From an uncultured Bacillales bacterium (GTDB lineage Bacteria; Bacillota_I; Bacilli_A; RF39; UBA660), in contig CAMOSQ010000001.1 in the NCBI GenBank assembly GCA_946624985.1, forward strand, positions 76,733 through 140,732: DNA of 64,000 nucleotides, in the 5' to 3' direction. The position numbers and the translations under genes were made by a program. Shown here piece by piece: positions 1 to 64,000 of this stretch (within the stretch, counting starts at the first letter, position 1; each line of letters starts with the position of its first letter). A model generated the notes under the pieces. The model saw only the letters and a program-made list of their open reading frames with translations, did not search any database and was not told where the DNA came from.

Positions 1-1172
1 GTTAATGGTAAAAGAAAACAAATAACTAAATCAGGTTTTAGAACCAAAAATGAAGCATATATAGCAGGACAAAGAGCCTATAATGAATTTATTAATGGAG
101 GTAACACAAAAGAAAGTAATATGTTATATTCTGAATATTTAGATTACTGGATGAGAGAATACTTTGAAATAAATTATAAGTATTCTACAGCAAAAAGATA
201 CAAGGAGTCTTTTGGTAATATTAAAAAGGAGTTAGGCAATTACAAGTTATCAGCAATAACTTCATATATGTTAAATCAGGCATTATTAAGATTATATCAA
301 ACATCAAATACAAAAGAAGCATTAAGAAATTATCAAAAAGTAATTAAAAGTTCATTAAGAGATGCAACATATTATTTTGGTTTTATTAATTATAATCCAG
401 CAGCAGATTTACAAATACCTAGATTATTATCGTTTGAATTAAAAAAAACGATGTAGGACATATCTATACTAATAAAGAAATAGAAATAATTCTAAATAGA
501 TTTAAAAATAATAAAGTATTTATAACTGCATTTCTTACTGCTTGTTATACAGGTATGAGAACAGGCGAAGTATTTGCATTAACTTGGGACGATATAGATT
601 TAGATAATAGAATTATTAAAATAAATAAAACAGTATATGCAAAAGATAAAGAAGAAAAAGGAAGATGGTATTTAGGCACAACTAAAACTGTTGGAAGTCA
701 AAGAGAAGTTTATATTTGTAATGCTTTATATAAAGTATTACAGGATTATAAAGAATTACAAAATAATTATAAAAAAAAGTTTGGAAAAAATTATAAACAC
801 TATATTTTAGAAGAAGTAAAAAATAAATATGGTAAATTAGTTGAGTATAAAATTATAGAATGTAATTCTAAATATAATAGAATAGAAATGGTATTTACTC
901 GAAAAGATGGAACATATTCTGGAACTGATATTGTCAAATATCCTTTTAAAATAATTCATCACGAACTAGGAATAAAATGCAGATTCTATGATTTAAGAGG
1001 TAGTTTTGCAACTATTAGTTTAAGAAATGGTTGTGAAATAAAAGATATTGCTGAAGTATTAGGACATAAGAGAATAGAAACAACGCAAAGATATTATATT
1101 ATAAGTAATGAAGTTAATAAAAATAAAGTAATTAAATCATTTGAAGAAAGTTTAAAATATTATACAAATTAA
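1..1172 (+). pseudogene. Tyrosine recombinase/integrase (Tn916- or phage-type); 5' end lies outside the window and the reading frame is broken once
   Basis: The frame is open from base 1 (VNGKRKQITKSGFRTKNEAY..., typical of an arm-binding N-domain). The catalytic part at 555-1172 carries MRTGEVFALTWDDIDL, YDLRGSFAT (box II, with Y where H is usual) and LGHKRIETTQRYY. The two frames meet in an A8 run at 441-448. The downstream frame is open from 438 and reads KKNDVGHIYTNKEIEIILNRF... straight into the catalytic domain. Confidence 0.8.
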
Positions 1173-1277
1173 ACAAAATATTATTAAAATAGAATTTATA
1201 AATAAATAGTCGTAAAACTCTTTGATAGATGTTAAAAAAAGCAAAGGTTATGATATAATAGTTTAAGGAGGTTTATT

Positions 1278-1967
1278 ATGAGTGAGTACAACAAAAAAAC
1301 AATAGATATGTATAGTTTAGGTGGTGCTTTAGAGTATATTGGGCATAATGATATAGATCCTGAAACAGAAAAATGGGAAAAATTATTTAATTATGTAAAA
1401 AACGCATTACCAAAAGATAAAAAAGTAAAGATTATAGAATTTGGAAGTGGATGCGGGCAACTTTCCGCTATGCTTCAAGAGTCAGGTTATGATGTTACTT
1501 CAACTGATGTAGTTGATACCTTTTTAGAAGAACAGAGAAGAAGAGGAATTACTCAAATAAAAAAGTATAATTTTTTATTAGATGATTTTGATAATGTTTT
1601 TGGGTCTAAAGCAGATCTTATTATTTCATGGAGAAACCCTCATTTAGATATGGATGATATGAGAAAACTATTTGATGTTGTATATGATGGATTAAATGAT
1701 GATGGTTTATTTATAATTAATTTTCAAAATTCTGATGTACATCCAGAAGCAGATATGCTTCCAAACGGAACAAAGTATAATTATAAGATATTAGAAGATA
1801 AACAAACTAAAGAAAAAAGATTTTATGCATACTTTAGTAAAGATGATATAGAGGAGTTAAGGAAAAATTTGTTTGATATAGTAGAATATCATAATGAAGG
1901 TGGAAAAGAGCAAAAAAATTGGCATGTTTTAACACTAAGAAAAGCAAGCGACATTGCTAAAAGTTAA
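1278..1967 (+). CDS. Class I SAM-dependent methyltransferase
   Basis: Motif I-like KIIEFGSGCGQLS is followed by an acidic residue at the end of beta-2 (VTSTDV). There is a strong RBS AAGGAGG 7 nt upstream and TGATATAAT upstream of that. Confidence 0.65.
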   Translation: MSEYNKKTIDMYSLGGALEYIGHNDIDPETEKWEKLFNYVKNALPKDKKVKIIEFGSGCGQLSAMLQESGYDVTSTDVVDTFLEEQRRRGITQIKKYNFLLDDFDNVFGSKADLIISWRNPHLDMDDMRKLFDVVYDGLNDDGLFIINFQNSDVHPEADMLPNGTKYNYKILEDKQTKEKRFYAYFSKDDIEELRKNLFDIVEYHNEGGKEQKNWHVLTLRKASDIAKS

Positions 1968-2100
1968 TATTTCTTTTGATTGTTATATTAAGATATTATG
2001 AACAATATAGATTATTAAATTCACACATTTTATAAAATTAAAATATATGTTATACTTATATCAGTGAACGAATGTGGTCAATGTCCACAAATAGTCCACA

Positions 2101-2220
2101 GTAGATAAATACTATAAGTACAGATAATACTATAAATACAATAAATACAGATGATACCTGATACCGGAATACAATAAATACAAATAGTACTATAAATACA
2201 ATAAATAACATAAATATAGG
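2101..2220. repeat. Degenerate ~60-bp tandem duplication
   Basis: 2101-2160 aligns column-wise with 2161-2220. An exact 20-nt core TACTATAAATACAATAAATA occurs at 2128-2147 and 2188-2207. Confidence 0.7.
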
Positions 2221-2275
2221 AAGGTTCAGTTCTTGCGGGTCAGGGAAGAAATATAAACAATGTCATGGTAAATAA
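2219..2275 (+). pseudogene. 3'-terminal remnant of a SEC-C-motif (SecA C-terminal-like metal-binding) gene
   Basis: Translates to GRFSSCGSGKKYKQCHGK-stop, the CxxSGKKYKxCHG signature. The frame is open only back to a TGA at 2159 and has no start codon. It is followed by an intact terminator. Confidence 0.4.
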
Positions 2276-2316
2276 TCTCGTTTTCCCTTATAAATAAAGG
2301 GATTGCGAGATTTTTC
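2274..2316 (+). terminator. Rho-independent terminator (compound hairpin plus T-run)
   Basis: AATCTCG (2274-2280) pairs with CGAGATT (2306-2312). The inner stem is TCCCTT/AAGGGA, followed by TTTTT. Confidence 0.55.
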
Positions 2317-2357
2317 TTTACTCAACATTATGTAGAATTTTTGCAGTGACCACTGTC

Positions 2358-2379
2358 TTAGATACGTTTTAGATACGTT
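2358..2379 (+). repeat. Direct doublet of the AGATACGTT(TT) motif
   Basis: TTAGATACGTTTTAGATACGTT. The same doublet recurs at 5177-5203. Confidence 0.8.
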
Positions 2380-2442
2380 ATAAAAGCCTTGCAAAACCTT
2401 ATAAAATAAGGGTAAAACGTGTATTTGAACTTTAATTTTAAA

Positions 2443-2463
2443 TTAGATACAAAACGTATCTAA
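2443..2463. repeat. Imperfect palindrome built from the same motif
   Basis: TTAGATAC-AAAAC-GTATCTAA. The right half is the reverse complement of AGATACGTTTT. Confidence 0.75.
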
Positions 2464-2566
2464 AAAAATAAAAATTGTAAGTTTTTCAACTTTATTAATA
2501 AAATATTACCACGGCAGAAAAATAAAGTGATTATTCATGATATAATATTACTTAGGAGTTGAGAAC

Positions 2567-3418
2567 ATGATTAGCAGAAGAACAACTTTATTAATAGCAG
2601 ATATAATCTGTAATAGTTTTACTCATCAAGTGCGCGATACAGATGGATATGGTCGTACTAGAGGATACACAAACAGAGTAAAAGAAGAAGAACTAAGAAA
2701 TTTTCTCTTTGAATTTAATATAGATGGTTATACAATCAATCACTTATGTAAAAGTTATTATAGCGAAGAAACACTTAAAAAAAATATTCTAAATATGCAC
2801 ACAGGTTATTTTTATAATAAAGTTAACTATAATAAGTTTGTCTCACTGGGGCAAAAAGATATAAAAGGAATGGCCATAGGAATCCTTTATAGAAGATTAC
2901 AACCTGAAAGTTTGGATATGTTAGAAAATCTTTTGAGAATTGATGGATATATATATGAAAAAGAAAAATTATATGAAATAAATACAGATGTAGATGATAA
3001 GGCTAATTTAATAAAGAGTAAATTTAAAAAATATGGTTTTAATAATGAAACAGAATTTGATGTGTTTTATGCAAATATGAATGAACACTTTGAAAATTCA
3101 AAGTGGGAAGATTCAATTCATAATAGCAGAAAGTTATATGAAATTGTGCTGAAGGAATGTGCTATTTATTATTCAAAAAATATTGCTAAAGATAATGAAA
3201 AATTATCAAATGCGAAACCAATTGATGTAAGATTATATCTAGAAAAAAACAATTATTTTTCAGAAGATGAGTCAAATATAATTCAGTACTATTATAAATA
3301 TCTTAGTAATATAGGTTCTCATCCCAAACTCGCTTTAGAGGAACAAGCTGATTTTTCAAGGGTAATGTCCATCAATACAATTTTATATGCAATAAATAGA
3401 TTGGAAAAATATATATAA
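2567..3418 (+). CDS. Hypothetical protein (283 aa)
   Basis: Long ORF with RBS AGGAG and TGATATAAT upstream. The C-terminal helical part (NSRKLYEIVLKE...YLSNIGSHPK...) loosely recalls DUF4145/HEPN-like layouts but lacks the canonical Arg. Confidence 0.55.
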   Translation: MISRRTTLLIADIICNSFTHQVRDTDGYGRTRGYTNRVKEEELRNFLFEFNIDGYTINHLCKSYYSEETLKKNILNMHTGYFYNKVNYNKFVSLGQKDIKGMAIGILYRRLQPESLDMLENLLRIDGYIYEKEKLYEINTDVDDKANLIKSKFKKYGFNNETEFDVFYANMNEHFENSKWEDSIHNSRKLYEIVLKECAIYYSKNIAKDNEKLSNAKPIDVRLYLEKNNYFSEDESNIIQYYYKYLSNIGSHPKLALEEQADFSRVMSINTILYAINRLEKYI

Positions 3419-3457
3419 TAAAAAGGCTAGTTTTTAAGTGAAAAAAGGAGTATTTTT

Positions 3458-5138
3458 ATGGAAAGTCAAAACTGGAATAAGATGTATAAATTAGCTAAAA
3501 AATATTATGAAGAAAATGGAAATTTAGTAATTTCTGATTCATCAATAATTGATAATAAACGTGAATTAAGAAAATGGCTAATTACACAAAGAAGAAGTTA
3601 TAAATTGAGACATTTATCAAAAGAAAAAATAAGTCTCCTTAACGAAATTGGAATGGTATGGTCACAATATGATTTTCAGTGGAATGAATATTATAATTTA
3701 TTAAAAGATTACTATAATGCAAATGGTAATTCTTTGGTTCCACTTAGATATGTTACTGTTGATAATAAACAACTAGGTAATTGGGTTTCCAAACAAAGGA
3801 CTAATTATAAAACAAATAAAATATCGCAAGAAAAAATAGATTTGCTTGAAGAGATAGACATGGTATGGAATCCGGCAAATCAAATTTGGAATGAAACCTA
3901 TAAAATCGCCAAACAATACTATGAGGAAAATAATAATCTTAATATTCCAAACGAGTTTTTTTATAAAAATGTTAGCTTAGGAAGTTGGGTATTAACTCAA
4001 AGAAATAATTACCATCAAAATCTTTTAACTGACAAACAAATAAAAATGTTAGACGAGATTGGAATGGAATGGGATTCAATAAGAAATAAAGAATATATAT
4101 GGGATAAGAATTACAATACAGTATTAGAATTCTATAGTAAATATAGACATTTATATATTCCAACTAATTATTATTCTAAAGATGGTGTTAATATTGGTAG
4201 ATGGCTTTATGATCAAAAATTAAAATATAAAAAAAATGAACTTGATGAATATAGAAGAAATAAACTGGATTTGTTAGATAAATCTTGGAAAGAACCTTCT
4301 AATACTAAATCTTCATTTCCAGAACAAGCAGTTTTATATTATATTAAAAAGTTTTTTTCATCTGCAACAAAATTAAGAACTGAGAAAATAAGTGAAATAG
4401 ATATTTATATTCCTGAATTAAAAATAGGTATTGAATATGATGGCCCTACGCATATTAGAAGTATAAAAAAAGATATAGAGAAGAGTAACGCTTGTAAAAA
4501 AAAGTGGTATAAAATTAATAAGGATGAGAGATGTTAAATGTCCACCTATAAATGATGAATCATATAAAATAATATTAAAAAACGATTCGTTTGAATCATT
4601 AGATAATGGAATAAAGGAATTGTTAAATTATTTAAATGTTTTTAATGTTAGTGTAAATATTAGTAGAGATTATATGGAAATATCCGATAATTACATAAAA
4701 TCAATAGATTTAGATTGGTACAATATGTATGAAAAATTAAAAGAGTACTATAATGAATTTGGAAACATTAATGTACCGATTAATTATAAAACATCCGATG
4801 GCTTTCTATTAGGTCATTGGCTAAGTAATATAAGAAATAGTATAAAAAATCCAAGTATGAAAGGTATGAGGCTAAATACAAACAAAATAGAATTATTAAA
4901 TAAATTAGGTATGGATTGGTCACCAATTGAATCACAATGGAAGAGAAAATATAAGTTAGCAAAAGAATACTATAATGAAAATGGGAATTTGTTGATTCCT
5001 GATAAATACGTAACAAGTGATGGTACTAAATTAGGAAGATGGATTTCTACACAAAGAAGCTATTATAAGAAAGGTAGATTACCTGAAGATAAAAAAGATT
5101 TATTAGAAAAAATTAATATGGTTTGGAGTCTAAGATAG
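3458..5138 (+). pseudogene. Helicase-associated (HA) domain repeat protein with an internal PD-(D/E)XK / Vsr-DUF559-like module; frameshifted
   Basis: There are six repeats of W..Y..LK.YY.E.GN..IP..Y....G..LG.W...QR..YK.....L....I.LL..IGM.W, four before and two after the module ...DIYIPELKIGIEYDGPTHI.... ORFs 3458-4537 and 4524-5138 join across an A8 run at 4496-4503. The second frame reads KKSGIKLIRMRDVKCPP, the expected continuation of the endonuclease-like module. Confidence 0.7.
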
Positions 5139-5176
5139 AATTGTTTAAAATTTGTAAAAAATTCAACAATGGCAAA

Positions 5177-5203
5177 TTTTAGATACGTTTTTAGATACGT
5201 TTT
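5177..5203 (+). repeat. Second direct doublet of the AGATACGTTTT motif
   Basis: TTTTAGATACGTTTTTAGATACGTTTT, lying in the intergenic region downstream of the HA-domain gene. Confidence 0.8.
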
Positions 5204-5210
5204 GCTAGGT

Positions 5211-5290
5211 TTGCCGAGTGCTACGGAGAGCTCCCAAGTGCAGCCAAGTGACGAATTAACGAGCCAAGTGCTCCCAAATGCCCCCAAAAG
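5211..5290. repeat. GC-rich patch with 10-bp phased CCAAGTG-like heptamers
   Basis: Read as consecutive 10-mers, six of eight end in CCGAGTG, CCAAGTG (x3), CCAAATG or CCAAAAG, at 5214-20, 5234-40, 5244-50, 5264-70, 5274-80 and 5284-90. By eye, local GC is far above the window background. Confidence 0.7.
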
Positions 5291-5479
5291 CCCTAATACA
5301 AAAAGCCATGTGGAAGTGGTAAGAAATACAAAATATGTTGTAGTTAATAGGTTTATAAAAATTTATCACATAATAGTTTATAGAAAACAATTATATAATA
5401 TTTTTTATTTGTGAAAAAGAATAGTAGTTTATTTACTATTTTTTTTTATTGTGATATATTAATTCTAGGAGGGTTTTAT

Positions 5480-6043
5480 ATGATTGGTGATAAATTTTAT
5501 TTTGTTGATGCTAAGGATATCGAACAGTCTATTTTAATTTGTAAAAATAATGGTTATGAGAAAACTTTTCAGTCTATTGGACGAAAAACTGCAAATGAAA
5601 TCTTTACTTTAAATGATATTCCTTTGGAGTATCAAAAAATTGTTTTACGTTCGAGTGTATCAAAAAGAATTAAGTCTCGTATTACGGATAAAGTTTTATC
5701 AAAACAAAATAATTATTATGCTGAAGAATATATTTCTGGTTTTTCTTTTTGTGAGGTTGTTCAATCTGGTAAGGGTGATATGGTTTCTCTTATTAATTCA
5801 CCATTTTATGATGAACAATCAAAACAGTGGCTTTTTAATTATATTTCTTGTATGTGTAATGTTAGAAGTATATCTTCATCTTCTATTATTTCGTTTTTTA
5901 CTGAATTAAAAAATAATAAATTAATTGATGCTTATTTTAAATCTTTATGTGATTTATTCGAACTTAATAAGTCTTCTGTTGATGTTTTAAATGGTAGATT
6001 AGATGATTTTAAGTATAGTGGTTATCAAAAAGTTTTAAAATAG
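5480..6043 (+). CDS. Hypothetical protein
   Basis: ATG at 5480 is preceded by AGGAGGG. The track ORF begins at 5411 but has no RBS there. Confidence 0.5.
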   Translation: MIGDKFYFVDAKDIEQSILICKNNGYEKTFQSIGRKTANEIFTLNDIPLEYQKIVLRSSVSKRIKSRITDKVLSKQNNYYAEEYISGFSFCEVVQSGKGDMVSLINSPFYDEQSKQWLFNYISCMCNVRSISSSSIISFFTELKNNKLIDAYFKSLCDLFELNKSSVDVLNGRLDDFKYSGYQKVLK

Positions 6044-6086
6044 TTTATATTTGTGTTATAATGTATATAGTGTTTAGGAGGTTATT

Positions 6087-6878
6087 ATGAACGAAAAGAA
6101 AAAAATATTAGTTTTATTGGGCGCTATTGTTGGAATTATTTTATTTATAATCATTTGTAGTGCTTTTGAGAGTAAAAAGAGTAGAGAATATTTGAAGGAT
6201 TTTTATTCTGCTTTTAATGGAACTGATGAAAAGTTGGTTATGATAGGAAGGGATAATTGTAGTTGGTGTCAGCTATTTAAACCTTCTTTGGATTCAATGC
6301 ATGATAAGTTTGAATTGGATTATTTATATGTTAATACTAATGAGCTTACATCTAGTGTTTTTAAAAAGTTGTTAAAAGATGTAGGTGTTAATGAGAAAGA
6401 GTTTGGTACTCCTTATACAATTGTTGTTAAGGATGGTAAGGTTGTTGATTCTCTTAATGGTTATGTTGATGAGGTAGAGTTATTATCTTTTTTAAAAAAG
6501 CATAGTTTTGTTGATGATAGTGCTGAATTGTCTTTAAATTATATTGATTATAATGGATTTAAGGGTGTTGCTAAGTCTAATGAAAATGGCATTCTTGTTT
6601 TAGGTCAAACTACTTGCGGTTATTGTATTAAGGCAAAACCAATTTTAACTAAAATTGCTGATGAATATGGTATAGTTATAAATTATTTGAATATTACTAA
6701 TTTAACTAGTGAGGAGAACGGTAAGTTATCTAAGTATGTTAGTTATTTAGGTGAAAATGAGTGGGGTACTCCTTTAACTCTTATTGTTAATGATGGTAAA
6801 GTTATTGATTCTGCAAATGGATTACTTGATTATGATGGTTATGTTAAATTATTTAAGGATAATGGATTTATAAAGTAG
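6087..6878 (+). CDS. Membrane-anchored protein with two thioredoxin-fold domains
   Basis: N-terminal TM helix (ILVLLGAIVGIILFIIICSAF). There are two repeats, each with a CxxC motif (CSWC, CGYC) and a downstream GTP motif (cis-Pro loop). RBS is AGGAGG. Confidence 0.7.
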   Translation: MNEKKKILVLLGAIVGIILFIIICSAFESKKSREYLKDFYSAFNGTDEKLVMIGRDNCSWCQLFKPSLDSMHDKFELDYLYVNTNELTSSVFKKLLKDVGVNEKEFGTPYTIVVKDGKVVDSLNGYVDEVELLSFLKKHSFVDDSAELSLNYIDYNGFKGVAKSNENGILVLGQTTCGYCIKAKPILTKIADEYGIVINYLNITNLTSEENGKLSKYVSYLGENEWGTPLTLIVNDGKVIDSANGLLDYDGYVKLFKDNGFIK

Positions 6879-6886
6879 GTGTTTAT

Positions 6887-7336
6887 ATGAGAGATGCAAT
6901 AAATTTTATACATAGGCAAGCAAGAAGGTTTAGATTGAGATATCCTCTTACTATAGCGTTTAGATTAAGAGCTCATAGTAGGGTTTTGGCTAAACATTTA
7001 AATCCTGGTGAAAGAATTAGTTATGTTTTTGCCGCTCAAAAAGGACCTAGTTCGCTTGATATAATTTCGACTTATGTTATTGCTATTACTGATAAAAGGA
7101 TAATGATTGGTAGGAAAAGATTATTATTTGGATATTTCTTTTTAGCTATTACTCCTGATATGCTTAATGATATTAAGGTTAAGAAGAGTTTAATATGGGC
7201 TAAGGTTGAAATTGATACTATTAAAGAATTTATTGTTTTGTCTAATTTACAAGGTGGAGCTGCTTCTGAGATTGAGACAAATATAACTAGATATGTTATG
7301 AAAAAGAAAAAAAAACCTATGGTGCATGGTCATTAA
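6887..7336 (+). CDS. Hypothetical protein, possibly a bacterial PH-like (YokE-type) domain
   Basis: LNPGERISYVFAAQKG...VIAITDKRIMIG resembles the bPH signature. This is a weak assignment. Confidence 0.35.
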   Translation: MRDAINFIHRQARRFRLRYPLTIAFRLRAHSRVLAKHLNPGERISYVFAAQKGPSSLDIISTYVIAITDKRIMIGRKRLLFGYFFLAITPDMLNDIKVKKSLIWAKVEIDTIKEFIVLSNLQGGAASEIETNITRYVMKKKKKPMVHGH

Positions 7337-7610
7337 AAAAATGATGAAAAGGCTTCTTAGAAGTTTTTTTTTATATAATAGGAAAGTGCTTTTAAATTAA
7401 AAAATAGTATATTAATTTGTACATTTTAAACTTTACATGTTGAATATAAAGCATTTAGTATGTTGTATTGCATTTTTTTTTTTAATATGTTAATATTAAA
7501 CTGTAGATAATAGAGGGAGGTGTTAGTTTATAAGTATTTTTGGAGGAATTGCTTCACTTTCTAAAAAAAGAGCTGAAGCAGCAAAACTTTCAGAAGGAGC
7601 CTTTAATGAA

Positions 7611-8915
7611 TTGACTCATGATATTAGTAATAAAGAATTTGAAATAAGAAATAACTATAATATTTCTTCTAATTCTGTTGTTTTAAATAATCCTATTAGT
7701 TATACAGATTATATATTTGAAAATCAAAATTTTAAGGAGTATGTTAAATATGCTTTTGTGATGAAGAGATATCAATCGTTAATAAATAGGGTTTATTCAT
7801 TATCTTTTATAGTTAGTATAATTATCGCTTTAATAGTTTATTTATTAACGAAAAAAATATTGATTTCAGTAATTTTATTATTTGCTTTAGGAATTCTTCT
7901 TTATATTCTTATAAAGAAGAATGATAAAGGTGAAACTTACGATAGTTTTTATAATAGAACTATTAGAATATTAGTATTTAATATTCTAAAAGATTATAGT
8001 GTTTCAATAAATGAACCATTATCATTGTCCACAGAGTATTTATCAAATGTTGTAAGAATTAAGTTTACTGAGTATAGTATTAGTAATGTAAAAAAATGTG
8101 CAAATAATATTAGTAATGGTGAAATATATAATCTGGTTTTAAAAAATAGAACGGAACATACAGATAAAGATGGAAATAAAAGAGAAAATGTATCTAATGT
8201 ATTTGATGGTTTTTCTTTAAATATTAATTATAATATAAATTTTGATTATCTTAAGGGCGCAATAATAGAAATAAGAGATGATGATAATTTATTATCGTCT
8301 ATTACTGAAGATACTGCTCAATCAATTTATCAAAGTGATAAGGAATTTATGTTTAATAGTGAATTGTTAAATAAAGCATTAGATTGTCATATTATGGGTG
8401 TTAATTCTTTTGGAGATATTGATGATTTAATGCGAAAAATTCATCTGGTTATTACTCCTGGTTTTGAAGATAGATTGATATTTTTAAAGGAAAGGTTTAA
8501 TTCGTTTAATTTAACAATTTCTGATAATAGAATTAATTTTACGGTTAATATGAATAAAAGTTTTTATCAAAAAGGTAAATCTGGAGAGTTGCTTGATTTT
8601 ACAAGTAAATATAGGGATAAAACTAAAAATGTTTCACTACCAAATCCACATATTAAAAATTATGAAGATTTTATGTATTATAATATTTTTCCTATAATTG
8701 AACAATTATATTATGTTAAGTATTTTGATTATATGATTAAATCGGTATTGAATATGTCATCAGATAGTGATGCAAATGCGTTAACTTATAATAAGAATAT
8801 AATTGAGCAATTTGAAAATGGAATATTACCTGTATCAAATATGGATTACAAAGAATTTAAAGAAAAATATAAAGAAGAAATTATGTTAGCTTATTCTGAT
8901 AGTAAAGAATTATAA
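7611..8915 (+). CDS. Membrane protein of unknown function (two TM helices plus a large soluble domain); start uncertain
   Basis: TM pair SLSFIVSIIIALIVYLLTKKILISVILLFALGILLYILI. The frame is open back to 7527 with GGAGG at 7516-7520, so the TTG at 7611 may not be the real start. It lies directly upstream of lemA. Confidence 0.45.
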   Translation: MTHDISNKEFEIRNNYNISSNSVVLNNPISYTDYIFENQNFKEYVKYAFVMKRYQSLINRVYSLSFIVSIIIALIVYLLTKKILISVILLFALGILLYILIKKNDKGETYDSFYNRTIRILVFNILKDYSVSINEPLSLSTEYLSNVVRIKFTEYSISNVKKCANNISNGEIYNLVLKNRTEHTDKDGNKRENVSNVFDGFSLNINYNINFDYLKGAIIEIRDDDNLLSSITEDTAQSIYQSDKEFMFNSELLNKALDCHIMGVNSFGDIDDLMRKIHLVITPGFEDRLIFLKERFNSFNLTISDNRINFTVNMNKSFYQKGKSGELLDFTSKYRDKTKNVSLPNPHIKNYEDFMYYNIFPIIEQLYYVKYFDYMIKSVLNMSSDSDANALTYNKNIIEQFENGILPVSNMDYKEFKEKYKEEIMLAYSDSKEL

Positions 8916-8934
8916 TTGGAAAGGATTAAGAAAT

Positions 8935-9549
8935 ATGAATCAAATTTTAGATTGGATGTTTGCACATCCATTAATAATAGTTGTGATTATTGTTTTCTTA
9001 TATGTTATGTTTACATATAATAATTTAAATGGTAAAAAGCAGAGAGTAGAAAAATCATTTAGCACTATTGATGTTTATTTACAAGCTAGATTTGATAAAT
9101 TAACTTCTCTTCTTGAACAAACTCTTGCAGCTTATGACCATGAAAGTGAAGTTTATAAAGAAGTATCTAGACTTAGAAGTGGAATTGTTAAAGCTAAGAC
9201 TGGAGATATTAATGATAAAGTTAATGCTGAAAATGAAATTAATGCTTTTATTTCAAATCCAATGATGAGAACAGAAGCATATCCAAATTTAGATAGTATT
9301 AGAACTCTTGCAATGAAAACTGCTGAGGAAACAGTTATTAGTGAAAATGATTTAATTAGTGCTAGAAAACAATATAATAGTAATGTTACTTCATATAATA
9401 CAAAAATTAAATCATTTCCTGCTATGTTAATTGCTGGAATTTTAGGATTTAATCAGCCGTTTGCTTTGTTTAAAGTTGAAGAACAAGCAAAAGTTAGACC
9501 TTCAATAAACACAATTAAAAATGCTAATCAAAATACAGATCAACAATAA
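8935..9549 (+). CDS. lemA: LemA family protein
   Basis: N-terminal TM helix, then YNNLNGKKQRVEKSFSTIDVYLQARFDKL...RTEAYPNL...ARKQYNSNVTSYNTKIKSFPAMLIAGILGF, the LemA signature. Confidence 0.85.
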   Translation: MNQILDWMFAHPLIIVVIIVFLYVMFTYNNLNGKKQRVEKSFSTIDVYLQARFDKLTSLLEQTLAAYDHESEVYKEVSRLRSGIVKAKTGDINDKVNAENEINAFISNPMMRTEAYPNLDSIRTLAMKTAEETVISENDLISARKQYNSNVTSYNTKIKSFPAMLIAGILGFNQPFALFKVEEQAKVRPSINTIKNANQNTDQQ

Positions 9550-9567
9550 TTGACAGTTATTTAATTT

Positions 9568-9590
9568 GAGCAATATTTGCTCTTTTTTTT
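9568..9590 (+). terminator. Rho-independent terminator
   Basis: GAGCA-ATATT-TGCTC followed by T8. Confidence 0.65.
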
Positions 9591-9636
9591 GTTGCCTAAA
9601 AAAATATTTTTCATAAAATACTTTGAGGAGGCTTTT

Positions 9637-11001
9637 ATGAATGATTATAAGATAGTTATTGATCCTGGTCATGGTGGTAGTGATCCTGGAGCAAGTGGAA
9701 ATGGGTTAGTTGAAAAAAATTTAACATTGAATATTTCTAGGTATATTTATAATAGATTACGTGAATTGGGTGTTCCTGTATCTATTACAAGAAATGATGA
9801 TAGCACTTTAAGTCCAACAGAAAGGGTTAATAAAATTCTAGGTTTTTATGGTTCTGATCCTAATGTTATTGTTATATCTAATCACATTAATGCAGGTGGT
9901 GGGGATGGTGCGGAAGTAATTTATGCTTTGAGAAATAGTAGTAGATTTGCTGATTTGATTGGTAATGAGTTGCAGAAAGAAGGCCAAAATTTTAGAAAAG
10001 CATATCAAAGAAGATTACCATCTAATAGTAGTAAAGATTATTATTTTATTCATAGAAATACTGGTAATACTGAACCTGTTATTATAGAATATGGATTTTT
10101 GGATAGTTCTAAAGATGATGTTAATCAATTAAAAAATAATTATGAGAATTTAGCGGAAGGTGTTGTTAGGGCTATTTTGGAATATATCGGATATGATTAT
10201 CAACCGTCTACTTCTGATCTATATGTGGTTAAAAAAGGTGATTCTTTATGGAGTATTGGTAAAAAATATGGATTAAGTGTTGATGAGATTAAAAGATTAA
10301 ATAGTTTAACTAGTAATATGCTTAGTATTGGTCAAACATTGAAATTGAGTGGTGATCCTATTACTAATAATGATATATATATTGTTAAGAATGGTGATAC
10401 TTTATATAGTATTGCTGCTAGATATGGAATTAGTGTTGATGACTTAAAAAATTATAATAATTTATCTAGTAATAGTTTAAGTGTGGGTCAGCAATTATAT
10501 ATACCTACAGGTCAGGATGCTTCTGATTTAATTGGCACTGATTATGATACATATGTTGTTCAACCTGGAGATAGTTTATTTAGTATTGCGAATACATATA
10601 ATACTAGTGTTTCTAATTTAAGAGATATTAATAATTTAACTAGTGATACTTTAGTTGTTGGACAACAGCTATTAGTTCCTATAAATGAGGATATTGTAGA
10701 TACGTCTATTACTAATTTTACTAATTATAGAGTTTTAACAGGTGATACTTTATATAGTATTGCTGCTCGTAGTGGTGTTACTGTTGATGAACTTAAAAGT
10801 ATTAATAATTTGACTAGTAATAATTTGAGTGTTGGTCAGGTACTTAAGATTCCAGTTAGAGAAACAACTGTTTATACTGTAAAAAGAGGAGATACATTGT
10901 ATAGTATAGCTAGAGAGTATAATACAAGTATTGATGAAATAATGAAGAAAAATAATTTAACAAGTAATTTATTATCTATTGGCCAACAAATTATTTTGTA
11001 G
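9637..11001 (+). CDS. N-acetylmuramoyl-L-alanine amidase (Amidase_3) with five LysM repeats
   Basis: IVIDPGHGGSDPGA...SNHINAGGG...GFLDS defines the catalytic domain. Five Y.V..GDTLYSIA..Y..S...L...N.L.S..L..GQ.L repeats follow. ATG at 9637 has GAGGAGG upstream. Confidence 0.9.
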   Translation: MNDYKIVIDPGHGGSDPGASGNGLVEKNLTLNISRYIYNRLRELGVPVSITRNDDSTLSPTERVNKILGFYGSDPNVIVISNHINAGGGDGAEVIYALRNSSRFADLIGNELQKEGQNFRKAYQRRLPSNSSKDYYFIHRNTGNTEPVIIEYGFLDSSKDDVNQLKNNYENLAEGVVRAILEYIGYDYQPSTSDLYVVKKGDSLWSIGKKYGLSVDEIKRLNSLTSNMLSIGQTLKLSGDPITNNDIYIVKNGDTLYSIAARYGISVDDLKNYNNLSSNSLSVGQQLYIPTGQDASDLIGTDYDTYVVQPGDSLFSIANTYNTSVSNLRDINNLTSDTLVVGQQLLVPINEDIVDTSITNFTNYRVLTGDTLYSIAARSGVTVDELKSINNLTSNNLSVGQVLKIPVRETTVYTVKRGDTLYSIAREYNTSIDEIMKKNNLTSNLLSIGQQIIL

Positions 11002-11020
11002 TAAAAAAAATAAGATTTAC

Positions 11021-12205
11021 TTATTTTTTTCTTTTTGGCTTTATTAAATATATAAAAATAATTGATACTATAGTTATTATTATTATGTAATGTTTTTTTA
11101 GAAGTTTAATTAGATCTAAATCAATTTTTTTATCTAATATTACATTTTGTTCATATAGAAGTTCATCTTCATAGTAGTATTTAATAGTTCCTATTTTTTC
11201 TTCTTTATAATTTCTAAAATTTAATTCTGTTAATCCTTCATATTCTATTTTTAGATTATTAATATCATAGTCACTTGGAAGATATTTTTCAATCTTTTTA
11301 TCGGAATATATTTGATATTCTTCTATTTTGCTTAGTGTTACTGGTATTGTTTTGATTAGTGTATGATTTTCTATTAAGGTTTCATTTTTGTAGTTTTGGT
11401 TCATAAAGTCTATTAATGTAATTGTATCTTCTACATTATAGTATTTTTCATTTTTGTTTTCTGCATTTAAAACAATTGTTATTATTTCGTGTCCATTTAC
11501 ATTTGATAGTGATGCTAGACAATATCCGGCATTTTCTGTGAATCCAGATTTGCTTCCAAGTATTTTTTCTAGTGCGGAATTACTTGCGTTATATTTATAT
11601 AGTGTAGATTTAACTGTTGATCCATTTGTCATTTTATATTGTTTTGTTGTGTATATTTCTTTAAATATTGGATTTTTTAGTGAATATTGTAGTAATTTTC
11701 TTACATCATCGGCTGTTGAATAGTGATTTTCAGCATCTAGTCCTGTTACGTTTATAAAATTTGTATTTGTAAGTCCTATTGTTTTTATTAATTCATTCAT
11801 TTTATTTACAAAGTTTTCTATGCTACCGCTACTTAGTATTGCGATTGAGTTTGTTGCATCTGCACCGCTTGGAAGCATTGATGCATATAGTAAATCTTTA
11901 TATGTTAATTTGTCCCCAGGCTTTAGGTTTGCTACACTTGCATCTTTGCTTACTGTATTTAATATTGCTTGTGTTATTGTTACCTGTTCGTCAATATTAT
12001 CTATATTTTCTATTGCTGTTATTGTTGTTGCTATTTTTGTTAAAGATGCAATTGATGTTTTTTCTGCTCCTCCTATTTCATATAGTATTTTATTATCATT
12101 TAAATCATATATTTCAACTGTTTTTGAATTTAATTTTGGATATTCTAATGAATGAATTGATATTGGAATTATTAGACATATTAGTATTAGTATTATTTTT
12201 CTCAT
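11021..12205 (-). CDS. Serine-type D-Ala-D-Ala carboxypeptidase (peptidase S11 / PBP5-like) with a C-terminal membrane anchor
   Basis: Signal peptide, SIASLTK (SxxK), an LPSGAD (SxN-like) motif, KSGFT (KTG-like), and a C-terminal TM helix IIIITIVSIIFIYLI. Confidence 0.8.
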   Translation of the reverse strand: MRKIILILICLIIPISIHSLEYPKLNSKTVEIYDLNDNKILYEIGGAEKTSIASLTKIATTITAIENIDNIDEQVTITQAILNTVSKDASVANLKPGDKLTYKDLLYASMLPSGADATNSIAILSSGSIENFVNKMNELIKTIGLTNTNFINVTGLDAENHYSTADDVRKLLQYSLKNPIFKEIYTTKQYKMTNGSTVKSTLYKYNASNSALEKILGSKSGFTENAGYCLASLSNVNGHEIITIVLNAENKNEKYYNVEDTITLIDFMNQNYKNETLIENHTLIKTIPVTLSKIEEYQIYSDKKIEKYLPSDYDINNLKIEYEGLTELNFRNYKEEKIGTIKYYYEDELLYEQNVILDKKIDLDLIKLLKKHYIIIITIVSIIFIYLIKPKRKK

Positions 12206-12279
12206 ATTATATCATCTCTTTATAATTATATCATATTTATTTTATTTATTATTTATGGTTTTGTTTTTTTCATAAATTG

Positions 12280-12308
12280 TTGAATTTTTTTATTTGATAT
12301 GTTATAAT
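12280..12308 (+). promoter_or_regulatory. Sigma-70-type promoter for tRNA-Trp
   Basis: TTGAAT (12280-85), a 17-nt spacer, then TG-n-TATAAT (12300-08), about 18 nt before the tRNA 5' end. Confidence 0.6.
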
Positions 12309-12326
12309 TTATTTGCTTTTTGATTT

Positions 12327-12400
12327 AGGGGCGTAGTTAAATGGTATAATAATGGTCTCCAAAACCACTGTTGGGAGTTCGATTCTCTCCGCCCCTGCCA
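12327..12400 (+). tRNA. trnW: tRNA-Trp (anticodon CCA), CCA end encoded
   Basis: Manual fold: acceptor AGGGGCG/CGCCCCT, T-arm GGGAG-TTCGATT-CTCTC, anticodon loop CU-CCA-AA, discriminator G plus CCA. Confidence 0.9.
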
Positions 12401-12414
12401 TTTTTTTGTAAATT

Positions 12415-12442
12415 AAACACTATCTTAATCGTTAGTGTTTTT
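12415..12442 (+). terminator. Terminator hairpin after tRNA-Trp
   Basis: AAACACTA ... TAGTGTTT with a 10-nt loop and a short T tail. Confidence 0.5.
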
Positions 12443-12542
12443 ATGTTTAGTTTATTAAAATTTAATATGATATTATTGTTGCAAAAGATATTTTTAACTT
12501 TTCTAGTTTTTTTTTTTATTGTATAATATTTTTGGTGGTTTT

Positions 12543-13772
12543 ATGAAAATTATTATTGTTGGTTGTGGTGCCTCTGGTATAGTTGCTTCTATCTTTTCTA
12601 AAAGTACTGATAATGAAGTTATTGTTTTAGAGAAGAATAGTAAACCTATGAAGAAGTTGCTTCTTACTGGAAATGGAAAGTGTAATTATTTTAATGATGA
12701 TTTTAGTTTTGAACATTATTATTCTGATGATATTGATTTATTGAGTAAAGTTATTACTGATAGTAATATGTCGAAGATTTTAAGCTTTTTTGAAGGTATT
12801 GGTGTTGTACCTAGAATAAAAAATGGTTATTATTATCCATATTCTAATCAGGCATATAGTGTTTATAATTGTCTTTTAAAGGAAGCTACTCTTAGAGGTG
12901 TTGATATTTTATATGATACTACTGTTTTGAACATAGTTAGGAAAAATAATTCTTTTATTGTTTCTACTAATAATGGTGATTATGTTTGTGATAAGGTTGT
13001 TATTAGTACAGGTGGTAAGTCTTATTCTAAGACTGGTAGTAGTGGTGATGGTTATTTATTTGGTAGGTCTTTTGGACATCGTGTAAGTGTTGTTTATCCT
13101 GGATTGGTTCAACTTGTTTCTAGTGATAATTTTTTTAAGGATTTAAGTGGCGTTAGATGTGATGCTCGTGTTTCTTTATATAGTGATTCTTTTATTAAAA
13201 GCGAAGTAGGAGAGGTTCAGTTTACTGATTATGGTTTAAGTGGTATATGTATTTTTAATTTAAGTAATTATGTTGGTAAATTACTTGACTGTAATAAAAA
13301 GGTAAGTGTTAGGATTAATTTTTTTGATGGCTTTAATATTGATGATGTTTCATCTATGAATTTTTTTCTTGATTCATTTAATGATAAGGTATGTAGTAGA
13401 TCTATTACTGAATTATTGGAAGGTTTTTTGAATTATAAAACTGTTAATTTGATTTTAAAGCTATGTGGTATTGATTCTAATAGTTCATGGGATTGTTTGA
13501 GTTTAAAATTAAGAAATAAGTTGTGTAATTTTTTAGTTTCTTTTAATGTTAATATTGTTGGTACTAAAGGTTTTGATAATGCTCAGGTTAGTGTTGGTGG
13601 TATTTCTTTAAGTGATATTGATATTAATAGTTTTGAGTCTAAGATTGTTCCTGGTTTGTTTTTTACTGGTGAGGTTATGGATGTTACTGGTGATTGTGGT
13701 GGATATAATTTAGGTTTTGCATTTTTATCAGGAATGCTTGTTGGATTAAGTTTAGGTGGTAATAATGATTAG
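12543..13772 (+). CDS. NAD(P)/FAD-dependent oxidoreductase, HI0933/YhiN (BaiN-like) family
   Basis: MKIIIVGCGASGIVAS dinucleotide-binding motif, VLEKN, LLTGNGKCN, and C-terminal GEVMDVTGDCGGYNL, typical of the family. Confidence 0.8.
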   Translation: MKIIIVGCGASGIVASIFSKSTDNEVIVLEKNSKPMKKLLLTGNGKCNYFNDDFSFEHYYSDDIDLLSKVITDSNMSKILSFFEGIGVVPRIKNGYYYPYSNQAYSVYNCLLKEATLRGVDILYDTTVLNIVRKNNSFIVSTNNGDYVCDKVVISTGGKSYSKTGSSGDGYLFGRSFGHRVSVVYPGLVQLVSSDNFFKDLSGVRCDARVSLYSDSFIKSEVGEVQFTDYGLSGICIFNLSNYVGKLLDCNKKVSVRINFFDGFNIDDVSSMNFFLDSFNDKVCSRSITELLEGFLNYKTVNLILKLCGIDSNSSWDCLSLKLRNKLCNFLVSFNVNIVGTKGFDNAQVSVGGISLSDIDINSFESKIVPGLFFTGEVMDVTGDCGGYNLGFAFLSGMLVGLSLGGNND

Positions 13773-15333
13773 AGTTAGACAAATTAAAGTTGATGTTAGG
13801 AAAGATAGTCATGATGAATTGATTAATTCTTTGGTTAAAAAATTAAGAATTAATCGAAGTGAGATTATTGATTATAATATTGTTAAGAAAAGTATTGATG
13901 CTCGTCGTGGTAGTGTTTGTTTTATTTATGAGCTTGATGTTAATGTTTCTAATGAGTCTTTTATTAAATTTGGTGGTGATATTTTAAAATCTACTCTTGA
14001 AAAGTATAGTTTTGACTCATGTGGTGATACTAGTTTATCTAATAGACCTATTATTGTTGGTAGTGGTCCTTGTGGGTTGTTTTGTGCATATGAACTTGCT
14101 CTTAAGGGTTTTAAACCTATTGTTTTGGAGCGTGGAGAGGATATGGATAATAGGGTTAGGACTGTTTTAGATTTTTGGGATAATGGAAAGTTTTGTCCTA
14201 GTTCTAATGTTCAGTTTGGTGAAGGTGGAGCTGGTACTTTTTCTGATGGCAAGTTAAGTACTCAAATTAAGGATAAGAATAATCGAATTAAGGAAGTTTT
14301 AGATGTTTTTGTTTCAAATGGAGCACCTAGTGAGATTTTATATGATTTTATGCCTCATATTGGTACTGACAGGTTACGTGATGTTGTTAAAGGTATTAGA
14401 AATAAGATTATTTCTTTAGGCGGTGAGTTTAGATATAATTCTTGTTTAACTGATATTAATGTTTCTGATAATAAGGTTGTTAGTATTGTTGTAAATGATA
14501 GTGAGGTTATTCCTTGTGATGTTTTAGTTTTAGCTATTGGTCATAGTGCTCGTGATACTTTTAGAATGTTACATAGTAAAGGTATTAATATGTGTAATAA
14601 GCCGTTTGCTGTTGGGCTTCGTGTTATGCATTATCAAGATATGATTAGTTATAATCAATATGGAAATTTTTATAAGTATATGAGGCCTGCTAGTTATAAG
14701 CTTACGTATAATTGTAATGGTCGCGGTGTTTATTCTTTTTGTATGTGTCCTGGAGGCTATGTTGTCAATGCTTCTAGTGAAGATGGTCGTCTTGTTGTTA
14801 ATGGTATGAGTGATTATTCACGTGATAGTGGTATTGCTAATAGCGCTATTGTTGTAACTGTTAATGAGTCTGATTATGGTGATCATTTATTTGATGGGGT
14901 TAAATTTCAGGAAAAGTTGGAGGAATGTTCATATATGTTAGGAAATGGTTGTATTCCTGTTCAAAGATTTGGTGATTATGTAAATAATGTAAAATCTAAT
15001 AATTTTGGGAAAATATTACCAAAAATTAAAGGTAAATATACATTTTCTAATTTGAATATGTTGTTTGATAATGAAATTAATAGTTCTATTAAGGATGCGT
15101 TTTATTATTTTAATGGTAAGATTCACGGCTTTAGTGATGATGATTGTATTCTTGCTGGTGTTGAATCTCGTACTTCTTCTCCTGTTAAAATAATTCGTGA
15201 TGAAAATTTTGAGTCAAATATAAATGGAATATATCCTGCAGGTGAGGGTGCAGGGTATGCTGGTGGTATTGTTTCAGCAGCTGTTGATGGTATAAAGGTT
15301 TTTGAAAGTATTGCTTCTAAATACAAAAGTTAG
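13765..15333 (+). CDS. FAD-dependent dehydrogenase (COG2509-type)
   Basis: The MIRVRQIKVDV... N-domain is typical of the family. IIVGSGPCGLFCAYELA is a Rossmann motif. The C-terminus carries GIYPAGEGAGYAGGIVSAAVDG. ATG at 13765 has AGGTGG upstream. Confidence 0.7.
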   Translation: MIRVRQIKVDVRKDSHDELINSLVKKLRINRSEIIDYNIVKKSIDARRGSVCFIYELDVNVSNESFIKFGGDILKSTLEKYSFDSCGDTSLSNRPIIVGSGPCGLFCAYELALKGFKPIVLERGEDMDNRVRTVLDFWDNGKFCPSSNVQFGEGGAGTFSDGKLSTQIKDKNNRIKEVLDVFVSNGAPSEILYDFMPHIGTDRLRDVVKGIRNKIISLGGEFRYNSCLTDINVSDNKVVSIVVNDSEVIPCDVLVLAIGHSARDTFRMLHSKGINMCNKPFAVGLRVMHYQDMISYNQYGNFYKYMRPASYKLTYNCNGRGVYSFCMCPGGYVVNASSEDGRLVVNGMSDYSRDSGIANSAIVVTVNESDYGDHLFDGVKFQEKLEECSYMLGNGCIPVQRFGDYVNNVKSNNFGKILPKIKGKYTFSNLNMLFDNEINSSIKDAFYYFNGKIHGFSDDDCILAGVESRTSSPVKIIRDENFESNINGIYPAGEGAGYAGGIVSAAVDGIKVFESIASKYKS

Positions 15334-15385
15334 ATTTTAATTTTTGTATTTTTTGTGTTATAATTATCATGTTTGGAGTGATTTT

Positions 15386-15736
15386 ATGAATAAAAAGGTT
15401 TTGTTTATATGTTTTATTTTATTGTGTTTTTGTGGATGTGGCAATACTTCTTCGGTAGTTGATAATGATGAGGTTTCAAAGCCTATTAAGGTTGTTTCTA
15501 AAACTGGTGAGACTGTAGCAAATTGTGTTACTGATGAAAGTGAATTTTCTATTGTTTTTAAGGATGGCCAGGTAGTAAGATATTATGATTCAGTTGATGG
15601 TGAACTTGTTGGTGATGCTATTAATATTATTAATACTGAATATTTAGTTGGTGTTACTGAGGATGATAGGGCTATATCTATTATGAATAGTGTTATGACG
15701 GAATTAGGCGGATATTGTGAAAAAGAAAAAAAATAA
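15386..15736 (+). CDS. Small lipoprotein
   Basis: MNKKVLFICFILLCFCGCGN carries a lipobox. RBS is GGAGTG. Confidence 0.6.
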   Translation: MNKKVLFICFILLCFCGCGNTSSVVDNDEVSKPIKVVSKTGETVANCVTDESEFSIVFKDGQVVRYYDSVDGELVGDAINIINTEYLVGVTEDDRAISIMNSVMTELGGYCEKEKK

Positions 15737-17267
15737 GAGGGAAAAAAATGTTGTTATGCTAAAAACAAAGAATAAGTCAGAAAAATCAAATACTAAAGTT
15801 GATGATTCTTTAGAGAATGATTTATCTTTTAATGATGTTAAAGATAATGTTGATGCTTCTAATGATAAATTAATGAAAAAAATTCTTGTTTTTTTATTTA
15901 TTTTTGTTTGTGTTATAGGTTTATTATATTTTTTCTTTTTTAGAAGTGTTATTTCTTTTAAATATAGTGAAACTCATTTATCTGTTGATGTTTTGAGTGA
16001 ATTTTCTGTTCCTAGTGTTACTGCGTGTTATGGCAATAGATTTAAGTGTAAAAGTATAGATGTTATTGTTGATAGTAATGTTGATACTTCTAAGATAGGT
16101 AGTTATAGAATTGTTTATAGTGCGGAAAATGGTAACAAAAGTAGGAATTTTGTTTTGAATGTAGATGTTGTTGATCAAGAGGCTCCTATAATTGATGTTC
16201 TTGGTGATAGTTTGAGTGTATGTCCTAATGCAACTGATTATAATATTGATTTTAAAGCTTTTGATAATTATGATGGTGATCTTACTTCTAGTGTTTCAAA
16301 GGAAGTTGCTTTAAATGTTTTAACTTTAAGTGTAAGCGATTCTTCTGGTAATTCTGCTACTAAGGATATTAGTATTGTTCGCGAGGATTTAGAGGCTCCT
16401 GTTATTACAATTAATGGAAATGATCATGTTTATTTATCTATTGGTTCAAGTTATTCTGATAGTGGTGCGAGCGCAACTGATGTTTGTGATGGTGATTTAA
16501 CTTCTGATATTGATGTAAGTGGTTCTGTTGATACTAGTCGTGCTGGTAATTATTCTATAAATTATAGTGTAAGCGATTCTTCTGGTAATGTTTCAAATAT
16601 TACTCGTACTGTTTCTGTTTATGCACCTAATGGAAATGGTGATAAGATTGTTTATCTTACTTTTGATGATGGACCTAGCGCTTATACTGGTGAGCTTTTG
16701 GATGTATTGGCTAAATATAATGTGAAGGCTACATTTTTTGTTACTAATAGGGCTCCTTTGTATAATCATTTTATTAAGCGTGCATATGATGAAGGTCATA
16801 CTATTGCGCTTCATACTAGTAGTCATAATTATAGTTTGGTTTATTCTAGTGTTGATGCTTATTTTAATGATTTAAATGCTATTAATGAAACTGTTTTTAA
16901 TATAACTGGTAATTATTCTTATTTGATTCGTTTTCCAGGCGGTAGTTCTAATACTGTTAGTCGTAAGTATAGTGTTGGTATTATGTCTACTTTATCTCGT
17001 ATGGTTACTGAACGTGGGTATAAGTATTTTGATTGGAATGTTTCTTCTGGCGATGCTGATGGTAGTACTTATCCTTCTTCTGTTTATTATAATAATATTG
17101 TTAATGGCATAAGTAATAAGTCTATGAGTATAGTTTTACAGCATGATACTAATGTTAATAGTATTAGAGCTGTTGGTAGTGTTATTGAATATGGTTTGTC
17201 TCATGGTTATTCTTTTAAATCTCTTGATATTAATAGTCCTACTGTTCATCATGGCATAGCTAACTAG
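15717..17267 (+). CDS. Polysaccharide deacetylase (NodB domain) with N-terminal TM helix and Ig-like repeats; start uncertain
   Basis: VYLTFDDGPS, HTSSHNY, RFPGGS and LQHD are NodB motifs. Repeats of D..APVI......V..G..Y.D.GA.A.D..DGDLTS precede them. The TM helix is ILVFLFIFVCVIGLLYFFFF. Confidence 0.8.
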   Translation: MKKKKNKREKNVVMLKTKNKSEKSNTKVDDSLENDLSFNDVKDNVDASNDKLMKKILVFLFIFVCVIGLLYFFFFRSVISFKYSETHLSVDVLSEFSVPSVTACYGNRFKCKSIDVIVDSNVDTSKIGSYRIVYSAENGNKSRNFVLNVDVVDQEAPIIDVLGDSLSVCPNATDYNIDFKAFDNYDGDLTSSVSKEVALNVLTLSVSDSSGNSATKDISIVREDLEAPVITINGNDHVYLSIGSSYSDSGASATDVCDGDLTSDIDVSGSVDTSRAGNYSINYSVSDSSGNVSNITRTVSVYAPNGNGDKIVYLTFDDGPSAYTGELLDVLAKYNVKATFFVTNRAPLYNHFIKRAYDEGHTIALHTSSHNYSLVYSSVDAYFNDLNAINETVFNITGNYSYLIRFPGGSSNTVSRKYSVGIMSTLSRMVTERGYKYFDWNVSSGDADGSTYPSSVYYNNIVNGISNKSMSIVLQHDTNVNSIRAVGSVIEYGLSHGYSFKSLDINSPTVHHGIAN

Positions 17268-17289
17268 TGTAACTAGTTGGCTTTTTTTT
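17259..17289 (+). terminator. Rho-independent terminator
   Basis: GCTAACTAG-TGTAA-CTAGTTGGC followed by T8. Confidence 0.7.
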
Positions 17290-17310
17290 CATATATTAAT
17301 GTGAGGTGAT

Positions 17311-17748
17311 ATGATGTATCAAGTGTATAAGGTTTTGGATGGTGATACTTTTGATTCTTTGGCTTTAAATTTTAATGTAAGTAGTGATGAACTTGTGCGT
17401 ATTAATGGTTTTAGTGATTTTAATGTTGGTGATTTAATTGTGGTTCCTAATAATGGAATGTATTTTTCTTATACTGTTATGCCTGGTGATACTATGTATT
17501 CTATTGCGAATAAGTTTGGTCAAGATTTGAATGATTTATATTTAATTAATGGTATTAAAGAGGGAGATTATATTTATCCTAATCAAGAAATAATGATTCC
17601 TAACAGTAGTGTTTCTTTATATTTTACGCGTGAAGGTGATACTGTTTCTAGTGTTTCTGATTCTATTGGGGTGAGTGTTTCTGATATTATTGATAATAAT
17701 GATTTGGTTTTAATGCCGGAACAAATAATTGTTTATAGAAAGGGTTAA
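17311..17748 (+). CDS. Protein of three LysM repeats
   Basis: Three LysM-like units (YKVLDGDTFDSLA..., YTVMPGDTMYSIA..., YFTREGDTVSSVS...). Confidence 0.75.
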   Translation: MMYQVYKVLDGDTFDSLALNFNVSSDELVRINGFSDFNVGDLIVVPNNGMYFSYTVMPGDTMYSIANKFGQDLNDLYLINGIKEGDYIYPNQEIMIPNSSVSLYFTREGDTVSSVSDSIGVSVSDIIDNNDLVLMPEQIIVYRKG

Positions 17749-17816
17749 TTTTTTAAAATCTCTTTTTTTTTGTGTTTTATTGTTATATAATATTTATTGT
17801 AGATAGAGGTGTAATA

Positions 17817-18230
17817 ATGAAAAAGTTTTTAGTTATATTATTTTTTTCTTTGATTTTTATTACTGGATGTGGTAATAAGAGAACTACGTATGATGAGATT
17901 AGTTATAGTGATTATAAGATGATGGTTGAAAATAAGGAGTCTTTTCCTCTTGTTATTGGTAGTTCAACTTGTAGTGCTTGTTCTATGTTTAAACCTACTA
18001 TGGAGGCTTTTATTTCTAAGTATAATATTGATGTAAAATATATTGATATTTCTAAGTTATCTGATGAGGAATATAAAGAGTTTTCTGTTTTAGTTGGTTT
18101 TAAGAGTACGCCTACTACTGTTTTTTATAAGGATGGAGAACAATCTTCTAGTTATTTTAGAATTGTTGGAAGTGCTGATTTGAGTAGTGTTGTTGATGCT
18201 TATAAGAGAATGGGTTATATAGGAGGATAA
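17817..18230 (+). CDS. Thioredoxin-fold lipoprotein
   Basis: MKKFLVILFFSLIFITGCGN carries a lipobox. A CSAC active-site motif and a TPT cis-Pro loop are present. Confidence 0.7.
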   Translation: MKKFLVILFFSLIFITGCGNKRTTYDEISYSDYKMMVENKESFPLVIGSSTCSACSMFKPTMEAFISKYNIDVKYIDISKLSDEEYKEFSVLVGFKSTPTTVFYKDGEQSSSYFRIVGSADLSSVVDAYKRMGYIGG

Positions 18231-18231
18231 A

Positions 18232-19185
18232 ATGAATGGTTATTCTATAATTGATAGTATTGGTGAAAATTTAACTGCTAAGGAGTATATTACTAATCCA
18301 GCTATTGCTCGTGATGAAGAGATTAAGAAACTTATGATTGTTTTGCTTACTCCTGATAAATCTGGATTGTTAATTGGTAAGGCTGGTATTGGTAAGACTG
18401 CTATTGTTGAGGGACTTGCTTATATGATACAACAAGGAAATGTTCCGGATGTTTTAAAGGGTTATCAAATTATTAAGGTTAATTCTGCATCTTTAATGAA
18501 TAAGGTTACTATTGATGGTAAGGAATTTTTAGTTGTTAGTTTGCTTGTTGAAGAGTTAAAGAATATGTCTAAGGTAATTTTGTTTATTGATGAAATTCAT
18601 ACTTTAGTAAGTTCTAATGCTGATAGTCCTGTTGATATTGCTAATATTTTGAAACCTGGATTAGATAGAGGTGATATTAAAGTAATAGGCGCTACTACTG
18701 ATGTTGAGTATGAAACTTATGTTGTTCGTGATAGGGCTTTTTTAAGACGTTTTGATAGAATTGATGTTTTGGAGCCTGATGAGCCTACAACTGTAGAAAT
18801 ACTTAAGAAGTCTCTTCCTAGAATTGAACATAAAACAGGTATTAAGTTTAATTATTCTTCATATGTTGTTGATTTGCTTTTGGAGTCTATTGTAAGTGCG
18901 ACTAGTGAGTTTAAGCGTGTTTATGGTTTAGCTGCAATGTATCCTGATGTTTCTTTTTCTGTGTTGTCTCAGGCATTTTCTCTTGCGTTAGTTGATAATA
19001 GGGATAGTGTATCTATTCTTGATGTTTATAATGCTATTAAGATTAGCAAACGTATTTATCCTGATAGTATTGTTAAGGAACTTGCTTTGTTTAGGGATAA
19101 GTTTGCTAAGTATTGTGTCGAATATGGTATTGAGTTACCTGTTATAACAATTGATGATATAGAAGTTGTTGATGAAATTAGGTGA
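18232..19185 (+). CDS. Stand-alone AAA+ ATPase resembling the D1 module of Clp/Hsp100
   Basis: ARDEEIKKLMIVL..., GKAGIGKTAIVEGLAYMIQQGNVP (Walker A), ILFIDEIHTLV (Walker B), LKPGLDRGDIKVIGATT..EY and RAFLRRFDRIDVLEP. There is no N-domain, middle domain or D2. Confidence 0.75.
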   Translation: MNGYSIIDSIGENLTAKEYITNPAIARDEEIKKLMIVLLTPDKSGLLIGKAGIGKTAIVEGLAYMIQQGNVPDVLKGYQIIKVNSASLMNKVTIDGKEFLVVSLLVEELKNMSKVILFIDEIHTLVSSNADSPVDIANILKPGLDRGDIKVIGATTDVEYETYVVRDRAFLRRFDRIDVLEPDEPTTVEILKKSLPRIEHKTGIKFNYSSYVVDLLLESIVSATSEFKRVYGLAAMYPDVSFSVLSQAFSLALVDNRDSVSILDVYNAIKISKRIYPDSIVKELALFRDKFAKYCVEYGIELPVITIDDIEVVDEIR

Positions 19186-19567
19186 TATAGTGAAGTATAA
19201 AAATTATATTATATTATTTGTTACTTATATTTTTACTATTGGTTTTGTTTTTTATTGCTCTACTGTTTATAAGAAATCTTTGTATAATTCTGAGATTAAT
19301 GTTAATGATGTAACTAGTTCAGATTATAATACTATTTTTAGTAATGTTTATAATTATAGTTTGGAGCATTCTAGTTTTAAAATTTATGTATCTGATAGTG
19401 TTTGTGAAGATATTGGTGATAATTTGTTTATTGATATTAATAGGATTAAAATTGGTGATTTGAATAAGTTGATATCTGAATTTGGATATAGTTATACTGT
19501 TCATAAGGATGATTCGTTTTATATTGTATTTAATGATGGAAGGATTGTTGATGTAGTTCATGATTAA
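19172..19567 (+). CDS. Hypothetical membrane-anchored protein
   Basis: One TM helix (YIILFVTYIFTIGFVFY). It overlaps the end of the AAA+ gene; the start is either ATG 19172 or GTG 19190. Confidence 0.45.
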   Translation: MKLGDIVKYKNYIILFVTYIFTIGFVFYCSTVYKKSLYNSEINVNDVTSSDYNTIFSNVYNYSLEHSSFKIYVSDSVCEDIGDNLFIDINRIKIGDLNKLISEFGYSYTVHKDDSFYIVFNDGRIVDVVHD

Positions 19568-20066
19568 TGTTGTTTTGTTTGAACCTGAGATTCCTCAAAA
19601 TACTGGTAATATTATGAGAACATGTGCTGGAACTGGTGTTATGCTTCATTTGATTGAGCCTTTAGGTTTTAAGCTTGATGATGCACATATTAAAAGAAGC
19701 GGTGTTAATTATATTGAACATTGTAATTATAAGGTTTATTCTAGTTTTGATGAGTTTATGAGTATGAATGATGGTGAGTTTTATTTTTTTACTAGATATG
19801 GTCATAAACCGCATACTTCTTTTGATTTTTCTGATGTTAATTCTAATATTTATTTAGTTTTTGGTAAGGAAAGTACTGGTATTCCTAAAGAGATTCTTAA
19901 GAATCATTTGGATCGTTGTATGAGAATCCCTATGAATGATAATATTAGAGCTCTAAATTTATCTAATAGTGTAGCTGTAGGTGTATTTGAGGTATTGCGT
20001 CAGCAAAATTATAGAGATTTATTATTTGATGAACCATTTAAAGGGAAAGACTATCTTGAAAGATAG
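19560..20066 (+). CDS. trmL: tRNA (cytidine/uridine-34 2'-O)-methyltransferase, SpoU family
   Basis: VVLFEPEIPQNTGNIMRTCAGTG..LHLIEPLGF..DD...KRSG.NY and GKESTGIP...RIPM, with the size and motifs of TrmL/YibK. Confidence 0.8.
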   Translation: MINVVLFEPEIPQNTGNIMRTCAGTGVMLHLIEPLGFKLDDAHIKRSGVNYIEHCNYKVYSSFDEFMSMNDGEFYFFTRYGHKPHTSFDFSDVNSNIYLVFGKESTGIPKEILKNHLDRCMRIPMNDNIRALNLSNSVAVGVFEVLRQQNYRDLLFDEPFKGKDYLER

Positions 20067-20103
20067 TTTATAATAGTTATTTATATTTGGATAGGTGAGA
20101 TTT

Positions 20104-21657
20104 ATGGTTATAAAAATATACGAAAAAATTAATTCAAATAGAAATTTTTTTGTATTATTTTTTATTATGTTAATGTTGTTATCTTCAATTAATATTTTTA
20201 ATAGTGGTTTAATCACTGGTGATGATATTAATTTTCATATACATCGAATAATTGGTATTGTTGATAATATAAGAATAGGCAGATATGTTCCTGTATATTT
20301 TAATTATTTAAATGGTTTTGGGTATGGTAATGGATTGTTTTATCCTGATTTATTTTTATATATTCCTGCATTATTAAATTATTTGGGAATTGATATTATT
20401 TTGTCGTTAAAGATTTTTATTTTAATTATTAATGCTTTTTCTATATATACAATGTATTTATGTGTTTATAGGATTACTAAAGAAAAAAAATGTGCATATA
20501 CTTCTATGTTTTTGTATGCCTTATGTAATTATAGACTTATTGATTTTGTTTCCAGGGGTTCACTTGGTGAAATGATTTCTTTTGTTTTTTTTCCTTTAAT
20601 TGTACTTGGATTATATGAAATTTTTTTTGGTGAATCTAGGAAAGGTTATTTTTTAACTATAGGTCTTAGTGGTCTATGTTTTTCTCATGTGATTAGTTTT
20701 TATTTAATGTGTTTTTTCACTTTTTTGTTTATTATTTTTAATATAAAGTTATTGAGAGATAAATTTAGATTGAAGTTTTTATTGTTTTATATATTTTTAG
20801 CTATGATAATAACTATACATTTTTGGTTGCCTATGCTAGAGCAATTATTTTTTGATAGTTTCAGGATAGATGCACATAGAAAGATTTTTGAGAATATTAT
20901 TCCCATCTATTTTCTTTTTTTAGATGTGCCTTATAATCTTATTACTAATTATTATATTGCTGGTGTTGGAATCATTTATTATATTAGTATTGTTAAGTAT
21001 TATAAGTTTATAAAATTAGATAGATTTCTTTTGTCTATTGTGATTTTATGTGTTATAGCTACGGCATTTGTTTCTATTAAACTTGTTTGGAAAATTGACA
21101 TATTTTATAAATTGTTTAGTGTTATTCAATTTCCTTGGAGATTTTATATTATTTCTTCGGTTTTTTTTATAATTTGTTTCTCTATTTTGCTTAAATATAT
21201 TCGTTTTAGTAAGTTTTTACACTTTTGTTTTATTTATATAGGTTTAGTTTTTGTGTTTAATTCTTTTCTATTTTCTTTTAATTTATATATGAAAGAGCCT
21301 TTTAAAGATGAAATAATGGTAGGTGAATATTTACCAAAAGGTTTTGATATGGATATTATTTATAATTATAAAAATAATGATATTTTGTATAGTAGGAATT
21401 CTGATGTATTAAATGTTGATGTTATTAATAATGTTGATTTTGTTGAACTACCTTTGATTTATTATCGAGGCTACAAAGCATGTGATAAATTTTGTTATAA
21501 AACTTTTAAAACTGATAATGGGTTATTAGGGGTTAAAATTGACGATATAGGAAGTTTTAATGTTAAGTATTCAGGTACACAAATATATAATATAACTAAA
21601 TATGTAAGTCTTTTTGGTGTTTTTCTTTTGGTTTATGTTATTAAAAGAAATATATGA
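20104..21657 (+). CDS. Polytopic membrane protein, GT-C-like (PTPS-related / COG5617-like)
   Basis: More than 10 predicted TM helices. The N-terminal loop GDDINFHIHRIIGIVDNIRIGRYVPVYFNYLNGFGYGNGLFYP resembles the HD..H..R....G..P.W...GYG.P.F.FY motif of that family. Confidence 0.5.
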   Translation: MVIKIYEKINSNRNFFVLFFIMLMLLSSINIFNSGLITGDDINFHIHRIIGIVDNIRIGRYVPVYFNYLNGFGYGNGLFYPDLFLYIPALLNYLGIDIILSLKIFILIINAFSIYTMYLCVYRITKEKKCAYTSMFLYALCNYRLIDFVSRGSLGEMISFVFFPLIVLGLYEIFFGESRKGYFLTIGLSGLCFSHVISFYLMCFFTFLFIIFNIKLLRDKFRLKFLLFYIFLAMIITIHFWLPMLEQLFFDSFRIDAHRKIFENIIPIYFLFLDVPYNLITNYYIAGVGIIYYISIVKYYKFIKLDRFLLSIVILCVIATAFVSIKLVWKIDIFYKLFSVIQFPWRFYIISSVFFIICFSILLKYIRFSKFLHFCFIYIGLVFVFNSFLFSFNLYMKEPFKDEIMVGEYLPKGFDMDIIYNYKNNDILYSRNSDVLNVDVINNVDFVELPLIYYRGYKACDKFCYKTFKTDNGLLGVKIDDIGSFNVKYSGTQIYNITKYVSLFGVFLLVYVIKRNI

Positions 21658-21698
21658 ATTTTAGTTAATGTGGTAAAATTATATATAGAATGAGGTGT

Positions 21699-24098
21699 AT
21701 GATGAGAAAGTATAAGAAATTAATTTATGGGATTTTATCTTTTTTTATTTCTTTTTTATTATTGGTTATTGTATTTTATTTAAAAGGTTTTTTTGATAAG
21801 AAAACTGTAATGTATACAGATGCTTATGCTCAATATTATCCATTATTTAATTATTTAAAAGGAATTATAAATGGAACAGCTAGTATTTTTTATTCTTTTA
21901 ATAAAAACTTTGGTGGAACAATGTTTGGTACATTTTTTTACTATTTATCTAGTCCTTTAAATATATTTGTGAAGTTTATAAGTAGAGAGTATATTATGTT
22001 ATTCTTTTTATGGCTTATAATTTTTAAAATAAGTTTTTGTAGTTTAAGTATGTATTTATATATGACTTATAAGCATAAGAAATGTGATTTGTTAATTCTT
22101 TGTTTTAGTGTTTGTTATGGATTTATGGGTTATAATATTAATTTCTTTGTTAATTTTATGTGGTTAGATGTTGTTGTTCTTGCTCCAATAGTTTTGATTG
22201 GTTTGGATAAATTAATTAATAAAGATTCACCTTTATTATATATTACTTCATTATTTATTAGTATTTTTTCTAATTATTATATATCATATATGTTGTGTAT
22301 ATTTTGTGTTTTATATTTTATATATGAGGTATTTATAAAATATACTGATAAGAAGGAAATATTGCAGTTGTCAAAGAAGTTTATTATTATTTCTTTGCTT
22401 ACAGGAATGATGTGTTCGTTTTTTTTGATACCATGTTTTTTTGAATCTAGAAATTATTTTAGAGGCTTAGATGTACATAATATCTTTGTTTTTGATTATA
22501 ATATTTTTGATATTTTTTCTAAATCTTTTATTGGATCTATTGCTTTTAAGGATTTACTTAATAATGGTAGTATGAATTTATATTGCGGTGTTTCTGTTTT
22601 TCCTCTTGTATATATGTTTTTGGTTAATAAGAATATATCTAAGAAAAAAAGAATTTTAACTTTATTTTTAATATTATTTATGATTTTACCATGCTTTATT
22701 TTTCCTCTAAATTATGTTTGGCATTTGTTTTCAAAACCTAATTATTATACTTATAGATATAGCTTTTTGTTATGTTTCTTTTTGATTAATATCGCATATG
22801 AGTCTTATGAAAATATGAATTTTAATAAGTTGCATGTTTTATTTTATTTAGCTGTTTATTGCATGATTTCCTTTTATTTTATTTTGATAGTATGTTTTGG
22901 ACAGTATTATGATTTTTTAAGTTATAAATGTATATGGATTACGCTTTTATTTTTATTTATTTATTTATTCTTATTTAAAAATAAAAATGTTTTTAGTAAA
23001 TTGTTAATTTGTTGTTGTTTATTGATTGAAAATATTTTAAATATAGGTATTGTATTTAATGATCCTGTTTTTTTTAAAAAAAAGGATAGCGTTGATGAAT
23101 ACTATTTAAATATTATAGAAAAATATGGTAATGATAGGTTGGATTTTACAGATTATAATTCGCTTAATGATTCAATTTTATATGAGTATTATGGTATAAA
23201 TAATTTTTTGTCTACAAATAACAGTAGGGTAATGCGTATTATTTCAAAGATGGCACTTAAAGGTAACTATATTAATCAAAATTTATATAGTTATCAGAAA
23301 GGACAATATATATTTGATTCTATTATAGGTCTGAAGTATGTTGTTTCTACATATAAGATTGATAATTATATATTAATCGATGAATTTAAAACTGATGATA
23401 ATAATTTTTATGTTTATGAAAATCCTAATTCTATAGGAATTGGGTACATTATAAAGAATGAGTGTAATAATATTGAATTTGATTTTAAATATGATGAGAA
23501 AGTATTTAATTGTATTAGTGGTAGTAAAGGTTCCTTTTATAGTGAATATCCTATTAAAAAAAATAATAATGAGTTTAGTTCAATAATAGGTAAGGCATCT
23601 GATTTTTATTTGTATTATCCAAACATTTCTAGAATTAATCTTAAAGTGGATGATACTGTTTTATATCGTTCAAAGAATTATGTTTTTTTTCAAAATAATA
23701 AAAAAAATTATGATTTTAAATTTAGTATTTATGATGATGTTGATATGGATAATCTTAAAATTTATAGTTTTGATTTTGATAAGTTTAAATCTAGTGTGAA
23801 GGATATGAAAAAGGAAATATTAAATTATAATATTGATGATGATGGATTTGTTGGCAGTATAGATACTGATGGTGGATTGTTGATGATTACTATTCCTTAT
23901 GAAAAGGGTTTGATTGTTAAAGTTGATGGTCAAAAGGTTGATTATAGAGAAGTTATTGATACATTTATTGGAATTGATTTAGATAAAGGTAAACATGAAA
24001 TAACTATTAATTATTCACAGCCTAATTGGGAGCTAGGGGTATGTATAAGTTTTTTATCTTTTATGTTAATTATATTTTATGTAAAAAAACTTTACTAA
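21699..24098 (+). CDS. YfhO-family-like polytopic membrane protein (putative envelope glycosyltransferase)
   Basis: About 800 aa, with many N-terminal TM helices, a large extracytoplasmic C-domain and a terminal TM helix (VCISFLSFMLIIFYV). The N-terminus DAYAQYYPLFNYL is YfhO-like. Confidence 0.55.
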   Translation: MMRKYKKLIYGILSFFISFLLLVIVFYLKGFFDKKTVMYTDAYAQYYPLFNYLKGIINGTASIFYSFNKNFGGTMFGTFFYYLSSPLNIFVKFISREYIMLFFLWLIIFKISFCSLSMYLYMTYKHKKCDLLILCFSVCYGFMGYNINFFVNFMWLDVVVLAPIVLIGLDKLINKDSPLLYITSLFISIFSNYYISYMLCIFCVLYFIYEVFIKYTDKKEILQLSKKFIIISLLTGMMCSFFLIPCFFESRNYFRGLDVHNIFVFDYNIFDIFSKSFIGSIAFKDLLNNGSMNLYCGVSVFPLVYMFLVNKNISKKKRILTLFLILFMILPCFIFPLNYVWHLFSKPNYYTYRYSFLLCFFLINIAYESYENMNFNKLHVLFYLAVYCMISFYFILIVCFGQYYDFLSYKCIWITLLFLFIYLFLFKNKNVFSKLLICCCLLIENILNIGIVFNDPVFFKKKDSVDEYYLNIIEKYGNDRLDFTDYNSLNDSILYEYYGINNFLSTNNSRVMRIISKMALKGNYINQNLYSYQKGQYIFDSIIGLKYVVSTYKIDNYILIDEFKTDDNNFYVYENPNSIGIGYIIKNECNNIEFDFKYDEKVFNCISGSKGSFYSEYPIKKNNNEFSSIIGKASDFYLYYPNISRINLKVDDTVLYRSKNYVFFQNNKKNYDFKFSIYDDVDMDNLKIYSFDFDKFKSSVKDMKKEILNYNIDDDGFVGSIDTDGGLLMITIPYEKGLIVKVDGQKVDYREVIDTFIGIDLDKGKHEITINYSQPNWELGVCISFLSFMLIIFYVKKLY

Positions 24099-24111
24099 GT
24101 AAAAAAAATAA

Positions 24112-24119
24112 TGTATAAT
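24112..24119 (+). promoter_or_regulatory. Extended -10 box (TGTATAAT) upstream of pilin-like gene A
   Basis: TGnTATAAT lies 33 nt upstream of the ATG at 24152. The same box type precedes most operons in the window. Confidence 0.45.
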
Positions 24120-24151
24120 TGAATTATGATATCATAAGGGAGGTGAAGTTG

Positions 24152-24397
24152 ATGAAAGAGGCTGCAGGAGAAGCAAATATGACTGTAATAACAATTGTTT
24201 TAATTGGTGTTGTTGCAGCAGTAGGTTTATTATTAGTTCCAAGACTTATGGGCAATGTTAAGGCAAGAGCATGTTGTACTGATGGTGGTGGATATGTGAG
24301 TGGTTCTTATTGTTTGTGGGGTAAGAATAGTTATGGAAAACTTACTGGTGATACTTTTAAAACAAATGAATATTTTAGTGCTTGTATGGCTGACTAA
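24152..24397 (+). CDS. Pilin-like small protein A (N-terminal hydrophobic helix, Cys-rich head)
   Basis: MKEAAGEANMTVITIVLIGVVAAVGLLLVPRLM is followed by a 48-aa part with five Cys. RBS is GGGAGGTG. Confidence 0.55.
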   Translation: MKEAAGEANMTVITIVLIGVVAAVGLLLVPRLMGNVKARACCTDGGGYVSGSYCLWGKNSYGKLTGDTFKTNEYFSACMAD

Positions 24398-24462
24398 AAT
24401 TTTGATTGTTTATAATTTATTTTTAAACGATTTATTATTATATAAAGAAGGGTGGTGATATT

Positions 24463-24681
24463 GTGAAAGAGGCAGCAGGAGAAGCAAATATGACTGTAAT
24501 AACAATTGTTTTAATTGGTGTTGTTGCAGCAGTAGGTTTATTATTAGTACCAAGATTGATGTCTAATATTAAAAAGAAATCATGTTGTACAGATTCAGCT
24601 GGAATTTGGTCTGGAAATAAGTGTGTTTCAGCAGCTGGTATTTTTTTCGATGAAACTGCATATAATAGTTGTGCACAATAA
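24463..24681 (+). CDS. Pilin-like small protein B (paralog of A)
   Basis: GTG start after GGGTGGTG. The first 33 aa are identical to A and the DNA is near-identical across about 95 nt. The C-terminal part is divergent with four Cys (SCCTD...C...C). Confidence 0.55.
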   Translation: MKEAAGEANMTVITIVLIGVVAAVGLLLVPRLMSNIKKKSCCTDSAGIWSGNKCVSAAGIFFDETAYNSCAQ

Positions 24682-24736
24682 TGGTTCGTTCTATTTTCTA
24701 TTATAATTTTATTTGTTTCATGAAATAAATAAAAGT

Positions 24737-24762
24737 GATAACTTTAAATGTTATCTCTTTTT
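24737..24762 (+). terminator. Terminator hairpin
   Basis: GATAAC-TTTAAAT-GTTATC followed by TCTTTTT. Confidence 0.55.
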
Positions 24763-24817
24763 AATTTGTATATTTTTTTTTTTTATGGTATAATTTCTAT
24801 AGAATAGGAAGGGTATT

Positions 24818-26407
24818 ATGATATTTAAGAAACCTTATGCATTTTTTATTAAGTTTTTTAAGTTTTTTCATTTAATTATATTTTTACTTTCTTCTATATT
24901 ATTATATAGGACTTCTTTAGTATATAATTTTATGATGGAATATTGTAAGTCTAACCCTAATGTTATAGGTAAGAACTTAACTTCGACTTTGTTTGTATGG
25001 TGGGTTTATTTATTAATATTTATAATACTTGCTGTTAATATATTGATAATTATTGTTTTAATTCGTAAGGTAAAACCTTATATGTATTATATTTTTAATA
25101 TAGGTTTATACATTTTTGTTGCGGTTGTTTTTATTGTGTCTCATCGTGTTATTGGAAATATGCAAACTATGTTAGTCGCTACTAAAACTACTTTAGCAAT
25201 TCGTGATTTTCTTAATTTAGCTCGTTTGTTTCAGACTGTAAGTGTTGTATTTTATTTAATACGTTCTACAGGTTTTGATATTAAAAAGTTTGATTTTGTT
25301 AGAGATTTGCATGGAATGGATATTTCTGAAGAAGATAGTGAAGAAATAGAAGTGTCTGTAGAATTTGAGGGTAATGTTTTTATTAGAAATATTAGAAAAG
25401 AATTAAGAAATATTAGATATTATTATAAAGAAAATAAGTTCATTATTAATATTTTTTCTATGTTATTTCTTTCTTTTATATTTTTATTTATTTATTTTAG
25501 TTTTAATAAGTATGATAAGGTTTATAATGAGAATAGTTTTTTTAGTGTTGGTGGATATAATATTGGAGTAAAATCTAGTAGTATTTTAAGTACTGATTTT
25601 ATGGGCAATAAGATTGTTTCTGATGATAGTGTGTTAGTTGTTATTAAGTTTTCTGTAAAAGGATTGGAACCATTATCTTCTTCAAAGTTTGTATTGGTTG
25701 TTAATGGTATGCAGTATTATCCTGTTAGCGGATATGATTCATATCTTACTGATTTAGGAATTGTTTATAATAATCAATTAATTAATAATGAGTTTAGTGA
25801 TTATTTGTTTGTTTATTCAATTCCTAAGGATAGTGCTGAATCTTCTATGATTTTTAGATGTATAGATAGTATTAATTTTAAGAGGGGAAATACTATAGTT
25901 AATTCTATTGATGTTAAACTTGATCCTATTAATTATGACAATGCAGATATTAAAACTTATGAATATGGTTTGAATAATGTTATTGATATTGACGATTACA
26001 AAGTTAATATTGTTGATTATGATATTAGTAAATCTTTTGTTGTTAATTATAATTCTTGTATTTTACCTAATGAGTGCTATGATTTTAAGGAAGTTTTATT
26101 ACCTAGCTTAATGAGAAATAGGGAAAAGATTTTATTAAAGTTAAATGGTAGTGTTAGTAATTCTATAGGTAATTTAAATATGTATAAGTTTATTAAAAAT
26201 TATGGAAGTATTGATTATGTATATATTGGAAATAATTATACAGAAATTTCTGATTTTAATGTTGTTGTTTCTTCTAAGTCTAGTCTTTCTAATGTTTATT
26301 ATATAGAAGTTGATAAGGAGATTATGGATGCATCTTCAATCAAATTTAATTTTAATTTTAGAGATCGAAAATATAGTTATATTTTAAGGGGTGATAGTAA
26401 TGAGTAA
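24818..26407 (+). CDS. Membrane protein of unknown function (N-terminal multi-TM block, acidic linker, TM helix, large extracytoplasmic domain)
   Basis: The long ORF is preceded by T12 plus TGGTATAAT. Hydrophobic segments occupy residues 1-160 and about 210-230. Confidence 0.55.
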   Translation: MIFKKPYAFFIKFFKFFHLIIFLLSSILLYRTSLVYNFMMEYCKSNPNVIGKNLTSTLFVWWVYLLIFIILAVNILIIIVLIRKVKPYMYYIFNIGLYIFVAVVFIVSHRVIGNMQTMLVATKTTLAIRDFLNLARLFQTVSVVFYLIRSTGFDIKKFDFVRDLHGMDISEEDSEEIEVSVEFEGNVFIRNIRKELRNIRYYYKENKFIINIFSMLFLSFIFLFIYFSFNKYDKVYNENSFFSVGGYNIGVKSSSILSTDFMGNKIVSDDSVLVVIKFSVKGLEPLSSSKFVLVVNGMQYYPVSGYDSYLTDLGIVYNNQLINNEFSDYLFVYSIPKDSAESSMIFRCIDSINFKRGNTIVNSIDVKLDPINYDNADIKTYEYGLNNVIDIDDYKVNIVDYDISKSFVVNYNSCILPNECYDFKEVLLPSLMRNREKILLKLNGSVSNSIGNLNMYKFIKNYGSIDYVYIGNNYTEISDFNVVVSSKSSLSNVYYIEVDKEIMDASSIKFNFNFRDRKYSYILRGDSNE

Positions 26408-27020
26408 ATTAAGAATTTTATTGTTTTTACTTATTGTTCCCTTATCTGTAAGTGCGGCTTGTGATTCTTCTAGTTTATCAAGATATAAGAGTTTAGCTGC
26501 GAATATAAATAATTATTATGAGTATAATGGAAGCAGTTTTGATGTTACATTTTATAATGTTTCTAATGAACTTAAAATCGTAAATAAAAGTAATGGACAG
26601 GAATTTTTTCCTAATTCTAATTTTGGAGATGTTGTAGTAAATAATTTATCTAGTGGAGATGTGGGTAATTTTGCTGTATATCCTTCTACTGGTGAATGTA
26701 GTGCTTATAGGGTTTTTACTTTTTATATTAATCTTCCATATTATAATAGTTATTCAAGTGATCCTATTTGTGTTAATAATAGTAGTACTTTATGTTCTAA
26801 ATGGTCAAATACTAGTATGTATAGCTATGAACAGTTTGTTAATGCTGTAAAAAAAGATAAGAAGGAAGAAATTGTAACTCCTCCTCCAGAGGTTGAATCA
26901 CGAAGATATGGATTTTTTGATTTTTTAGGTGATTATTATATTTATATTTTATTATTTATAATTATTAGTGGTTCTATAGGAATATATTTCTTGGATAAGA
27001 AAAGTAAATTTGATTTTTAA
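26400..27020 (+). CDS. Secreted Cys-containing protein with a C-terminal TM anchor
   Basis: Signal peptide MSKLRILLFLLIVPLSVSA and C-terminal helix YYIYILLFIIISGSIGIYFL. The ATG overlaps the upstream stop, consistent with translational coupling. Confidence 0.5.
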   Translation: MSKLRILLFLLIVPLSVSAACDSSSLSRYKSLAANINNYYEYNGSSFDVTFYNVSNELKIVNKSNGQEFFPNSNFGDVVVNNLSSGDVGNFAVYPSTGECSAYRVFTFYINLPYYNSYSSDPICVNNSSTLCSKWSNTSMYSYEQFVNAVKKDKKEEIVTPPPEVESRRYGFFDFLGDYYIYILLFIIISGSIGIYFLDKKSKFDF

Positions 27021-27048
27021 AAAAAATGAAGGGTTTCCTTCATTTTTG
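27020..27048. terminator. Bidirectional terminator between convergent genes
   Basis: AAAAAATGAAGG-GTTT-CCTTCATTTTT. Confidence 0.7.
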
Positions 27049-27942
27049 TATTTGAATTGATTTTAAATATTCTTTTGTATATCCGGTTGTTCTTGATATA
27101 ATATCAAGTGGGATATTTTCTTTTAATAATATACATGCTGTTTTTATTTTATTTTGTGTGATTCCCTGTTCAAGTCCTTGTTCAAGTCCTTGTTCATGGG
27201 CTTTTTTCTTAGCTGTTTTCAAGATTGCTCTTTGTAACTTTTCGTATGATTCTTGATCTGTCATAAAACTAAATATATTTTTTTCATTGTATTTTTTTAC
27301 CATATTTCCTATCTCCTTTACTATTTCATCATATTTTCCAAGTAGTTCTAGTTCTTCTTTATTACAATCAAATATTATTATATGGGCATGTTCTTTAATT
27401 AACTCCTTGTTACCAGTATACAATATTTTTTTATATTTTGCAACATCATATACTAAAAAATTAATATTATCTATAAATTTATTATTATAGTTTTCTCCTA
27501 GCAAACAATGATTATCATATTCGTAGTTTTCTTCAATGTTATTACAAATATTTATTTGTATACATCTTGGTTGCTCGTCATAATCTTGTCCATGTTTTAG
27601 TATGTTTGAATAAATATTTGATAGATATGCAAAATTTCTTTTTTTTACATTTATATCAAATATATTATTTACTTCTAAATCGATTATTTCGTTTTTTCTT
27701 TTAACAAGTAAATCTACAGTTTTTTTTCTAACGTGAACATTACTTGTTATTAATTCTTGCTTTAACAGTTCTATAATACTGTTTTCATTTATTTCTTTGT
27801 TATCAATTTTATTAATTATAGAATAATCATCAAATTTTTTTCTGAGAAATTTTTCCAATAACCAACTCATATATTTTTTATTTGAGAAAATTAATTTGAA
27901 CATAGAATCATTAGAAAGTTTTTTAAAATCATTTTTTGTCAT
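27040..27942 (-). CDS. PD-(D/E)XK nuclease family transposase-like protein (Rpn/YhgA-like), copy 1
   Basis: N-terminus KLSNDSMFKLIFSNKKYMSWLLEKFL, core TVDLLVKRKNEIIDLEVNN, and C-terminal EQGLEQGLEQGI repeats followed by a helix-turn-helix-like tail. TGA stop. Confidence 0.6.
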   Translation of the reverse strand: MTKNDFKKLSNDSMFKLIFSNKKYMSWLLEKFLRKKFDDYSIINKIDNKEINENSIIELLKQELITSNVHVRKKTVDLLVKRKNEIIDLEVNNIFDINVKKRNFAYLSNIYSNILKHGQDYDEQPRCIQINICNNIEENYEYDNHCLLGENYNNKFIDNINFLVYDVAKYKKILYTGNKELIKEHAHIIIFDCNKEELELLGKYDEIVKEIGNMVKKYNEKNIFSFMTDQESYEKLQRAILKTAKKKAHEQGLEQGLEQGITQNKIKTACILLKENIPLDIISRTTGYTKEYLKSIQIQK

Positions 27943-28048
27943 AAATTGCCTCCTAAAATATATGTTACTATGTAGAAATAAAAGTTCCTTAAATTTTACG
28001 TTTTTTATGTAAAGATTTATTGTTAGCCTTCATTTAATAGTGAATTTC

Positions 28049-28077
28049 TTGACTTTTTTTTTGTTTGGTGTTAGTAT
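28049..28077 (+). promoter_or_regulatory. Sigma-70-type promoter at the head of the 28-56 kb cluster
   Basis: TTGACT, a 17-nt T-rich spacer, then TG-n-TAGTAT. It is followed by the direct repeat ATAGGCAA x2 and the hairpin AATAGGCAA-GGTTT-TTGCCTATT (28085-28107). Confidence 0.5.
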
Positions 28078-28123
28078 ATAGGCAAATAGGCAAGGTTTTT
28101 GCCTATTAAAAGGGGAGATTTTA

Positions 28124-29317
28124 ATGAAAAAAGTTAAGAATTTAAGAGTTGCTGCGGCATTACAAGCAATATTGTTATCAGGGGCTACTTTGTCTGCTTT
28201 TGTTTCTTGTGCTGATGATGATATGGAAGTTGCTGATAATCCAGCTATTGTTTCTGAGATTGTAGATTTAGATAATACTTCTAAAGTAGAGAAAGTGACT
28301 ACTGTTCAGACTGATTATGTCGGTGAATTTAGTGATGAAGTTGAAGATGAATATGTTGATTCTGATGCAGTAATTGTTACTGATCTTAATGAGAATGAAA
28401 GTTCTGAGGAAAAAATTACTATGACTGTTAGTACAGCTTCTAATAGTGAGGATAAAGGTACTACTAAGAGTGAGAAAGGTACTAAAAAAACAAATAAAAG
28501 TACTTCTAAGTCTGGAGATGTGGCAGGTAAGAGTGGTGATGTAACAACTAAAGTTACTGATAAAAAACAAGGTGTAACAACTAAGACTACTGTTAAGGAA
28601 ACTAGTCCAGTTACTAAAAAGACTACTGTTAAGATAACTACAGTTACTAAACCAGTTACAACTAAGACTATTACTACTGAAGCTAAGACAGAGCCAAAGA
28701 CAGAACCTATTACTGAGCCTCCTGTTGTTACTGATGCTCCTAGATCTGATTATAGTATTAATGAAATTTGTTATGATGCAAATGCATTTAATTATTTTGC
28801 TGATAAATTATGTGTTGATTTAAAAACCACTGGTGATGGTAGTTATTATGATTTTGTCAATGGTTCTCCACTTTTTAAGGAATCTAAATATTTATTGGCT
28901 TTATTAAATGAGGGATATATTAATGAAGATGTTTTGATGACTGTTTTTGCTGATTTTTCTTCTTATGATATGGATAGATCGAATAGTTTCTTTGGTGATT
29001 ATTTGTTTCATCAAAGTACTATGTCGAATAAGGTTAAATTTGGTTTGTATTCTTGCGATGATTGCCAATATGGTCAATATATTGATCAAATCAATGATGC
29101 TTATTTGAATAATTACTTTGATCAATTTGCTACTGATCAACTTGTTGATGGTAATATTGAACAAAGATATCTTGATAGTACAGCTATAAGAGTTTATTTT
29201 GATTTATGCGATTATCATGATTTATATACTGAGGATACTGATTTCTTTTTTGAAACTTTCCCATATATGGATAAATTGGAATCGATTGTAAATGGAAGAA
29301 GCTATTCTCTTAATTAA
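28124..29317 (+). CDS. Lipoprotein with a Thr/Lys/Val-rich low-complexity linker
   Basis: Lipobox LSAFVSCADD. The linker reads TTKTTVKETSPVTKKTTVKITTVTKPVTTKTITTEAKTEPKTEPITEPP, followed by a C-terminal globular part with Cys. Confidence 0.6.
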   Translation: MKKVKNLRVAAALQAILLSGATLSAFVSCADDDMEVADNPAIVSEIVDLDNTSKVEKVTTVQTDYVGEFSDEVEDEYVDSDAVIVTDLNENESSEEKITMTVSTASNSEDKGTTKSEKGTKKTNKSTSKSGDVAGKSGDVTTKVTDKKQGVTTKTTVKETSPVTKKTTVKITTVTKPVTTKTITTEAKTEPKTEPITEPPVVTDAPRSDYSINEICYDANAFNYFADKLCVDLKTTGDGSYYDFVNGSPLFKESKYLLALLNEGYINEDVLMTVFADFSSYDMDRSNSFFGDYLFHQSTMSNKVKFGLYSCDDCQYGQYIDQINDAYLNNYFDQFATDQLVDGNIEQRYLDSTAIRVYFDLCDYHDLYTEDTDFFFETFPYMDKLESIVNGRSYSLN

Positions 29318-29321
29318 TGTT

Positions 29322-29349
29322 AAGACAACACAATTTGTGTTGTCTTTTT
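29322..29349 (+). terminator. Rho-independent terminator
   Basis: AAGACAACAC-AATTT-GTGTTGTCTT followed by TTT. Confidence 0.8.
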
Positions 29350-29425
29350 AATTATATAAAAATATTGTTTTTTTTATCTTTTTTTGTTATACTTTTATAT
29401 AGGATAAGGATATTTGGTGATTTAT

Positions 29426-31891
29426 ATGAAGAATATATATGTTAAAAGATTTTTAAATGTCTTATTATTTTTCTTTTTTTTGCTAGGATTTAGTATTGAT
29501 TATGTTTTTGCGGATCCTCAAATTATTATAGATGCTGGTGGCGGAGATTCTGCTTCCACTGCAGCTCCTCGTGCTGGAAATTGGGATACCAGTTTCCAAG
29601 GTTTTGGTGGATATAGAGTAACCTTAGTTGACAAGAATGGTAAAAGAGTATCGGGAACTAGGAGTGTTGATTTTTATAATCCTGGTAATGGTAATAATAT
29701 TTCAACTTATAGGTTAGTTTATGGTGATAAGTATTTATATAGGACTAGTGAAAGATCTAGTGTTCAAGATGCTAATTATGTATCTAAAGATGGTTTGGTT
29801 AGATATGGTTCTAGTTATATTCCTTTTGGAAAATGGCAAAGTACAGGATTATTCGCTGATGTTGAAGCGGATGAAAATTTTAGAGAACAGTATATAAAGA
29901 ATTATGAGAATAATAAAGTTTTTTGCCTTAATGGCGAAGAATGTAATGACAAGTTAGATTTTCTTTCTTTGTTTTTACATCTTTCTAATTATTTAAGTAG
30001 TAGTGATAATTTGTTTTATAATAATACTCAAAAAACAATTGAATTGTTGGATTATTCCATATTTATTGAACATTTATATAAAATAGGTGGTGTAAATGTT
30101 TATGGAACTGGTTTTGAAATGTATTACGACAGTGGTGATCCACTTACTGAAAAAATTAGAAATCAACAAGCACTTGAAAATTTTAGATTTGTATGTTCTT
30201 CTTATTCAAGAAGTGGTCCTTCTGAATTGTTTGAAAATTATCCTAGTGATTATCATGAGTGTTTAGAAAATGGAATGGCATATAATGGTAAAATTTATAT
30301 AGGTAATGCTGGAAACTGGGCAGATTTACCTGGTATTACTCTTTCTACAACTGCTCATGGTGATGTTTGGGATGTTTACAAGGGTAATGTTCAAAAATTT
30401 AAAGATGTTCAAGATAAAATTGCTGTTGGAGTTACTACTGTTATGATGAAAGATGTTGTTGAGCGTCCTCCTTTTGAATCAGAAATGAATTTGTGTAATA
30501 ACGGAATTGTCTCTTTTAAATCTAATTCTAATACTAAATCTAATGTAGAAGAAGGTGATGAGGTTTTCAAAAAAGAACTTTTTAAAACAAATAATAAAGT
30601 TGATGATTCTCAAGCATTGTATTGTTATGATATTGCCACATATAATTATTCTGATACTATTGAATCTTTGGGAGGGATAAAAGCTTTAAATACTAACATC
30701 GAACCTAAACCTATAACAGCTACAATTACTAGACGTTGTTATAATGTTAATGGTAGTGAAAAACTTGCTGATCAAATATCTAAAGATTATAATGAATCAA
30801 TATATATTCGAAATTTATATGGTAATGATTATGAATTTTCTTCTTCAAAATGTAGTGATATTAAAACTGTATCCCATAATGGTGTTTCAGTTGTATCATG
30901 CAAAATAAATTATAGTTTGTCTAATTCTATTACTCTATCTCGTTTTTCTATTAATAGAAATTTGCTTAATAAGGAAAATACGGCTTATATTGATTTTTCA
31001 AATTATAAGGAAAGATTTGGTGCTAGCAATAAATTAATTAACGAAATATTAAATAATGGTATTTCTCTTCCTTCAATTAATTTTTTTAGAGAAGATAAGT
31101 TTATAGAAATTGATGAATACAAGTATAGATTAACTAGCCCATCTTTATCAGGTGATTCTGGTAAATGCTCTTTTAATTATACTATTGAGGCTGATGAATC
31201 TATGCTGTCTTCTAATTCTAATTTTAAATTTAGAGTAATATCCCTAGATAATCCCTTTCCTGCAAGAGATGGAACTTTTAGAATGCCTGGTTTGAACTGG
31301 TTGTCATCAACTGATAATAATGTCTTTGAGTATATAACTAATAATAGAGGTATTAGGTATGTTACTAAATCAAATGATGTTAGTCCTGAGGAAATGTATA
31401 ATAAGGTTGAGCCTATGTATACGGTAACACTTACACCTTCTACTATGATTAAGATTAGAAATTATAATAAGAAGTATGCTTATGATTCTATGTATCAGTC
31501 TATGAGTGCGGATGTTACTTCTCATGGAGCTTATAAGCTTGAGTGTAATTATCACGATTTGGGAAATGGTGATATTGGAAATGGCAGAGAATGTTATAGT
31601 ACATTCTTAAGAAAATATATTAATGATAGTATGGGTGGAGTGTGTTATTTGTCTCCTAGTGAATTAAATAAGGATGTTACAGGTTATAAAAAAGATCTTT
31701 CACCTTTATTATATATTTTGAATAGTTCAAGTACTTCATATAGTATAGATTATGATTTGAATAAAAATAATAGAAATGATGCACTTGATTGGTATATTCT
31801 TCAACCAGAAAATCGAGGAAAAAATATTCAATATTATACTTGTGCAAATAAGACTTTCTTAAGTGGTGGTCCTATTGAGGGAGGTAGGTAG
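29426..31891 (+). CDS. Large secreted protein (822 aa) of unknown function, first gene of the Tad-like operon
   Basis: Signal peptide MKNIYVKRFLNVLLFFFFLLGFSIDYVFA. There are no further TM helices but many Cys. Its stop lies 2 nt before the first minor-pilin-like gene. Confidence 0.55.
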   Translation: MKNIYVKRFLNVLLFFFFLLGFSIDYVFADPQIIIDAGGGDSASTAAPRAGNWDTSFQGFGGYRVTLVDKNGKRVSGTRSVDFYNPGNGNNISTYRLVYGDKYLYRTSERSSVQDANYVSKDGLVRYGSSYIPFGKWQSTGLFADVEADENFREQYIKNYENNKVFCLNGEECNDKLDFLSLFLHLSNYLSSSDNLFYNNTQKTIELLDYSIFIEHLYKIGGVNVYGTGFEMYYDSGDPLTEKIRNQQALENFRFVCSSYSRSGPSELFENYPSDYHECLENGMAYNGKIYIGNAGNWADLPGITLSTTAHGDVWDVYKGNVQKFKDVQDKIAVGVTTVMMKDVVERPPFESEMNLCNNGIVSFKSNSNTKSNVEEGDEVFKKELFKTNNKVDDSQALYCYDIATYNYSDTIESLGGIKALNTNIEPKPITATITRRCYNVNGSEKLADQISKDYNESIYIRNLYGNDYEFSSSKCSDIKTVSHNGVSVVSCKINYSLSNSITLSRFSINRNLLNKENTAYIDFSNYKERFGASNKLINEILNNGISLPSINFFREDKFIEIDEYKYRLTSPSLSGDSGKCSFNYTIEADESMLSSNSNFKFRVISLDNPFPARDGTFRMPGLNWLSSTDNNVFEYITNNRGIRYVTKSNDVSPEEMYNKVEPMYTVTLTPSTMIKIRNYNKKYAYDSMYQSMSADVTSHGAYKLECNYHDLGNGDIGNGRECYSTFLRKYINDSMGGVCYLSPSELNKDVTGYKKDLSPLLYILNSSSTSYSIDYDLNKNNRNDALDWYILQPENRGKNIQYYTCANKTFLSGGPIEGGR

Positions 31892-31893
31892 AT

Positions 31894-32310
31894 ATGCATG
31901 AGTCGTTTTGGGGAACTTTTATAATTGGAGCAGGTGTAGTTATTATTGGTCTTATATTTTTTATGCAAAATGTTACTAATAATGAACAGGAATTGTATTC
32001 GATTTTAAAAGATACGACCGAGGCTGCAATGCTTGATGCTTTTGATTATGATTCTTATTATACTGATACACATGGTAATGGTAAGGTTATTAGAATAGAT
32101 AGAGAGGCTTTTGTTGAAAGTTTTGTTAGAAGATTTTCTCAAAATGCTTCTCTTACAAATACATATGTTATTGAATTTTATGATATTAATGAATATCCAC
32201 CTAAGGTGAGTATTAGAGTTAAATCAAAAACTGGTGGTGTTGTGATGAATCAAGAATTTGATTTTTCTAATTCTAGTCAAATTGATGCAATTCTTGAATC
32301 TGTTGAATAG
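31894..32310 (+). CDS. Minor pilin / TadE-like protein 1
   Basis: A short polar N-terminus is followed by a single hydrophobic helix (MHESFWGTFIIGAGVVIIGLIFF). Supported by position in the Tad-like operon. Confidence 0.4.
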   Translation: MHESFWGTFIIGAGVVIIGLIFFMQNVTNNEQELYSILKDTTEAAMLDAFDYDSYYTDTHGNGKVIRIDREAFVESFVRRFSQNASLTNTYVIEFYDINEYPPKVSIRVKSKTGGVVMNQEFDFSNSSQIDAILESVE

Positions 32311-32322
32311 CGAGGTGAAATA

Positions 32323-33132
32323 GTGAAAGAAAGTATTAGTTATTCATTTTTACTTAATATTATTATTTTATTTATCTTTGTTTGTGCTGCAATTGTAACT
32401 GGTATTTTTAGTTATTATCGGGCTTTTAAGGCTAATAATATTATTACTAGTGAAATTGAAAAGTATGAAGGTTATAATTGCGAATCAAAGAAAGCTATTG
32501 AAAGAAAATTGGGTGGAGTATCGTATAATGTTCCATTTAATGTAAAGTGTAAAAAAAGTGATGAGAATTGTATTACTGATGATGAAGAAAATGGTAATTA
32601 TGCAGTAGTTGCTTATAACCTTGATTATAAAAGTGGTACATATGCTTTTGATGATAACATGAATTCTAGTGTTTCTTCAGATGGATATACTAAGAGTTAT
32701 CAATATGGTGTTTATACTTATATGTATGTAGATCTACCTGTTGTTTCGAGTATTATTAGAATTCCTGTTTTTTCAAAAACAAAGGAATTGCATGAATTTA
32801 GAGATCTTGTCAGTGTGAAAAGTGTTTCTAATGCAGATTTTGTTATAGATGCTGGTATACTTCCATATTCTATTTCTTCTATGCTTGATTATGAAACTTA
32901 TGAAAAGGTTAAAGGTACTTTTTCTTTTCAACTTCAACAAAATCTTGCTGATAAAGTTGCTGGTAATCCATATAAATATGGAGCTAATCCTGATGAATAT
33001 GGAAATGGTAGGAAAGTATCTGATATTTTGGATCTAAGAGAAGCTTATAAATATTATGATGCATCTGGTCAAAATATTTTAACTGAAGGAAGACATGCAT
33101 GTGGAACAACCGTTGATTGGTCTGTTTTTTAG
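32323..33132 (+). CDS. Minor pilin / TadE-like protein 2
   Basis: VKESISYSFLLNIIILFIFVCAAIVTGIF, the same N-terminal architecture. Confidence 0.4.
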   Translation: MKESISYSFLLNIIILFIFVCAAIVTGIFSYYRAFKANNIITSEIEKYEGYNCESKKAIERKLGGVSYNVPFNVKCKKSDENCITDDEENGNYAVVAYNLDYKSGTYAFDDNMNSSVSSDGYTKSYQYGVYTYMYVDLPVVSSIIRIPVFSKTKELHEFRDLVSVKSVSNADFVIDAGILPYSISSMLDYETYEKVKGTFSFQLQQNLADKVAGNPYKYGANPDEYGNGRKVSDILDLREAYKYYDASGQNILTEGRHACGTTVDWSVF

Positions 33133-33141
33133 GAGGGGTAT

Positions 33142-33750
33142 ATGAAAGGTGCTATTGGTAATGCGTTTATTTTGAATATGGTTATTACTTTTATTATAAT
33201 TTTTTATATGCTTTTAATAGGTGCTGTTGCGTATAGTAAAGCTTATAAGGTCAATTCTTATTTAGTTAATTCGTTGGTTTCTTTTGATGAGAGATATGGT
33301 AGATATGACAATGGGGCTTACATATTAGATTCTGATGATGTATATTCTATATATGATAGTACTGTCTTTGATGTTGAAAACGATAAAAAAACTGGTGTTA
33401 AAAACACATATGTTGATAAGGTTAAGACTTGGGATCAGGCAGTTAATGATTATTTAGCTAGATCAGGTTATATTATAAATGGAACTGGTGCTGGTACCTG
33501 TGCAAAGGTTATTGATGATAAGTATCAGTTAATTAGAGATAATAAGAATGGATATGATTATTGCTTGTATATAAATGTTTTATATGATTCTAAAGCTGCT
33601 AGTATTGCTGGAAAAGCGGATGATCCTTATATAGATCAAAAGTATATGTATAAGGTTGTTTCATATATGAAGTTTGATTTTCCTATTGTTGGTAGTTTTA
33701 TGAAACTTCCAATTAAGAGTGAAACAAAAGTTATTACTAGATTTAAATAA
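33142..33750 (+). CDS. Minor pilin / TadE-like protein 3
   Basis: MKGAIGNAFILNMVITFIIIFYMLLIGAV, the same N-terminal architecture. Confidence 0.4.
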   Translation: MKGAIGNAFILNMVITFIIIFYMLLIGAVAYSKAYKVNSYLVNSLVSFDERYGRYDNGAYILDSDDVYSIYDSTVFDVENDKKTGVKNTYVDKVKTWDQAVNDYLARSGYIINGTGAGTCAKVIDDKYQLIRDNKNGYDYCLYINVLYDSKAASIAGKADDPYIDQKYMYKVVSYMKFDFPIVGSFMKLPIKSETKVITRFK

Positions 33751-33755
33751 TTGTC

Positions 33756-33784
33756 TTGCAAATTATTTATTTATAGTTTATAAT
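33756..33784 (+). promoter_or_regulatory. Internal sigma-70-type promoter upstream of the cpaB-like gene
   Basis: TTGCAA, a 17-nt spacer, then TATAAT. Confidence 0.55.
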
Positions 33785-33829
33785 GAGTATGATACGGTAG
33801 TGTATTTATAGAGTAGAAAGGGTGATTTT

Positions 33830-34633
33830 ATGAATTCAATTACTAGATTTTTTAAGAACAAAAATACTGTTACTGTTCTTGGTATAGTTGCGATTGTTGC
33901 TATGCTTTGGGGTGTTTATACCTATCAGATTAATAAACAGGTAAAGCCTAAAAGTGTACCTGTTGCTGCTGTAACTATTCAACCGAAGACTCAGATTACT
34001 GCAGATATGATTACTTATGTTGATGTTCCATCTGCATATATTTCTGATAATGCAATCACTGATAAGTCAAAAATTTTATCAATGTATTCAAATTTTAATA
34101 CTGTTATTCCTGCGGGAAGTATGTTTTATACTGATGCATTGACTACTGAAAAAGCTTTACCTAATTATTTGTTAAAACAATTAAAAGAAGGTGAATTTTT
34201 ACTTGCATATGATCTTTCTTCTGCAGAGGTTTCTTCTACTTGGGGAATAATGCCTGGAGATAAAATTGATTTATTTATGAGAGTTAATTCTGATGAAGGT
34301 TCTGTAATGCTTGGTAAATTTTTAGAGAATGTTGAAGTTTTGGATATTGTTGATGAAAATGGTAATAGTACTTATGATGTAAATGATGGATCTAGAGCTG
34401 CAAAATATTTGATATTTGCTGCACAAGAGGATATTTTCTTAATGTTAAAAAGAGCAAGTTATCTTGATGTTGAATTGATGCCTGTACAACATGGTGCATG
34501 GATTAATGATGATGATTTATCAATTACAATGACTACACAAGAATTAATTAATTATATTAGATCGCGTGTTGTGTCATTATCTACGGATCCAGTTGCTGGT
34601 CAAAATAGAAATACAATTCAACAAGTTCAATAG
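33830..34633 (+). CDS. cpaB: Flp pilus assembly protein CpaB/RcpC-like (SAF domain)
   Basis: N-terminal TM helix (VTVLGIVAIVAMLWGVY), then VPVAAVTIQPKTQITADMITYVDVP, typical of the CpaB SAF domain. Located immediately upstream of the ATPase. Confidence 0.6.
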   Translation: MNSITRFFKNKNTVTVLGIVAIVAMLWGVYTYQINKQVKPKSVPVAAVTIQPKTQITADMITYVDVPSAYISDNAITDKSKILSMYSNFNTVIPAGSMFYTDALTTEKALPNYLLKQLKEGEFLLAYDLSSAEVSSTWGIMPGDKIDLFMRVNSDEGSVMLGKFLENVEVLDIVDENGNSTYDVNDGSRAAKYLIFAAQEDIFLMLKRASYLDVELMPVQHGAWINDDDLSITMTTQELINYIRSRVVSLSTDPVAGQNRNTIQQVQ

Positions 34634-34641
34634 GTGATAAT

Positions 34642-35748
34642 ATGCATGAAAATATGTTTTCCCAAATAGATTTTGGTCCACTTTTAAAGTATTTACAAGA
34701 GGATGATATAACTGATATATCTTATAGTAATGGTGGTCAGATTTGGCTAAAAACATTGTCAAGGGGTATATTTCGTATTGAGGATCCTGAGATAAATAAT
34801 GATTTTATGGAAAAGTTAGCATTTCAGTGTTCAAATGTTATGGGTAAGTCTTTTAACTCTGCTCATCCATTATTGGACGCTGAAAGTGCTGAATTACGTT
34901 TTAATTTCGTTCACGATTCAGTAGCACGTAATGGTATTGCTGCTGTTTTGCGTAAAACTCCTGCAAAGATTAGATTGGAAAAAGAGAAGTTATTAAATGA
35001 AAAGTATGTTACATTAGAAGTCCATGATTTTTTACTTAAGTGTGTTGAAGCTCATTGTAATATAATTGTTTGTGGTGAAACTGGTAGTGGTAAGACTGAG
35101 TTTGTTAAGTATTTAGGAGCTCATATTAAGGAAAATGAAAAAATAATTACTATTGAGGATACTTTGGAACTTCACCTTGATAGAATTTTTCCTCATCGTG
35201 ATATTGTTGCTATGAAGACTAATAATATTGTTTCATATTCAGATGTTTTAGTTGCTTGTATGAGACAGAATCCTAAGTGGATATTGTTATCTGAGGTTCG
35301 TAGTGCTGAAGCTGTTATGGCTGTACGTAATTCAATTTCGTCTGGACACTATATTTTGTCTACTATACATGCTGATAAGGCTGAGTCTATTCCAAACCGT
35401 ATGTATAGTTTGCTTGAAACTAATCAGGCAATTGATCAATTTTTGAAGTCTATTTACAGATATGTACAGATTGGTGTTTACATTCGTGGTTATCAAAGTA
35501 AAGAAACAAAGAAATTTGTTCGTGAGATTGCTGGTGTTACTGAATTTTATGTTGATAAGGATAATAATGCGATTTTCAATAATATTTATTTAAAAGGTAT
35601 TGAAGGAAAAACTGTTAAGAATAATCCTTCTCAATATTTGCTTGATTATATGGCTGCTCAGGGGGTTATTTTACCACCTGATTGTATTGTTCCTGAAAGT
35701 GCAACAATTAAGGAACAGCAAAATGATGAGATTATTTTTGATGAATAA
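34642..35748 (+). CDS. tadA: CpaF/TadA-type (VirB11-superfamily) secretion ATPase
   Basis: Walker A GETGSGKTE, Asp box TIEDTLEL, Walker B RQNPKWILLSEVRSAEA, His box SGHYILSTIHA. Confidence 0.85.
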   Translation: MHENMFSQIDFGPLLKYLQEDDITDISYSNGGQIWLKTLSRGIFRIEDPEINNDFMEKLAFQCSNVMGKSFNSAHPLLDAESAELRFNFVHDSVARNGIAAVLRKTPAKIRLEKEKLLNEKYVTLEVHDFLLKCVEAHCNIIVCGETGSGKTEFVKYLGAHIKENEKIITIEDTLELHLDRIFPHRDIVAMKTNNIVSYSDVLVACMRQNPKWILLSEVRSAEAVMAVRNSISSGHYILSTIHADKAESIPNRMYSLLETNQAIDQFLKSIYRYVQIGVYIRGYQSKETKKFVREIAGVTEFYVDKDNNAIFNNIYLKGIEGKTVKNNPSQYLLDYMAAQGVILPPDCIVPESATIKEQQNDEIIFDE

Positions 35749-35757
35749 GGAGGTAAT

Positions 35758-36660
35758 ATGGAAACTTTAATGTTTGTATTTATAGCTTTTATAATTGTTT
35801 ATATTGTTCTTTATAGAAGACATACTGGCGAAAAGTTTTCTGCTTATGTTGTTGATCAGATTGGAACTTTATATGAGAAATATGCTCCTTATTCTTTTAA
35901 GGAAGTAAGAGGTAAGGTTAAAGAACTTGGTCAGGAATATACTACAAAGCAATATGCCTTACAGGTTGCTGTTTTAGGTTTTGGATTTGCTATTTTAGGA
36001 TATCTTTATTTTTACAATGTTATTGTTGCACTTGTTTATGGATTGATTGCTATTGGTTTTGTTCCATATCTTGCTTATTTACGTTGTAAGAGAATTTATA
36101 GTGAGTTTATATTTGAACAAATTCAAGTTTACACTACTAACGTTATAATGGAATTTGCTACTACTCAGGCTTTTGTTAAGTCTCTTGAAGGTGTTTATGC
36201 ATCTGGAGTTTTAGAGGATCCTGTAAAGAGTGATGTAAAAGTTATGATTGATATGTCATATGCTAATGGTACTATTGATGCTTCTATTGATTATATGAAT
36301 AGTAAGTATGATTATTTTATTGTTAGAAATATGCATCAAATATTTTTACAAATTACTAATGAAGGTTCAAGAGATGCTGGAGAGTCTTTGGAAAATATGA
36401 GCCAAGATATAGATATGCTTGTTGAGTCTGTTTATCGTGACAGAATTGATAGAGCTGCTTTTTATAAGAAATTTTTGCAGTTTGGTATTGTTTTATATCT
36501 TATGGTTATGCTTGTTCAATTTATATTGGGTGTTCCTACTTATATTGAAAACTTGAAGGAAATATATATGCAATTTTTACTTCATGGTGTTGTTGCCATT
36601 AATACTTTCTTTATAATTAGTGGTACTAAATTTTATAATGAGAATGTAGGTGCTGAATAA
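35758..36660 (+). CDS. TadB-like inner-membrane platform protein (T2SS-F-type)
   Basis: One N-terminal TM helix, a central TM pair and C-terminal TM helices. Sits directly after the ATPase. The assignment rests on topology and context. Confidence 0.5.
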   Translation: METLMFVFIAFIIVYIVLYRRHTGEKFSAYVVDQIGTLYEKYAPYSFKEVRGKVKELGQEYTTKQYALQVAVLGFGFAILGYLYFYNVIVALVYGLIAIGFVPYLAYLRCKRIYSEFIFEQIQVYTTNVIMEFATTQAFVKSLEGVYASGVLEDPVKSDVKVMIDMSYANGTIDASIDYMNSKYDYFIVRNMHQIFLQITNEGSRDAGESLENMSQDIDMLVESVYRDRIDRAAFYKKFLQFGIVLYLMVMLVQFILGVPTYIENLKEIYMQFLLHGVVAINTFFIISGTKFYNENVGAE

Positions 36661-37463
36661 TGGATATAACTTTAATTGTTTTTGCAGCAATTGCTGTAAT
36701 CATATTTTTTGTTACTATTGTTAATCACAAACTTGATCATAAAAAATTTATTAAGGAAATTACACCTTATTTTGGATTTTTAAAAGAGAAAGATTATGAT
36801 TATCTTCTTAAACTAAAGTATGGTGATGAGATTGATAGTACAAAAATGTTTAATAAGCGTATTAAGAATTCTGGATTAGCATTTTTAGTTGCATTTGTTG
36901 TTATTTTTTTAGCTAATTTTGGATATATATATTTAATTCTTTCTTTTATTATATTTTTTGTAGTATTTAAGTTAGATTATATGCAACTTAATAGTTTTAG
37001 GAAAGCTCATATGCATCAAATTGATTTATTGCTTCCTTATTATTTAAAAAGTTTGGAAATACTTGCACAGCATTATACTATTCCTGTTGCACTTAGAAAA
37101 TCTATAGAATCTGCTCCTTCTGTTTTTAAGAAAGGTCTTGAACATTTATGTGATCAAATTGAAGCGGGTGATTCTAGTGTTGAACCATATATGAATTTTG
37201 CTCGTGAATATCCTGTTCGTGATTCGATGAGAATGATGCGTTTATTATATCGTTTAAGTATTGGTTCTCAGGAAAGTAAACAAGAGCAATTATTGATGTT
37301 TTCTAGAACTATTTCTAATTTACAAGCAAAAGCTCGTGAACAAAAGTATAAAGAGCGTCTTGAAAATATGGAAAAGAGAACTCTTATAATGCTTGTATGT
37401 ACCGGTGGTGGTGTTATGGGTATTATGATGATTGCTATGATGGGTATGATGACTGCATATTAG
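36660..37463 (+). CDS. TadC-like inner-membrane platform protein
   Basis: Same topology class. The start overlaps the upstream stop (TAATG). The C-terminal TM helix is LIMLVCTGGGVMGIMMIAMMGMM. Confidence 0.5.
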   Translation: MDITLIVFAAIAVIIFFVTIVNHKLDHKKFIKEITPYFGFLKEKDYDYLLKLKYGDEIDSTKMFNKRIKNSGLAFLVAFVVIFLANFGYIYLILSFIIFFVVFKLDYMQLNSFRKAHMHQIDLLLPYYLKSLEILAQHYTIPVALRKSIESAPSVFKKGLEHLCDQIEAGDSSVEPYMNFAREYPVRDSMRMMRLLYRLSIGSQESKQEQLLMFSRTISNLQAKAREQKYKERLENMEKRTLIMLVCTGGGVMGIMMIAMMGMMTAY

Positions 37464-37493
37464 GATGACACTTTTGTGTTATCTTTTTTTTTT
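37464..37493 (+). terminator. Rho-independent terminator
   Basis: GATGACAC-TTTT-GTGTTATC followed by T10. Confidence 0.8.
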
Positions 37494-37545
37494 ATTTACT
37501 ATTTTTTTTAAATGTGTTAAAATTATATTAATGGGAGGCTAGTTT

Positions 37546-38595
37546 ATGAATGTTATTATATCAAATAAAAACAAAGAAATGCTTGATAGGCTTAATATTG
37601 AGGTTATTAAAAGATTAGATGGTGAATACTCTGTTGATGAGATTGTTAATACTTTTCAAAATTTCTTTTTTAATAAAATGATTTTGGATATTACTTCTAT
37701 TAGAGATTATACAAATTTGTCTGTTATTCAAAAGTTTGCTTCTTCTTTTGATCTTAATAAGGTAATATTTCTTTTAGATGCTTCTGTTTCTTCTCCTGAT
37801 TATGTTTCTAAGATTATTTCAATGGGAATTTATAATTTTACTTCTAATTTAGAAGGAATAATGTATTTATTTTATAATCCTAATACTTATAGTGATGTTT
37901 CACAGTATCATCAAATTGATAATATGATTGTTGAGGAAAGTAATGAACCTGCACCTAATGTTTTTGAATTTAGTGGTAATGAGAGTTCTAGTTCTAATAG
38001 TGATGTTGATTCAAGTAATGTTGTTCAAACTAATAGGGAAATAGGTGTTGATAATTCACTTAATGTACAGGATGTTTCTAAGGGTAAAGGTACTAGAATT
38101 ATTGGTATTAAGAGTGTTACACCGGGTGCTGGTTCTACAACTCTTACTTATTTAATGAAAAAACAATTGGAGAAGAAGTATAAAGTTTTGGCTATTGAAG
38201 TTGAGAAACGTGATTTTATCTATTTTAATGATAAGGATTTGGTTTCTAGCGCTAATGGCGTTATAGGTGATTTGCTTACTACAAATAAAGACAAAGATGT
38301 GCTTCTTGTTGATTTAAATGGTAGTCAGGCTGCTGAAAATTTTTGTGATGAGGTTCTTTATTTGATTGAACCATCTATTATCAAGATAAATAGATTATTG
38401 TCTATTAAACCTAAGATATTGAATGAGCTAAAAGGAAAAAAAGTTGTTTTATGTCCTAGTTTATTATCTAATAAGGATGTTAAAGATTTTGAATATGAAT
38501 CTGGTTTAAGTATCTTTTATAATATGGTTCCTGTTGATGATCATTCAAATAGTAATGTAATTAAGGATTTTCTTACAAAGCTTCAGTTCAAATAA
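37546..38595 (+). CDS. TadZ/CpaE-like protein (receiver-like N-domain plus degenerate ParA/MinD-type ATPase domain)
   Basis: IIGIKSVTPGAGSTTLTYLMKKQL is a degenerate deviant Walker A. VLLVDLNGS is Walker-B-like. A low-complexity Ser/Asn linker joins the domains. Confidence 0.45.
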   Translation: MNVIISNKNKEMLDRLNIEVIKRLDGEYSVDEIVNTFQNFFFNKMILDITSIRDYTNLSVIQKFASSFDLNKVIFLLDASVSSPDYVSKIISMGIYNFTSNLEGIMYLFYNPNTYSDVSQYHQIDNMIVEESNEPAPNVFEFSGNESSSSNSDVDSSNVVQTNREIGVDNSLNVQDVSKGKGTRIIGIKSVTPGAGSTTLTYLMKKQLEKKYKVLAIEVEKRDFIYFNDKDLVSSANGVIGDLLTTNKDKDVLLVDLNGSQAAENFCDEVLYLIEPSIIKINRLLSIKPKILNELKGKKVVLCPSLLSNKDVKDFEYESGLSIFYNMVPVDDHSNSNVIKDFLTKLQFK

Positions 38596-38598
38596 TTA

Positions 38599-38627
38599 TT
38601 GACAAATTATCATTTTTATTGTATTAT
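38599..38627 (+). promoter_or_regulatory. Canonical sigma-70 promoter
   Basis: TTGACA, a 17-nt spacer, then TG-TATTAT. Confidence 0.65.
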
Positions 38628-38651
38628 ATTTTTAGTTGAGGAGGATTTTAA

Positions 38652-39023
38652 ATGGGATTAATTCAAATTTTAGATGGATATACAGGTTGTCCAGGTGTTG
38701 CCGAAATACCATATAAACTTATTAATACAGTTTCTACTATTATTAAGGTTATTAAATTTGGTGTGCCAATTCTTTTAATTATTTTTGGTATGTTAGACTT
38801 AGGTAAGGCTGTTGTTGCTAGTAAAGAAGATGAAATTAAAAAAGGGCAACAAATGTTTATTAAAAGAGTTATTTCTGCAGTTTTAGTATTCTTCGTTGTA
38901 GTAGTTGTTCAATTGGTTGTTAATTTAGCATCAACTGATGATACTACTGAGACAGGTAATATCTGGAATTGTGTTAATACATTTGTTAAAGGATGTCCTA
39001 ATAATAAATGTCCTAAAAATTAG
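38652..39023 (+). CDS. 2-TM pilin-like (VirB2/TrbC/Maff2-type topology) protein, paralog 1
   Basis: VPILLIIFGMLDLGKAVVASKEDEIKKGQQMFIKRVISAVLVFFVVVVVQLVVNL, then a Cys-rich tail IWNCVNTFVKGCPNNKCPKN. Confidence 0.5.
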   Translation: MGLIQILDGYTGCPGVAEIPYKLINTVSTIIKVIKFGVPILLIIFGMLDLGKAVVASKEDEIKKGQQMFIKRVISAVLVFFVVVVVQLVVNLASTDDTTETGNIWNCVNTFVKGCPNNKCPKN

Positions 39024-39044
39024 ACTTTTTAAGTCTTTTTTTTT
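39022..39044 (+). terminator. Terminator hairpin
   Basis: AGACTT-TTT-AAGTCT followed by T8. Confidence 0.6.
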
Positions 39045-39130
39045 GTGTAAACATGTTCTTTTATTATATTATTTTCGTTGATTATTTTATTGTTTTATGG
39101 TATTCTAATATTAGAAATGGATGTGAATTT

Positions 39131-39751
39131 ATGAATGCTTCTCAAATTTGTAATATGTTAGATGCAGATTTAATACGTTTTATTCATAATATTATAGTTA
39201 TTATAAAAATTGCAGTACCTGTTATTTTAGTTATTTTAGGTATGTTAGATTTTGCGAAGGGTGTTACTTCTGGTAAAGAGGATGAAATAAAGAAGGGACA
39301 AGGAATATTTATTAAAAGGTTAATTGCTGGTGCTTGTGTTTTCTTTGTTGTTACAATTGTACAGTTAGTAATGTCGTTTGTTTCTAGCGATGATAATAGT
39401 TTTTGGAATTGCGCTAATCAAATATTAAATGGTACTGGTGGTACTACATATGTACCTAGTGGTGTTACTGGAAATAATAGTAATTATACCAATAAACAAA
39501 ATAATCAGGTAAATACTCAAAATAATGCACAGAATAATAGTCAAAATAATGAAAATAAGCAGCCATTTGTTGATGAAAATGCGGGCGAATCTCATACAAG
39601 TAATAGTGGAAATACTCATGGGGGTGGAGGTTCTAGCTGGGAAGGTAATTCTCCTTCTGGAGGTGCTTCGGAATCACATACTAGTGATAGTGGTTATAGC
39701 CATGGCGGCAATGGAACTAATTATGATACTCAGACTAATGGACATTGGTAA
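39131..39751 (+). CDS. 2-TM pilin-like protein, paralog 2, with an Asn/Gln/Gly/Ser/His-rich tail
   Basis: VPVILVILGMLDFAKGVTSGKEDEIKKGQGIFIKRLIAGACVFFVVTIVQLVMSF, then FWNC. The tail contains the repeat ESHTS[ND]SG..HGG. Confidence 0.5.
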   Translation: MNASQICNMLDADLIRFIHNIIVIIKIAVPVILVILGMLDFAKGVTSGKEDEIKKGQGIFIKRLIAGACVFFVVTIVQLVMSFVSSDDNSFWNCANQILNGTGGTTYVPSGVTGNNSNYTNKQNNQVNTQNNAQNNSQNNENKQPFVDENAGESHTSNSGNTHGGGGSSWEGNSPSGGASESHTSDSGYSHGGNGTNYDTQTNGHW

Positions 39752-39791
39752 TATAATTAATAGTTTAGTTTATATATAAGGAGATATATGT

Positions 39792-41120
39792 ATGGAAAAT
39801 ATTAGTGAAATATTAGAAAAATTAAAGAAAATGTATGAAGAAAGTGTAGATCCTTCTGAATTTAATGGTCTTGTTTCAGAAATGGTTAGTTCTTTAGAAA
39901 TTCTAAAAGAGGAATACGCTAAACGTGCGAATTCTAAAGAAGATATGTTAAAATCTTTTGTGAAATTTTTAGAGGAAGATGAATTATCGCTTGATTATAA
40001 TGAAGAAAAAGAAAAAGTTTTAAAGAATTTTTCTTTGTCTGAATCTGATTTCGACAAGGTTATTGAGCTTAATTCAGGTATCAGTTATATGGCTAAGGTT
40101 AGTGTGGTAGCTGCCGCTTTATTTGCTTCTGAATCTGATTATTATAGGTGTCTTTTAATGTATCATCTTATCGAATGTAAGCATATGAATGACACTATGG
40201 GTGTTATGAAGAAGATGATGTTTATTAATGGTGTTGTTGATAGGTGTAGAAAATGTGGCATTTCTGAGAAAGAAATAAATGAGATGTATGATAGTTGTTT
40301 ATTTAGCAATAAATTCTTTGATGAGTATGAAACTTTTAAAAAGGATTTTTTGACATCTGATTCAAAGAAAGATGAAGGAAAAGATGATTTAGTGGTTAGT
40401 GGTGCGGATAAATCGGATGCACTTGCTTCTGAGCCTAAAGAAAATCCAACACCTGCTGATGCTAAGTTTATTCTTCCTAGTTTGAATGATAATCGTTTGA
40501 GTGATAATCTTGATTCTATTTTTAAAGTTTTAGATTCTGGTGAGCTAGTTAAGACTTCTGAATCTTTAGAAAACGATGTTCCCAAGAATTCTACTACTTC
40601 TGCTTCATTAGATTTTGCAAAGTCAGGTGGATCTGAAAAAGTTGAAATGCCTCAATTTTCTGTTCCTGATGTGCAGGTGTCTTCAGATTTTGAAGAATCT
40701 GTTAATTCTGCTTTTGATTCAGCTTTAACTGAATTATTAACTGATCGCCCTGATATTGCCGCTAGGGCTAATGGAATTGATACTGATAGGGTTGATACAC
40801 CTGATAGTTCTGAGAAACATGATGTTGATAGAAATAAGAATGATTCTTCAGATTCTCACAGTACTGAGTCGGAATTTAATAATCCTTTTGTAAGAACTAA
40901 GGATTCTATTGTTTGGACAGGCTCTGTTTGGGGTGACTCTGATGATCTTAAATTAGTTTCTCCAAGGAAGAAACCAGCACCTAAAAAGATTGAAAAAAAG
41001 GTAAAGAGAAAGACTTCTAATGAGGAGCATGTTTCTTTACGTAAGAAGATTGTTGATAAGTGTATTAAGTTATTAGGTTTACAAGATGATTATAAGATGA
41101 GTGGAGGAAAGAGTAAATAG
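39792..41120 (+). CDS. Hypothetical acidic protein with a disordered Ser/Asp-rich region and a basic C-terminal tail
   Basis: Long ORF with RBS AAGGAG. The C-terminus reads RKKPAPKKIEKKVKRKTS...RKKIVDK. Confidence 0.5.
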   Translation: MENISEILEKLKKMYEESVDPSEFNGLVSEMVSSLEILKEEYAKRANSKEDMLKSFVKFLEEDELSLDYNEEKEKVLKNFSLSESDFDKVIELNSGISYMAKVSVVAAALFASESDYYRCLLMYHLIECKHMNDTMGVMKKMMFINGVVDRCRKCGISEKEINEMYDSCLFSNKFFDEYETFKKDFLTSDSKKDEGKDDLVVSGADKSDALASEPKENPTPADAKFILPSLNDNRLSDNLDSIFKVLDSGELVKTSESLENDVPKNSTTSASLDFAKSGGSEKVEMPQFSVPDVQVSSDFEESVNSAFDSALTELLTDRPDIAARANGIDTDRVDTPDSSEKHDVDRNKNDSSDSHSTESEFNNPFVRTKDSIVWTGSVWGDSDDLKLVSPRKKPAPKKIEKKVKRKTSNEEHVSLRKKIVDKCIKLLGLQDDYKMSGGKSK

Positions 41121-41121
41121 T

Positions 41122-41340
41122 ATGGTTGATGAAAGAATATATGTAACTTCTGATGGATCTGAATATTTTTTAGGTGAAAGACAGGTTTTTGGTGGCATGC
41201 CTTATCTACTTTTATATAAAAAAGATGACGATGATGTATATATAGCATATGAATCTGATGGTAATTTAGTTTTTATTGATGATAGTTATCCACAGTATTC
41301 TACTATTTTTCAAATGTTGTTTGAAAAGTTTAAAGGTTAA
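41122..41340 (+). CDS. Small hypothetical protein (possibly DUF1292-like)
   Basis: MVDERIYVTSDGSEYFLGERQVFGGMPYLLLYKKDDDDVYIAYESDGNLVFIDD shows a weak resemblance to the DUF1292 pattern. Confidence 0.35.
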   Translation: MVDERIYVTSDGSEYFLGERQVFGGMPYLLLYKKDDDDVYIAYESDGNLVFIDDSYPQYSTIFQMLFEKFKG

Positions 41341-41346
41341 TATTTG

Positions 41347-41374
41347 TTGACAAAAATAAATATTTATGTATAAT
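41347..41374 (+). promoter_or_regulatory. Canonical sigma-70 promoter
   Basis: TTGACA, a 16-nt spacer, then TG-TATAAT. Confidence 0.65.
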
Positions 41375-41397
41375 ATTTGTTCAAAGAGGAGGATGTT

Positions 41398-42387
41398 ATG
41401 AAAGATAGCAAAAAAAAGCATGAAACTATTGAAATAAAGACTGGTGTTGTAGCACAGGTTTGTGACGGTTTTTTAAGAAGAGTTCCTGCTGGATATAGAT
41501 TTACTATGAAAACTTATTCTGGTAGAATTAAGGTATATTCTTCGCCATTTGTTTTTAGGTTGCCTGCAACAGAAGCAAAGTTTATTTGTATTTATACTCT
41601 TGAACGCACTGTTACTTATTCTGATGCTGTTAAGACAGCGGATAATATTACTGTTACTTGTGGGTCTCCCATAAAGTATCATTTTCATATTAATGATGAT
41701 GCTGCAAGTATAAGGAAGGCTTTTAATGAGATTGAGGCTGATCAACGTATTAATGATCTTATTAAAGAAATAATTGATTTAATAGTTAAAAATAGTGAAG
41801 CAAAATCTATAAAGCACGGTTTTAGTGTTTCTCCTACTAGAATACCAAGATGGCTTAGCCCTAATGTTCAGGCTCAAATTGTAAATAATTTTAATATTAT
41901 TAGAAATAAATATGGTGCGGTTATTGAAAATGTTTTAAATGTCGATTTTAATGAACCAAAGGAAATACTAGATGCTGAAACAAAGTCTAAGGCTGCTGGT
42001 ATTGAAAGACAAACAGCGATTGATAATGCTGCAAATGAGGCTAGAATTGAAATTATGAAATCTAGAATAGAATATATAAAGCGTTGTTACAATTATGAAG
42101 CTTTATATCAAGCTTATAAAAAGTTTAATTTATCATCTCATGAAATTTGTGATTTATTAAAAAGAGAGTTTACTAAAGCAAATGTTACAATTATAGAAAC
42201 ACCAGGTGGTTTGGATGCTTTAACTGCTGCAGTTTTGAGTGGATTTAAGGATTATCTAGGCCCTAAAACATTTGGACAGCAAGCTAATGATAATTCTTCA
42301 TCTACAACAAAGGATGATGATGTGAAACAATCATCTTCTAACTATATAGATATTGATTATTCAGATACAAACGGAAGATCTAAATAA
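41398..42387 (+). CDS. Hypothetical protein (329 aa), possibly SPFH-like
   Basis: RBS AGAGGAGGA. It has no TM helix; there is a coiled region around residues 200-230 and a Ser-rich tail. Confidence 0.45.
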   Translation: MKDSKKKHETIEIKTGVVAQVCDGFLRRVPAGYRFTMKTYSGRIKVYSSPFVFRLPATEAKFICIYTLERTVTYSDAVKTADNITVTCGSPIKYHFHINDDAASIRKAFNEIEADQRINDLIKEIIDLIVKNSEAKSIKHGFSVSPTRIPRWLSPNVQAQIVNNFNIIRNKYGAVIENVLNVDFNEPKEILDAETKSKAAGIERQTAIDNAANEARIEIMKSRIEYIKRCYNYEALYQAYKKFNLSSHEICDLLKREFTKANVTIIETPGGLDALTAAVLSGFKDYLGPKTFGQQANDNSSSTTKDDDVKQSSSNYIDIDYSDTNGRSK

Positions 42388-42415
42388 ACTAGCAAATTTG
42401 TTAGTTTATTTTTCT
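42386..42415 (+). terminator. Terminator hairpin
   Basis: AACTAGCA-AATT-TGTTAGTT followed by a T-rich tail. Confidence 0.55.
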
Positions 42416-42492
42416 TTTCTATAAAAAAAAACAATATACAAAACCATAAATATATGATACAATAATAGTAGTATGGGTTTGAAGGTGATTAT

Positions 42493-43980
42493 GTGTTTAA
42501 GTCTTTAAATAAGAGTTTTTATAAATTATTATTTTGTTTTGTTTTATTCTTTTCATGTGTAGAATGTGTTTTTGCTAATTTCTTCGATGATGATTCTGTT
42601 AGTAGTGTATTAGGTAATTGTAATTCTGATAATAAGTGTATTCCTTTATGTGTTTATAAAAATTCATCAAATTTAGATGTTGGAATGATAGGTTATTATT
42701 ATAATAACGGTGAATGGATTATAAGATTTCTTGGAAAACCTAATGGATCTGGTATTTATGGTACATATTATGATAGTTATTATCAGACAGGTGGAAGTTT
42801 AGTTCATGGCGATGTGATTTATGATCCTATTAATGGAAAAAGAGAAGATTGGTATGGTAAAACATTATATAATAATTTATCAAATAATTTTTCTTGTCCT
42901 GCTCGTATGTATATCGATGAAGCTTGGGCTCCTGCTAATTATAATGAGTTGTGTTTTGAAGATAATGCTAAAGATTGTCCGAAATTAAATAATGGTGGTA
43001 CAAAATTTAATAATGCATCTACTCTATCATATTCGTTTGCTACGGAGTATAATTTAGTAATGAAGAAAGCTTATGAATCTTTAAGAGATAAATTTAGTGA
43101 TCACGATGAAACAACAAATAAAAGTAAAGTTGAATTCTTATCTGTTCTAGATTCAGGCTATAAATATGATTCTAGTTTATCAGCTGATGCAAATGCTAAA
43201 AATAACTGTTCTTATTTGAAAGAAAAGGCTGATGGAAAGTATCAAGAATATATGAAAACTTTTGCATCGGAAGATTATTTTAACAAATATTTGAATAATT
43301 TTTTAAATCCGGAGATACAACAAACAGCAAAGACGAATAATTCTAAATTTTCATATGTATATGATTATAAAACTTTGTATAATTTAAAGGTTACTAAGAA
43401 ACTTGGAGTGTATGAAGGTGGTAATTCTGAGGATAGAACTGGCCCTGTAATTGATATGTTTGATGCTGCTTATAATAAAAATGTTAAAGAGGCTATTAAT
43501 TTTGTTAGTAATTATTGCAATGATTCTACAAATACTAAAATAGATATGAGGGTCGATACTGATGGCGATGGTGAACGTGATTCTGATAATATGAATGCTA
43601 TAATTGATTCGGAAAGAGAATCATTTGAAATCAGAAAGTTTGCTGATCCTGAAATTATTGGACTAGATGATCCTGATTCTGTAACTTATGATTGTGGTTT
43701 CTTATCAGATGTTGCTGGCATAATTAGTGATGCATATTTTATAATTGAAATGGCTGGATTAGTTTTACTTATTGTTTTATCAGTTTTTGATTATGTTAAA
43801 ATTTTTTTAAATGATAATTCTGATGAGATGAAGAAAGCTAATACTAATTTGTTTAAAAGATTAATTATTGCTGTTTTATTATTTTTATTACCAGCACTTG
43901 TTAATTTTTCACTTAGAATATTTAAGATTGAGGGTATTAATTCTGAACATCCTTTATGTGTTCAAATTTCAAATAAATAG
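42493..43980 (+). CDS. Secreted Cys-rich protein ending in the 2-TM pilin-like module (paralog 3, C-terminal fusion)
   Basis: Signal peptide LLFCFVLFFSCVECVFA. The C-terminus is GLVLLIVLSVFDYVKIFLNDNSDEMKKANTNLFKRLIIAVLLFLLPALVNFSL, which aligns with paralogs 1 and 2. Confidence 0.5.
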   Translation: MFKSLNKSFYKLLFCFVLFFSCVECVFANFFDDDSVSSVLGNCNSDNKCIPLCVYKNSSNLDVGMIGYYYNNGEWIIRFLGKPNGSGIYGTYYDSYYQTGGSLVHGDVIYDPINGKREDWYGKTLYNNLSNNFSCPARMYIDEAWAPANYNELCFEDNAKDCPKLNNGGTKFNNASTLSYSFATEYNLVMKKAYESLRDKFSDHDETTNKSKVEFLSVLDSGYKYDSSLSADANAKNNCSYLKEKADGKYQEYMKTFASEDYFNKYLNNFLNPEIQQTAKTNNSKFSYVYDYKTLYNLKVTKKLGVYEGGNSEDRTGPVIDMFDAAYNKNVKEAINFVSNYCNDSTNTKIDMRVDTDGDGERDSDNMNAIIDSERESFEIRKFADPEIIGLDDPDSVTYDCGFLSDVAGIISDAYFIIEMAGLVLLIVLSVFDYVKIFLNDNSDEMKKANTNLFKRLIIAVLLFLLPALVNFSLRIFKIEGINSEHPLCVQISNK

Positions 43981-43992
43981 AAAGGAGATATT

Positions 43993-45966
43993 ATGGGAAA
44001 ATTACTTGGATCTATACTTAGGTTTTTATTTTCTTGGATAGACTCAATAGTTATTAAGCTTATTACTATTTTATATAGATTGCTTACTGATTTATCTGAA
44101 TTAGTTTTATATAGCGATAATATTATTAAGTTGATAGGTAGAAGAATTGCTTTGATCTTAGGCATATTTATGTTATTTAAACTTGCTATTTCTTTAATTA
44201 GTTATATGATATCTCCTGATAAACTTAGTGATAGTAAGCAGGGTGGAGGAAAGCTAATTGTAAATGTTTTTATTTCTCTTGGATTACTTATTTCTGTTAA
44301 TTTGATTTTTAAAGAAGCTTATAAAGTTCAAGGGATAATTGTTAATAGTCAAATTATTGAAAAGATATTTTTTGGTAATACGGGGATGGTTAGAAGTAAT
44401 AACGATTATTCTGAAGATTCTGATAATCCTACTGTTAAGATGGATATAGGGTATTATTTATATTCAGGTTTCTTTGTTCCTAATAGTGATGAAGATGTCT
44501 TTGGTGATGTTTGTAACGACATGTGGGATGTATCTGTAGATTGGAAGGATAAAAAAGAGGGACAAGATAAGTCTTGTTATGATACTTTAGATAGTAAATT
44601 AGATAGTGAAATGATGAAGAGTCTTGGTAATGCTAGAAATTCACTTGATATGTCTTATGTATTTTCAGATCATGATTTGATTTTAGCTTCTCCTGCTACA
44701 AAGAAATTCTATTTTGAGTATACTCCTATTGTTTCAACTGCAGCTGGTATTGTAGTTCTTCTTGTTTTACTAAGTTTTGCTATGGATTTGGCTACTCGCG
44801 CTGTTAAATTATTGTTTTTACAAATAATTGCTCCTATTCCTATTATTTCAAATATGGATATGGGAAAAGGACAAGATATATTTAAAAAATGGGGTAAGGA
44901 GTGTATTAATACTTATTTAACAGTATTTATTAGGCTTATAACTATTAATTTTGCTGTATTTATGATTGTTCTTTTAAAGGGAAATTATAAAGATTTATTT
45001 GTTAATAATATATGGCTTAATGTATTTCTTATAATTGGATGTTTAATGTTTGCTAAGCAGGTTCCTAAGTTATTAGAAGATTTTTTTGGAATAAAGATGG
45101 ATGGTATGGCGCTTAATCCACTTAAGAAATTCCAAGAACAGGCTTTATTTGGAAAACAAATTAGTGGAGTTGCAAGTGGTTTAGCTGTAGGTGGACTTGC
45201 AACAGGTGCTGGTTTATTAACTGGTCAAGGTATTCATCGTAAAATTTTCTCTTCTGCTGTTAAGAGTGGCTTTACTGGAGAAAAATTTAGCAAGAATTTT
45301 TCGAATTCTTATGGTGCTATTAGGGCTAGGCATAAGGAACTTGGTTTGATGCATCTTGATGGTGTTGATAGATTTGATGTCGCAAAGGATAAGGCTTTTA
45401 ATCTTACGCATGTTCAAACAAGGATTGAACGTATTAATAGTGTTACAGATGGTTTGAAAGCTATTCAAAGTGATTATGATTCATATGTTGGTATATCTAC
45501 TGGTGTTGATGCTATAGCAAAAGACTTGGATAAGAGAAAGAAGGCTGCAGAAGCTGCTGGTGATTATGCTGAGGCTAATAAATGGAGTGCTGCTTTGGAT
45601 GCAAGGGTAAAAGAAATTGCACAAAACAATGGTAGATTAATGACTAACGCTACACGTATGCAGGTAAATGCTAATGGTACATATACAATTGTTGGTGCTA
45701 CTGCTGCAGATTATCAGGATAATGATGCATTAAAGAATATTGCAGATCATATGACCGCATTGGCTGATTCTATGAATAAAAAAGGTGCTGATTATGGAAT
45801 TGAAGGTTATAAAACAGTTAATTATAGTTTAAATCCTAATGGTGGAATAGATGATATTAAAGGTATTAGAAATCTTGCACAAGGATCTCAACAATCTATT
45901 GAAACTAATTCTAAAAATAGAGAACTTCAAGATATTGCTAAATATTCAGGAAAAGACAAAAAATAA
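43993..45966 (+). CDS. VirB6/TrbL-like polytopic membrane protein with a long hydrophilic C-terminal domain
   Basis: At least six TM helices in the first ~400 aa, including the FLQIIAPIPIISNMDMGKGQDIFKKWGKECINTY loop. It sits immediately upstream of the VirB3- and VirB4-like genes. Confidence 0.45.
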   Translation: MGKLLGSILRFLFSWIDSIVIKLITILYRLLTDLSELVLYSDNIIKLIGRRIALILGIFMLFKLAISLISYMISPDKLSDSKQGGGKLIVNVFISLGLLISVNLIFKEAYKVQGIIVNSQIIEKIFFGNTGMVRSNNDYSEDSDNPTVKMDIGYYLYSGFFVPNSDEDVFGDVCNDMWDVSVDWKDKKEGQDKSCYDTLDSKLDSEMMKSLGNARNSLDMSYVFSDHDLILASPATKKFYFEYTPIVSTAAGIVVLLVLLSFAMDLATRAVKLLFLQIIAPIPIISNMDMGKGQDIFKKWGKECINTYLTVFIRLITINFAVFMIVLLKGNYKDLFVNNIWLNVFLIIGCLMFAKQVPKLLEDFFGIKMDGMALNPLKKFQEQALFGKQISGVASGLAVGGLATGAGLLTGQGIHRKIFSSAVKSGFTGEKFSKNFSNSYGAIRARHKELGLMHLDGVDRFDVAKDKAFNLTHVQTRIERINSVTDGLKAIQSDYDSYVGISTGVDAIAKDLDKRKKAAEAAGDYAEANKWSAALDARVKEIAQNNGRLMTNATRMQVNANGTYTIVGATAADYQDNDALKNIADHMTALADSMNKKGADYGIEGYKTVNYSLNPNGGIDDIKGIRNLAQGSQQSIETNSKNRELQDIAKYSGKDKK

Positions 45967-45983
45967 AAAGGGTGTGATATATA

Positions 45984-46298
45984 GTGAATTATTTAATTCC
46001 TGCTAATACTAAAAAGAGTTTGCTTGCATTTGGATTATTTAATAAGTTTGATTTGATATTATTTGGAAGTGGGATTGCTGCATCTTTGTTATTACTTCTT
46101 TTGTTACCTGTTGAACAGCTTATGTTTGCTATTATTGCTATCCTTCCTGGATTGATAACTGGATTTTTAGTTTTTCCAATTCCTTATTATCATAATGTTT
46201 TAACTGTTATTATTAATTTCTTTACTTTTTTTACTACTAGACAACAGTTTATTTGGAAAGGTTGGTGTGTAAAAGATGGCGAAAGCGACGACAAGTAA
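45984..46298 (+). CDS. PrgI/TcpE/VirB3-like small membrane protein
   Basis: 104 aa. IPANTKKSLLAFGLFNKFDLILFGSGIAAS... plus two TM helices match the PrgI-family layout. It overlaps the next gene. Confidence 0.55.
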   Translation: MNYLIPANTKKSLLAFGLFNKFDLILFGSGIAASLLLLLLLPVEQLMFAIIAILPGLITGFLVFPIPYYHNVLTVIINFFTFFTTRQQFIWKGWCVKDGESDDK

Positions 46299-46821
46299 GT
46301 ATACTGTTGATGATATTCCTGTTAAGGATATTGTTAATGGTACTATTGTTCTTAAGAATAATCAAAAGGTCACTGGTGTTAAAATTGAACCTAGAAATAT
46401 TTTTATTCTTGAACCTAATATGCAAGATATGATTATTACTAATTTAAAAAATGTTTATAATCTTATTGATTATGAGTTTTGGATTATAGCTGCTGATAGA
46501 CCTGTTGATATTAATGTTTATTTATCTCAGTTACAGCTTTTGTATAATGCTACACAAGATGTTGCTAGAAAGAAATTAATTATTCAGGATATGAATAAGG
46601 CTAATATGTTTGTTAATAACAATGTTGTTGATACTGAGTATTATTTATTATTTAAGGAAAAGGATAATGATTTAATTACTAAGAGAATTAAGAATTTGAT
46701 TAATAGTTTTGCTTCTGCTGGTTTATCTACTAAGCAGGTTACTAATGATGATTTAAGAATTATTCTTGATAATTTCTTGAATGGTGGACAAACTACTGGA
46801 TTTGGGACGGTGATTAGTTAA
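46276..46821 (+). CDS. N-terminal fragment/domain of VirB4-type ATPase (separate ORF)
   Basis: DDIPVKDIVNGTIVLKNNQKVTGVKIEPRNIFILEPNMQDMII... is the pattern usually found at the N-terminus of Gram-positive VirB4 (PrgJ/Orf16-type). The stop overlaps the next ATG (TAATG). Confidence 0.6.
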   Translation: MAKATTSKYTVDDIPVKDIVNGTIVLKNNQKVTGVKIEPRNIFILEPNMQDMIITNLKNVYNLIDYEFWIIAADRPVDINVYLSQLQLLYNATQDVARKKLIIQDMNKANMFVNNNVVDTEYYLLFKEKDNDLITKRIKNLINSFASAGLSTKQVTNDDLRIILDNFLNGGQTTGFGTVIS

Positions 46822-48605
46822 TGGATATAAGATCACAGATTGCTCCTAAGGGGCTTGAGTTTAAACCTGCACATTTTATTATTAGTGATAAGTATGCTAC
46901 TATTCTTACTGTTGTTTCTTTTCCTAAGGTTATTTCTCCTGGATATCTTTCTAATTTAACTAGTTTGAGTGGAGTTAAGATTGTTATTAAGCATATTCCT
47001 CTTCCTTTTAGTGTTATTACTAAGATGATTAATAAGGAAATTGCTGATTTAAAGGTTAGATATCAACAAGAGAATGATAAGACTTTACAAGAAAGAATTC
47101 GTTTGGATTATGAGTCTTTGGAACAATTTATTAGTATGCTTGCATCTACTCAATCAAAGATTTATGATTTTCAAATGCATATTATGATTACTGCTGATAA
47201 TGAGGATGAATTAAGTGCGAAGAAGTTACAGGTTAAGAATTATTTAGAGGCAATGGAGATGCATGCTATTCCTTTAAGATTTGAACAAAAGAAGGTTTTG
47301 CATTCTATTATTCCAATTTATCCTAAGCAAGATATAGAGGATAGAATAGGTACTCCTATTCCTGCTCCTACAATAGCTGCTATGTATCCTTTCATTTTTG
47401 ATAGTATTAAGGATCCTGGATTATCCACTTTGCTTGGTGTTGATTTTTCTGGTGGTGTTATTTTATTTAATCAATTTTTATATCAAATTAAGAAAGAAAA
47501 TAATAGAAATAATGCTAATATGATTGTTCTTGGTACTGCTGGTTCTGGTAAGAGTACTGCTGCTAAGATTCTTTTGAGAAGTCATATTAGGAATAATCAT
47601 CAGATTGTAGCAATTGATCCTGAAGGTGAATTAGAGGAAATGTGTCTTCGTTATGGTGGAGATTTTATAGACCTTGGTAAGGGTGGAGAATTTGGTATGA
47701 TTAATCCTTTAGAGGTTGTTGTTGATGCTGATGATGAGGAGATTGCTCAAGGATTAGGTTATACTGTTCTTACTCGTACTATACAAACTGTTAAGGCTTT
47801 TATGAAGTATTATGATCCTTCTATTGAAGAGGATGTTCTTAATATGTTTAGTGAGGTTTTACAAGATACTTATAGGAGATTTGGTATTGATTTTAATATT
47901 GATTTTACAAAATTAAGTTCTACTGATTATCCTACTTTTAAGGATGTTTATGCTACTATTAAAGGAAGAATTGTTTCTATTCCTAATGAAACTCGTGAGA
48001 AGGATATTTTAGAAAGATTAGAGTTAAAATTAAGACCTATTGTTAAAGAATTAAGATTTTATTTTGATGGACATACTACTATTGCTCCTAAAAGTGATTT
48101 TATTGTATTTAATATAAAGGAACTTATGAATGTTGATACAAATATAAGAAATGCTTTATTTTTCAATGTATTAAAGCATGCATGGAGTTTAACTCTTGAT
48201 AAAACAATTAATACCGTATTAGAGGTTGATGAAGCTCATATTTTACTTGCTGGGAATAATGTTTTAGGAGCTGATTTCTTAGCTCAAGTACAAAGACGTG
48301 CTCGTAAGTATAATACAGGTACTATAATTATTACTCAACAGCCTAGTGATTTTTCTGATCCTAGTGTTCTTATTCAAGGTAAGGCAATATTTGATAATGC
48401 TTCTTATTATCTTGTTATGGGGCTTAAAAAACAGGCTGCTGAAGATTTATCTAGATTAATCGATTTGAATGAAAGTGAAATAGAAAGTATTAAAAAGTAT
48501 TCTCAAGGTGAAGCATTGTTTGTATGTGGAAATAAGCGTATGAGAATAAATGTTATTGCTACTGAAGAAGAATTAGATTCTTTTGGAAGTGGCGGCGGAT
48601 TATAA
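46821..48605 (+). CDS. virB4: VirB4-type conjugation/secretion ATPase (TraE/PrgJ/TcpF-like), main part
   Basis: Walker A GTAGSGKST and Walker B LEVDEAHILL, then ARKYNTGTIIITQQPSDF. Length plus the upstream ORF comes to about 775 aa. Confidence 0.85.
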   Translation: MDIRSQIAPKGLEFKPAHFIISDKYATILTVVSFPKVISPGYLSNLTSLSGVKIVIKHIPLPFSVITKMINKEIADLKVRYQQENDKTLQERIRLDYESLEQFISMLASTQSKIYDFQMHIMITADNEDELSAKKLQVKNYLEAMEMHAIPLRFEQKKVLHSIIPIYPKQDIEDRIGTPIPAPTIAAMYPFIFDSIKDPGLSTLLGVDFSGGVILFNQFLYQIKKENNRNNANMIVLGTAGSGKSTAAKILLRSHIRNNHQIVAIDPEGELEEMCLRYGGDFIDLGKGGEFGMINPLEVVVDADDEEIAQGLGYTVLTRTIQTVKAFMKYYDPSIEEDVLNMFSEVLQDTYRRFGIDFNIDFTKLSSTDYPTFKDVYATIKGRIVSIPNETREKDILERLELKLRPIVKELRFYFDGHTTIAPKSDFIVFNIKELMNVDTNIRNALFFNVLKHAWSLTLDKTINTVLEVDEAHILLAGNNVLGADFLAQVQRRARKYNTGTIIITQQPSDFSDPSVLIQGKAIFDNASYYLVMGLKKQAAEDLSRLIDLNESEIESIKKYSQGEALFVCGNKRMRINVIATEEELDSFGSGGGL

Positions 48606-48622
48606 TAGTTGGTGGTGATTAA

Positions 48623-50599
48623 ATGAAGGCTTTTTTAATGAAATTACTTAAAAATAAGGCAAAAAGTGCTTTGAGTAATTCTGAATCAAAGCCTTCTTTT
48701 TCACCATATTTAAAATATGCCATATTTGGTGGTAGTGGATTTGTTTTTTTTCTATTAGGAATAATTGTTATATGTGTTATTATTTTCGCACCTGTCTTTC
48801 TAGCAGAAGAGTATTTTGGTAGTGGTAAAGATGTTGCTGCATATGATTATTGTGGAGATTCTTGTGGAGAAAATGAATCTAAGTTTTATACTAAATTAAA
48901 TGAAGTTAAGGAATCATATAAATCACGTGGTATTACTATTGATACTAATTTAATTAGTGGGACTGTTTTTTATGGTAGTACTTTAAGTAGCGAGAGTTTT
49001 AATTCTGATGATCCTGATAGCGATGATTTGATTGATGATTCTAAAATACATGTTTCTGATGTTAAACCTTTAGCGTCTAATATGGTTAGTGGTAGTTCTC
49101 TTGATTATGGTAAGTATCGTAATTATTTAATTAATATATATATTCCTAAGAGATTTAAAGATTTATATACTGATGATAAAGGTATTGAGAGAATTGCAGA
49201 TGATATAATGAGTTATGCTAGTTTAAAGGGTGATGCAATTGCTTCTAGTGGTTCTCTTGGGGTAAGTTGTACTTCTATTACTTTAAAAGAAGATGATGGT
49301 ACTATAAAACCACATGTTCTTGAGGAATATGTGGCTGGAGTAGTTGAGGCTGAAAATGGTGGAGCAGGTCCAGAGGCTAGAAAAGTTCAGGCTCTTGCCG
49401 CTAGAACTAATGCGGTTACTCATTGTAATAGTGTTATTGATAATTCTACTAATTTTCAAAAGTATAAGACTCCTTCTTTTTCTGCTATTGAGGCAGCAGA
49501 GGCAACAAAAGGGTTAGTATTAACTTATGATGGTGAAATGCTAAAAGAAATGCCTTTTGCTTCATATCCAATGTCTAATTATAGAGGTGGATTTCCTGGA
49601 TATGAGGCTTTGGGACATGTATGTAGTGATGTAAAGTGTACTACAGGTAGTGATGGTAGACAGTGGTGTGATACAACTTTGTATAGAGTCCCTAATATGG
49701 ATAGTTTTCAGTTAAGTATGCCTGATACTAATTTAAATGGTTCTCTGTGGAATGGATTACATTTGGATAATCAAAAAGGTCACTGTTATGGAGTTAGTCA
49801 GGTTGCATCAATTTATTATGAGAATGAACTTAATTATGATTATAAAAAAATGATAGAAGTATTTTTTTCTGATGGTGTTGAAATTACTTCTATACCAACT
49901 GGATATAATGGTGAAGTTGCAAGTACTGATGGAACGAATTTTTTACCATATGAATTGGATAGATTTTTAAATGAAAAAGGTTCAAGTGTTCAGGCTTTTA
50001 ATTTATCTATCAAACAGGCAGTTATGGCTTCGGGGCCTGGGACTAGAGCAGGTGTTGTTGCTGCTGCTAATGCACTTATAAATGGTTTATCTCAATATGG
50101 TGTTAAACTTCCATATATATCTTCAACTGGTGCTAGTGGTACAGCGTCTGGTAAGTATAAGGAATATGGTGTTGCTTCTGATTGGGGAAAGACAGGTTCT
50201 TGGTATAGTGCAGTTTATAACAATACTTATACACAAACAGGATTGGATTGTAGTGGCTTTGTTTCTTGGGCAATATATAATGCAGGTTATGTATATGGTT
50301 ATAATGGTCAAGAATGCAATTCTGTTTGTTATTTAAGAAATATTGGTGTTTCTCATGATTTTGCTTCATTTAGGGGGCAACCTGGTGATTTAGTTGTTGA
50401 AAATGGTCATATTGGTATGATTATTGGGGTTAGTGATTCAGAATATTCTGTTGCAGAGGAACATGGTGGTGATAATGGGCTTGAGGTTACTCATTATAGT
50501 TTTAATAATCCACGTGGACAATTTACACATATTCTTGATATGACTGAATACTATTCTAATAGTTCTAATATGAATCTTTCATATTATCAAGGAGGTTAA
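48623..50599 (+). CDS. Bifunctional cell-wall hydrolase: SpoIID/LytB-like plus NlpC/P60 domains, membrane-anchored
   Basis: TM helix FVFFLLGIIVICVIIFAPVFL. The SpoIID-like motif is EEYVAGVVEAENGGAGPEARKVQALAARTNAV. NlpC/P60 is shown by GLDCSGFVSWAIYNAGY ... GHIGMIIG. Confidence 0.75.
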   Translation: MKAFLMKLLKNKAKSALSNSESKPSFSPYLKYAIFGGSGFVFFLLGIIVICVIIFAPVFLAEEYFGSGKDVAAYDYCGDSCGENESKFYTKLNEVKESYKSRGITIDTNLISGTVFYGSTLSSESFNSDDPDSDDLIDDSKIHVSDVKPLASNMVSGSSLDYGKYRNYLINIYIPKRFKDLYTDDKGIERIADDIMSYASLKGDAIASSGSLGVSCTSITLKEDDGTIKPHVLEEYVAGVVEAENGGAGPEARKVQALAARTNAVTHCNSVIDNSTNFQKYKTPSFSAIEAAEATKGLVLTYDGEMLKEMPFASYPMSNYRGGFPGYEALGHVCSDVKCTTGSDGRQWCDTTLYRVPNMDSFQLSMPDTNLNGSLWNGLHLDNQKGHCYGVSQVASIYYENELNYDYKKMIEVFFSDGVEITSIPTGYNGEVASTDGTNFLPYELDRFLNEKGSSVQAFNLSIKQAVMASGPGTRAGVVAAANALINGLSQYGVKLPYISSTGASGTASGKYKEYGVASDWGKTGSWYSAVYNNTYTQTGLDCSGFVSWAIYNAGYVYGYNGQECNSVCYLRNIGVSHDFASFRGQPGDLVVENGHIGMIIGVSDSEYSVAEEHGGDNGLEVTHYSFNNPRGQFTHILDMTEYYSNSSNMNLSYYQGG

Positions 50600-50600
50600 T

Positions 50601-51272
50601 ATGAAAAAATGCATGATACTTATTTGTTTGATTTTTATTACTGGTTGTAGCGCTAGGTATACTATTGAATTTAACGATAAAAGTATAAAAGATAAATTGT
50701 CTGTTTATGGTATTGATTTACATTCTTATAATGATATTAAAGAAGGAGTTTATTCTCCAATTCCTGCATTTAAGGATGCAATTATAAATTTGGAGGAACC
50801 TATTAAAAATGAGGGTGTTGAATATTATAATATAAGTGGTGACGATAGTAATGCCTATTTAGATTATAAATTTGAATTATCTGATTTTGAAGATTCTTAT
50901 TTTGCTAATACTTGTTATGACTATTTTAAGGTTTTTCAAGAAAAAGATGAGATTATTATTTCTACTGGTAAAAACTTTAAGTGTTTTTTTCCTGGTCGTA
51001 ATTTAGATTCAGTTGATATTGTTATTAAATCTAATCATAAGATTATATATAATAATGCTGATGAAGTTAAGAATAATGAATATATATGGCATATTAACAA
51101 AAGTAATAAGGATGATGCAAATATACAGATTTCTTTTTCAAAAGATTATAATGAAAAAAAGAAGAGTATTAATATTGCTCAGGTTTCTTTATATATAGGT
51201 ATATTCGGGGTAGTTGCTTTAGTTATTGCTTTGTTTGTTTTAATTAAAAATAAGCGTGTTAATAAAATTTAG
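50601..51272 (+). CDS. Lipoprotein with a C-terminal TM anchor
   Basis: Lipobox LIFITGCSA and C-terminal helix LYIGIFGVVALVIALFVLI. Confidence 0.55.
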   Translation: MKKCMILICLIFITGCSARYTIEFNDKSIKDKLSVYGIDLHSYNDIKEGVYSPIPAFKDAIINLEEPIKNEGVEYYNISGDDSNAYLDYKFELSDFEDSYFANTCYDYFKVFQEKDEIIISTGKNFKCFFPGRNLDSVDIVIKSNHKIIYNNADEVKNNEYIWHINKSNKDDANIQISFSKDYNEKKKSINIAQVSLYIGIFGVVALVIALFVLIKNKRVNKI

Positions 51273-51293
51273 AACTTTTTAGTTCTTTTTTTT
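51271..51293 (+). terminator. Rho-independent terminator
   Basis: AGAACT-TTTT-AGTTCT followed by T8. Confidence 0.7.
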
Positions 51294-51348
51294 ATTTTTT
51301 TAAGGATTTTTATTTTTTGTGTTGTAACATATAATTAGGAGGGATTTT

Positions 51349-52302
51349 ATGAAAAAATATTTTAAAAAACTTTCTAATGATTCTATGTTTAAATTGGTTT
51401 TTTCGAATAAGAAATATATGAGTTTGTTATTGGAAAAAATTCTTGGAAGAAAAATTGATGATTATTCTATAATTAATAAAATTGATAATAAAGAAATAGA
51501 TGAGAATAATATCATAGAACTATTAAAACAAGAATTAGTTACAAGGAATATTAATGTTAAGAAGAAGACGGTTGATTTACTTGTTAAAAGAAAAAATGAA
51601 ATCATTGATATTGAGGTAAATAATATATTTGATGAAGATATAAGAAAAAGAAATTTTGCTTATCTATCAAATATTTATTCAAATATATTAGAACATGGAC
51701 AAGATTATGGTGAACAGCCAGGATGTATACAAATTAATATTTGTAATAACATTGAGGAAAACTACGAATATGATAATCATTGTTTGCTGGGGGAAAACTA
51801 TAAAAATAAATTTATAGATAATATTAATTTTTTGGTATATGATGTTGCCAAATATAAAAAAATGTTGTATACTGGTAACAAGAAGTTAATTCAAAAATAT
51901 TCTCATATAATTATGTTTGATTGTGATGAAGAAGAACTAGAATTACTTGGAAAATATGATTTTATGGTAAAGGAGATTGGTGATATGGTTAAAAAGTATA
52001 ATGAGGATAACATATTTAGTTTTATGACTGATGAAGAATCATATGAGAGATTATTTAGGTCCCAAATGAAAACAGCTACAAAGAAAGGTTATAACCAAGG
52101 TTTAGAAAAAGGATTTAATCAAGGGATTGATAAAGGATTTAATCAGGGGATTAGTCAAGGGATTGAGCAAGGGATTGAGCAAGGTATTGCACAGAATAAG
52201 CTAGATATTGTTTTTAAAATGTTAAAGAGAAAGTATCCTATATCTGATATTTCAGAAATAACAGGATATTCACAAGATTATTTAAAGTCAATAAAAATAT
52301 GA
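51349..52302 (+). CDS. PD-(D/E)XK nuclease family transposase-like protein (Rpn/YhgA-like), copy 2
   Basis: About 80% aa identity to the 27040-27942 product over ~240 aa (KLSNDSMFKL.FSNKKYMS.LLEK..., TVDLLVKRKNEIID.EVNN, CIQINICNNIEENYEYDNHCLLGENY). The C-terminal Q/E-G-[IFL] repeat tract is longer. Confidence 0.6.
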   Translation: MKKYFKKLSNDSMFKLVFSNKKYMSLLLEKILGRKIDDYSIINKIDNKEIDENNIIELLKQELVTRNINVKKKTVDLLVKRKNEIIDIEVNNIFDEDIRKRNFAYLSNIYSNILEHGQDYGEQPGCIQINICNNIEENYEYDNHCLLGENYKNKFIDNINFLVYDVAKYKKMLYTGNKKLIQKYSHIIMFDCDEEELELLGKYDFMVKEIGDMVKKYNEDNIFSFMTDEESYERLFRSQMKTATKKGYNQGLEKGFNQGIDKGFNQGISQGIEQGIEQGIAQNKLDIVFKMLKRKYPISDISEITGYSQDYLKSIKI

Positions 52303-52322
52303 TACTTATATGTATCTTTTTT
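52301..52322 (+). terminator. Terminator hairpin
   Basis: GATAC-TTATAT-GTATC followed by T6. Confidence 0.55.
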
Positions 52323-52377
52323 CTTGTATTGATTTACTTTATTTAATGTGTTAAACTATTTATAGTTGAGGTGCTTT

Positions 52378-53520
52378 ATGAAGAAGAAATTTTATAAAAT
52401 TTTATTTTTTCTTTTATTGTTTATGCCAGTGTGTGTTAATGCTGCAGATTATTTGTTGTGTGGAAATGATAAGAAACTTCCTTTAGTATTTGGACAAATT
52501 TTATCAATTATTTTTGTTCTTATTAAAATAATGGTCCCAGTTTTGCTTGTAATTATGTCTATGGTTTCTTTTATAAAAGCAGTTGTTTCGGGTAAGGTTG
52601 ATGATGAGTTAGCACGTGTTAAGCAGGTTTCTATTCAAAGAATTATTTCTGCTGTTATTATATTTTTTATTTTTTCAATTGTTAATTTTGTAATTAATTT
52701 ATCTGTTTCTACTAATAATAGTTTTAGTAGTTGTCTTTATTGTTTGTTTAATTCTGATCATTGTGAGCAGGCAGATGATGAGCTTGCAAAGTTGTGTCCT
52801 GGCTTAATGAGTCAGCAGAAGGATTATGATGTTAATTGTAAGTATATAGGTGGAATTGGTGATCGTATTAATTATGCTGATACTGGTGATACTGGAGTTC
52901 CTGATTATGCTAATTATGGTAGTAATTCTTCTGGAACCATTACAGAAAGTCCTACTGGTGAATATACTACTTGGAGGCAAGGATCGCCTGAATGGGGTAG
53001 TCGTTGGTATGGTGGATATGATTCAAAAGGTAATAAGGTTGATATTGCACATTATGGTTGTAATTTTACTTCTATAGCTATTCAAATTAAGAGATCTGGA
53101 TTACCTACAACTATTAATCCATTTAATCCTGGTACTATGTTTGATTATATGAAGCCAAAAGGGTATCTTAGTTCGGGTGGATCAACTATAAATTATGGTG
53201 TTTTTAAAGAGGTTGCTCCTGGTTTTGAATTTGATGGCCAAAAAAACTTATCTTTAAATGATACTGAAACATATAATATATTGTCTGGTTTATTAAAGGA
53301 TGATAAATATCCTATTGTTCACGTTAAATCAAATAATGGTAAGCCTTTTGGTACGAGTGGTCATTATGTTGCGGCGATTGGTTATACTGATAAAGATATT
53401 ATAATTGTTGATCCTGCTAATACAAATTGTACAAGGTTGTTTACTTGTAAACCTGAGCTTGATAGAAGTAATGGATATCTTATAGCTGGTAAAACTTCTT
53501 ATTGGAGGGTTGATAGATGA
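52378..53520 (+). CDS. 2-TM pilin-like module (paralog 4, N-terminal) fused to a papain-like cysteine peptidase domain (C39-like)
   Basis: Signal peptide FFLLLFMPVCVNA. The module is VPVLLVIMSMVSFIKAVVSGKVDDELARVKQVSIQRIISAVIIFFIFSIVNFVINL. The C-terminal domain has WRQGSPEWGSRWYGG...HYGCNFTSIAIQI (Cys) and SGHYVAAIGYTDKDIIIVDP (His). Confidence 0.5.
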   Translation: MKKKFYKILFFLLLFMPVCVNAADYLLCGNDKKLPLVFGQILSIIFVLIKIMVPVLLVIMSMVSFIKAVVSGKVDDELARVKQVSIQRIISAVIIFFIFSIVNFVINLSVSTNNSFSSCLYCLFNSDHCEQADDELAKLCPGLMSQQKDYDVNCKYIGGIGDRINYADTGDTGVPDYANYGSNSSGTITESPTGEYTTWRQGSPEWGSRWYGGYDSKGNKVDIAHYGCNFTSIAIQIKRSGLPTTINPFNPGTMFDYMKPKGYLSSGGSTINYGVFKEVAPGFEFDGQKNLSLNDTETYNILSGLLKDDKYPIVHVKSNNGKPFGTSGHYVAAIGYTDKDIIIVDPANTNCTRLFTCKPELDRSNGYLIAGKTSYWRVDR

Positions 53521-54260
53521 AAAAAAGGTTAATAATTATGTTTGTTTTTGCTTTCATTTTTATATTATTTCAAATATTTTTAATGATTAGTAATAATAAA
53601 TCATATGTTGTTTTTTCTGATAAATCTATTATTAAAGTTTCTGGTAAAAAATATAAGTTTGTTGATTTTAAGGATAGTTATTTAGTTAATAAAAAATTTG
53701 ATGTTTATGATTATAATAAGTATATTGGTAAATATAATGTAAAATTTTTTGAAGATAGATATAAGGTTTATAATAAAAAAGATGTTGCTTCGTTTAAAAA
53801 TTCTTTTGTTGGTATTTATTCAAATGATAATCAAGTTAAATTAAATACTGCTAGTGTTGATGAATTGAACTTATTGGATATTAATTTTTTATATAAAATT
53901 TTGTCTGATAATAATATTAGTTTTAATGGTCAGTTGACTATAAATGAAAAACGAGCAATAAATTCTAATAATGGTTATTATTTATATAATGTTTCTTATA
54001 ATGATATGTATAGTGATAATGAAAAGTTATTTTCTATTGTTTATATTTCTAATTTGAAAAATTATTCTATAATTAAATCAAGTTTTGTTAATAATTCTGA
54101 ATTTAATAAGTTAGTTTCATATAACATTGATAGTGTTATTGATTTAGATGGTGATTCAATTGATGAAGTTATTATTTCTGATTTGATGTTTAGTCAAAGT
54201 GGTACTGGTAGCAAAGAAATTTATTCATTTATTGATGGTAAGTATGTGTTGTCTTATTGA
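53517..54260 (+). CDS. Membrane-anchored hypothetical protein (size and topology compatible with a VirB8/TcpC-like component)
   Basis: N-terminal TM helix LIIMFVFAFIFILFQIFLMI. ATGA overlap with the upstream gene. No motif recognised. Confidence 0.4.
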   Translation: MKKRLIIMFVFAFIFILFQIFLMISNNKSYVVFSDKSIIKVSGKKYKFVDFKDSYLVNKKFDVYDYNKYIGKYNVKFFEDRYKVYNKKDVASFKNSFVGIYSNDNQVKLNTASVDELNLLDINFLYKILSDNNISFNGQLTINEKRAINSNNGYYLYNVSYNDMYSDNEKLFSIVYISNLKNYSIIKSSFVNNSEFNKLVSYNIDSVIDLDGDSIDEVIISDLMFSQSGTGSKEIYSFIDGKYVLSY

Positions 54261-54289
54261 AAAAATTGTTTCTTTTGAAACAGTTTTTT
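54261..54289 (+). terminator. Rho-independent terminator
   Basis: AAAAATTGTTTC-TTTT-GAAACAGTTTTT. Confidence 0.75.
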
Positions 54290-54376
54290 GTTATAGGTAA
54301 TGTTTTCTCTTGAATATAAATTGTAGTAAGTGTATAATATATTTAGTTGTTTACATTAATTTTTATAGGAGGGTAT

Positions 54377-56557
54377 ATGAAATTAAAATTTAGGGCTGAA
54401 CCAAAAGATATCGCTATATTTCTTGTGTTTAGTTTGTTTTTACTATATTTGGTTTGTTTAATAATTTTAAATTTGTCTTCATTAGCCCAAACAGGTACTT
54501 TTTCTGGCTTTAACCCATTTCCTGCTTTTGAGGCTAAGTATGTTGTAGCAACTTTGGTTTTATATGTTGTTATTTTAGTTGTTATTATTTCAAGTGTTAG
54601 CTCTCATTTTTTTGAGCGAGAAAAAGGTATTGGTTTTTCTACGGGTCCTAAAAAAGAAAAGAATTATTCTAGATGGTTAACTACTAAAGAAATGAAAAAA
54701 GTTCTTAAATGTGTTCATCCTGGTGATGTTACATCTCAGTATGCAGGTATTCCTTTAATTAATAATGGTAAAGAAATATGGGTTGATAATGGTGAATATC
54801 ACAATTTAATTATTGGTTCTACTGGTAGTGGTAAGACTGAAATGCTTGTTCAACCTATGGTTAAGTGTTTAGCTAAGAAGGGTGAGTCGATGATTATTAC
54901 TGACCCTAAAGGTGAAATATATGAGAATAATGCTAATGAATTAAGGGAAAAGGGTTATAATATTGTACTTTTAAATTTTCGTGAACCCCAGAAGGGTAAT
55001 TCATGGAATCCTTTAGGTCTTCCATATTCATTGTATAAGGAAGGTAATCAGGATAAGGCTAATGAGCTTTTGGATGACCTTGCTATGAATATTCTTTATG
55101 ATGAAAAAAGTCAAAATGCTGATCCATTTTGGGAAAAGACTAGTGCTGATTATTTTTGTGGTTTATCTCTTGCTTTGTTTGAAGATGCAAGTGAGGAACA
55201 AATTAATTTAAATTCTATTAATTTGATGACTACTGTTGGTGAGGAAAAGTTTGCTGGTAGTACTTATGTTAAAGAGTATTTTAGTACTAAGGATCCTGCA
55301 AGTCCAGCATATGTTAATGCATCTAGTACATTGATGGCTCCTACTGATACTAAGGGTAGTATATTATCTGTTTTTAAACAAAAAATTAAATTATTTACGT
55401 CTAGAGAAAATTTGAGTGAGATGCTTTCTGTAAGTGATTTTGATATGAAGGAGATTGGACGTAAGAAAACTGCTGTTTTTTTAGTCATTCAAGATGAAAA
55501 GAAAACATATCATTCTTTGGTTACTATTTTTATTAAACAGTGTTATGAAACTTTGATTGATGTTGCTCAAGAAGTTGGTGGTAAACTTCCTTATAGAACT
55601 AATTTTATTCTTGATGAGTTTGCTAATATGCCACCTCTTAAGGATGTAACAACTATGGTTACAGCTGCTCGTAGTAGAAATATTAGGTTTAATTTTATAA
55701 TACAAAACTTTGCTCAATTATCTCAGGTTTATGGTAAGGAAAATGGAGATACTATTAAAGGTAACTGTGGTAATATTATATATCTTATTAGTAGTGAGTT
55801 AGCTGCACTTGAAGAAATTAGTAAGATGTGTGGTGAGGTTAAATCTAAGGAAAAAGAAAAAACTTCATCTATGCCTCTTGTAACTGTTAGTGATTTGCAA
55901 CGTTTACCTCAGTGGACTATGATTATTTTGCGTCTTAGAATGATGCCTTTTAAGACTAAGATGAAACCTAATTGGCAGATGGAAAAGGAAAATTTATGGG
56001 GTGCTAAGTATTCTAAGGCATCATATCCTACAAGAGAAAAACGTAAGATTGAACTTTTTGATATAAAAGGGTTTGTTCAGAAGGCAAAAGAGGAAAGTAT
56101 TAATAAAATGATGGGTGGTTCTACTCCTTTTATGCCAGGTAATTCTCCTTTTGGTGGTATGGCTTCAAGCAGTTCTCCTTTTGGTAATAACTCTCTTTTT
56201 GGAGGTATGTCATCTAATAGTTTTCCTTTTGAATCAAAAACTAATAATTCTTTTAATGTTGATGATCTTGTTAAAAGAATTGATGCTAAAATTGCTGAGT
56301 TAGAAGCTGAAGAAGAAAATGAGAAAAAAGAAAAAGCGCAGAATACATCGGAAGTTGATTCATTTACTGTTGTTGATAAGTCTCATGATATCGATGATGT
56401 ATTTGATGTTCCCGATGAAGATAATGATGTTGTTGATATTGATAAAGAAATAGAAAATGTAAAAAGTGATGTTAAAGATAATTTTGATTCTAATTATAAA
56501 GATGATAAAGGTATAACTGATGATCAGTTCTTTGATGATTTCTTTTCTGATGAATAA
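54377..56557 (+). CDS. virD4: VirD4/TraG-type type IV coupling protein
   Basis: Two N-terminal TM helices, Walker A GSTGSGKTE, ITDPKGE, and Walker B FILDEFANMP. The C-terminal extension has FG-type repeats and an acidic/aromatic tail. Confidence 0.85.
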   Translation: MKLKFRAEPKDIAIFLVFSLFLLYLVCLIILNLSSLAQTGTFSGFNPFPAFEAKYVVATLVLYVVILVVIISSVSSHFFEREKGIGFSTGPKKEKNYSRWLTTKEMKKVLKCVHPGDVTSQYAGIPLINNGKEIWVDNGEYHNLIIGSTGSGKTEMLVQPMVKCLAKKGESMIITDPKGEIYENNANELREKGYNIVLLNFREPQKGNSWNPLGLPYSLYKEGNQDKANELLDDLAMNILYDEKSQNADPFWEKTSADYFCGLSLALFEDASEEQINLNSINLMTTVGEEKFAGSTYVKEYFSTKDPASPAYVNASSTLMAPTDTKGSILSVFKQKIKLFTSRENLSEMLSVSDFDMKEIGRKKTAVFLVIQDEKKTYHSLVTIFIKQCYETLIDVAQEVGGKLPYRTNFILDEFANMPPLKDVTTMVTAARSRNIRFNFIIQNFAQLSQVYGKENGDTIKGNCGNIIYLISSELAALEEISKMCGEVKSKEKEKTSSMPLVTVSDLQRLPQWTMIILRLRMMPFKTKMKPNWQMEKENLWGAKYSKASYPTREKRKIELFDIKGFVQKAKEESINKMMGGSTPFMPGNSPFGGMASSSSPFGNNSLFGGMSSNSFPFESKTNNSFNVDDLVKRIDAKIAELEAEEENEKKEKAQNTSEVDSFTVVDKSHDIDDVFDVPDEDNDVVDIDKEIENVKSDVKDNFDSNYKDDKGITDDQFFDDFFSDE

Positions 56558-56570
56558 TTAAACTTATTCA

Positions 56571-56607
56571 CTTAATATATTATATTTTAGACATATAATA
56601 TATTAGG
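56571..56607. repeat. 15-bp inverted repeat overlapping the -10 region and RBS of the rhodanese gene
   Basis: CTTAATATATTATAT-TTTAGAC-ATATAATATATTAGG. The right arm contains TATAAT and the AGG of the RBS AGGTGA. Confidence 0.7.
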
Positions 56608-56616
56608 TGATTTTTT

Positions 56617-56907
56617 ATGGTAAATAGTATTAAAATGGATGATTTTTTAAATTTATCTAATGTAAATATAGTTGATTTAAGAAGTGTTGAGAAATTTAAT
56701 TGTAATCATATTCCTAATTCAATAAATGTTTCTTCTGATAGATTACTTTTAGATCCTAATAATTATCTTGATAAGGGAGAAAGGTATTATCTTTATTGCC
56801 AACATGGTTTAACTAGTTATAATGTTTGTAATATTCTTTCTAAATTAGGATTTAATGTAGTTAATATTTCTGGTGGTTATGAAGAGTGGTTGTTTAAGAA
56901 AAAATAG
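56617..56907 (+). CDS. Single-domain rhodanese-like sulfurtransferase
   Basis: 96 aa with VDLRS..EF...HIP.SINV and the active-site loop YLYCQHGLTS. Confidence 0.7.
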   Translation: MVNSIKMDDFLNLSNVNIVDLRSVEKFNCNHIPNSINVSSDRLLLDPNNYLDKGERYYLYCQHGLTSYNVCNILSKLGFNVVNISGGYEEWLFKKK

Positions 56908-56982
56908 GAAATACTTTTGTATTTCCTTGTTTTAATTGTAAATTATTTTTTTATTTGTTATAATATTTTTGAGGGTGATATT

Positions 56983-58137
56983 ATGTTTGGAATGAAGAAA
57001 AATAATGATAAGGAAATTGATCATCGTAAGTTAAATGATTTAATATCTTTGACTCGTAATGTTGTTAAAATATTATATTTTCTTCTTATTGTTTTGGGAA
57101 TTTATGCTATTATAAGGCTTGCTAAGGAAACTAGAATTTTTTCGTTTTTGTTGGTTGTTTTAAAGATTATTTCTCCATTGTTTATTGGTTTTGCGATTGC
57201 CTGGCTTTTTGATCCTCTTGTTAAGTGGTTACAGAAAAAAGGTATTAGAAGAAGTTTGGGTACTACTATTACATATTTGATAATTTTGGGTTTTATTGCG
57301 ATTGTTATGGGTGGACTTATTCCTTTATTATCTGAGCAGTTAAATGAATTTATTCGTGTTATTCCTGATATAATTGATGGTTCAAAGTCTATTATTGATC
57401 AAATGGCTAATAAGTTATCTATTGTTGATGGATTGGATGTTGCTGCATTTAAAAAGGAATTATTTGATAAGATTGTTACTTTTAGTACTAATTTAACTTC
57501 TGAGCTTCCTTCGATGTTGGTAATTCTTGTTAAGAATTTTTTCTCTGGTATGGGTTCTATAATTGTTGGTCTTGTTATTGGTTTTTATTTACTTTTAAGT
57601 TTTAATAATGTTAATGATACATTTATTACTTTGTTACCTAAAAAGTTTCAGAGAAATACAAGGGAAATAGTATATGAGGTTAATTCATCATTGAGGAGAT
57701 TTGTTGTTGGTGCGTTACTTGATGCTTTGCTTATATTTGTTGTTAGTTCTATAGGTTTTGGAATTGTAGGACTAAAGGCTCCATTTTTGTTTGCTTTATT
57801 TTGTGCACTTACTAATATTATTCCATATGCGGGACCTTATATTGGTGGTATACCTGCTGTTATTGTTGGTTTTTCTCAAGGCCCAACTGTTGGAATTTTA
57901 ACTTTGGTTATAATTGTTGTTGTACAATTTTTGGAAGGTAATTTTATTCAGCCTTTAGTTATGAGTAAGACAACTAAGTTACATCCTGTAACAATTATGT
58001 TAGGTTTACTTGTTTTTGGTCATTTTTGGGGTATATTAGGTATGTTTGTATCTACTCCAATTATTGCTTCATGTAAAGCTATATTTACCTATTTTGATGA
58101 TAAATATAATATAATTAAATTTAATAATGAGGATTAA
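56983..58137 (+). CDS. AI-2E family transporter (PerM/YdiK-like)
   Basis: ALTNIIPYAGPYIGGIPAVIVGF...QFLEGNFIQPLVMSKTTKLHPVTIMLGLLVFGHFWGILGMFVSTPI, the family signature. Confidence 0.85.
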   Translation: MFGMKKNNDKEIDHRKLNDLISLTRNVVKILYFLLIVLGIYAIIRLAKETRIFSFLLVVLKIISPLFIGFAIAWLFDPLVKWLQKKGIRRSLGTTITYLIILGFIAIVMGGLIPLLSEQLNEFIRVIPDIIDGSKSIIDQMANKLSIVDGLDVAAFKKELFDKIVTFSTNLTSELPSMLVILVKNFFSGMGSIIVGLVIGFYLLLSFNNVNDTFITLLPKKFQRNTREIVYEVNSSLRRFVVGALLDALLIFVVSSIGFGIVGLKAPFLFALFCALTNIIPYAGPYIGGIPAVIVGFSQGPTVGILTLVIIVVVQFLEGNFIQPLVMSKTTKLHPVTIMLGLLVFGHFWGILGMFVSTPIIASCKAIFTYFDDKYNIIKFNNED

Positions 58138-58138
58138 T

Positions 58139-58684
58139 ATGGAGTTTATTAAAAAGGATCCTAAAATAATTATTTTGTCCGGTAAAGCACAAAGTGGTAA
58201 AAATGAATGTGCTGATGTTATTAGAACTTATTATAATAGATTAGGTTTAAAAAGTATTGTTTTAAGTTATGCTTTTTATTTAAAGGTATATGCTAAGAAT
58301 GTATTAGGATGGGATGGTAGCGAAGATACTAAACCAAGAGATTTCTTACAACAGGTTGGTGTTGAACTTATAAAGAATAAGATTAATCCTAATATGTTAG
58401 TTGATAGAGTTATTGATGATATTAAAGTTTATTCATATTTTTATGATGTTATTGTCATAAGTGATGCACGATTTGTTGATGAAATTTCTGTTGTTAAAGA
58501 TAATTTTTCTAATGTTTCTGTTATACATATTTTAGGTAAAGAGAATAGATTAACTTTTGACCAGCAAAATCATTCTACTGAGACAGGATTAGATGGTTAT
58601 GATGATTATGATTTTGTAATAAATAATGATGGATCTATAGAAGATTTAAGAAATAAGTTATTTTATTTATTGGAAGAGGTGTAG
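58139..58684 (+). CDS. P-loop kinase, deoxynucleoside-monophosphate-kinase-like
   Basis: IIILSGKAQSGKNECA P-loop. About 180 aa, with VISDARF, typical of dNMP kinase-like proteins. Confidence 0.5.
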   Translation: MEFIKKDPKIIILSGKAQSGKNECADVIRTYYNRLGLKSIVLSYAFYLKVYAKNVLGWDGSEDTKPRDFLQQVGVELIKNKINPNMLVDRVIDDIKVYSYFYDVIVISDARFVDEISVVKDNFSNVSVIHILGKENRLTFDQQNHSTETGLDGYDDYDFVINNDGSIEDLRNKLFYLLEEV

Positions 58685-58685
58685 T

Positions 58686-59333
58686 ATGAGAGTTGTTGCG
58701 ATAGATGGTCCAGCAGGAAGTGGAAAAGGTACAGTTTGTAAGATGCTTGCTGAAAAAGAAAATTTAGTTTATATTGATACAGGTGCAATGTATAGATGCG
58801 TTGCGTATTTAACATTACAAAATAATATTGATATTACTGATGAAGATAAAATTGTTGAACTTGCTAAGAATGCTGATATTGAGTTTGTTGGTGATAAGGT
58901 TGTTCTAAATGGTATGGATGTTACTAAGGAGATTAGAACTATGGAGGTTACAAAAATTGTTTCTCCTGTTTCTAGTATTATTCCGCTTAGAGAAGTATTG
59001 GTCGATATGCAAAGAAAGATGGCTGAAAGTTTAGATGTAATTATGGAAGGAAGAGATATTACTACTGTTGTTCTTCCTAATGCTAATTACAAGTTTTATT
59101 TGGATGCAAGTGTTGAGGAAAGAGCTAATAGACGTTATAAAGAGAATACTTCTAAAGGAATGTCTGTAAGTTATGAAGAAATACTTGAAAATATTAAAGC
59201 AAGGGATTATAATGATATGAATAAGCCTGTGGGTGCTTTAATGCGTACAGATGAACAGGTATATATTGATTCTACTAATATGACAATTAATGAAGTAGTT
59301 TCAAAAATTCGAGAAATTATAGGACGTGATTAA
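58686..59333 (+). CDS. cmk: Cytidylate kinase
   Basis: VAIDGPAGSGKGTVCK..A......YIDTGAMYR and GRDITTVVLPNA...FYLDASVEERA.RR. Confidence 0.9.
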   Translation: MRVVAIDGPAGSGKGTVCKMLAEKENLVYIDTGAMYRCVAYLTLQNNIDITDEDKIVELAKNADIEFVGDKVVLNGMDVTKEIRTMEVTKIVSPVSSIIPLREVLVDMQRKMAESLDVIMEGRDITTVVLPNANYKFYLDASVEERANRRYKENTSKGMSVSYEEILENIKARDYNDMNKPVGALMRTDEQVYIDSTNMTINEVVSKIREIIGRD

Positions 59334-61068
59334 TGTGAATTTGAAAGATTTATTTATAAATTATTTTGTTGAGAATGGTCATAAGCAAATACCTAGTGCT
59401 CCTGTTGTTCCAGAAAATGATCCATCTGTTTTATTTAATACTGCTGGTATGCAACCATTAATTCCTTATTTGATGGGTGAGGAGCATCCATATGGAACTA
59501 GATTATGTGATTATCAAAAGTGTATTAGAACTAATGATTTAGATGAAGTAGGTGATAAGACTCATCATACTTTTTTTGAGATGCTAGGTAATTGGAGTTT
59601 AGGTGATTATTTTAAGAAGGAAAGTATTACTTATAGTTTTAATTTTTTAACTAAAGTTTTGAACATACCTACTGAAAGACTTGCTGTAACTGTTTATGGT
59701 GGTGGTATTGTTCCATATGATCAAGAGGCTCATGATTTGTGGCTTAGTTTAGGTATTAGTGAAGGCCATATTGCTTCAACGGTTGAGGATAATTTTTGGG
59801 CAGCAGGAGATGTTGGTCCATGTGGCACTGATACTGAAATATTTTATTTTAGAAGTGATGATGATATTCCTGAAGTATTTGATACTGAAGATGATAGATG
59901 GGTTGAAATTTGGAATAATGTTTTTATGCAGTTTAATAGGAATGTCGATGGTAGTATTGTAGATCTTCCTAAGAAAAATGTTGATACTGGTATGGGATAT
60001 GAGAGAGTATTGGCGGTTTTAGAGGGTGTTGATGATAATTATAAGACTAGTTTATGGAAACCTATTATTTCTACTATAGAGGAAGTATCTGGTAAGAGTT
60101 ATTTAGGTAATGAAGAAAGTATTAGAATAATTGCTGATCATATTAGAACTGCTGTATTTATAAGTGCTGATTATGCTGGTATTAAACCTAGTAATACTGA
60201 TCAGGGATATATTTTAAGAAGATTAATTCGTAGAGCTATTAGGCATGCTAAGAAGTTAGATATTGATATAAATAGCAATTGGGATTCTAGAATTGCTTTA
60301 TCTATTATTGATGAATATAAGAAATATTATAAAGAGTTAAATGACAATAAGGATATTGTAATTGAAGTTTTAAAGAATGAAAAAGAGAAGTTTAATAGAA
60401 CTCTTGAGAAAGGGTTAAGGGAGTTTGAAAAGAGAGCGGGCTCTGATATCGATGCATTAACTGCATTCCATTTATACGATACTTATGGTTTTCCAATTGA
60501 ACTTACAGTTGAACTTGCTAATGAAAAGGGTATTAATGTTGATATTGAAGGATTTAAGGTTAAATTTAAGGAACATCAGGAGTTATCTCGTACAGCATCT
60601 GCTGGAAAGTTTAAGGGTGGACTTGCTGGTGATAGTATTATAGAAACTAAATATCATACAGCTACTCATTTGTTAAATGCAGCATTAAAGGTTGTTGTTA
60701 ATAAGGATTGTCATCAAAAAGGGTCTAATATTACTACTGAGAGAATGAGATTTGATTTTTCTTGTGATCATAAGTTAACTGATGATGAGAAGATTAAGGT
60801 TGAGAATTTAGTTAATGAATGGATTAAAGATGATTTAGTTGTTACAAAAAAAGAGATGTCTAAAGAAGATGCTATTAAGTCTGGTGCTGAATGTATGTTT
60901 ATTGAAAAGTATCCTGATATTGTAACTGTTTATTCTATTGGTGATGTTTCTCATGAATTATGTGGTGGTCCTCATGTGGAAAGTACTGGATGTTTAGGTA
61001 CATTTAAAATTAAGAAAGAGGAAGCTTCTTCTGCTGGTGTAAGAAGAATAAAGGCTGTTTTAGAGTAA
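59326..61068 (+). CDS. alaS: Alanine--tRNA ligase, short form (catalytic plus editing domains, no C-Ala domain); the start may be GTG 59335
   Basis: FNTAGMQP, QKCIRTNDLDEVGDKTHHTFFEMLGNWSLGDYFK, GPCGTDTEIFY, EIWNNVFMQFNR and VDTGMGYERV define the catalytic domain. HTATHLL and CGGPHV are editing-domain motifs. The ORF ends ~25 aa after CGGPHV. Confidence 0.85.
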   Translation: MINVNLKDLFINYFVENGHKQIPSAPVVPENDPSVLFNTAGMQPLIPYLMGEEHPYGTRLCDYQKCIRTNDLDEVGDKTHHTFFEMLGNWSLGDYFKKESITYSFNFLTKVLNIPTERLAVTVYGGGIVPYDQEAHDLWLSLGISEGHIASTVEDNFWAAGDVGPCGTDTEIFYFRSDDDIPEVFDTEDDRWVEIWNNVFMQFNRNVDGSIVDLPKKNVDTGMGYERVLAVLEGVDDNYKTSLWKPIISTIEEVSGKSYLGNEESIRIIADHIRTAVFISADYAGIKPSNTDQGYILRRLIRRAIRHAKKLDIDINSNWDSRIALSIIDEYKKYYKELNDNKDIVIEVLKNEKEKFNRTLEKGLREFEKRAGSDIDALTAFHLYDTYGFPIELTVELANEKGINVDIEGFKVKFKEHQELSRTASAGKFKGGLAGDSIIETKYHTATHLLNAALKVVVNKDCHQKGSNITTERMRFDFSCDHKLTDDEKIKVENLVNEWIKDDLVVTKKEMSKEDAIKSGAECMFIEKYPDIVTVYSIGDVSHELCGGPHVESTGCLGTFKIKKEEASSAGVRRIKAVLE

Positions 61069-61092
61069 AAAAATGCACAAATGTGCATTTTT
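61067..61092. terminator. Bidirectional terminator between alaS and the PBP gene
   Basis: AAAAAAATGCAC-AAAT-GTGCATTTTT. Confidence 0.75.
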
Positions 61093-63046
61093 AATTTTCT
61101 TCTTTTATTGTTGGTATTAGTATATCTAGATTTATATCTTCGTATGTAGGTTCAGTTCCTTTTATGTAGTAAAATAATTTTTTTTGTTTTGTTTTATCGT
61201 CTGCTAATTCTCCTGTTATTGGATTTACAAGTACGCCTACAACATTGTTTGGTATTTCGTACCAATTATCTTCTTTATCTTTTAGGCATTCTTCAATTGT
61301 TTCGTACCATATATTCTTTGGTATTTGACTATCTTCTGATGGTGTTTCTCTGTTGTCATCATATCCTGCCCATACTCCTATTAGTAAATCATTGTTATAA
61401 CCAAATATTAGCCTATCAGTGTTTGTTGTTCCTGTTTTTATAGCATATTTTTTTGATAGTTTTCCTGCAAGGCTTATTAGTGTTGGATAGTTGTAGTCTA
61501 TGAATTCTGTTTGATATGTGCTTGTTAATAACTCATTTAATATGAATACCTGACTTTCATTTAATACTAGTTCTTCGTTTTTTTTATGTTCATAAAGTAT
61601 ATTTCCAAATTGATCTTCTACTTTTTCAATTAGATATGGTTCGTTTTTATGTCCTTTATTTGCGAGTGTTTGATATGCTTGTATCATTTCTATTAAACTT
61701 ATTTCTTCTGTTCCTAGGGCGAGTGATGGTATTGCTTCAAGATTTGTTTTTATTCCTATTCTGTGTGCAATATTAACGAGTGTTTCTTCTCCTAGGAAAA
61801 GGTGTGTTTTTACTGCATATATGTTATCTGAATATGATATAGCTGCAGCCATGCTTATTGGTTTGTTTGGGTACTCGTTATTATAGTTTTTAGGGCTATA
61901 TGTTTTATCATCTGAAAATGTAAATGTTGTTTTTTCGCTTGTAAATGTTGATGATGGTGTGAATCCGTTTTCTAGTGCGGCATAGTATAGAAATGGTTTA
62001 ATTGTTGATCCTACCTGCCTTTTTGATGTTATTGCTCTGTTGTACTGGCTTGTTTTATAGTCTCTTCCTCCTATTAGGGCTAGTATTTTTCCTGTTGTTG
62101 GTTCTAATATTATTGATGATACTTGTATTTCTTTGTTTTCTTGTAAATTGTTTTTAATTTTTTCTTCTAGTGTTTTTTGATAGTCTTGATTTAGTGTTGT
62201 ATATATTTTTAATCCATTTGTTTCAATAAATGATTTTGGTATTGTTTTTATTTCTTTTAGTTCTTCAATCACTGCATCTTGATAATACATTAATGATGAT
62301 ATTTTGTTATTATTTTCTCCTATGTATGACAGTTGTTCTTTTTCTGCTTTTTCTTTTTCTTCTTGTGTTATGTATTTATTTTTAATCATACTATTTAATA
62401 TTATTTTTTGTCTTTTTTTTGCGTTTTGTTCATTTTCTATTGGTGAATAGTTTGATGGTGATTTTGGTATTCCAGCTAGTATTGTTGCTTCTGATAGTGT
62501 TAAGTCTTTTGCATGTTTATCAAAATAATACAGTGAAGCGTTTTCTATTCCGAATACTCCTCCGTAATTTATTGTGTTTAGATATCCTTCTAGTATTTCA
62601 TCTTTTTTGTATTGACTTTCTAATTTAATTGTTATCCATGCTTCTTGTATTTTTCTTGACCAGGTTTTTCCAAAATCTAAAAATAGATTTTTTGCGTATT
62701 GTTGTGTTATTGTTGAGGCACCTTCTACTGTTTTTTTGTTTTTTATATTGTTTACTAGTGCTTTTACAATTCTTAGATAGTCAAATCCTAAATGATTATA
62801 AAAGTGTTTATCTTCTGCAGCTAGTGTTGCTTTTATTAGGTTATCTGATATTTGATCTAGTTTTACCCAATTGTCATTATTTCCATTATATATGTTATTA
62901 TTTATGTCATAGAAATAGTATTTGTTTGCGAGTGTTACTGGTAGTTTTTTTGTAAAGTGTCCATAAATATATAGTGAGAAATATGTAAGTATTAGTATTG
63001 ATAATATTATTGTATTTGTTTTTATTAGTTTTTTTATTATTTTCAT
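61091..63046 (-). CDS. Class A penicillin-binding protein (glycosyltransferase GT51 plus transpeptidase)
   Basis: N-terminal TM helix. EDKHFYNHLGFD and GASTITQQYAKN are GT51 motifs. STIKP (SxxK), SDN and KTGTT are transpeptidase motifs. Confidence 0.9.
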   Translation of the reverse strand: MKIIKKLIKTNTIILSILILTYFSLYIYGHFTKKLPVTLANKYYFYDINNNIYNGNNDNWVKLDQISDNLIKATLAAEDKHFYNHLGFDYLRIVKALVNNIKNKKTVEGASTITQQYAKNLFLDFGKTWSRKIQEAWITIKLESQYKKDEILEGYLNTINYGGVFGIENASLYYFDKHAKDLTLSEATILAGIPKSPSNYSPIENEQNAKKRQKIILNSMIKNKYITQEEKEKAEKEQLSYIGENNNKISSLMYYQDAVIEELKEIKTIPKSFIETNGLKIYTTLNQDYQKTLEEKIKNNLQENKEIQVSSIILEPTTGKILALIGGRDYKTSQYNRAITSKRQVGSTIKPFLYYAALENGFTPSSTFTSEKTTFTFSDDKTYSPKNYNNEYPNKPISMAAAISYSDNIYAVKTHLFLGEETLVNIAHRIGIKTNLEAIPSLALGTEEISLIEMIQAYQTLANKGHKNEPYLIEKVEDQFGNILYEHKKNEELVLNESQVFILNELLTSTYQTEFIDYNYPTLISLAGKLSKKYAIKTGTTNTDRLIFGYNNDLLIGVWAGYDDNRETPSEDSQIPKNIWYETIEECLKDKEDNWYEIPNNVVGVLVNPITGELADDKTKQKKLFYYIKGTEPTYEDINLDILIPTIKEEN

Positions 63047-63158
63047 ATTATCACCTTTTTTTATTATTTGATGAAAGTCTTTAAATTAAACATTTCTTTA
63101 AAAAAAATTTACATTTATAATTTTGCGTGTTATAATTACTGACAAGAGGATTGATATT

Positions 63159-63491
63159 TTGTCAAAGGTTTGTATATGTGTAAAATTGATTGAAAATAGT
63201 AATATTATTTTTGATAAGAATTTAGATGGATTTTTTTCTGATAATGTTTTAAATTATAATGATGGTGTTATTAATAATTTATATTTGAATAAATTAATAT
63301 TGGAAAGAATTAGTGATGATTATGAAATGATTTTTGATTTTAATGAAATGTGTTGTAGATGTAATTATGGTGGTAATTCTTTTGTTTTAAATTTAGTATT
63401 GCTGGATAGTAATGTATCTAATAATAGTATTTTTTTTAAGTATAAAATAGTTGATACAGGTAATATTTATGAATATAGCGTATTATGGTAA
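63159..63491 (+). CDS. Small hypothetical protein
   Basis: The track ORF starts at 63123, inside the TGTTATAAT promoter box. TTG 63159, 8 nt after AAGAGGA, is the more plausible start. Confidence 0.4.
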   Translation: MSKVCICVKLIENSNIIFDKNLDGFFSDNVLNYNDGVINNLYLNKLILERISDDYEMIFDFNEMCCRCNYGGNSFVLNLVLLDSNVSNNSIFFKYKIVDTGNIYEYSVLW

Positions 63492-63514
63492 TTATATAAA
63501 TTTTGTTAAAAGTA

Positions 63515-63542
63515 TTGACAGTAGGTAAAAACATGATAAAAT
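63515..63542 (+). promoter_or_regulatory. Sigma-70-type promoter for rpoE
   Basis: TTGACA, a 16-nt spacer, then TG-a-TAAAAT. Confidence 0.6.
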
Positions 63543-63569
63543 TAAATAGTCATTATTTAGGAGGATTTT

Positions 63570-64000
63570 ATGGAACTAAAAAATATGTCAAGAGAAGAAA
63601 TTGAAATGATGAGTTATACTGACTTAACTTATATTATTTTAAAAGATAATAAAAAGCCAATGAATACAGCTGATTTATTTAAAAAAATTTGTGAGTTGTT
63701 AGATTTTGGGGAAGATGAATTTAATGCTAAGATTGGTGATTATTATACATCACTTACTATAGATAAAAGATTTTATATGTTGGATGGTGCTTTATGGGAT
63801 TTATCTGAGAAGCACAAGGTTGAATTACAGATTGATGATGAAGAAGAAATTAGTGAGGATGAAATTGATTCCGAAGAAGAAGTAGAAGATGAAATGGACG
63901 AAGCAGAGGATTCTTTAGATTCTATTGATTCAATTGATGATGATATTGATGAGGCAGATGATGATACTCTTGATTTATCAATTGTTAGTGAAGATGAATT
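63570..64000 (+). CDS. rpoE: DNA-directed RNA polymerase delta subunit, 3' end outside the window
   Basis: MSYTDLTYIILKDNKKPMNTADLFKKICELL...YYTSLTIDKRFYMLDGALWDL is a HARE-HTH domain, followed by the typical long Asp/Glu tail. RBS is AGGAGG. Confidence 0.85.
   Translation, partial: MELKNMSREEIEMMSYTDLTYIILKDNKKPMNTADLFKKICELLDFGEDEFNAKIGDYYTSLTIDKRFYMLDGALWDLSEKHKVELQIDDEEEISEDEIDSEEEVEDEMDEAEDSLDSIDSIDDDIDEADDDTLDLSIVSEDE

What the first reader, a model, noticed from the sequence alone, without database searches (positions are those of the whole stretch)
24152..24681. Tandem pilin-like paralogs: identical 33-aa N-termini, divergent Cys-rich heads, and an N-terminal signature shared with the Tad-operon minor pilins
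The two small ORFs share MKEAAGEANMTVITIVLIGVVAAVGLLLVPRLM, with DNA near-identical over about 95 nt. They then diverge completely except for a CCTD...C...C scaffold. This is the classic pilin pattern of a conserved assembly helix with a variable, disulfide-stabilised head. The 5' homogenisation suggests gene conversion. Their N-terminus (M-K-E-A-A-G, then a hydrophobic helix) resembles those of the three minor-pilin-like genes 7-9 kb downstream (MKGAIG-NAFIL..., VKESIS-YSFLL..., MHESFWG-TFII...). That hints at a common processing site after G/S. They lack the canonical Flp G/XXXXEY motif and the type IVa G/FTLIE motif, so they would be a non-canonical pilin class. They are candidate major subunits of the Tad-like machine.
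Basis: partly seen in the sequence, partly recalled or inferred. Interest (0 to 1): 0.65.

Follow-up and report, generated by a model that had tools for sequence, protein, structure and literature searches.

The report
New pilin-like family in gut Bacilli
Two adjacent small genes encode members of an unnamed, widespread family of pilin-like proteins (invariant N-terminal helix, variable disulfide-bonded head) that almost always sits inside a pilus-assembly/type IV secretion gene cluster in uncultured gut Bacilli; they are most likely the main building blocks of a surface filament that has not been described.

Summary
ORFs 24152..24397 (81 aa) and 24463..24681 (72 aa) share 33 identical N-terminal residues. 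DNA identity is 94/99 nt there and about 45% just outside.

They belong to a large family with no name and no Pfam model (424 clusters at 50% identity). MKEAAGEANxTVITxxLIG is essentially invariant, and 198 of 200 members have an even number of cysteines.

- In 79 of 80 genomes the gene lies in one conserved cluster. In 70 of 73 loci it starts about 110 nt after the second membrane-protein gene and just before two minor-pilin-like genes.
- Those genes and DUF5411 share the leader M-[KR]-E-[AS]-x(1-2)-G.
- AlphaFold gives a helix at residues 7-44 plus a small β-sheet head (pLDDT 84).
- Synonymous divergence of the 5' part is 0.13-0.18 between paralogs in one genome and 0.5-0.66 between orthologs. 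The heads group by ortholog, so gene conversion is supported.

Not shown: cleavage (no A24 peptidase in 84 kb of this contig or in 1.35 Mb of related loci), and Tad membership. The ATPase scores equally as VirB11, TadA or FlaI, the membrane proteins give no T2SSF match, and CpaB is below cut-off. A Mycoplasma-ICE-type T4SS is fused downstream.

Verdict: real, a new variant of type IV-filament pilins. Interest 0.6.

The parts
24091..24119 (+). promoter-like site upstream of copy 1 (TTTACT-17-TATAAT)
   Evidence: Consensus scan only. The region has fewer such sites than shuffled sequence, so this is weak evidence.
24152..24397 (+). pilin-like gene, copy 1 (81 aa; long-head type, orthologous to L001:1134)
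   Evidence: AlphaFold model: helix 7-44 plus β head. Head is 67% identical to L001:1134.
24152..24250 (+). 5' homogenised tract of copy 1 (codons 1-33: leader MKEAAG plus hydrophobic helix)
   Evidence: 94/99 nt identical to 24463..24561. dS is 0.13 within the genome and 0.5-0.66 against orthologs.
24409..24438 (+). promoter-like site upstream of copy 2 (TTTATA-18-TATTAT)
   Evidence: Consensus scan only.
24463..24681 (+). pilin-like gene, copy 2 (72 aa, GTG start; short-head type, orthologous to L001:1465)
   Evidence: Head is 67% identical to L001:1465.
24463..24561 (+). 5' homogenised tract of copy 2
24707..24734 (.). AT-rich palindrome after copy 2; possible terminator, weak
   Evidence: I9, 18-nt arms, 94% complementary. 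The terminator scan itself found none.
21690..24098 (+). YfhO-type GT-C membrane glycosyltransferase directly upstream; possible pilin-modifying enzyme
   Evidence: Pfam YfhO E 2e-135. A YfhO homolog lies in the locus in 9/80 related loci, and between the pilin and minor-pilin genes in L008, L009 and L018 (directly after the pilin gene in L005, where no minor-pilin genes were detected).
24818..26407 (+). conserved 529-aa polytopic membrane protein with a large C-terminal domain; function unknown
   Evidence: No Pfam hit. Present in 61/80 loci. Conservation map.
26391..27020 (+). conserved 209-aa protein with a signal-peptide-like N-terminus, 4 conserved Cys and a C-terminal TM segment; function unknown
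   Evidence: Present in 59/80 loci.
29414..31891 (+). 825-aa secreted protein, present in part of the loci; candidate adhesin or tip protein (inference)
   Evidence: Present in 30/80 loci. No Pfam hit.
31894..32310 (+). DUF5411 protein, minor-pilin-like (N-terminus MHESFWG plus hydrophobic helix)
   Evidence: Pfam DUF5411 E 4e-44. Present in 66/80 loci. 60/67 homologs start [MVL][KR]E[AS]xxG/A/S, mostly MKESFWG.
32323..33132 (+). minor-pilin-like gene (269 aa; MKESIS plus hydrophobic helix)
   Evidence: Present in 71/80 loci. Family consensus MKESIGxxFxxNxII.
33142..33750 (+). minor-pilin-like gene (202 aa; MKGAIG plus hydrophobic helix), paralogous to the previous one
   Evidence: Present in 66/80 loci.
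33830..34633 (+). CpaB/RcpC-like protein (below curated cut-offs)
   Evidence: TIGR03177 pilus_cpaB E 1e-7, 31 bits against a cut-off of 71. Pfam RcpC E 0.008. Present in 69/80 loci.
34642..35748 (+). secretion ATPase of the T2SSE superfamily (VirB11/TadA/FlaI branch)
   Evidence: PF00437 E 2e-28. PDB best hits FlaI, CpaF and VirB11, all about 1e-17. NCBIfam VirB11 3.5e-36, TrbB, TIGR03819 TadA-conjugal and FlaI, all below cut-off. Present in 71/80 loci at a median of 76% identity.
35758..36660 (+). conserved polytopic membrane protein in the position that tadB occupies (identity inferred only)
   Evidence: Present in 71/80 loci at 67% median identity. At least 8000 homolog clusters, all unnamed. 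No T2SSF signal.
36660..37463 (+). second conserved polytopic membrane protein in the position that tadC occupies (identity inferred only)
   Evidence: Present in 73/80 loci. No T2SSF signal.
37546..38595 (+). conserved 349-aa protein; possible TadZ/ParA-like protein (motif TPGAGSTT only)
   Evidence: Present in 66/80 loci. Conserved K..T...G.TT. No Pfam, NCBIfam or PDB hit.

Best explanation
The two genes encode alternative or co-assembling major subunits (pilins) of a type IV-filament-like surface fibre. The fibre would be built by the conserved neighbouring machine: a secretion ATPase, two polytopic membrane proteins, a CpaB-like protein, and three minor-pilin-like proteins including DUF5411.

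Proposed mechanism (shown versus inferred):
- Each protein inserts in the membrane with its short N-terminus (MKEAAG) in the cytoplasm and its head outside. This is inferred from the even cysteine count.
- The leader M-[KR]-E-[AS]-x-G is shared with the minor subunits. It is recognised, and probably removed after the Gly, by a processing enzyme encoded elsewhere in the genome. The shared motif is shown; cleavage is inferred.
- The invariant hydrophobic helix (residues 7 to about 32) packs into the filament core and docks on the equally conserved membrane platform, which explains its near-total invariance.
- The small head, held by two or three disulfides, is surface-exposed and free to diverge.
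- Tandem copies keep identical assembly helices through recurrent gene conversion of the 5' 99 nt, while their heads evolve independently. One machine can therefore display different surfaces.

In nearly all genomes the cluster is fused to a Mycoplasma-ICE-type type IV secretion system. The filament most likely serves cell-cell or cell-surface contact for that system, or general adhesion in the gut.
For: Synteny:
- 79/80 species-level loci that carry a family member also carry at least 2 machine components.
- In 70/73 loci with the tadC-position gene, the pilin gene starts within 400 nt (median 112 nt) after it and directly before the two minor-pilin-like genes.
- L084 and L085 repeat the window's own arrangement.

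Shared leader: the motif is present in 89/89 major pilins, 60/67 DUF5411 proteins, 37/72 and 47/67 members of the two minor families in its strict form (59/72 and 61/67 relaxed). It occurs nowhere else in the window.

Structure: AlphaFold2 with 120 sequences gives pLDDT 84. Residues 1-6 are unstructured, a continuous helix spans 7-44, and a 3-strand sheet and short helices follow.

Topology: 198/200 distinct members have 2, 4 or 6 Cys, and one of the two exceptions is a mis-called start. In 199/200 there is no Cys before the end of the hydrophobic helix.

Conservation: K2, E3, G6, E7, A8, N9, T11-T14, L17, I18, G25 and P30 are invariant in 120 sequences. The motif persists in the most distant of 424 clusters at 50% identity.

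Gene conversion: 5' dS is 0.13-0.18 between most paralog pairs within a genome (up to 0.29; two divergent copies excepted), 0.5-0.66 between orthologs, and 0.4-1.3 in the heads of the same pairs.

Machine: T2SSE ATPase at E 2e-28 and a CpaB-like protein.
Against: - No A24 prepilin peptidase was found in the 64-kb window or in 10 kb beyond each end. No G[GAS][GAH]D[VILAFM][KR] motif was found in 1.35 Mb of window plus related loci.
- There is no Glu at +5, and no Pfam pilin model of any kind matches.
- Flanking charges run against the positive-inside rule for an N-in topology. The N-flank is always -1, and the flank after the helix is mostly +1 to +3.
- No PDB sequence or fold match was found for the pilin.
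- The putative platform proteins show no T2SSF similarity by Pfam on 32 members, by PDB profile search, or by Foldseek on a pLDDT-70 model.
- The ATPase scores best against VirB11 models, so the module could be part of the T4SS rather than a pilus machine.
- No expression or protein data are available.
Confidence: 0.66

Rival explanations
1. The proteins are pilin-like, but they form only a short pseudopilus or piston that spans the cell wall. This would be an integral part of the adjacent Mycoplasma-ICE-type T4SS, for DNA export or uptake, analogous to the Com pseudopilus. They would not form a long adhesive pilus.
For: - The Tad-like module and the T4SS genes (VirB2-like T4SS_pilin ORFs, TrbL/VirB6-like, split VirB4, hydrolase) are contiguous in most long loci.
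- VirB4 is 78% identical across species.
- The ATPase's best model is VirB11.
- A VirD4 coupling protein is present.
Against: - The heads are hypervariable and amplified in tandem (2-5 copies). That is expected for an exposed filament surface, not for a buried piston.
- Glycosyltransferase genes lie next to the pilin genes.
- No relaxase was seen in the window.
Confidence: 0.2
2. They are exported or anchored cysteine-rich effector, bacteriocin-like or signalling peptides. The conserved N-terminus would be a dedicated export signal for the neighbouring secretion machine, and they would not polymerise.
For: - They are small, with variable disulfide-rich C-termini.
- They occur in multi-copy arrays, each copy with its own promoter-like site and Shine-Dalgarno sequence.
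- A Peptidase_C39_2-like protein is encoded in the locus, with a borderline 24-bit score, and is conserved in 45 loci.
Against: - There is no double-glycine leader. The leader is only 6 residues and is followed by a 22-residue hydrophobic helix that is invariant, unlike signal peptides.
- The same leader heads three larger structural proteins.
- No immunity-gene-like partner is evident.
- The AlphaFold helix 7-44 is continuous with the head.
Confidence: 0.08
3. They are ordinary single-pass membrane proteins with an N-out/C-in topology and a cytoplasmic Cys-rich metal-binding tail, like the FeoB-associated Cys-rich family. They would act as accessory or regulatory subunits of the machine.
For: - The positive-inside rule favours a cytoplasmic C-terminus.
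- There is a weak Pfam hit to PF12669 FeoB_associated, E 0.036 and 14.8 bits against a cut-off of 27.
Against: - Strict even parity of Cys (2/4/6) across 200 members fits disulfide pairs better than metal sites.
- The heads vary in length, with frequent insertions and deletions.
- The Pfam hit covers only the hydrophobic helix.
- The leader is shared with the minor-pilin-like proteins.
- Secreted thioredoxin-like proteins are encoded nearby.
Confidence: 0.06

Closest known systems
Flp/Fap pilins of Tad (tight adherence) type IVc pili (Pfam PF04964)
   Same: - Very small subunits (50-90 aa), mostly an N-terminal hydrophobic helix.
- Encoded in a cluster with a CpaB/RcpC-like protein, a TadA/CpaF-branch ATPase, two consecutive polytopic membrane-protein genes and pseudopilin-like genes that share the leader.
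- Tandem flp paralogs are common (own knowledge).
   Different: - No G/XXXXEY Flp motif, and no Pfam pilin model matches.
- The leader is 6 residues and invariant (MKEAAG), with Glu at +1 rather than +5.
- The head is stabilised by disulfides.
- No TadV peptidase, TadE/F or T2SSF signal is detectable.
ComGC-type competence pilins of Bacillota (type IV pilin, N-methyl motif G/FTLxE)
   Same: - Found in monoderm hosts, with a short leader ending in Gly and a small pilin.
- B. subtilis ComGC needs an intramolecular disulfide made by BdbDC (own knowledge). Here there are disulfide-type cysteines and thioredoxin-like genes nearby.
   Different: - No FTLxE or Glu5 motif, and no Pfam pilin model matches.
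- The assembly genes differ: there is no ComGB-type T2SSF hit.
Streptococcus sanguinis PilE1/PilE2 tandem major pilins and Neisseria pilE/pilS gene conversion
   Same: - Adjacent pilin genes with near-identical N-terminal halves and divergent heads.
- Recombination or gene conversion acts on pilin genes (own knowledge of these systems). Concerted evolution was measured here.
   Different: - Here conversion homogenises the conserved 5' part rather than shuffling the variable 3' part.
- All copies are complete genes with their own Shine-Dalgarno and promoter-like sites.
- No silent cassettes were found in the window.
DUF5411-containing 'putative secretion-related system' predicted in Roseburia/Ruminococcus/Eubacterium (Miller et al. 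2022, PMC9523054) and the TANB77 Tad-like pilin cluster (PMC11680825)
   Same: - Gut Bacillota clusters that combine a CpaF-type ATPase and a DUF5411 protein (the Clostridia system), or CpaB, TadZ and unannotatable single-TM pilin-like proteins (TANB77).
- Both were recognised only computationally or by structural homology.
   Different: - Those systems have a recognisable PilC/GspF or TadB/TadC platform.
- The TANB77 pilin-like proteins are 143-237 aa.
- Neither paper describes the 55-120-aa MKEAAGEAN family or a fused T4SS.
VirB2/T4SS_pilin arrays of Patescibacteria monoderm-type T4SS (PMC12102498)
   Same: Variable tandem pilin arrays next to an MPF-FATA-type VirB4, often without a relaxase.
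   Different: Those are VirB2-like pilins with two TM segments. VirB2-like ORFs are separate genes here (38652..39023 and 39053..39751). The family studied here has a single helix and a class-III-like leader.

Membership tests
Type IV pilin / type IV filament subunit (class III signal peptide) | Short N-terminal leader ending in Gly (-1), followed by about 20 hydrophobic residues | tested here: met
   MKEAAG followed by EANMTVITIVLIGVVAAVGLLLVP. G6 is invariant in 120 sequences.
Type IV pilin / type IV filament subunit (class III signal peptide) | Glu at position +5 of the mature protein | tested here: not met
   Position +5 is Thr. The invariant Glu residues are at -4 (E3) and +1 (E7).
Type IV pilin / type IV filament subunit (class III signal peptide) | Processing by an A24 (GxGD aspartic) prepilin peptidase encoded in the genome | tested here: inconclusive
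   None was found in 84 kb of this contig, and no GxGD-K motif in 1.35 Mb of window plus related loci. The rest of the genome could not be searched with these tools.
Type IV pilin / type IV filament subunit (class III signal peptide) | Extended N-terminal α-helix carrying a β-sheet head (lollipop fold) | tested here: inconclusive
   The AlphaFold model has a helix at 7-44 and strands at 48-50, 53-56 and 59-63, with pLDDT 84. Foldseek against the PDB gave no match at E < 1.
Type IV pilin / type IV filament subunit (class III signal peptide) | Genetic linkage to a PilB/TadA-superfamily ATPase and a PilC/TadB/FlaJ (T2SSF) platform protein | tested here: inconclusive
   The ATPase matches PF00437 at E 2e-28 and is linked in 71/80 loci. 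The two adjacent polytopic proteins have no T2SSF signal by Pfam, PDB profile or Foldseek.
Flp/Tad pilin (PF04964) and Tad locus | Flp motif G/XXXXEY and a match to the Flp_Fap model | tested here: not met
   The sequence after G6 is EANMTV. No Pfam pilin model matches at E <= 0.1.
Flp/Tad pilin (PF04964) and Tad locus | Tad gene set: CpaB/RcpC, TadA/CpaF, TadB, TadC, TadZ, TadE/F, TadV | tested here: inconclusive
   The CpaB-like protein is below cut-off (31 bits against 71). The ATPase is ambiguous between VirB11, TrbB, TadA and FlaI. TadB, TadC and TadZ are inferred from position or motif only. Only 1 of 55 minor-pilin homologs gave a TadE/G hit, at E 0.02. No TadV was found.
ComGC / N-methyl type IVa-like pilins | G/F-T-L-x-E N-methylation motif | tested here: not met
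   The motif is absent from the sequence, and no Pfam or NCBIfam pilin model matches.
Double-glycine-leader bacteriocins/peptides (C39 processing) | A 15-30-aa leader ending in GG/GA/GS, with no membrane-spanning segment in the mature peptide | tested here: not met
   The leader is 6 aa and ends in A-G. A 22-residue invariant hydrophobic helix follows.
FeoB-associated Cys-rich membrane protein (PF12669) | Match to the family model above the gathering score | tested here: not met
   E 0.036 and 14.8 bits against a cut-off of 27. Only copy 2 matched, and only over the hydrophobic helix.
VirB2/TrbC/T4SS_pilin (PF18895) | Match to the model; two hydrophobic segments | tested here: not met
   No hit for either copy, and each has a single hydrophobic segment. 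The weak T4SS_pilin hits belong to other ORFs, at 38652..39023 and 39053..39751.

The most novel reading that the evidence does not exclude
An order-wide, vertically conserved composite nanomachine of uncultured, genome-reduced gut Bacilli (RF39/Coprosoma-like). In it, a highly diverged archaeal/Tad-like filament module uses a new pilin class with an invariant leader MKE[AS]xG and Glu at +1, which is processed by a non-A24 enzyme or not at all. That module is mechanistically coupled to a Mycoplasma-ICE-type T4SS. This would be the first type IV-pilin-based mating or DNA-exchange pilus of a monoderm T4SS. Tandem, gene-converted, possibly glycosylated head variants would set partner or host-surface specificity.
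Probability: 0.25. Interest if true: 0.8.

Novelty: new variant of a known kind. Interest (0 to 1): 0.6.

Why it matters
RF39-like Bacilli are common, uncultured members of the human and animal gut with reduced genomes, and how they attach to or exchange material with other cells is unknown.

- This family and its machine (424 clusters at 50% identity for the pilin; at least 8000 clusters at 90% identity for the tadB-position protein) are entirely unannotated. Naming them would annotate thousands of 'hypothetical' genes.
- An exposed, variable, disulfide-bonded pilin head is a candidate adhesin, an antigen and a strain marker.
- The invariant leader predicts a new recognition rule for pilin processing.
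- The physical fusion with a monoderm T4SS suggests an unexplored route of horizontal gene transfer, or of dependence on partner cells.
- The clean 5'-only concerted evolution is a tidy natural example of gene conversion that maintains an assembly interface while the heads diversify.

Tried and rejected
- **Profile search of the family against PDB sequences:** nothing at E <= 10.
- **Foldseek of the pilin model against the PDB:** only noise at E > 3.
- **PHROGs and NCBIfam scans of the pilins and neighbours:** nothing meaningful.
- **Classifying the two membrane proteins as TadB/TadC:**
  - Pfam scan of 16 + 16 diverse members gave no T2SSF hit.
  - PDB profile searches found nothing relevant.
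  - hhalign of one family against the other found no relationship.
  - AlphaFold (pLDDT 70) plus Foldseek gave no match.
- **Classifying the 349-aa protein as TadZ and the 267-aa protein as CpaB through PDB sequences:** no hits.
- **Search for a prepilin peptidase:**
  - A Pfam scan of 60 window ORFs (nearly all of those >= 100 aa) found none.
  - The Pfam tables for 10 kb beyond both window ends listed none.
  - A regex for the GxGD-K motif in all loci gave 0 hits.
- **Pfam scan of 55 minor-pilin homologs for TadE/pseudopilin models:** a single hit at E 0.02.
- **Silent pilS-like cassettes or extra copies in the window:** none.
- **Invertible or shufflon-like inverted repeats around the genes:** only AT-rich noise.
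- **Literature searches** (DUF5411; RF39 + Tad + pili; Tad + VirB4 + Gram-positive; the peptide string MKEAAGEAN): no description of this family.
- **Source names for 10 NCBI-held members:** none.
- **Rejected idea, transposon rearrangement:** I first thought the window's gene order came from the nearby PDDEXK_2 genes. L084 and L085 have the same order without them.
- **One failed look-up and one script error:** no bearing on the result.
Full report
**1. The observation**

The two ORFs exist as described.
- Copy 1 runs 24152..24397 (81 aa, ATG start), preceded by AAGGGAGGTGA. The longer TTG start at 24119 is not supported by the homologs.
- Copy 2 runs 24463..24681 (72 aa, GTG start), preceded by AAGGGTGGTGA.
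- Residues 1-33 (MKEAAGEANMTVITIVLIGVVAAVGLLLVPRLM) are identical.
- At an offset of 311 nt, DNA identity is 94/99 in codons 1-33. It is 25/52 immediately upstream, 22/33 in the next 11 codons and 24/57 beyond that (170-nt repeat).
- The heads are 38% identical and share C41, C42, G51, C54 and a C-terminal Cys.
- Each copy has its own promoter-like site (weak evidence).
- No further copies or silent cassettes occur in the window, and no inversion-type repeats.

**2. A large family that nobody has named**

- A search of 5.8 billion proteins gave 1307 hits (E <= 10). None carries a Pfam domain or a name.
- An exhaustive profile search of 1.84 billion representatives gave 424 clusters at 50% identity, all 55-122 aa long.
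- In 120 aligned members K2, E3, G6, E7, A8, N9, T11, V12, I13, T14, L17, I18, G25, P30, C42, C54 and the last Cys are invariant.
- Even the most distant members, whose heads are reduced to a single Cys-Cys loop, keep MKEAAGEAN(M/L/I)TV.
- The amino-acid identity of the two N-termini is therefore first of all family-wide purifying selection.
- Hosts are uncultured gut Bacilli, labelled 'Tenericutes', 'Acholeplasma sp. CAG:878', Candidatus Coprosoma or Erysipelotrichaceae MAGs.
- Pfam, NCBIfam, PHROGs and PDB sequence profiles, ten NCBI-held members, and a full-text search for the peptide all gave nothing.

**3. Context: the decisive evidence**

I compared the window's neighbouring proteins with 80 species-level loci holding a family member, with up to 10 kb on each side.
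- Number of loci containing each neighbour: ATPase 71, the two polytopic membrane proteins 71 and 73, CpaB-like protein 69, DUF5411 66, the two minor-pilin-like genes 71 and 66, the 349-aa protein 66, the 529-aa and 209-aa proteins 61 and 59.
- 79 of 80 loci hold at least two components. The exception, L003, ends about 250 nt after the gene.
- The usual gene order is 529 - 209 - (825) - DUF5411 - CpaB-like - ATPase - membrane protein 1 - membrane protein 2 - PILIN - minor - minor - 349-aa.
- In 70 of 73 loci the pilin gene starts within 400 nt (median 112 nt) after membrane protein 2.
- The window shows a second architecture. Two to five tandem pilin genes lead the operon, in front of the 529-aa gene. 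L001 (five copies), L002, L084 (two copies) and L085 (three copies) share it.
- This second order is therefore a genuine variant, not a product of the nearby PDDEXK_2 genes.

**4. The shared leader**

- All 89 major-subunit genes start MKE[AS]AG.
- 60 of 67 DUF5411 homologs start [MVL][KR]E[AS]xx[GAS], most often MKESFWG.
- The two paralogous minor families start M[KR]E[SA][IV][GAS]: 37/72 and 47/67 in the strict form, 59/72 and 61/67 relaxed.
- In the window the pattern followed by a hydrophobic stretch occurs at 4 of 960 candidate starts, all in this system.
- Four protein families of one operon that share a 6-7-residue leader ending in Gly before a hydrophobic helix is the defining logic of type IV filament subunits. 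The signature itself is new: Lys/Arg at -5, Glu at -4, Ala/Ser at -3. The major subunit has Glu at +1 and no Glu at +5.

**5. Structure and topology**

- AlphaFold2 on the 120-sequence alignment gives mean pLDDT 84. Residues 1-6 are unstructured, one helix spans 7-44, three short strands follow (48-50, 53-56, 59-63), and then two short helices. This is a miniature pilin 'lollipop' whose helix begins exactly after G6.
- Foldseek found no PDB match, which is unsurprising for an 81-residue model, so fold membership stays unproven.
- The Cys count is 2, 4 or 6 in 198 of 200 distinct members. One of the two odd cases is a mis-called start, and in 199/200 there is no Cys before the end of the hydrophobic helix.
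- This argues for disulfide pairs and hence an extracytoplasmic head.
- Against it, the flank charges (N-flank always -1; post-helix flank mostly +1 to +3) would by the positive-inside rule favour the opposite topology. This is the main internal inconsistency.
- Secreted thioredoxin-like ORFs lie in the window, at 6087..6878 and 17772..18230.

**6. Gene conversion**

- Heads group by ortholog. W:24152 is 67% identical to L001:1134, and W:24463 is 67% identical to L001:1465. The heads of W:24152 and W:24463, the two paralogs compared here, are 38% identical; L001:1134 and L001:1465 are 34% identical.
- The 5' 96 nt group by genome: 3-5 differences within a genome against 10-13 between genomes, with six fixed genome-specific synonymous differences.
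- By Nei-Gojobori, 5' dS is 0.13-0.18 between paralogs of one genome and 0.51-0.66 between orthologs. Head dS of the same pairs is 0.4-1.3.
- The pattern recurs in L003, L084, L085 and L065. L001:732 and the L072 pair are exceptions.
- Head dN/dS between orthologs is 0.36-0.54: relaxed, not demonstrably positive selection.

**7. What the machine is**

- Only the ATPase is firmly assignable (PF00437, E 2e-28).
- Its PDB neighbours FlaI, CpaF and VirB11 tie at about 1e-17. Its best NCBIfam models are VirB11, TrbB, a 'TadA family conjugal transfer-associated ATPase' and FlaI, all below their cut-offs.
- The CpaB-like protein is sub-threshold (TIGR03177 at 31 bits against 71).
- The two membrane proteins are extremely conserved (67% and 58% median identity; at least 8000 clusters at 90% identity for the first, all 'hypothetical'). 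They show no T2SSF signal by any method tried.
- The 349-aa protein has only a ParA/TadZ-like TPGAGSTT motif.
- 'Tad-like' is therefore a reasonable working label based on gene order, not a demonstrated membership.
- No A24 peptidase was found in 84 kb of the contig or in the related loci. The rest of the genome could not be searched.

**8. The fused type IV secretion system**

- Directly downstream lie two VirB2-like T4SS_pilin ORFs, a TrbL/'Mbov_0396'-like protein, a VirB4 of the Mycoplasma-ICE family (E 8e-102), a SpoIID/NlpC-P60 hydrolase and VirD4.
- The VirB4 is split into 181-aa and 594-aa ORFs.
- This order, including the VirB4 split, recurs in most long loci, with VirB4 about 78% identical across species.
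- The flanking genes are housekeeping genes: the dnaK operon, alaS and secA.
- The filament module and a monoderm T4SS thus form one conserved super-cluster. This suggests, but does not show, that the filament serves mating, DNA exchange or partner contact.

**9. Comparison with what is known**

- The closest functional analogs are Flp/Tad pilins (similar size and operon logic) and ComGC (a monoderm pilin with a disulfide). Both memberships fail on their defining motifs.
- Tandem major pilins with identical N-termini recall S. sanguinis PilE1/PilE2.
- Related but distinct clusters have been flagged computationally: a DUF5411/CpaF/PilC system in Clostridia (PMC9523054) and the TANB77 Tad-like pilins of 143-237 aa (PMC11680825). 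Neither paper describes this family.

**10. Verdict**

- These are best explained as major subunits of an undescribed type IV-filament-like fibre (confidence about 0.66). This is a new variant of a known kind.
- Open questions remain about processing, about the platform proteins and about the link to the T4SS. Interest 0.6.

Noticed in passing
window 21690..24098 (and 20095..21657); L005, L008, L009, L018, L085: A YfhO-type GT-C glycosyltransferase ends 54 nt before pilin copy 1. A YfhO homolog lies in the locus in 9/80 related loci. It sits between the pilin and minor-pilin genes in L008, L009 and L018, and directly after the pilin gene in L005, where no minor-pilin genes were detected. L085 has YfhO plus PMT_2 genes directly upstream of a three-copy pilin array. 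This suggests pilin glycosylation.
   Followed up: partly
window 38652..56557: A monoderm T4SS of the Mycoplasma-ICE type is fused to the filament module. It comprises two VirB2-like T4SS_pilin ORFs, a TrbL/Mbov_0396-like protein, VirB4 (Mbov_0397 family), a SpoIID+NlpC/P60 hydrolase, a C39_2-like protein and VirD4. No relaxase was seen in the window. The arrangement is conserved in most long related loci.
   Followed up: partly
window 45984..48605: VirB4 is split into separate ORFs. The 181-aa ORF matches model positions 99-276 and the 594-aa ORF matches 295-891, preceded by a 104-aa ORF. All three pieces are conserved and adjacent in about 32-37 other species. This looks like a natural split gene rather than a pseudogene.
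   Followed up: partly
window 27040..27942 (-) and 51349..52302 (+): Two paralogous PDDEXK_2 'transposase' (Rpn-like) genes in opposite orientation bracket the main filament/T4SS cluster. Each sits at a point where the window's gene order differs from other loci.
   Followed up: no
window 24773..24784: A T12 homopolymer lies inside the 17-nt spacer of a promoter-like TTGTAT...TATAAT upstream of the 529-aa gene. It could act as a slipped-strand phase-variation switch for the assembly operon, or it may just be AT-rich noise.
   Followed up: no
window 6087..6878 and 17772..18230: Two thioredoxin-like ORFs, with partial TraF/PedC-like hits. They are candidate extracytoplasmic oxidoreductases for the pilin disulfides.
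   Followed up: no
window 121..1172; L081 9390..10618: A tyrosine integrase is split into two ORFs (Arm-binding/SAM-like N-terminal part and catalytic domain), probably a frameshifted remnant. tRNA-Trp lies at 12327..12400.
   Followed up: no
L081 1860..4673 (contig just upstream of the window): An agr-type quorum-sensing module (AgrB, a 39-aa peptide gene, a histidine kinase, a LytTR regulator) lies about 6-8 kb upstream of the window start.
   Followed up: no
window 28124..29317: A 397-aa lipoprotein-like ORF with a Thr/Lys-rich low-complexity stretch has no tblastn match in the 80 loci. However, ORFs of similar size (415 aa and 408 aa) occupy the same position in L084 and L085. It is presumably a fast-evolving surface component of the type-2 operon.
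   Followed up: no

Follow-up and report, generated by a model that had tools for sequence, protein, structure and literature searches.

Our data indicate that a gene cluster of an uncultured Bacillales bacterium, lying in a 64-kb stretch of DNA (hereafter the window), is probably a vertically inherited, chromosomal and relaxase-less descendant of the Gram-positive conjugation apparatus of the pLS20 and pAW63/pXO2 type, now serving the cell. The cluster joins a filament/motor module to a T4SS module, and hundreds of uncultured gut Bacilli/Tenericutes/Mycoplasmatota genomes share this composite in conserved form. Our best reading of its gene content, conservation, chromosomal context and homology to plasmid operons is that it has become a fixed core trait of a small-genome gut Bacilli/Mycoplasmatota clade.

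Extent and gene content of the cluster

An ORF scan showed an unbroken run of plus-strand ORFs across 28124-56557, as stated in a preliminary description of this DNA, with 26 ORFs (non-nested, 60 aa or longer) instead of the 31 counted there. The co-directionality noted there is uninformative because nearly the entire window lies on the plus strand: only three credible genes are on the minus strand and the GC skew is uniformly positive. Both borders had to be moved. The left one (28124) was wrong, since in relatives the major pilin genes, mem529, sec209 and probably the YfhO gene (21690-24098) are part of the system, which starts at about 21690. The right one (56557) was set too early and should take in the rhodanese gene.

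21690-24098, +, YfhO-family membrane glycosyltransferase (Pfam YfhO, E 2e-135)
24152-24397, +, small pilin copy 1, 81 aa from the MKEAAG start (family alignment)
24463-24681, +, small pilin copy 2, 72 aa (same family as copy 1)
24818-26407, +, mem529, polytopic N-terminal domain and extracellular domain; conserved first gene of the system
26391-27020, +, sec209, secreted, with C-terminal membrane anchor and conserved Cys residues (conservation pattern)
27040-27942, -, PD-(D/E)XK (Rpn-like) 'transposase' paralogue a, insertion, non-core (Pfam PDDEXK_2)
28124-29317, +, lipoprotein, 397 aa, lineage-specific accessory restricted to close relatives (L092)
29414-31891, +, large variable secreted protein, 825 aa (position in relatives)
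31894-32310, +, DUF5411 minor-pilin-like protein (Pfam DUF5411, E 4e-44)
32323-33750, +, two minor-pilin-like proteins, 269 and 202 aa (leader M[KR]E[AS]xG and hydrophobic helix)
33830-34633, +, CpaB/RcpC-like (SAF-domain) protein (weak Pfam RcpC match)
34642-35748, +, secretion-superfamily ATPase of the FlaI/CpaF/VirB11 group (Pfam T2SSE, 2e-28)
35758-37463, +, two paralogous polytopic membrane proteins, 300 and 267 aa, putative TadB/TadC-type platform
37546-38595, +, TadZ-like protein, N-terminal receiver-like and degenerate ParA/MinD-like region
38652-39751, +, two VirB2-like T4SS_pilin paralogues (PF18895)
39792-43980, +, variable accessory block: 442-aa, 79-aa, 336-aa SPFH-like and 495-aa secreted protein, the last with a C-terminal T4SS_pilin module
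43993-45966, +, VirB6-like channel protein (Pfam TrbL_4, 5e-11)
45984-46298, +, PrgI/VirB3-like protein (profile against the pBMB67 PrgI-family protein, 5e-7; conserved position)
46276-48605, +, TrsD-like VirB4 N-domain protein (181 aa) and VirB4 ATPase (594 aa) (NF045975)
48623-50599, +, cell-wall hydrolase, SpoIID and NlpC/P60, VirB1 analogue (Pfam)
50601-51272, +, lipoprotein with C-terminal anchor, 223 aa, conserved T4SS accessory
51349-52302, +, PD-(D/E)XK (Rpn-like) paralogue b, insertion (Pfam PDDEXK_2, 2e-10)
52366-54260, +, T4SS_pilin module fused to a C39-like peptidase domain (384 aa); bitopic 247-aa protein
54347-56557, +, VirD4 coupling protein (Pfam T4SS-DNA_transf, 4.5e-52)
56617-56907, +, rhodanese-domain protein, 96 aa, conserved last gene

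Two different arrangements place YfhO beside a small pilin gene: that of the window and that of locus L092, where it stands between the 267-aa gene and a pilin, and it is next to a pilin in about six further loci. Judged by sequence and linkage, YfhO probably belongs to the system as an accessory and possibly glycosylates the pilin. The small pilin, whose gene directly follows the 267-aa gene in relatives, has an N-terminus (MKEAAG/EANxTV) that is invariant among 40 orthologues, followed by a hydrophobic helix and a head with Cys. At the left end, mem529, for which Pfam and NCBIfam searches gave no match, heads the cluster in 69 of 80 species-level loci, and sec209 comes after it in 65 of the 80. 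The two PD-(D/E)XK paralogues share 72.5% aa and 84% nt identity in inverted orientation; paralogue a is missing from most relatives, and a close relative (L087) retains only an HTH_Rpn_C remnant at the site of paralogue b. A terminator-like hairpin (29322-29346) lies 3' of the 397-aa lipoprotein gene. The 825-aa secreted protein is replaced in relatives by a big protein of varying size (850-999 aa) or by none, and the equivalent position of pLS20 and pBMB67 is likewise taken by a large surface protein; the 825-aa protein is a candidate tip or adhesin component.

The description of the filament/motor module as a complete-looking Tad machine was overstated. No Flp motif (G/xxxxEY) was seen in the alignment of the 40 small pilins, domain searches of the cluster turned up no prepilin peptidase, and platform and TadZ are assigned indirectly. 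Pfam and NCBIfam did support the T2SSE ATPase and DUF5411, and gave a weak match for the CpaB/RcpC-like protein (NCBIfam pilus_cpaB 31 bits, under the cut-off). All four pilin-like families have one leader motif in common, which reads MKESFWG in the DUF5411 protein; in relatives the 269- and 202-aa genes come after the pilin. For the ATPase, the scores against FlaI, CpaF and VirB11 sequences of the PDB are almost equal, and Foldseek places FlaI (2e-20) and CpaF (2e-19) before VirB11 (3e-14). Since VirB11 ranks first in NCBIfam, under the family cut-off, the protein could also be a plain T4SS ATPase.

The labels 'TadB/C-like' and 'TadZ-like' lack direct support from Pfam, NCBIfam or PDB, but are in line with the architecture and with weak transitive matches. 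Using hhalign, the 300-aa family corresponds to the N-half (97.9% probability) and the 267-aa family to the C-half (99.9%) of fused homologues of about 500 aa, with an 85% match between the two families. Weak T2SSF matches occur in 3 of 44 distant homologues, and a fold search with the 300-aa protein was empty (AF2 model poor, pLDDT 68). In 59 of the 80 loci the TadZ-like gene is kept, with the minor pilins on one side and the T4SS pilins on the other, and its profile weakly matches the pBMB67 AAA_31 ATPase (9e-4).

In the T4SS module, the VirB6-like, VirB4, SpoIID+NlpC/P60 and VirD4 calls were backed by Pfam/NCBIfam. The four copies of a 2-TM pilin-like module were recovered with the family profile at 38652-39023 (E 2e-48), 39053-39751 (1e-38), the N-terminus of 52366-53520 (2e-22) and the C-terminus of 42493-43980 (2e-13). 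By profile, these proteins belong to the VirB2-like T4SS_pilin family (PF18895 match in 16 of 42 members, best E 1.4e-6), which in monoderms has to date been reported only for Patescibacteria; relatives have one to four or more copies. A promoter-like site (38599-38627, 11/12 match) precedes the first two copies, and a 12/12 match lies at 41347-41374 in the accessory block. This block is found in close relatives only (L092); its 336-aa protein has a weak SPFH match, and PDB and NCBIfam searches with the 442-aa protein gave none.

The VirB6-like protein resembles the Mycoplasma ICE Mbov_0396 TM protein of NCBIfam (1.5e-10, under cut-off), and its profile matches the pLS20_p028 protein. What had been called a split VirB4 is indeed two genes (46276-46821 and 46821-48605), not a disrupted one: together the products cover positions 99-276 and 295-891 of the 894 in the Mycoplasma ICE VirB4 model NF045975, and all relatives keep the pair as two genes. 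At the hydrolase position relatives have M23 or SpoIID+CHAP enzymes. Homologues of the 223-aa lipoprotein, which has no family match, lie immediately upstream of VirD4 in many loci. The 384-aa protein (Peptidase_C39_2, 6e-5) and the bitopic 247-aa protein, which has no match in the PDB and occupies a putative VirB8-like position, have homologues in several relatives. VirD4 scores 294.5 bits with NCBIfam conju_CD1115, over the cut-off of 250. The rhodanese gene follows it in most related loci, with a hairpin (56906-56927) on its 3' side.

Conservation and chromosomal setting

Searching one-genome-per-species GTDB contigs with the ATPase gave at least 567 matching stretches. Among the best 80 of these, the ATPase is 73-91% identical and the sources are nearly all MAGs of uncultured gut Bacilli/Tenericutes/Mollicutes, with one closed 1.26-Mb genome. 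A canonical gene order is kept among the species-level loci, with median identities of 78% for the ATPase, 80% for VirB4, 73% for the TrsD-like protein and 67% for the 300-aa protein. VirD4 has 346 relatives in metagenome contigs and is 57-92% identical over 80 metagenome loci. In one locus (L096), VirB4 (92%) and VirD4 (77%) are conserved on par with the flanking AlaRS (85%). A strongly conserved VirD4 would equally be expected of a working DNA-conjugation system.

The adjacency of the two modules is not due to chance, as VirB6 lies 5.8-10 kb downstream of the ATPase in 47 of the 80 species-level loci, and most of the remainder end before T4SS genes could show. About five sufficiently long loci (L007, L012, L067, L069, L082; also L001) have no T4SS genes within 10 kb of the ATPase; the two halves are therefore separable.

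The housekeeping flanks noted earlier were confirmed, with the cluster sitting among ScpAB, RmuC, RNase R and SmpB; the genes that abut it differ from genome to genome. Recurrent families among 150 pooled flank ORFs were RmuC (16), ScpB (7), ScpA, RNase R, SmpB and tRNA synthetases, and included no relaxase, integrase, transposase or Rep. Pfam searches of the cluster found no relaxase, Rep, FtsK-type or integrase domains, and tblastn of the 80 loci gave no match to the MobP2 relaxase of pLS20 or the MobP3 relaxase of pBMB67. The earlier statement that relaxase, integrase and replication genes are missing thus holds in and beside the cluster, both here and for some 165 related loci. Beyond the loci and flanks searched, these genomes could still contain a relaxase gene.

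Relation to known systems

The preliminary description regarded the fusion as foreign to monoderm conjugation and offered, as one option, a new mating-pair-formation type. Neither idea stands, because homologues of nearly every conserved component occur in similar order, alongside MobP relaxases, in the pLS20 and pAW63/pXO2/pBMB67 conjugation operons. The best plasmid matches are the pLS20 family for the ATPase (34% identity to 'tadA'/gene 37) and the pAW63/pBMB67 type for VirB4. Syntenic homologues exist for DUF5411 (pBMB67, 1e-7; pLS20 gene 36, 1e-6), SAF/CpaB (pBMB67, 2e-35), the ATPase, both membrane proteins (after the ATPase in pBMB67 and pLS20), DUF4320 (pBMB67, matched by the 202-aa family at 4e-4), AAA_31, PrgI, VirB6, VirD4, and the TrsD-like protein and VirB4, again two genes in pBMB67 (227 and 630 aa; 6e-22 and 9e-86). 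The plasmid VirD4s pass the same NCBIfam family cut-off as that of the cluster. In the literature on these plasmids the ATPase is named VirB11, its neighbours are called 'unknown', and the operon is said to encode no pilus components.

Unlike these operons, the gut cluster has no relaxase. In this it resembles the T4SS of Patescibacteria, which is chromosomal, relaxase-less and essential for epibiotic growth, with several VirB2-like pilins and typically TrsD+VirB4, the last two of which recur in the gut cluster.

Possible role of the machine

The domesticated apparatus proposed earlier fits best with a conserved unit, housekeeping flanks and no mobility genes in about 165 loci. The absence of relaxase, integrase and replication genes and the stable locus imply that the machine no longer spreads itself; lacking genes for mobilising DNA, it was probably repurposed for some other contact-dependent job. 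By analogy, it may serve the cell like the essential chromosomal T4SS of epibiotic Patescibacteria. In the mechanism we infer, which extends to filament assembly, the coupling of the two halves and the direction and nature of the substrate, the ATPase, the two platform proteins, the CpaB-like and the TadZ-like protein would be a type-IV-filament-like motor building a short filament. Its subunits would be the 70-90-aa pilin, possibly glycosylated by YfhO, and three minor pilins with the leader M-K/R-E-A/S-x-G. The filament would make or tighten contact with another cell, for which the large variable surface protein may be the contact element. VirB6, VirB3, TrsD-like protein and VirB4, the VirB2-like pilins and the wall hydrolase would form a channel carrying a macromolecule across the envelope, fed with substrate via the highly conserved VirD4.

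It is less likely, but worth serious consideration, that the cluster still conducts DNA conjugation or chromosomal exchange, using a relaxase encoded elsewhere, an unrecognised one, or a relaxase-independent route like that of the Mycoplasma ICE; this would be a form of sex for small-genome cells. The closest homologous systems are all bona fide conjugation operons, the highly conserved VirD4 comes from a conjugal-transfer family, and RmuC, a recombination protein, is often immediately downstream. VirB4 and VirB6 are closest to Mycoplasma ICE proteins, and the Mycoplasma ICE machinery supports unconventional chromosomal transfer. However, searches of about 165 loci and their flanks yielded no relaxase, oriT-associated or integrase genes, the locus occupies fixed syntenic chromosomal sites and is not variably present like an ICE, and the analogous relaxase-less system of Patescibacteria, essential for growth, was judged non-conjugative.

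We regard it as improbable that the Tad-like pilus serves adhesion beside a separate T4SS, the two being neighbours by plasmid ancestry and not mechanistically coupled. The terminator-like hairpin 3' of the 267-aa gene (37462-37485), the good promoter match 5' of the T4SS pilins, the few genomes with an ATPase module and no adjoining T4SS genes, and stand-alone Tad-like clusters in other gut Firmicutes, such as TANB77, are consistent with it, and the type IV pilus of IncI plasmids is a mere accessory to their T4SS. Nevertheless, most of this clade and two distinct plasmid families show the same pairing. The genes for pilin, minor pilins and TadZ normally lie on the T4SS side of that terminator and not with the ATPase, and wherever the sequence extends far enough, no such T4SS module was found to lack upstream TadZ and pilin genes.

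A decaying, functionless remnant of an integrated plasmid or ICE, as the absent mobility genes, the Rpn-like insertions and the rearranged pilin block of the window might suggest, is very improbable, given that the core ORFs are all intact, that most relatives have no frameshifts or stop codons, and that motor proteins 73-92% identical across hundreds of species point to strong purifying selection.

Extent and gene order of the cluster

The run of + strand ORFs between 28124 and 56557, which the preliminary description had taken as the whole system, is present in the window, and its left end lies too far to the right to be the border. In the window, a block of a YfhO-family gene and a pilin gene is located to the left of mem529, the first of two conserved leading genes (24818-26407, polytopic; the second, sec209, at 26391-27020, encodes a secreted protein with a C-terminal anchor), and the system therefore starts at about 21690, outside the coordinates first proposed. 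Instead of the 31 ORFs claimed, we counted 26 non-nested ORFs of at least 60 aa. Most of the gene labels assigned at that time were recovered by family scans, while those of TadB/C and TadZ found no direct match in Pfam, NCBIfam or PDB. The shared orientation of the genes carries no weight as evidence, since the whole window contains three credible genes on the - strand and its GC skew is uniformly positive.

Scanning one genome per GTDB species yielded at least 567 matching stretches, and all window proteins were mapped onto the best 80 of these. The canonical order begins with mem529 – sec209 – (large variable secreted protein) – DUF5411 – CpaB-like – ATPase – 300 aa – 267 aa, continues with small pilin(s) – two minor pilins – TadZ-like – one to four or more T4SS_pilin genes – (variable) and leads to VirB6 – VirB3 – VirB4N – VirB4, where VirB4N denotes a separate TrsD-like N-domain protein. 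Past VirB4 the loci encode a hydrolase of the cell wall, which is of the M23, SpoIID+CHAP or SpoIID+NlpC/P60 type, then between one and three small envelope proteins, and finally VirD4 and a rhodanese of 96 aa; this order was also found in 80 further metagenome loci (L093-L172). The rhodanese, a single-domain protein (56617-56907 in the window), almost always follows VirD4 and ends the cluster, as seen in the relatives L086-L088 and in most of the metagenome loci.

The window departs from the canonical order by a rearrangement, as the close relative L092 shows, in which YfhO and the pilin separate the 267-aa gene from the TadZ-like gene. The YfhO-family GT-C glycosyltransferase thus travels with the small pilin in two gene orders (window 21690-24098 with 24152-24681; L092 11980-14700), and it adjoins the pilin in several other genomes. 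This linkage suggests a glycosylation of the pilin or of another component of the system. Two inverted paralogues of a PD-(D/E)XK (Rpn-like) 'transposase' lie at the edge of the system and inside it (27040-27942, - strand, and 51349-52302, + strand), sharing 72.5% of their amino acids and 84% of their nucleotides over 833 nt. They are not conserved among the relatives, one close relative has an HTH_Rpn_C remnant at the inner site, and the pair may have driven local rearrangement.

A strong hairpin with a T-run (37462-37485) is located directly 3' of the 267-aa gene, and further hairpins lie 3' of the gene for a 397-aa lipoprotein (29322) and of the rhodanese gene (56906-56927). Promoter matches were found ahead of the first T4SS_pilin gene (11/12 at 38599-38627) and at 41347 (12/12). 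From these signals, which are pattern matches only, the cluster probably comprises several transcription units. In the canonical order the first boundary, the hairpin after the 267-aa gene, has the genes for pilin, minor pilins and TadZ on its T4SS side.

The putative filament-motor half and the T4SS half

The first half contains the following genes with family matches:

31894-32310, + strand, DUF5411 protein (family scan)
33830-34633, + strand, CpaB/RcpC-like protein (weak match)
34642-35748, + strand, T2SSE-superfamily ATPase (Pfam T2SSE)

Against PDB sequences the ATPase scored almost evenly with FlaI (68.7 bits), CpaF (67.6 bits) and VirB11 (66 bits). The NCBIfam models gave VirB11 125, TrbB 96.5, conjugal TadA 95.5 and FlaI 91 bits, all below their cut-offs. 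A Foldseek search with an AF2 model (pLDDT 71) placed FlaI (2e-20), CpaF (2e-19) and archaeal GspE ahead of VirB11 (3e-14 or weaker). With 368 aa the protein is short compared with the 420-640 aa of the ATPases in Tad systems.

The putative platform is formed by a 300-aa and a 267-aa protein (35758-37463). No T2SSF match was obtained for either in Pfam or NCBIfam, nor any in PDB profile searches, so that direct sequence proof of a likeness to GspF/TadB had to be given up. Comparison of the two families with E. coli HofC by hhalign showed no similarity, and a fold search with the 300-aa protein, whose AF2 model was poor (pLDDT 68), returned nothing. Aligned to each other, the families reached an hhalign probability of 85% with a broader profile and were negative with narrow alignments. 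Against fused homologues of about 500 aa, the 300-aa family aligned to the N-terminal half (97.9%) and the 267-aa family to the C-terminal half (99.9%), and sub-threshold T2SSF matches occurred in three of 44 distant platform homologues. At the level of sequence profiles, the pair and the fused form correspond to the TadB+TadC versus the PilC/FlaJ architecture. The fused form was seen in the representative homologues P0408, P0452 and P0459 and in about 20 others, which show that this divergent, putative platform family extends widely outside the clade under study.

The major pilin is Flp-sized and has an invariant N-terminus, MKEAAG/EANxTV. It shares with the three minor-pilin-like families a leader M-[KR]-E-[AS]-x-G followed by a hydrophobic helix, the look that would be expected of substrates of a single prepilin peptidase. 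The Flp processing motif G/xxxxEY is absent, as the pilin N-terminus has no EY, and the pilin has no Pfam match. An A24 prepilin peptidase (TadV/CpaA) was found neither among the scanned window ORFs nor among the recurrent flank families. We considered mem529 as a cryptic prepilin peptidase and rejected it, as it has no GxGD-type motif and no family match. The CpaB-like protein matches RcpC at E 0.008 and the pilus_cpaB model at 31 bits (cut-off 71), and its family has no match in a PDB search.

The preliminary description had read these genes as a Tad-type machine. In the window, the CpaB-like protein, the ParA-like protein, the shared leader, the paralogy of the putative platform proteins and the fold match of the ATPase to FlaI/CpaF speak for this reading; the absence of a Flp motif and of an A24 peptidase, and the first rank of VirB11 among the NCBIfam scores of the ATPase, speak against it. 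The Tad/Flp pili of Caulobacter (Cpa) and Aggregatibacter (Tad) offer a comparison, as does a Tad-like cluster known from gut TANB77 Clostridia, which has no T4SS. What the window would have in common with them is a CpaB-like protein, a ParA-like TadZ/CpaE, an ATPase near the FlaI/CpaF clade, two putative platform proteins, either paralogous or fused, a major pilin of very small size and several pseudopilins. The window differs from Tad/Flp systems in that every family score is below cut-off, no TadV peptidase is encoded in the cluster and the filament module is physically embedded in a T4SS cluster. Our reading, from sequence and models, is that the first half represents a divergent type-IV-filament-like module which is not classifiable as a Tad system.

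In the second half, both the VirB4 ATPase and the VirD4 coupling protein of an MPF-FATA-type T4SS are present:

43993-45966, + strand, TrbL_4/VirB6-like protein (Pfam)
46276-46821, + strand, VirB4N, the N-domain protein
46821-48605, + strand, VirB4 ATPase (family scan)

VirD4 passes the curated cut-off of the model 'CD1115-family VirD4-like conjugal transfer protein' (conju_CD1115). The score of VirB4 was 341 bits with the Mycoplasma ICE model and 162 bits with conju_CD1110, and VirB6 is closest to Mycoplasma ICE transmembrane proteins in NCBIfam. VirB4 had been described as split. The two-gene form is kept in all relatives and matches TrsD+VirB4; VirB4N and VirB4 tile positions 99-276 and 295-891 of the 894 positions of the Mycoplasma ICE VirB4 model. 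An alternative genetic code as the cause was rejected, since the two ORFs lie in different frames with an overlap of 1 nt. Within MPF-FATA, the pGO1 subclass also has a separate TrsD-like N-domain protein beside VirB4, and TrsD-like proteins are the commonest T4SS component in Patescibacteria. The wall hydrolase in the window is of the SpoIID+NlpC/P60 type.

The four copies of a two-TM pilin noted earlier were recovered by a family profile as exactly four. Two stand alone, one is fused to a C39-like peptidase and one forms the C-terminus of a 495-aa secreted protein. Among 42 orthologues of this family, 16 match T4SS_pilin (PF18895), with a best E-value of 1.4e-6. The fusions in the window (52366-53520, with the C39-like cysteine peptidase; 42493-43980, with a 400-aa secreted domain) have counterparts in L073, L075, L077, L079, L084 and L136, and the copy number varies between genomes. 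Such fusions could be displayed or delivered effectors. The ORFs 39792-41120 and 53517-54260 have no PDB match, and a hidden relaxase or VirB8 fold in them was neither shown nor excluded.

Relatives on plasmids and in other lineages

The best plasmid matches of the ATPase belong to the B. subtilis pLS20 family (34% identity, annotated tadA), and those of VirB4 to B. thuringiensis plasmids of the pAW63/pBMB67 type (29.5%). In pLS20 (L089) the order is adhesin – … – 126 aa – tadA – 267 aa – 245 aa – small ORFs – VirD4 – VirB6-like – DUF5592 – 192 aa – VirB4 – … – MobP2 relaxase. pBMB67 (L090) has one module MobP3 relaxase – VirD4 – TrbL – PrgI – 227 aa – VirB4 … and a second module 851 aa – 134 aa – SAF – AAA_31 ATPase – T2SSE ATPase – 305 aa – 244 aa – 89 aa – DUF4320. 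Profiles of the cluster families, made from their orthologues in MAGs, were searched against the plasmid proteins; the E-values refer to a database of 53 proteins and are therefore to be read jointly with synteny.

Matches of cluster family profiles to plasmid proteins (E-value)
DUF5411: pBMB67 134 aa, 1e-7; pLS20 126 aa, 1e-6
CpaB-like: pBMB67 SAF protein, 2e-35
300-aa protein: pBMB67 305 aa, 9e-11; pLS20 267 aa, 8e-4
267-aa protein: pBMB67 244 aa, 6e-13; pLS20 245 aa, 1e-5
202-aa minor pilin: pBMB67 DUF4320, 4e-4
TadZ-like: pBMB67 AAA_31 ATPase, 9e-4 (over the Walker region)
VirB3: pBMB67 PrgI-family protein, 5e-7
VirB4N: pBMB67 227 aa, 6e-22
VirB6: pLS20_p028 protein, 7e-6

Profiles, BLAST and synteny agree that the secretion-ATPase module is linked to VirD4, VirB6, VirB3 and VirB4 genes as in the pLS20/pAW63 type. 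Genes 34-54 of pLS20 share with the cluster a large surface adhesin, a DUF5411-like gene 36, the 'VirB11'/tadA gene 37 (34%), the membrane proteins of genes 38 and 39, small hydrophobic proteins, a CD1115-family VirD4, VirB6-like and VirB3-like proteins, a small protein with VirB4, and a hydrolase. Unlike the cluster, pLS20 is a plasmid; it encodes a MobP2 relaxase with auxiliary proteins of the relaxosome, besides modules for replication and regulation. CpaB- or TadZ-like genes and copies of T4SS_pilin were not recognised in it, and its VirD4 lies upstream of VirB6. The plasmids pAW63, pXO2, pBT9727 and pBMB67 of the Bacillus cereus group have in common with the cluster TrbL, PrgI, the 227-aa TrsD-like protein, VirB4, VirD4, the 851-aa protein, DUF5411, SAF/CpaB, the AAA_31 (TadZ/CpaE-like) and T2SSE ATPases, the 305-aa and 244-aa membrane proteins, a small hydrophobic protein and DUF4320. 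However, in this type the system resides on a plasmid that also encodes a MobP3 relaxase, its ATPase exceeds that of the cluster in size (491 aa), the two modules are separated by about 9 kb of unrelated genes, and no T4SS_pilin paralogues were detected. The same composite thus already exists on pLS20 and pBMB67 together with relaxases, and the 'new MPF type' once proposed is therefore an existing, poorly understood plasmid type.

In the plasmid literature the ATPase is named VirB11, genes 36 and 38-41 of pLS20 are listed as unknown and the operon is said to have 'no pilus components'; as late as 2024, Gram-positive conjugation was said to appear pilus-less. The 'VirB11' modules of both plasmids encode a small hydrophobic protein of Flp-like size, with 47 aa in pLS20 (containing the stretch DRMYWVIGAVLVVGALIG; L089 13191-13334) and 89 aa in pBMB67 (L090 35728-35997), and pLS20 gene 36 (L089 9446-9826) begins with MKGSIT, resembling the MKExxG leader. 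By sequence, these are candidate pilins in operons published as pilus-less.

Among chromosomal systems, the T4SS of Patescibacteria (e.g. Ca. Southlakia epibionticum) is likewise monoderm, relaxase-less, lineage-wide and found in reduced genomes. It is also derived from MPF-FATA, with TrsD and VirB4, PrgI/VirB3, VirB6, multiple T4SS_pilin paralogues of the VirB2-like kind and, downstream of virB4, a gene for a peptidase or a lysozyme. All these architectural features are present in our cluster, as compared with published descriptions. In Patescibacteria, which belong to a different phylum, VirD4 is usually unlinked to virB4 and not essential, no ATPase module of the FlaI/CpaF/VirB11 type is attached, and the type IVa pili in use are separate. 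The host of the cluster belongs to Bacillota/Mycoplasmatota, and the cluster is therefore at most a sister or parallel case to the patescibacterial VirB4 clade. According to a review of T4SS nomenclature from 2025, Patescibacteria are so far the sole monoderms known to have VirB2-like pilins in a T4SS, and likewise the sole ones with a chromosomal T4SS needed for life. That T4SS includes multiple paralogues of the pilin, divergent from each other, and is indispensable for epibiotic growth.

The Mycoplasma ICE, from related hosts, provides the closest NCBIfam models for VirB4 (Mbov_0397) and VirB6 (Mbov_0396), with all scores below the curated cut-offs. It differs from the cluster in being mobile and variably present, with a DDE transposase and a single-gene VirB4, and it has no wall hydrolase, pilins or secretion-ATPase module. 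In the IncI plasmid R64 (thin pilus) and in PAPI-1, a type-IV-filament machine cooperates with transfer functions of the VirB4/VirD4 type as well, but these are diderm systems with type IVb pili on mobile elements that have relaxases.

Each ingredient is thus known, while the combination is new outside Patescibacteria: chromosomal, relaxase-less and clade-wide, with VirB2-like pilins and a filament motor. Compared with the plasmid type, it is the chromosomal location, the missing relaxase and the fixation across the clade that are unusual. A literature search of incomplete coverage found no earlier description of this system in uncultured gut Bacilli, RF39, Tenericutes or MAGs.

Inheritance and possible role of the cluster

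Homologues of the ATPase number in the thousands, and the top 120 clusters are 76-95% identical. The best 80 of the at least 567 loci come almost all from uncultured gut 'Bacilli/Tenericutes/Mollicutes' MAGs and include Acholeplasma sp. CAG:878, Ca. Fimihabitans (Mycoplasmatota incertae sedis at NCBI) and a closed genome of 1.26 Mb. The genes upstream of mem529 and beyond the rhodanese are ordinary and differ between genomes. In Pfam, 150 pooled flank ORFs gave RmuC (16), ScpB (7), ScpA, RNase R, SmpB, tRNA synthetases and response regulators, and no recurrent relaxase, integrase, transposase or replication family. Around the window the flanks are syntenic in close relatives (AI-2E, DNMK, Cmk, short AlaRS, PBP). 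In the metagenome locus L096, VirB4 (92%) and VirD4 (77%) are as conserved as the adjoining AlaRS (85%), and surface components diverge fast (VirB6 42%, hydrolase 32%). Read from sequence, this conservation and context bear the signature of a vertically inherited, selected apparatus owned by the cell, and the cluster resembles neither an ICE nor a remnant in decay.

Our preferred explanation, which we consider probable, is that the cluster is a domesticated derivative of a conjugation apparatus of the pLS20/pXO2 type and serves the cell. The filament module would make or tighten cell contact, and the T4SS channel, fed by VirD4, would move a macromolecule for the benefit of the cell, with parallels in Patescibacteria. 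The strong conservation of VirD4 argues for recruitment of substrates from the cytoplasm, i.e. export, and against simple DNA uptake.

A less favoured possibility, which we regard as unlikely, is that the machine still moves DNA, either with a distal or unrecognised relaxase or by transfer of chromosomal DNA as in Mycoplasma, where the ICE mediates an unconventional form of it. Family scans of the cluster ORFs upheld the earlier statement that the cluster contains no relaxase, Rep, FtsK-like or integrase domain. The MobP2 and MobP3 relaxases of pLS20 and pBMB67 found no match in the 80 VirD4 loci, and within the window no tRNA, Rfam, integrase or att borders lie at the cluster edges. The one tRNA of the window (tRNA-Trp, 12327-12400) is located between the system and the one recombinase, a split tyrosine recombinase about 20 kb upstream, with housekeeping genes between:

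121-456, N-terminal SAM-like domain, first ORF of the split tyrosine recombinase
555-1172, catalytic domain, second ORF

After the recombinase come a methyltransferase and proteins that contain helicase-associated (HA) domains. Downstream of the rhodanese, the most frequent neighbour is the DNA recombination protein RmuC (16 of about 85 ORFs sampled in the right flanks of L093-L172; e.g. L086 12729-13691, L148 3941-4984), often accompanied by DUF2238, RNase R and SmpB. Its linkage may reflect ancestral synteny or a functional tie to DNA processing.

It is improbable that the filament and the T4SS are two independent machines, adjacent through ancestry. In 47 loci among the best 80, VirB6 lies 5.8-10 kb (median 7.2 kb) downstream of the ATPase, and most of the loci that do not reach VirB6 end too early to judge the presence of a T4SS. 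About five loci with enough sequence, and likewise L001, are without the T4SS part. In L135 and L158 mem529 is located downstream of VirD4 (one weak match each), which suggests a permuted yet adjacent arrangement. That the cluster is a remnant with no current function seems highly improbable.

The stronger form of the domestication reading, in which filament motor and T4SS are a single, chromosomally fixed, piliated contact machine that is core or perhaps essential to a large clade of uncultured, small-genome Bacilli/Mycoplasmatota of human and animal guts, is put forward tentatively and is rather doubtful. If true, it would be a second, independent case of an exapted conjugation apparatus in monoderms beside Patescibacteria. 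It would serve a partner-dependent lifestyle, which may be epibiotic, parasitic or an obligate exchange of DNA or nutrients. The 'VirB11 module' of pLS20/pXO2-type plasmids would then build the long-sought Gram-positive conjugative filament.

A relaxase-less T4SS with VirB2-like pilins, fixed across hundreds of species of gut Bacilli/Mycoplasmatota, is comparable to the case of Patescibacteria and gives a second data point on the domestication of conjugation machines. It offers a concrete hypothesis for the partner interaction of uncultured gut bacteria with small genomes. Its filament-motor module has homologues among the uncharacterised genes of conjugative Bacillus plasmids that are otherwise well studied. 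Genes 36-41 of pLS20 in B. subtilis are a tractable model for whether the module builds a filament and whether transfer requires it.

Two further observations concern the surroundings of the cluster. The alanyl-tRNA synthetase in the window (59326-61068) and in relatives (e.g. L087 14894-16633) has about 580 aa, with catalytic and tRNA_SAD domains and without the usual C-terminal part. Two secreted thioredoxin-fold proteins (6087-6878 and 17772-18230) gave weak Pfam matches to TraF of the F plasmid; they may help to form disulphides in the Cys-rich pilins and surface proteins, or be unrelated to the system.

Follow-up and report, generated by a model that had tools for sequence, protein, structure and literature searches.

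What does a Tad-like operon assemble when it opens with a giant exported protein, closes with a TadZ-like gene and carries no pilin, prepilin peptidase or secretin of its own? Such a locus lies at positions 29426–38595 of a 64,000-nucleotide stretch of DNA (the window) from an uncultured Bacillales bacterium of the RF39 lineage. It is a divergent Tad-like module, chromosomal and kept in nearly the whole family of these tiny-genome gut bacteria. We consider it probable (roughly 60%) that these genes make up one half of a two-part surface machine, the half that assembles a pilus, and that this half serves the adjacent secretion system, the filament itself being predicted from its genes.

Layout of the supercluster

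The open reading frames of the first-pass annotation and their order were borne out: a large exported protein, three small genes whose products are anchored at the N-terminus, a CpaB-like protein, a secretion ATPase, two membrane proteins, a terminator and a TadZ-like protein, with neither a secretin nor a peptidase found in the cluster. The idea of a free-standing operon was not. The region 29426–38595 forms the upstream half of a supercluster of about 32 kb and runs on into type IV secretion genes recognised by Pfam; all features described here lie on the plus strand except one transposase-like gene. A terminator-like hairpin of 11 pairs (29322–29346) stands 5' of the operon. Further upstream, two accessory genes (24818–27020) encode p529, a protein of 529 aa that has several TM segments and an exported domain, and p209, of 209 aa; a Pfam search returned zero matches for both. 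They are present in 11/20 and 7/20 relatives, respectively, usually 5' of the large exported protein and mostly in the order p529, p209, large protein, DUF5411. A PDDEXK_2 transposase-like gene on the minus strand (27040–27942; Pfam 8e-9) is an insertion within the cluster that was not found in the relatives' clusters.

The secretion half begins with two VirB2-like proteins, each a 2-TM hairpin (38652–39751; T4SS_pilin PF18895 at 1.7e-4, below cut-off). It continues at 43993–50599 with Pfam-supported genes for a VirB6/TrbL-like protein, a small ORF, a split VirB4 (46276–46821 and 46821–48605) and a SpoIID plus NlpC/P60 wall hydrolase, and the supercluster ends with a type IV coupling protein of the VirD4/TraG family (54347–56557; Pfam T4SS-DNA_transf, 4.5e-52). 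VirB2-like genes directly follow tadZ in 18 of 20 relatives; VirB4 was found in 12 of the 14 relatives checked, at 73–81% identity, and the coupling protein likewise in 12 of 14.

Putative filament subunits and the exported protein

The missing pilin of the first-pass annotation holds only within 29426–38595, as two pilin genes lie 5 kb upstream (24152–24681). Pilin-like gene 1 (24152–24397), an ORF with a ribosome-binding site, encodes 81 aa in which the leader MKEAAG is followed by EANMTVITIVLIG and a Cys-rich head; gene 2 (24463–24681) encodes 72 aa, of which the N-terminal 33 are identical to those of gene 1. Homologs of the two occur in 12/20 and 16/20 relatives' loci. There the pilin gene usually sits directly 3' of tadC with the minor pilins next, all before tadZ, and in the window this spot is occupied by a terminator-like hairpin (37462–37485; 10 pairs, then T9). 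The apparent absence of a pilin is an artefact of local rearrangement. The pilins are short (57–90 aa) and keep the leader M-K-[EA]-A-x-G, while M-[KR]-[ED]-x-x-G is common to pilins and minor pilins. They match no Flp model, and both the Flp motif G/XXXXEY and the +5 Glu that marks classical type IV pilins are missing from them, which leaves them putative substrates of an A24 peptidase.

A genome-wide search for peptidase A24, which had been proposed as a check, returned none in this genome, whose assembly is only 77% complete. Exactly one copy, outside the cluster, occurs in 99 of 100 high-quality family genomes, and we ascribe the absence here to an assembly gap. The same genome encodes a second, classical prepilin/PilB-type system that also needs the peptidase, so that an A24 gene does not speak for the Tad-like module in particular. 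The short pilins, with their M-K-E-A-x-G leader, would probably be trimmed first by the single A24 prepilin peptidase of the genome and be drawn out of the membrane and polymerised by the machine.

The label "TadE-like" for the three small genes had to be abandoned. The first (31894–32310) encodes a DUF5411 protein with an N-terminal anchor (Pfam PF17424, 4e-44, 150 bits with the cut-off at 30), and TadE membership of the other two products, of 269 aa (32323–33132; MKESIS/YSFLLN) and 202 aa (33142–33750; MKGAIG/NAFILN), was rejected with zero matches to TadE or Flp models. Both are minor-pilin-like, as judged by leader and profile comparison together with orthologs for the former and relatives' loci for the latter. 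The 269-aa protein has orthologs in 16/20 relatives, usually encoded 3' of the pilin gene, and its profile is weakly linked to DUF4320/pLS20 gene 40 (71%, the control giving 0.4%). The DUF5411 gene is present in 17/20 relatives. It corresponds in position to the gene annotated as DUF5411 in the Bacillus cytotoxicus plasmid pCh23_53 and, by position and size, to pLS20 gene 36. The two minor-pilin-like proteins, perhaps with the DUF5411 protein, may prime the filament.

The large Sec-exported protein (29426–31891; 821 aa from its ATG) is hypervariable, and among 5.8e9 proteins only itself was recovered. Fifteen positional orthologs of 596–1290 aa all have signal peptides and a common C-proximal motif, which lies in a conserved module at about residues 602–740 of the window protein. 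It is not a pilin-like subunit and may act in binding, at the surface or in association with the fibre; the tip adhesin of the first-pass annotation is a candidate role.

Possibly no long fibre is made at all, and what the genes build is a pseudopilus or piston, short like that of type II secretion, that helps the channel to cross the thick wall or pushes VirB2-like subunits outward. Such a device would suit very short pilins without an Flp motif, the tight fusion to secretion genes, the large wall hydrolase encoded in the same cluster and the reports of Gram-positive secretion systems without pili (PMC12857230). We hold it to be unlikely: Tad pilins are normally equally short, the pilins of this genome have Cys-rich heads, and the large exported protein of the cluster varies greatly, as is more typically seen in structures exposed at the surface.

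Pairing with secretion genes and mode of inheritance

We know of no textbook account of Bacillus and Listeria conjugative plasmids that includes a pilus or such a motor. A Tad-like block, so far unrecognised in these plasmids, nevertheless adjoins VirD4/VirB6/VirB4 in a pLS20-family plasmid, in Listeria pLM6179 and in pCh23_53. Their layout matches that of the window. On the 5' side it has a large protein that is exported, a small one anchored at its N-terminus (DUF5411 in pCh23_53), the ATPase and two polytopic membrane proteins; on the 3' side follow another small N-anchored protein, tiny proteins with a single TM segment, a 2-TM hairpin and VirD4/VirB6/VirB4. The profiles of the two window membrane proteins match their pCh23_53 counterparts at 7e-19 and 2e-15 (the second) and pLS20 genes 38 and 39 at 9e-5 and 2e-7. 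In addition, pCh23_53 has genes for an RcpC-like protein and for a ParA-like ATPase; no CpaB-like or TadZ-like gene was present in the stretch of the pLS20 operon examined. The pLS20 block lies inside the conjugation operon, genes 34–49 (Val-Calvo et al. 2021, PMC8557374), and the published annotation names the ATPase VirB11, leaves the remainder without a function and states that pilus components are lacking (PMC8557374). In contrast to pLS20-type plasmids, the block described here is chromosomal, near-universal in the family and mostly without a relaxase, and its TadZ-like gene stands at the end and codes for a P-loop without the Walker lysine.

The IncI thin type IV pilus (PilL-V of R64) likewise has type IV filament genes beside a conjugative secretion system and aids mating in liquid (PMC12857230); efficient transfer of pLS20 in liquid is described in PMC11730352. 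R64 differs in its type IVb pilus, PilQ-type ATPase, secretin and diderm host, and the sequence kinship is only at superfamily level. By analogy with IncI, the filament would serve the system of VirB2-like proteins, VirB6, VirB4, wall hydrolase and coupling protein, probably by making or tightening contact with a target cell.

That the pilus and secretion modules are merely independent neighbours, the former an ordinary adhesion or colonisation pilus of the gut, strikes us as quite improbable. A terminator does lie between the two halves, as does a strong promoter-like site, and the pilus core of two relatives is followed by no secretion genes within the next 20 kb. Host interaction is also the task of Tad pili in Gram-positive gut bacteria such as Bifidobacterium and of the TANB77 cluster, a separate one (PMC11680825). 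The pairing recurs, however, in phylogenetically distant Bacillus and Listeria plasmids, where the block sits within a conjugation operon (PMC8557374), and within the sample taken this ATPase clade occurs only when paired with a secretion system.

The ATPase gene occurs exactly once in 127 of the 151 genomes (84%) from the order and in 73 of 87 genera. Its identity clusters by genus (SD 1.3 vs 3.1, a value reached in 0 of 10,000 permutations) and tracks that of AlaRS (rho 0.65), a pattern that looks like vertical inheritance. Relaxases were searched for with two models, PF03432 and PF02486. PF03432 exceeded its cut-off in 3 of 25 sampled family genomes and in 6 of all 41 searched, and PF02486 in 0/41; most genomes are without a relaxase recognisable by these models. 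The genes flanking the supercluster differ between genera, which leaves some room for mobility. An integrative conjugative element swept through the lineage, as opposed to a chromosomal core trait, would also account for the coupling protein, VirB4 and hydrolase, for relatives on conjugative plasmids and for the transposase-like genes inside the cluster here. We find this very doubtful in view of the single-copy occurrence and genus-coherent divergence, the lack of common relaxases in most genomes and, in the window, the absence of an integrase at the supercluster borders and of a GC shift. As the two-part machine is chromosomal, apparently vertically inherited and mostly without a relaxase, its likely use is other than self-transfer, for example contact-dependent exchange with other cells. 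A similar profile is seen in Patescibacteria (PMC12102498): reduced genomes, a monoderm-type VirB4 system and VirB2-like pilin arrays, all chromosomal, lineage-wide and mostly without a relaxase. The lineage here differs in consisting of Bacilli/'Tenericutes'-type gut bacteria; the text of PMC12102498 never mentions Tad and brings up VirB11 solely in connection with a single diderm-type (MPF-T) system.

A divergent Tad-like assembly core and its ATPase

The description "Tad-like" stands for the assembly core (CpaB/RcpC, TadB-like, TadC-like and TadZ-like proteins) and fails for the ATPase, which is not CpaF, and for the minor pilins, which are not TadE. The CpaB/RcpC-like protein (33830–34633) has an N-terminal TM segment, an SAF and an RcpC domain. 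It matches TIGR03177 at 1e-7 and RcpC at 0.008, both below cut-off, whereas 20 of 21 orthologs match Pfam RcpC (best 7e-8) and seven match SAF. With its one-helix anchor it could be the envelope-spanning part.

Both putative platform proteins are polytopic and are read as divergent T2SS-F family proteins. By hhalign, the TadB-like profile (35758–36660) aligned to canonical TadB/TadC at 94.6% (E 6.5e-8, 177 columns) and the TadC-like profile (36660–37463) at 78.7% (E 1.7e-5), with all 19 reversed or shuffled controls at or below 1.1%; evidence for the TadC-like protein is weaker, as it scored poorly alone against a TadC-only profile. Neither passed a curated family threshold, no member matched Pfam T2SSF, and the TadB-like protein had no Pfam or PDB sequence match. 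Its AF2 model (pLDDT 86.8) resembles the EpsF cytoplasmic domain (TM 0.62, probability 0.85, with a non-significant Foldseek E of 2.8), every other match lying at TM ~0.3 or below.

The TadZ-like protein (37546–38595) and its more than 5000 relatives gave zero Pfam matches. Its AF2 model (pLDDT 84) consists of a receiver/flavodoxin-like N-domain, a disordered linker and a ParA/MinD-like C-domain, both domains being confident. Foldseek matched ParA/ParF/MinD at 1e-5 to 1e-4 and TadZ (3fkq) at 2e-4 across both domains. The degenerate P-loop pointed out earlier (GAGSTT, without Lys) is real, xAG[AS]T[TS] being kept in 19/19 aligned orthologs, and the protein is probably a non-hydrolysing scaffold or positioning factor.

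With the Tad/Flp systems (type IVc; Aggregatibacter tad, Caulobacter cpa, actinobacterial tad) the locus shares a CpaB/RcpC-like protein, one secretion ATPase, a TadZ/CpaE-like two-domain protein, two single-domain T2SS-F platform proteins, short pilins, minor pilins and the lack of a retraction ATPase. It differs in its degenerate TadZ-like P-loop, its ATPase outside the sampled CpaF/TadA clades, pilins without G/XXXXEY or an Flp match, minor pilins matching no TadE/TadF/TadG, the lack of a dedicated TadV in the locus, its gene order and its fusion with a secretion system. The TANB77 cluster (PMC11680825) is likewise a divergent Tad-like one that was recognised mainly by fold, and it is fixed in a small-genome lineage of uncultured gut bacteria. 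No adjoining secretion system is reported for it (PMC11680825), and its architecture is another: TadA has 640 aa and includes a TM helix, TadC and TadB are fused into one protein of 693 aa, TadZ and CpaE are separate, and seven pilin-like genes come at the end.

The secretion ATPase (34642–35748; T2SSE superfamily, Pfam T2SSE 2e-28) has Walker A, Asp box, Walker B and His box all intact, and these motifs are invariant. It scores below cut-off for every NCBIfam subfamily, the best being VirB11 (124.8 bits, half the cut-off, ATPase core only), and comparison with PDB gives a tie between FlaI (68.7 bits), CpaF (67.6) and VirB11 (66). In a tree of few taxa and long branches it falls outside both the VirB11/TrbB and the CpaF clades and forms a clade with the ATPases labelled "VirB11-like" in pLS20-type plasmids of Bacillus and Listeria; papers on Gram-positive conjugation call the ATPases of this clade VirB11. 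The first-pass annotation had held that VirB11 clustering, together with membrane proteins lacking the T2SS-F fold, would assign these genes to the secretion system; the outcome lies halfway, the ATPase being neither VirB11/TrbB nor CpaF and the module forming a physical part of a secretion cluster. A true VirB11 docked under VirB4, with secretion-specific membrane and small proteins unrelated to type IV filaments, is extremely improbable: its best NCBIfam score, its name in the pLS20 literature (PMC8557374) and the missing Pfam T2SSF matches are outweighed by the half-cut-off, core-only nature of that score, the tree position, the TadB/GspF profile and fold links with clean controls, and RcpC and TadZ-like partners that are foreign to VirB systems. 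As the motor of a pilus-assembly half, the ATPase would form a hexamer beneath the platform of two divergent GspF/TadB/TadC-type membrane proteins.

A pilus-type block joined to a secretion cluster

The region encodes a genuine filament-assembly module, Tad-like though very divergent, that falls into a separate group of such modules built into monoderm T4SS clusters. The open reading frames and their order at 29426-38595 match the description in the first-pass annotation, as does the terminator between the tadC-like and tadZ-like genes, a hairpin at 37462-37485 of 10 pairs followed by nine T. Together with a second terminator-like hairpin at 29322-29346, it brackets the interval 29414-37463; the TadZ-like gene comes after it, and a promoter-like site at 38599-38627 (11/12) stands ahead of the gene that follows. 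A Gram-positive-type secretion cluster lies 3' of the TadZ-like gene, and the operon therefore forms the 5' half of a larger supercluster spanning about 24.1-56.6 kb. The secretion half encodes two VirB2-like hairpin proteins (weak T4SS_pilin match), a TrbL/VirB6-like protein (TrbL_4, 5e-11), a VirB4 in two open reading frames of 181 aa (46276-46821) and 594 aa (46821-48605) with the Pfam AAA_10/TraG P-loop, a wall hydrolase (SpoIID plus NlpC/P60) and a VirD4-type coupling protein (T4SS-DNA_transf, 4.5e-52). VirB4, coupling protein, VirB6-like protein and wall hydrolase are thus clustered together as in a Gram-positive T4SS, and 12 of the 14 relatives examined for this half keep both VirB4 and the coupling protein. 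The division of VirB4 recurs in at least 7 of these 14, so it is inherited rather than an error of sequencing. The source assembly comprises 842 kb at about 27% G+C and is 77% complete, with the window lying inside a 156-kb contig; genomes of the family measure 0.6-1.6 Mb, and many close relatives are of gut, faecal or rumen origin, as judged from isolate names.

Several further genes accompany the cluster. A small rhodanese-like gene (56617-56907) directly 3' of the coupling protein is found here and in 7 of 14 relatives, and may be part of the supercluster. Two overlapping genes at 24818-27020 encode proteins of 529 aa (multi-TM, with an exported domain) and 209 aa, neither with a Pfam match; they recur 5' of the large exported protein in many relatives and are probably additional uncharacterised components of the machine. 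The 529-aa protein was considered as a hidden prepilin peptidase and rejected, having no acidic GxGD-type motif by eye in a family that possesses a normal A24 enzyme. A 397-aa protein (28124-29317) that carries a lipoprotein-like signal (...LSAFVSC) and an extended repetitive region rich in Thr, Lys and Val sits between a transposase-like gene and the operon; no homolog was detected in the clusters of 20 relatives.

The ATPase, platform and accessory proteins

The ATPase is a member of the T2SSE superfamily with all catalytic motifs invariant, and it falls below the cut-off of every subfamily model, the best being VirB11 TIGR02788 (124.8 bits vs 249.95); the TrbB model gave 96.5 bits against a cut-off of 304.55. 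Among solved structures, FlaI, CpaF and VirB11 tie at 66-69 bits. In a maximum-likelihood tree of 248 columns and small sampling, ATPases of the window family grouped with those of a pLS20-family plasmid, Listeria pLM6179 and pBS72, split from all other sequences with a support of 84.7/90, and the ATPase of Bacillus cytotoxicus pCh23_53 formed the next branch. With the same small sampling, this group was separate from FlaI and from a VirB11/TrbB clade containing four annotated VirB11, two TrbB and a single VirB11-like protein whose structure is solved. It also stood apart from the CpaF proteins of Rhizobium, Caulobacter and Ralstonia and from actinobacterial TadA. The concern that the enzyme might be a VirB11 is accordingly not borne out in this small tree, and neither is its earlier designation as TadA. 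A canonical CpaF query had no match at E<=1e-40 in 79 genomes of a phylum sample, which is uninformative.

TadB-like and TadC-like proteins matched nothing in Pfam or NCBIfam, and PDB profile searches with either were empty. A full HMM search with the TadB-like profile against 1.8e9 representatives retrieved 354 proteins only; a T2SSF match was found in none of 17 full-length distant relatives. The AlphaFold model of the TadB-like protein (pLDDT 86.8) produced one sensible Foldseek match, the EpsF cytoplasmic domain (TM-score 0.62, probability 0.85, with a non-significant E-value). Profile-profile comparison (hhalign) with canonical TadB/TadC, represented by sequences from Rhizobium, Ralstonia, Rhodococcus and Clavibacter plasmids, scored 94.6% for the TadB-like protein (E 6.5e-8, 177 columns) and 78.7% for the TadC-like protein (E 1.7e-5), while all 19 reversed or block-shuffled controls remained at or below 1.1%. 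The TadC-like protein was weak against a TadC-only profile, and the two proteins gave no signal against each other at the alignment depth used. Given the profile scores and clean controls, we assign both to the T2SS-F family as very divergent members, the TadC-like protein with less certainty. The module is therefore counted as having two platform proteins (TadB and TadC; T2SS-F), though no curated Pfam threshold was reached.

The CpaB/RcpC component of a Tad system was identified through orthologs: RcpC PF16976 matched 20 of 21 CpaB-like orthologs (best 7e-8) and SAF 7 of 21, with the window copy itself below the PF16976 cut-off (16.5 bits vs 28.8) and its PDB profile search empty. The TadZ-like family exceeds 5000 members, every one of them "hypothetical" and devoid of Pfam domains; Pfam, NCBIfam and PDB profile searches with it yielded no match. 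Its predicted model consists of two confidently modelled domains with a disordered linker between them, and matches ParA/ParF/MinD/HypB-type NTPases (1e-5 to 1e-4) as well as the two-domain TadZ of Eubacterium rectale (3fkq, E 2e-4). The degenerate P-loop noticed initially holds throughout, reading xAG[AS]T[TS] with the lysine absent in every ortholog, and from this motif the protein is probably not an active ATPase.

A search with the large exported protein against 5.8e9 proteins found only itself, and neither Pfam, NCBIfam nor the 852-aa "conjugal transfer protein" of pCh23_53 showed any similarity. A large open reading frame of 596-1290 aa lies directly 5' of the DUF5411 gene in 15 of 20 relatives, with a Sec signal peptide in all; the C-proximal ~130 residues are the sole part that the orthologs have in common. 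This sequence pattern fits an exposed, fast-evolving binding protein and carries no indication of the fibre-tip position for which the 822-aa protein had been a candidate.

Pilin genes and the prepilin peptidase

The operon had been described as lacking a pilin. Two pilin genes lie upstream of it, at about 24.15-24.68 kb, with homologs in 12/20 and 16/20 of the relatives' loci. They encode proteins of 81 and 72 aa with the N-terminus MKEAAGEANMTVITIVLIG, and the N-termini follow MKEAxG/E[AL]N[ML]T. No Flp pilin (G/XXXXEY) was recognized, and a Flp/TadE Pfam match occurred in none of 36 proteins. Pilins and minor pilins alike open with six leader residues, M-[KR]-[EDA]-x-x-G, and a hydrophobic helix comes next; this layout is prepilin-like, without the Flp EY motif and the Glu at +5. 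Of the three genes initially called TadE-like, the first is DUF5411 (4e-44; PF17424 over the full length, 150.2 bits vs a gathering cut-off of 30), and the other two match no Pfam, NCBIfam or TadE/TadG profile. TadE, TadF or TadG proteins were not identified: there was no Pfam match, hhalign against TadE/G reached 6.6% and 1.3%, and nothing emerged from hhalign of DUF5411 or the minor pilins with TadE/TadG. The two minor-pilin-like proteins are modestly linked to DUF4320/pLS20 gene 40 at the profile level (71% vs 0.4% for the control).

In 20 relatives of different genera, the commonest gene order is [529-aa, 209-aa, large protein], DUF5411, cpaB, ATPase, tadB, tadC, pilin, minor pilin(s), tadZ, VirB2-like and VirB6. 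Relative to this order, the pilin genes of the source genome have moved upstream and its minor pilins now precede cpaB; the terminator is kept at the former position of the pilin block. Two PDDEXK_2 transposase-like genes within the supercluster, at 27040-27942 (-) and 51349-52302 (+), do not occur in the cluster of any relative examined; they may be tied to this local relocation.

The reported absence of a prepilin peptidase is true of the source assembly, in which A24 is missing, yet exactly one A24 gene is present in 99 of 100 high-quality family genomes. It lies elsewhere in the genome, with open frames of 249-294 aa, the size of PilD/ComC; a dedicated TadV in the locus was found neither in the window nor in its own 77%-complete assembly. 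Another contig of the same genome (C9) encodes a 387-aa protein with a textbook type IV prepilin start, MKNNKG/FALTEILIL (17-1180, -), and, divergent from it, a 548-aa PilB/GspE-type ATPase (1289-2935, +; 420 bits to T2SSE). With this pair, the small genome has a second filament system, of the classical kind, and the A24 peptidase thus has at least one other client.

Plasmid counterparts, inheritance and interpretation

The best plasmid matches of the ATPase are on Bacillus and Listeria conjugative plasmids, with others on Bacillus anthracis virulence plasmids, and pCh23_53 and pLS20 carry the same block as the window. On pCh23_53, a large "conjugal transfer protein", DUF5411, an RcpC-like protein (2.5e-5), ParA-like AAA_31 and the ATPase are followed by two membrane proteins, small proteins and DUF4320. 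Genes 34-49 of pLS20 encode a large adhesin, a small anchored protein, a "putative VirB11", two membrane proteins of unknown function, another small anchored protein, 47-aa single-TM proteins, a 2-TM hairpin, VirD4 and VirB6. The window membrane-protein profiles match pCh23_53 at 7e-19 and 2e-15, and pLS20 genes 38 and 39 at 9e-5 and 2e-7. On plasmids, the module is known so far just as "VirB11 plus unknowns". The pLS20 paper lists genes 36-41 as unknown and states that pilus components are not encoded (PMC8557374); a review describes VirB11 homologs as universally absent from Gram-positive T4SS (PMC12857230), and the Gram-positive classes are said to have no major pilin genes and to use adhesins instead (PMC12102498). 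We found no paper connecting the block with Tad-type machinery. Tiny single-TM proteins of a pLS20-family plasmid (L141, 3375-3890) and of pLM6179 (L153, 9378-9620) start ...(E/Q)(A)NADR... before a hydrophobic helix, resembling the E-A-N after the putative cleavage site of the window pilins; judged from these residues, a shared N-terminal signature without the Gly at -1 is possible.

In this reduced-genome gut lineage, the module has become a fixed chromosomal feature. Its ATPase gene occurs as one copy in 127 of 151 genomes from the order and in 73 of 87 genera (63-80% identity), and outside the family it is sporadic, with one 61%-identical copy in another family's genome and a few relatives at 30-42%. 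Identity to the window copy clusters by genus (pooled SD 1.3 vs 3.1; 0 of 10000 permutations as tight) and tracks that of AlaRS (rho 0.65, p 3e-6), an imperfect vertical marker because two length forms occur within the family. The genes flanking the supercluster differ between genera, so some mobility is possible. No relaxase, a further T4SS component, was found in the window; of the two families searched across genomes, PF03432 scored above its threshold in just 3 of 25 sampled family genomes, and PF02486 (Rep_trans) was found in 0 of 41.

Identity with the TANB77 pilus was ruled out by its different architecture, and the region does not correspond to a free-standing Tad operon or to a simple accessory of VirB11. 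To the most far-reaching reading, we assign a probability of about 0.35: the module would represent a hitherto unrecognised class of type IV filament machine integral to a subset of monoderm T4SS. Its ATPase clade and its pilin family, with leader M-K-E-x-x-G, would be its own, its TadB/TadC platform proteins very divergent and its TadZ a pseudo-ATPase. The pLS20-type "VirB11" would then be a pilus motor, and these Gram-positive conjugation systems would hence have pili. In one reduced-genome gut family, the combined machine would have undergone domestication into a near-essential apparatus that lacks a relaxase and serves contact-dependent cell-cell exchange, in parallel to Patescibacteria. 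For the module, it is inferred rather than shown that a filament forms, that the leader is cleaved and that the two halves are functionally coupled, and the same holds for the target. If the block is a Tad-like pilus motor with platform and pilins, some Gram-positive conjugative plasmids would possess a mate-finding fibre, which would fit the efficient mating of pLS20 in liquid. For such a motor, relaxase-free retention across the family would point to a contact-dependent lifestyle, which could guide culturing of this uncultured tiny-genome gut family. The analysis also provides profiles for four families recognised by no curated database, namely the TadB-like, TadC-like and TadZ-like proteins and the pilins.

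The AlaRS of the window (59326-61068) is the short form of 580 aa. Among 42 family genomes, the enzyme has ~580-600 aa in 23 (51-77% identical) and ~900-1100 aa in 18 (42-46% identical over the first ~430 residues), with the gene divided over two contigs in one; two forms of the enzyme thus coexist in one family.
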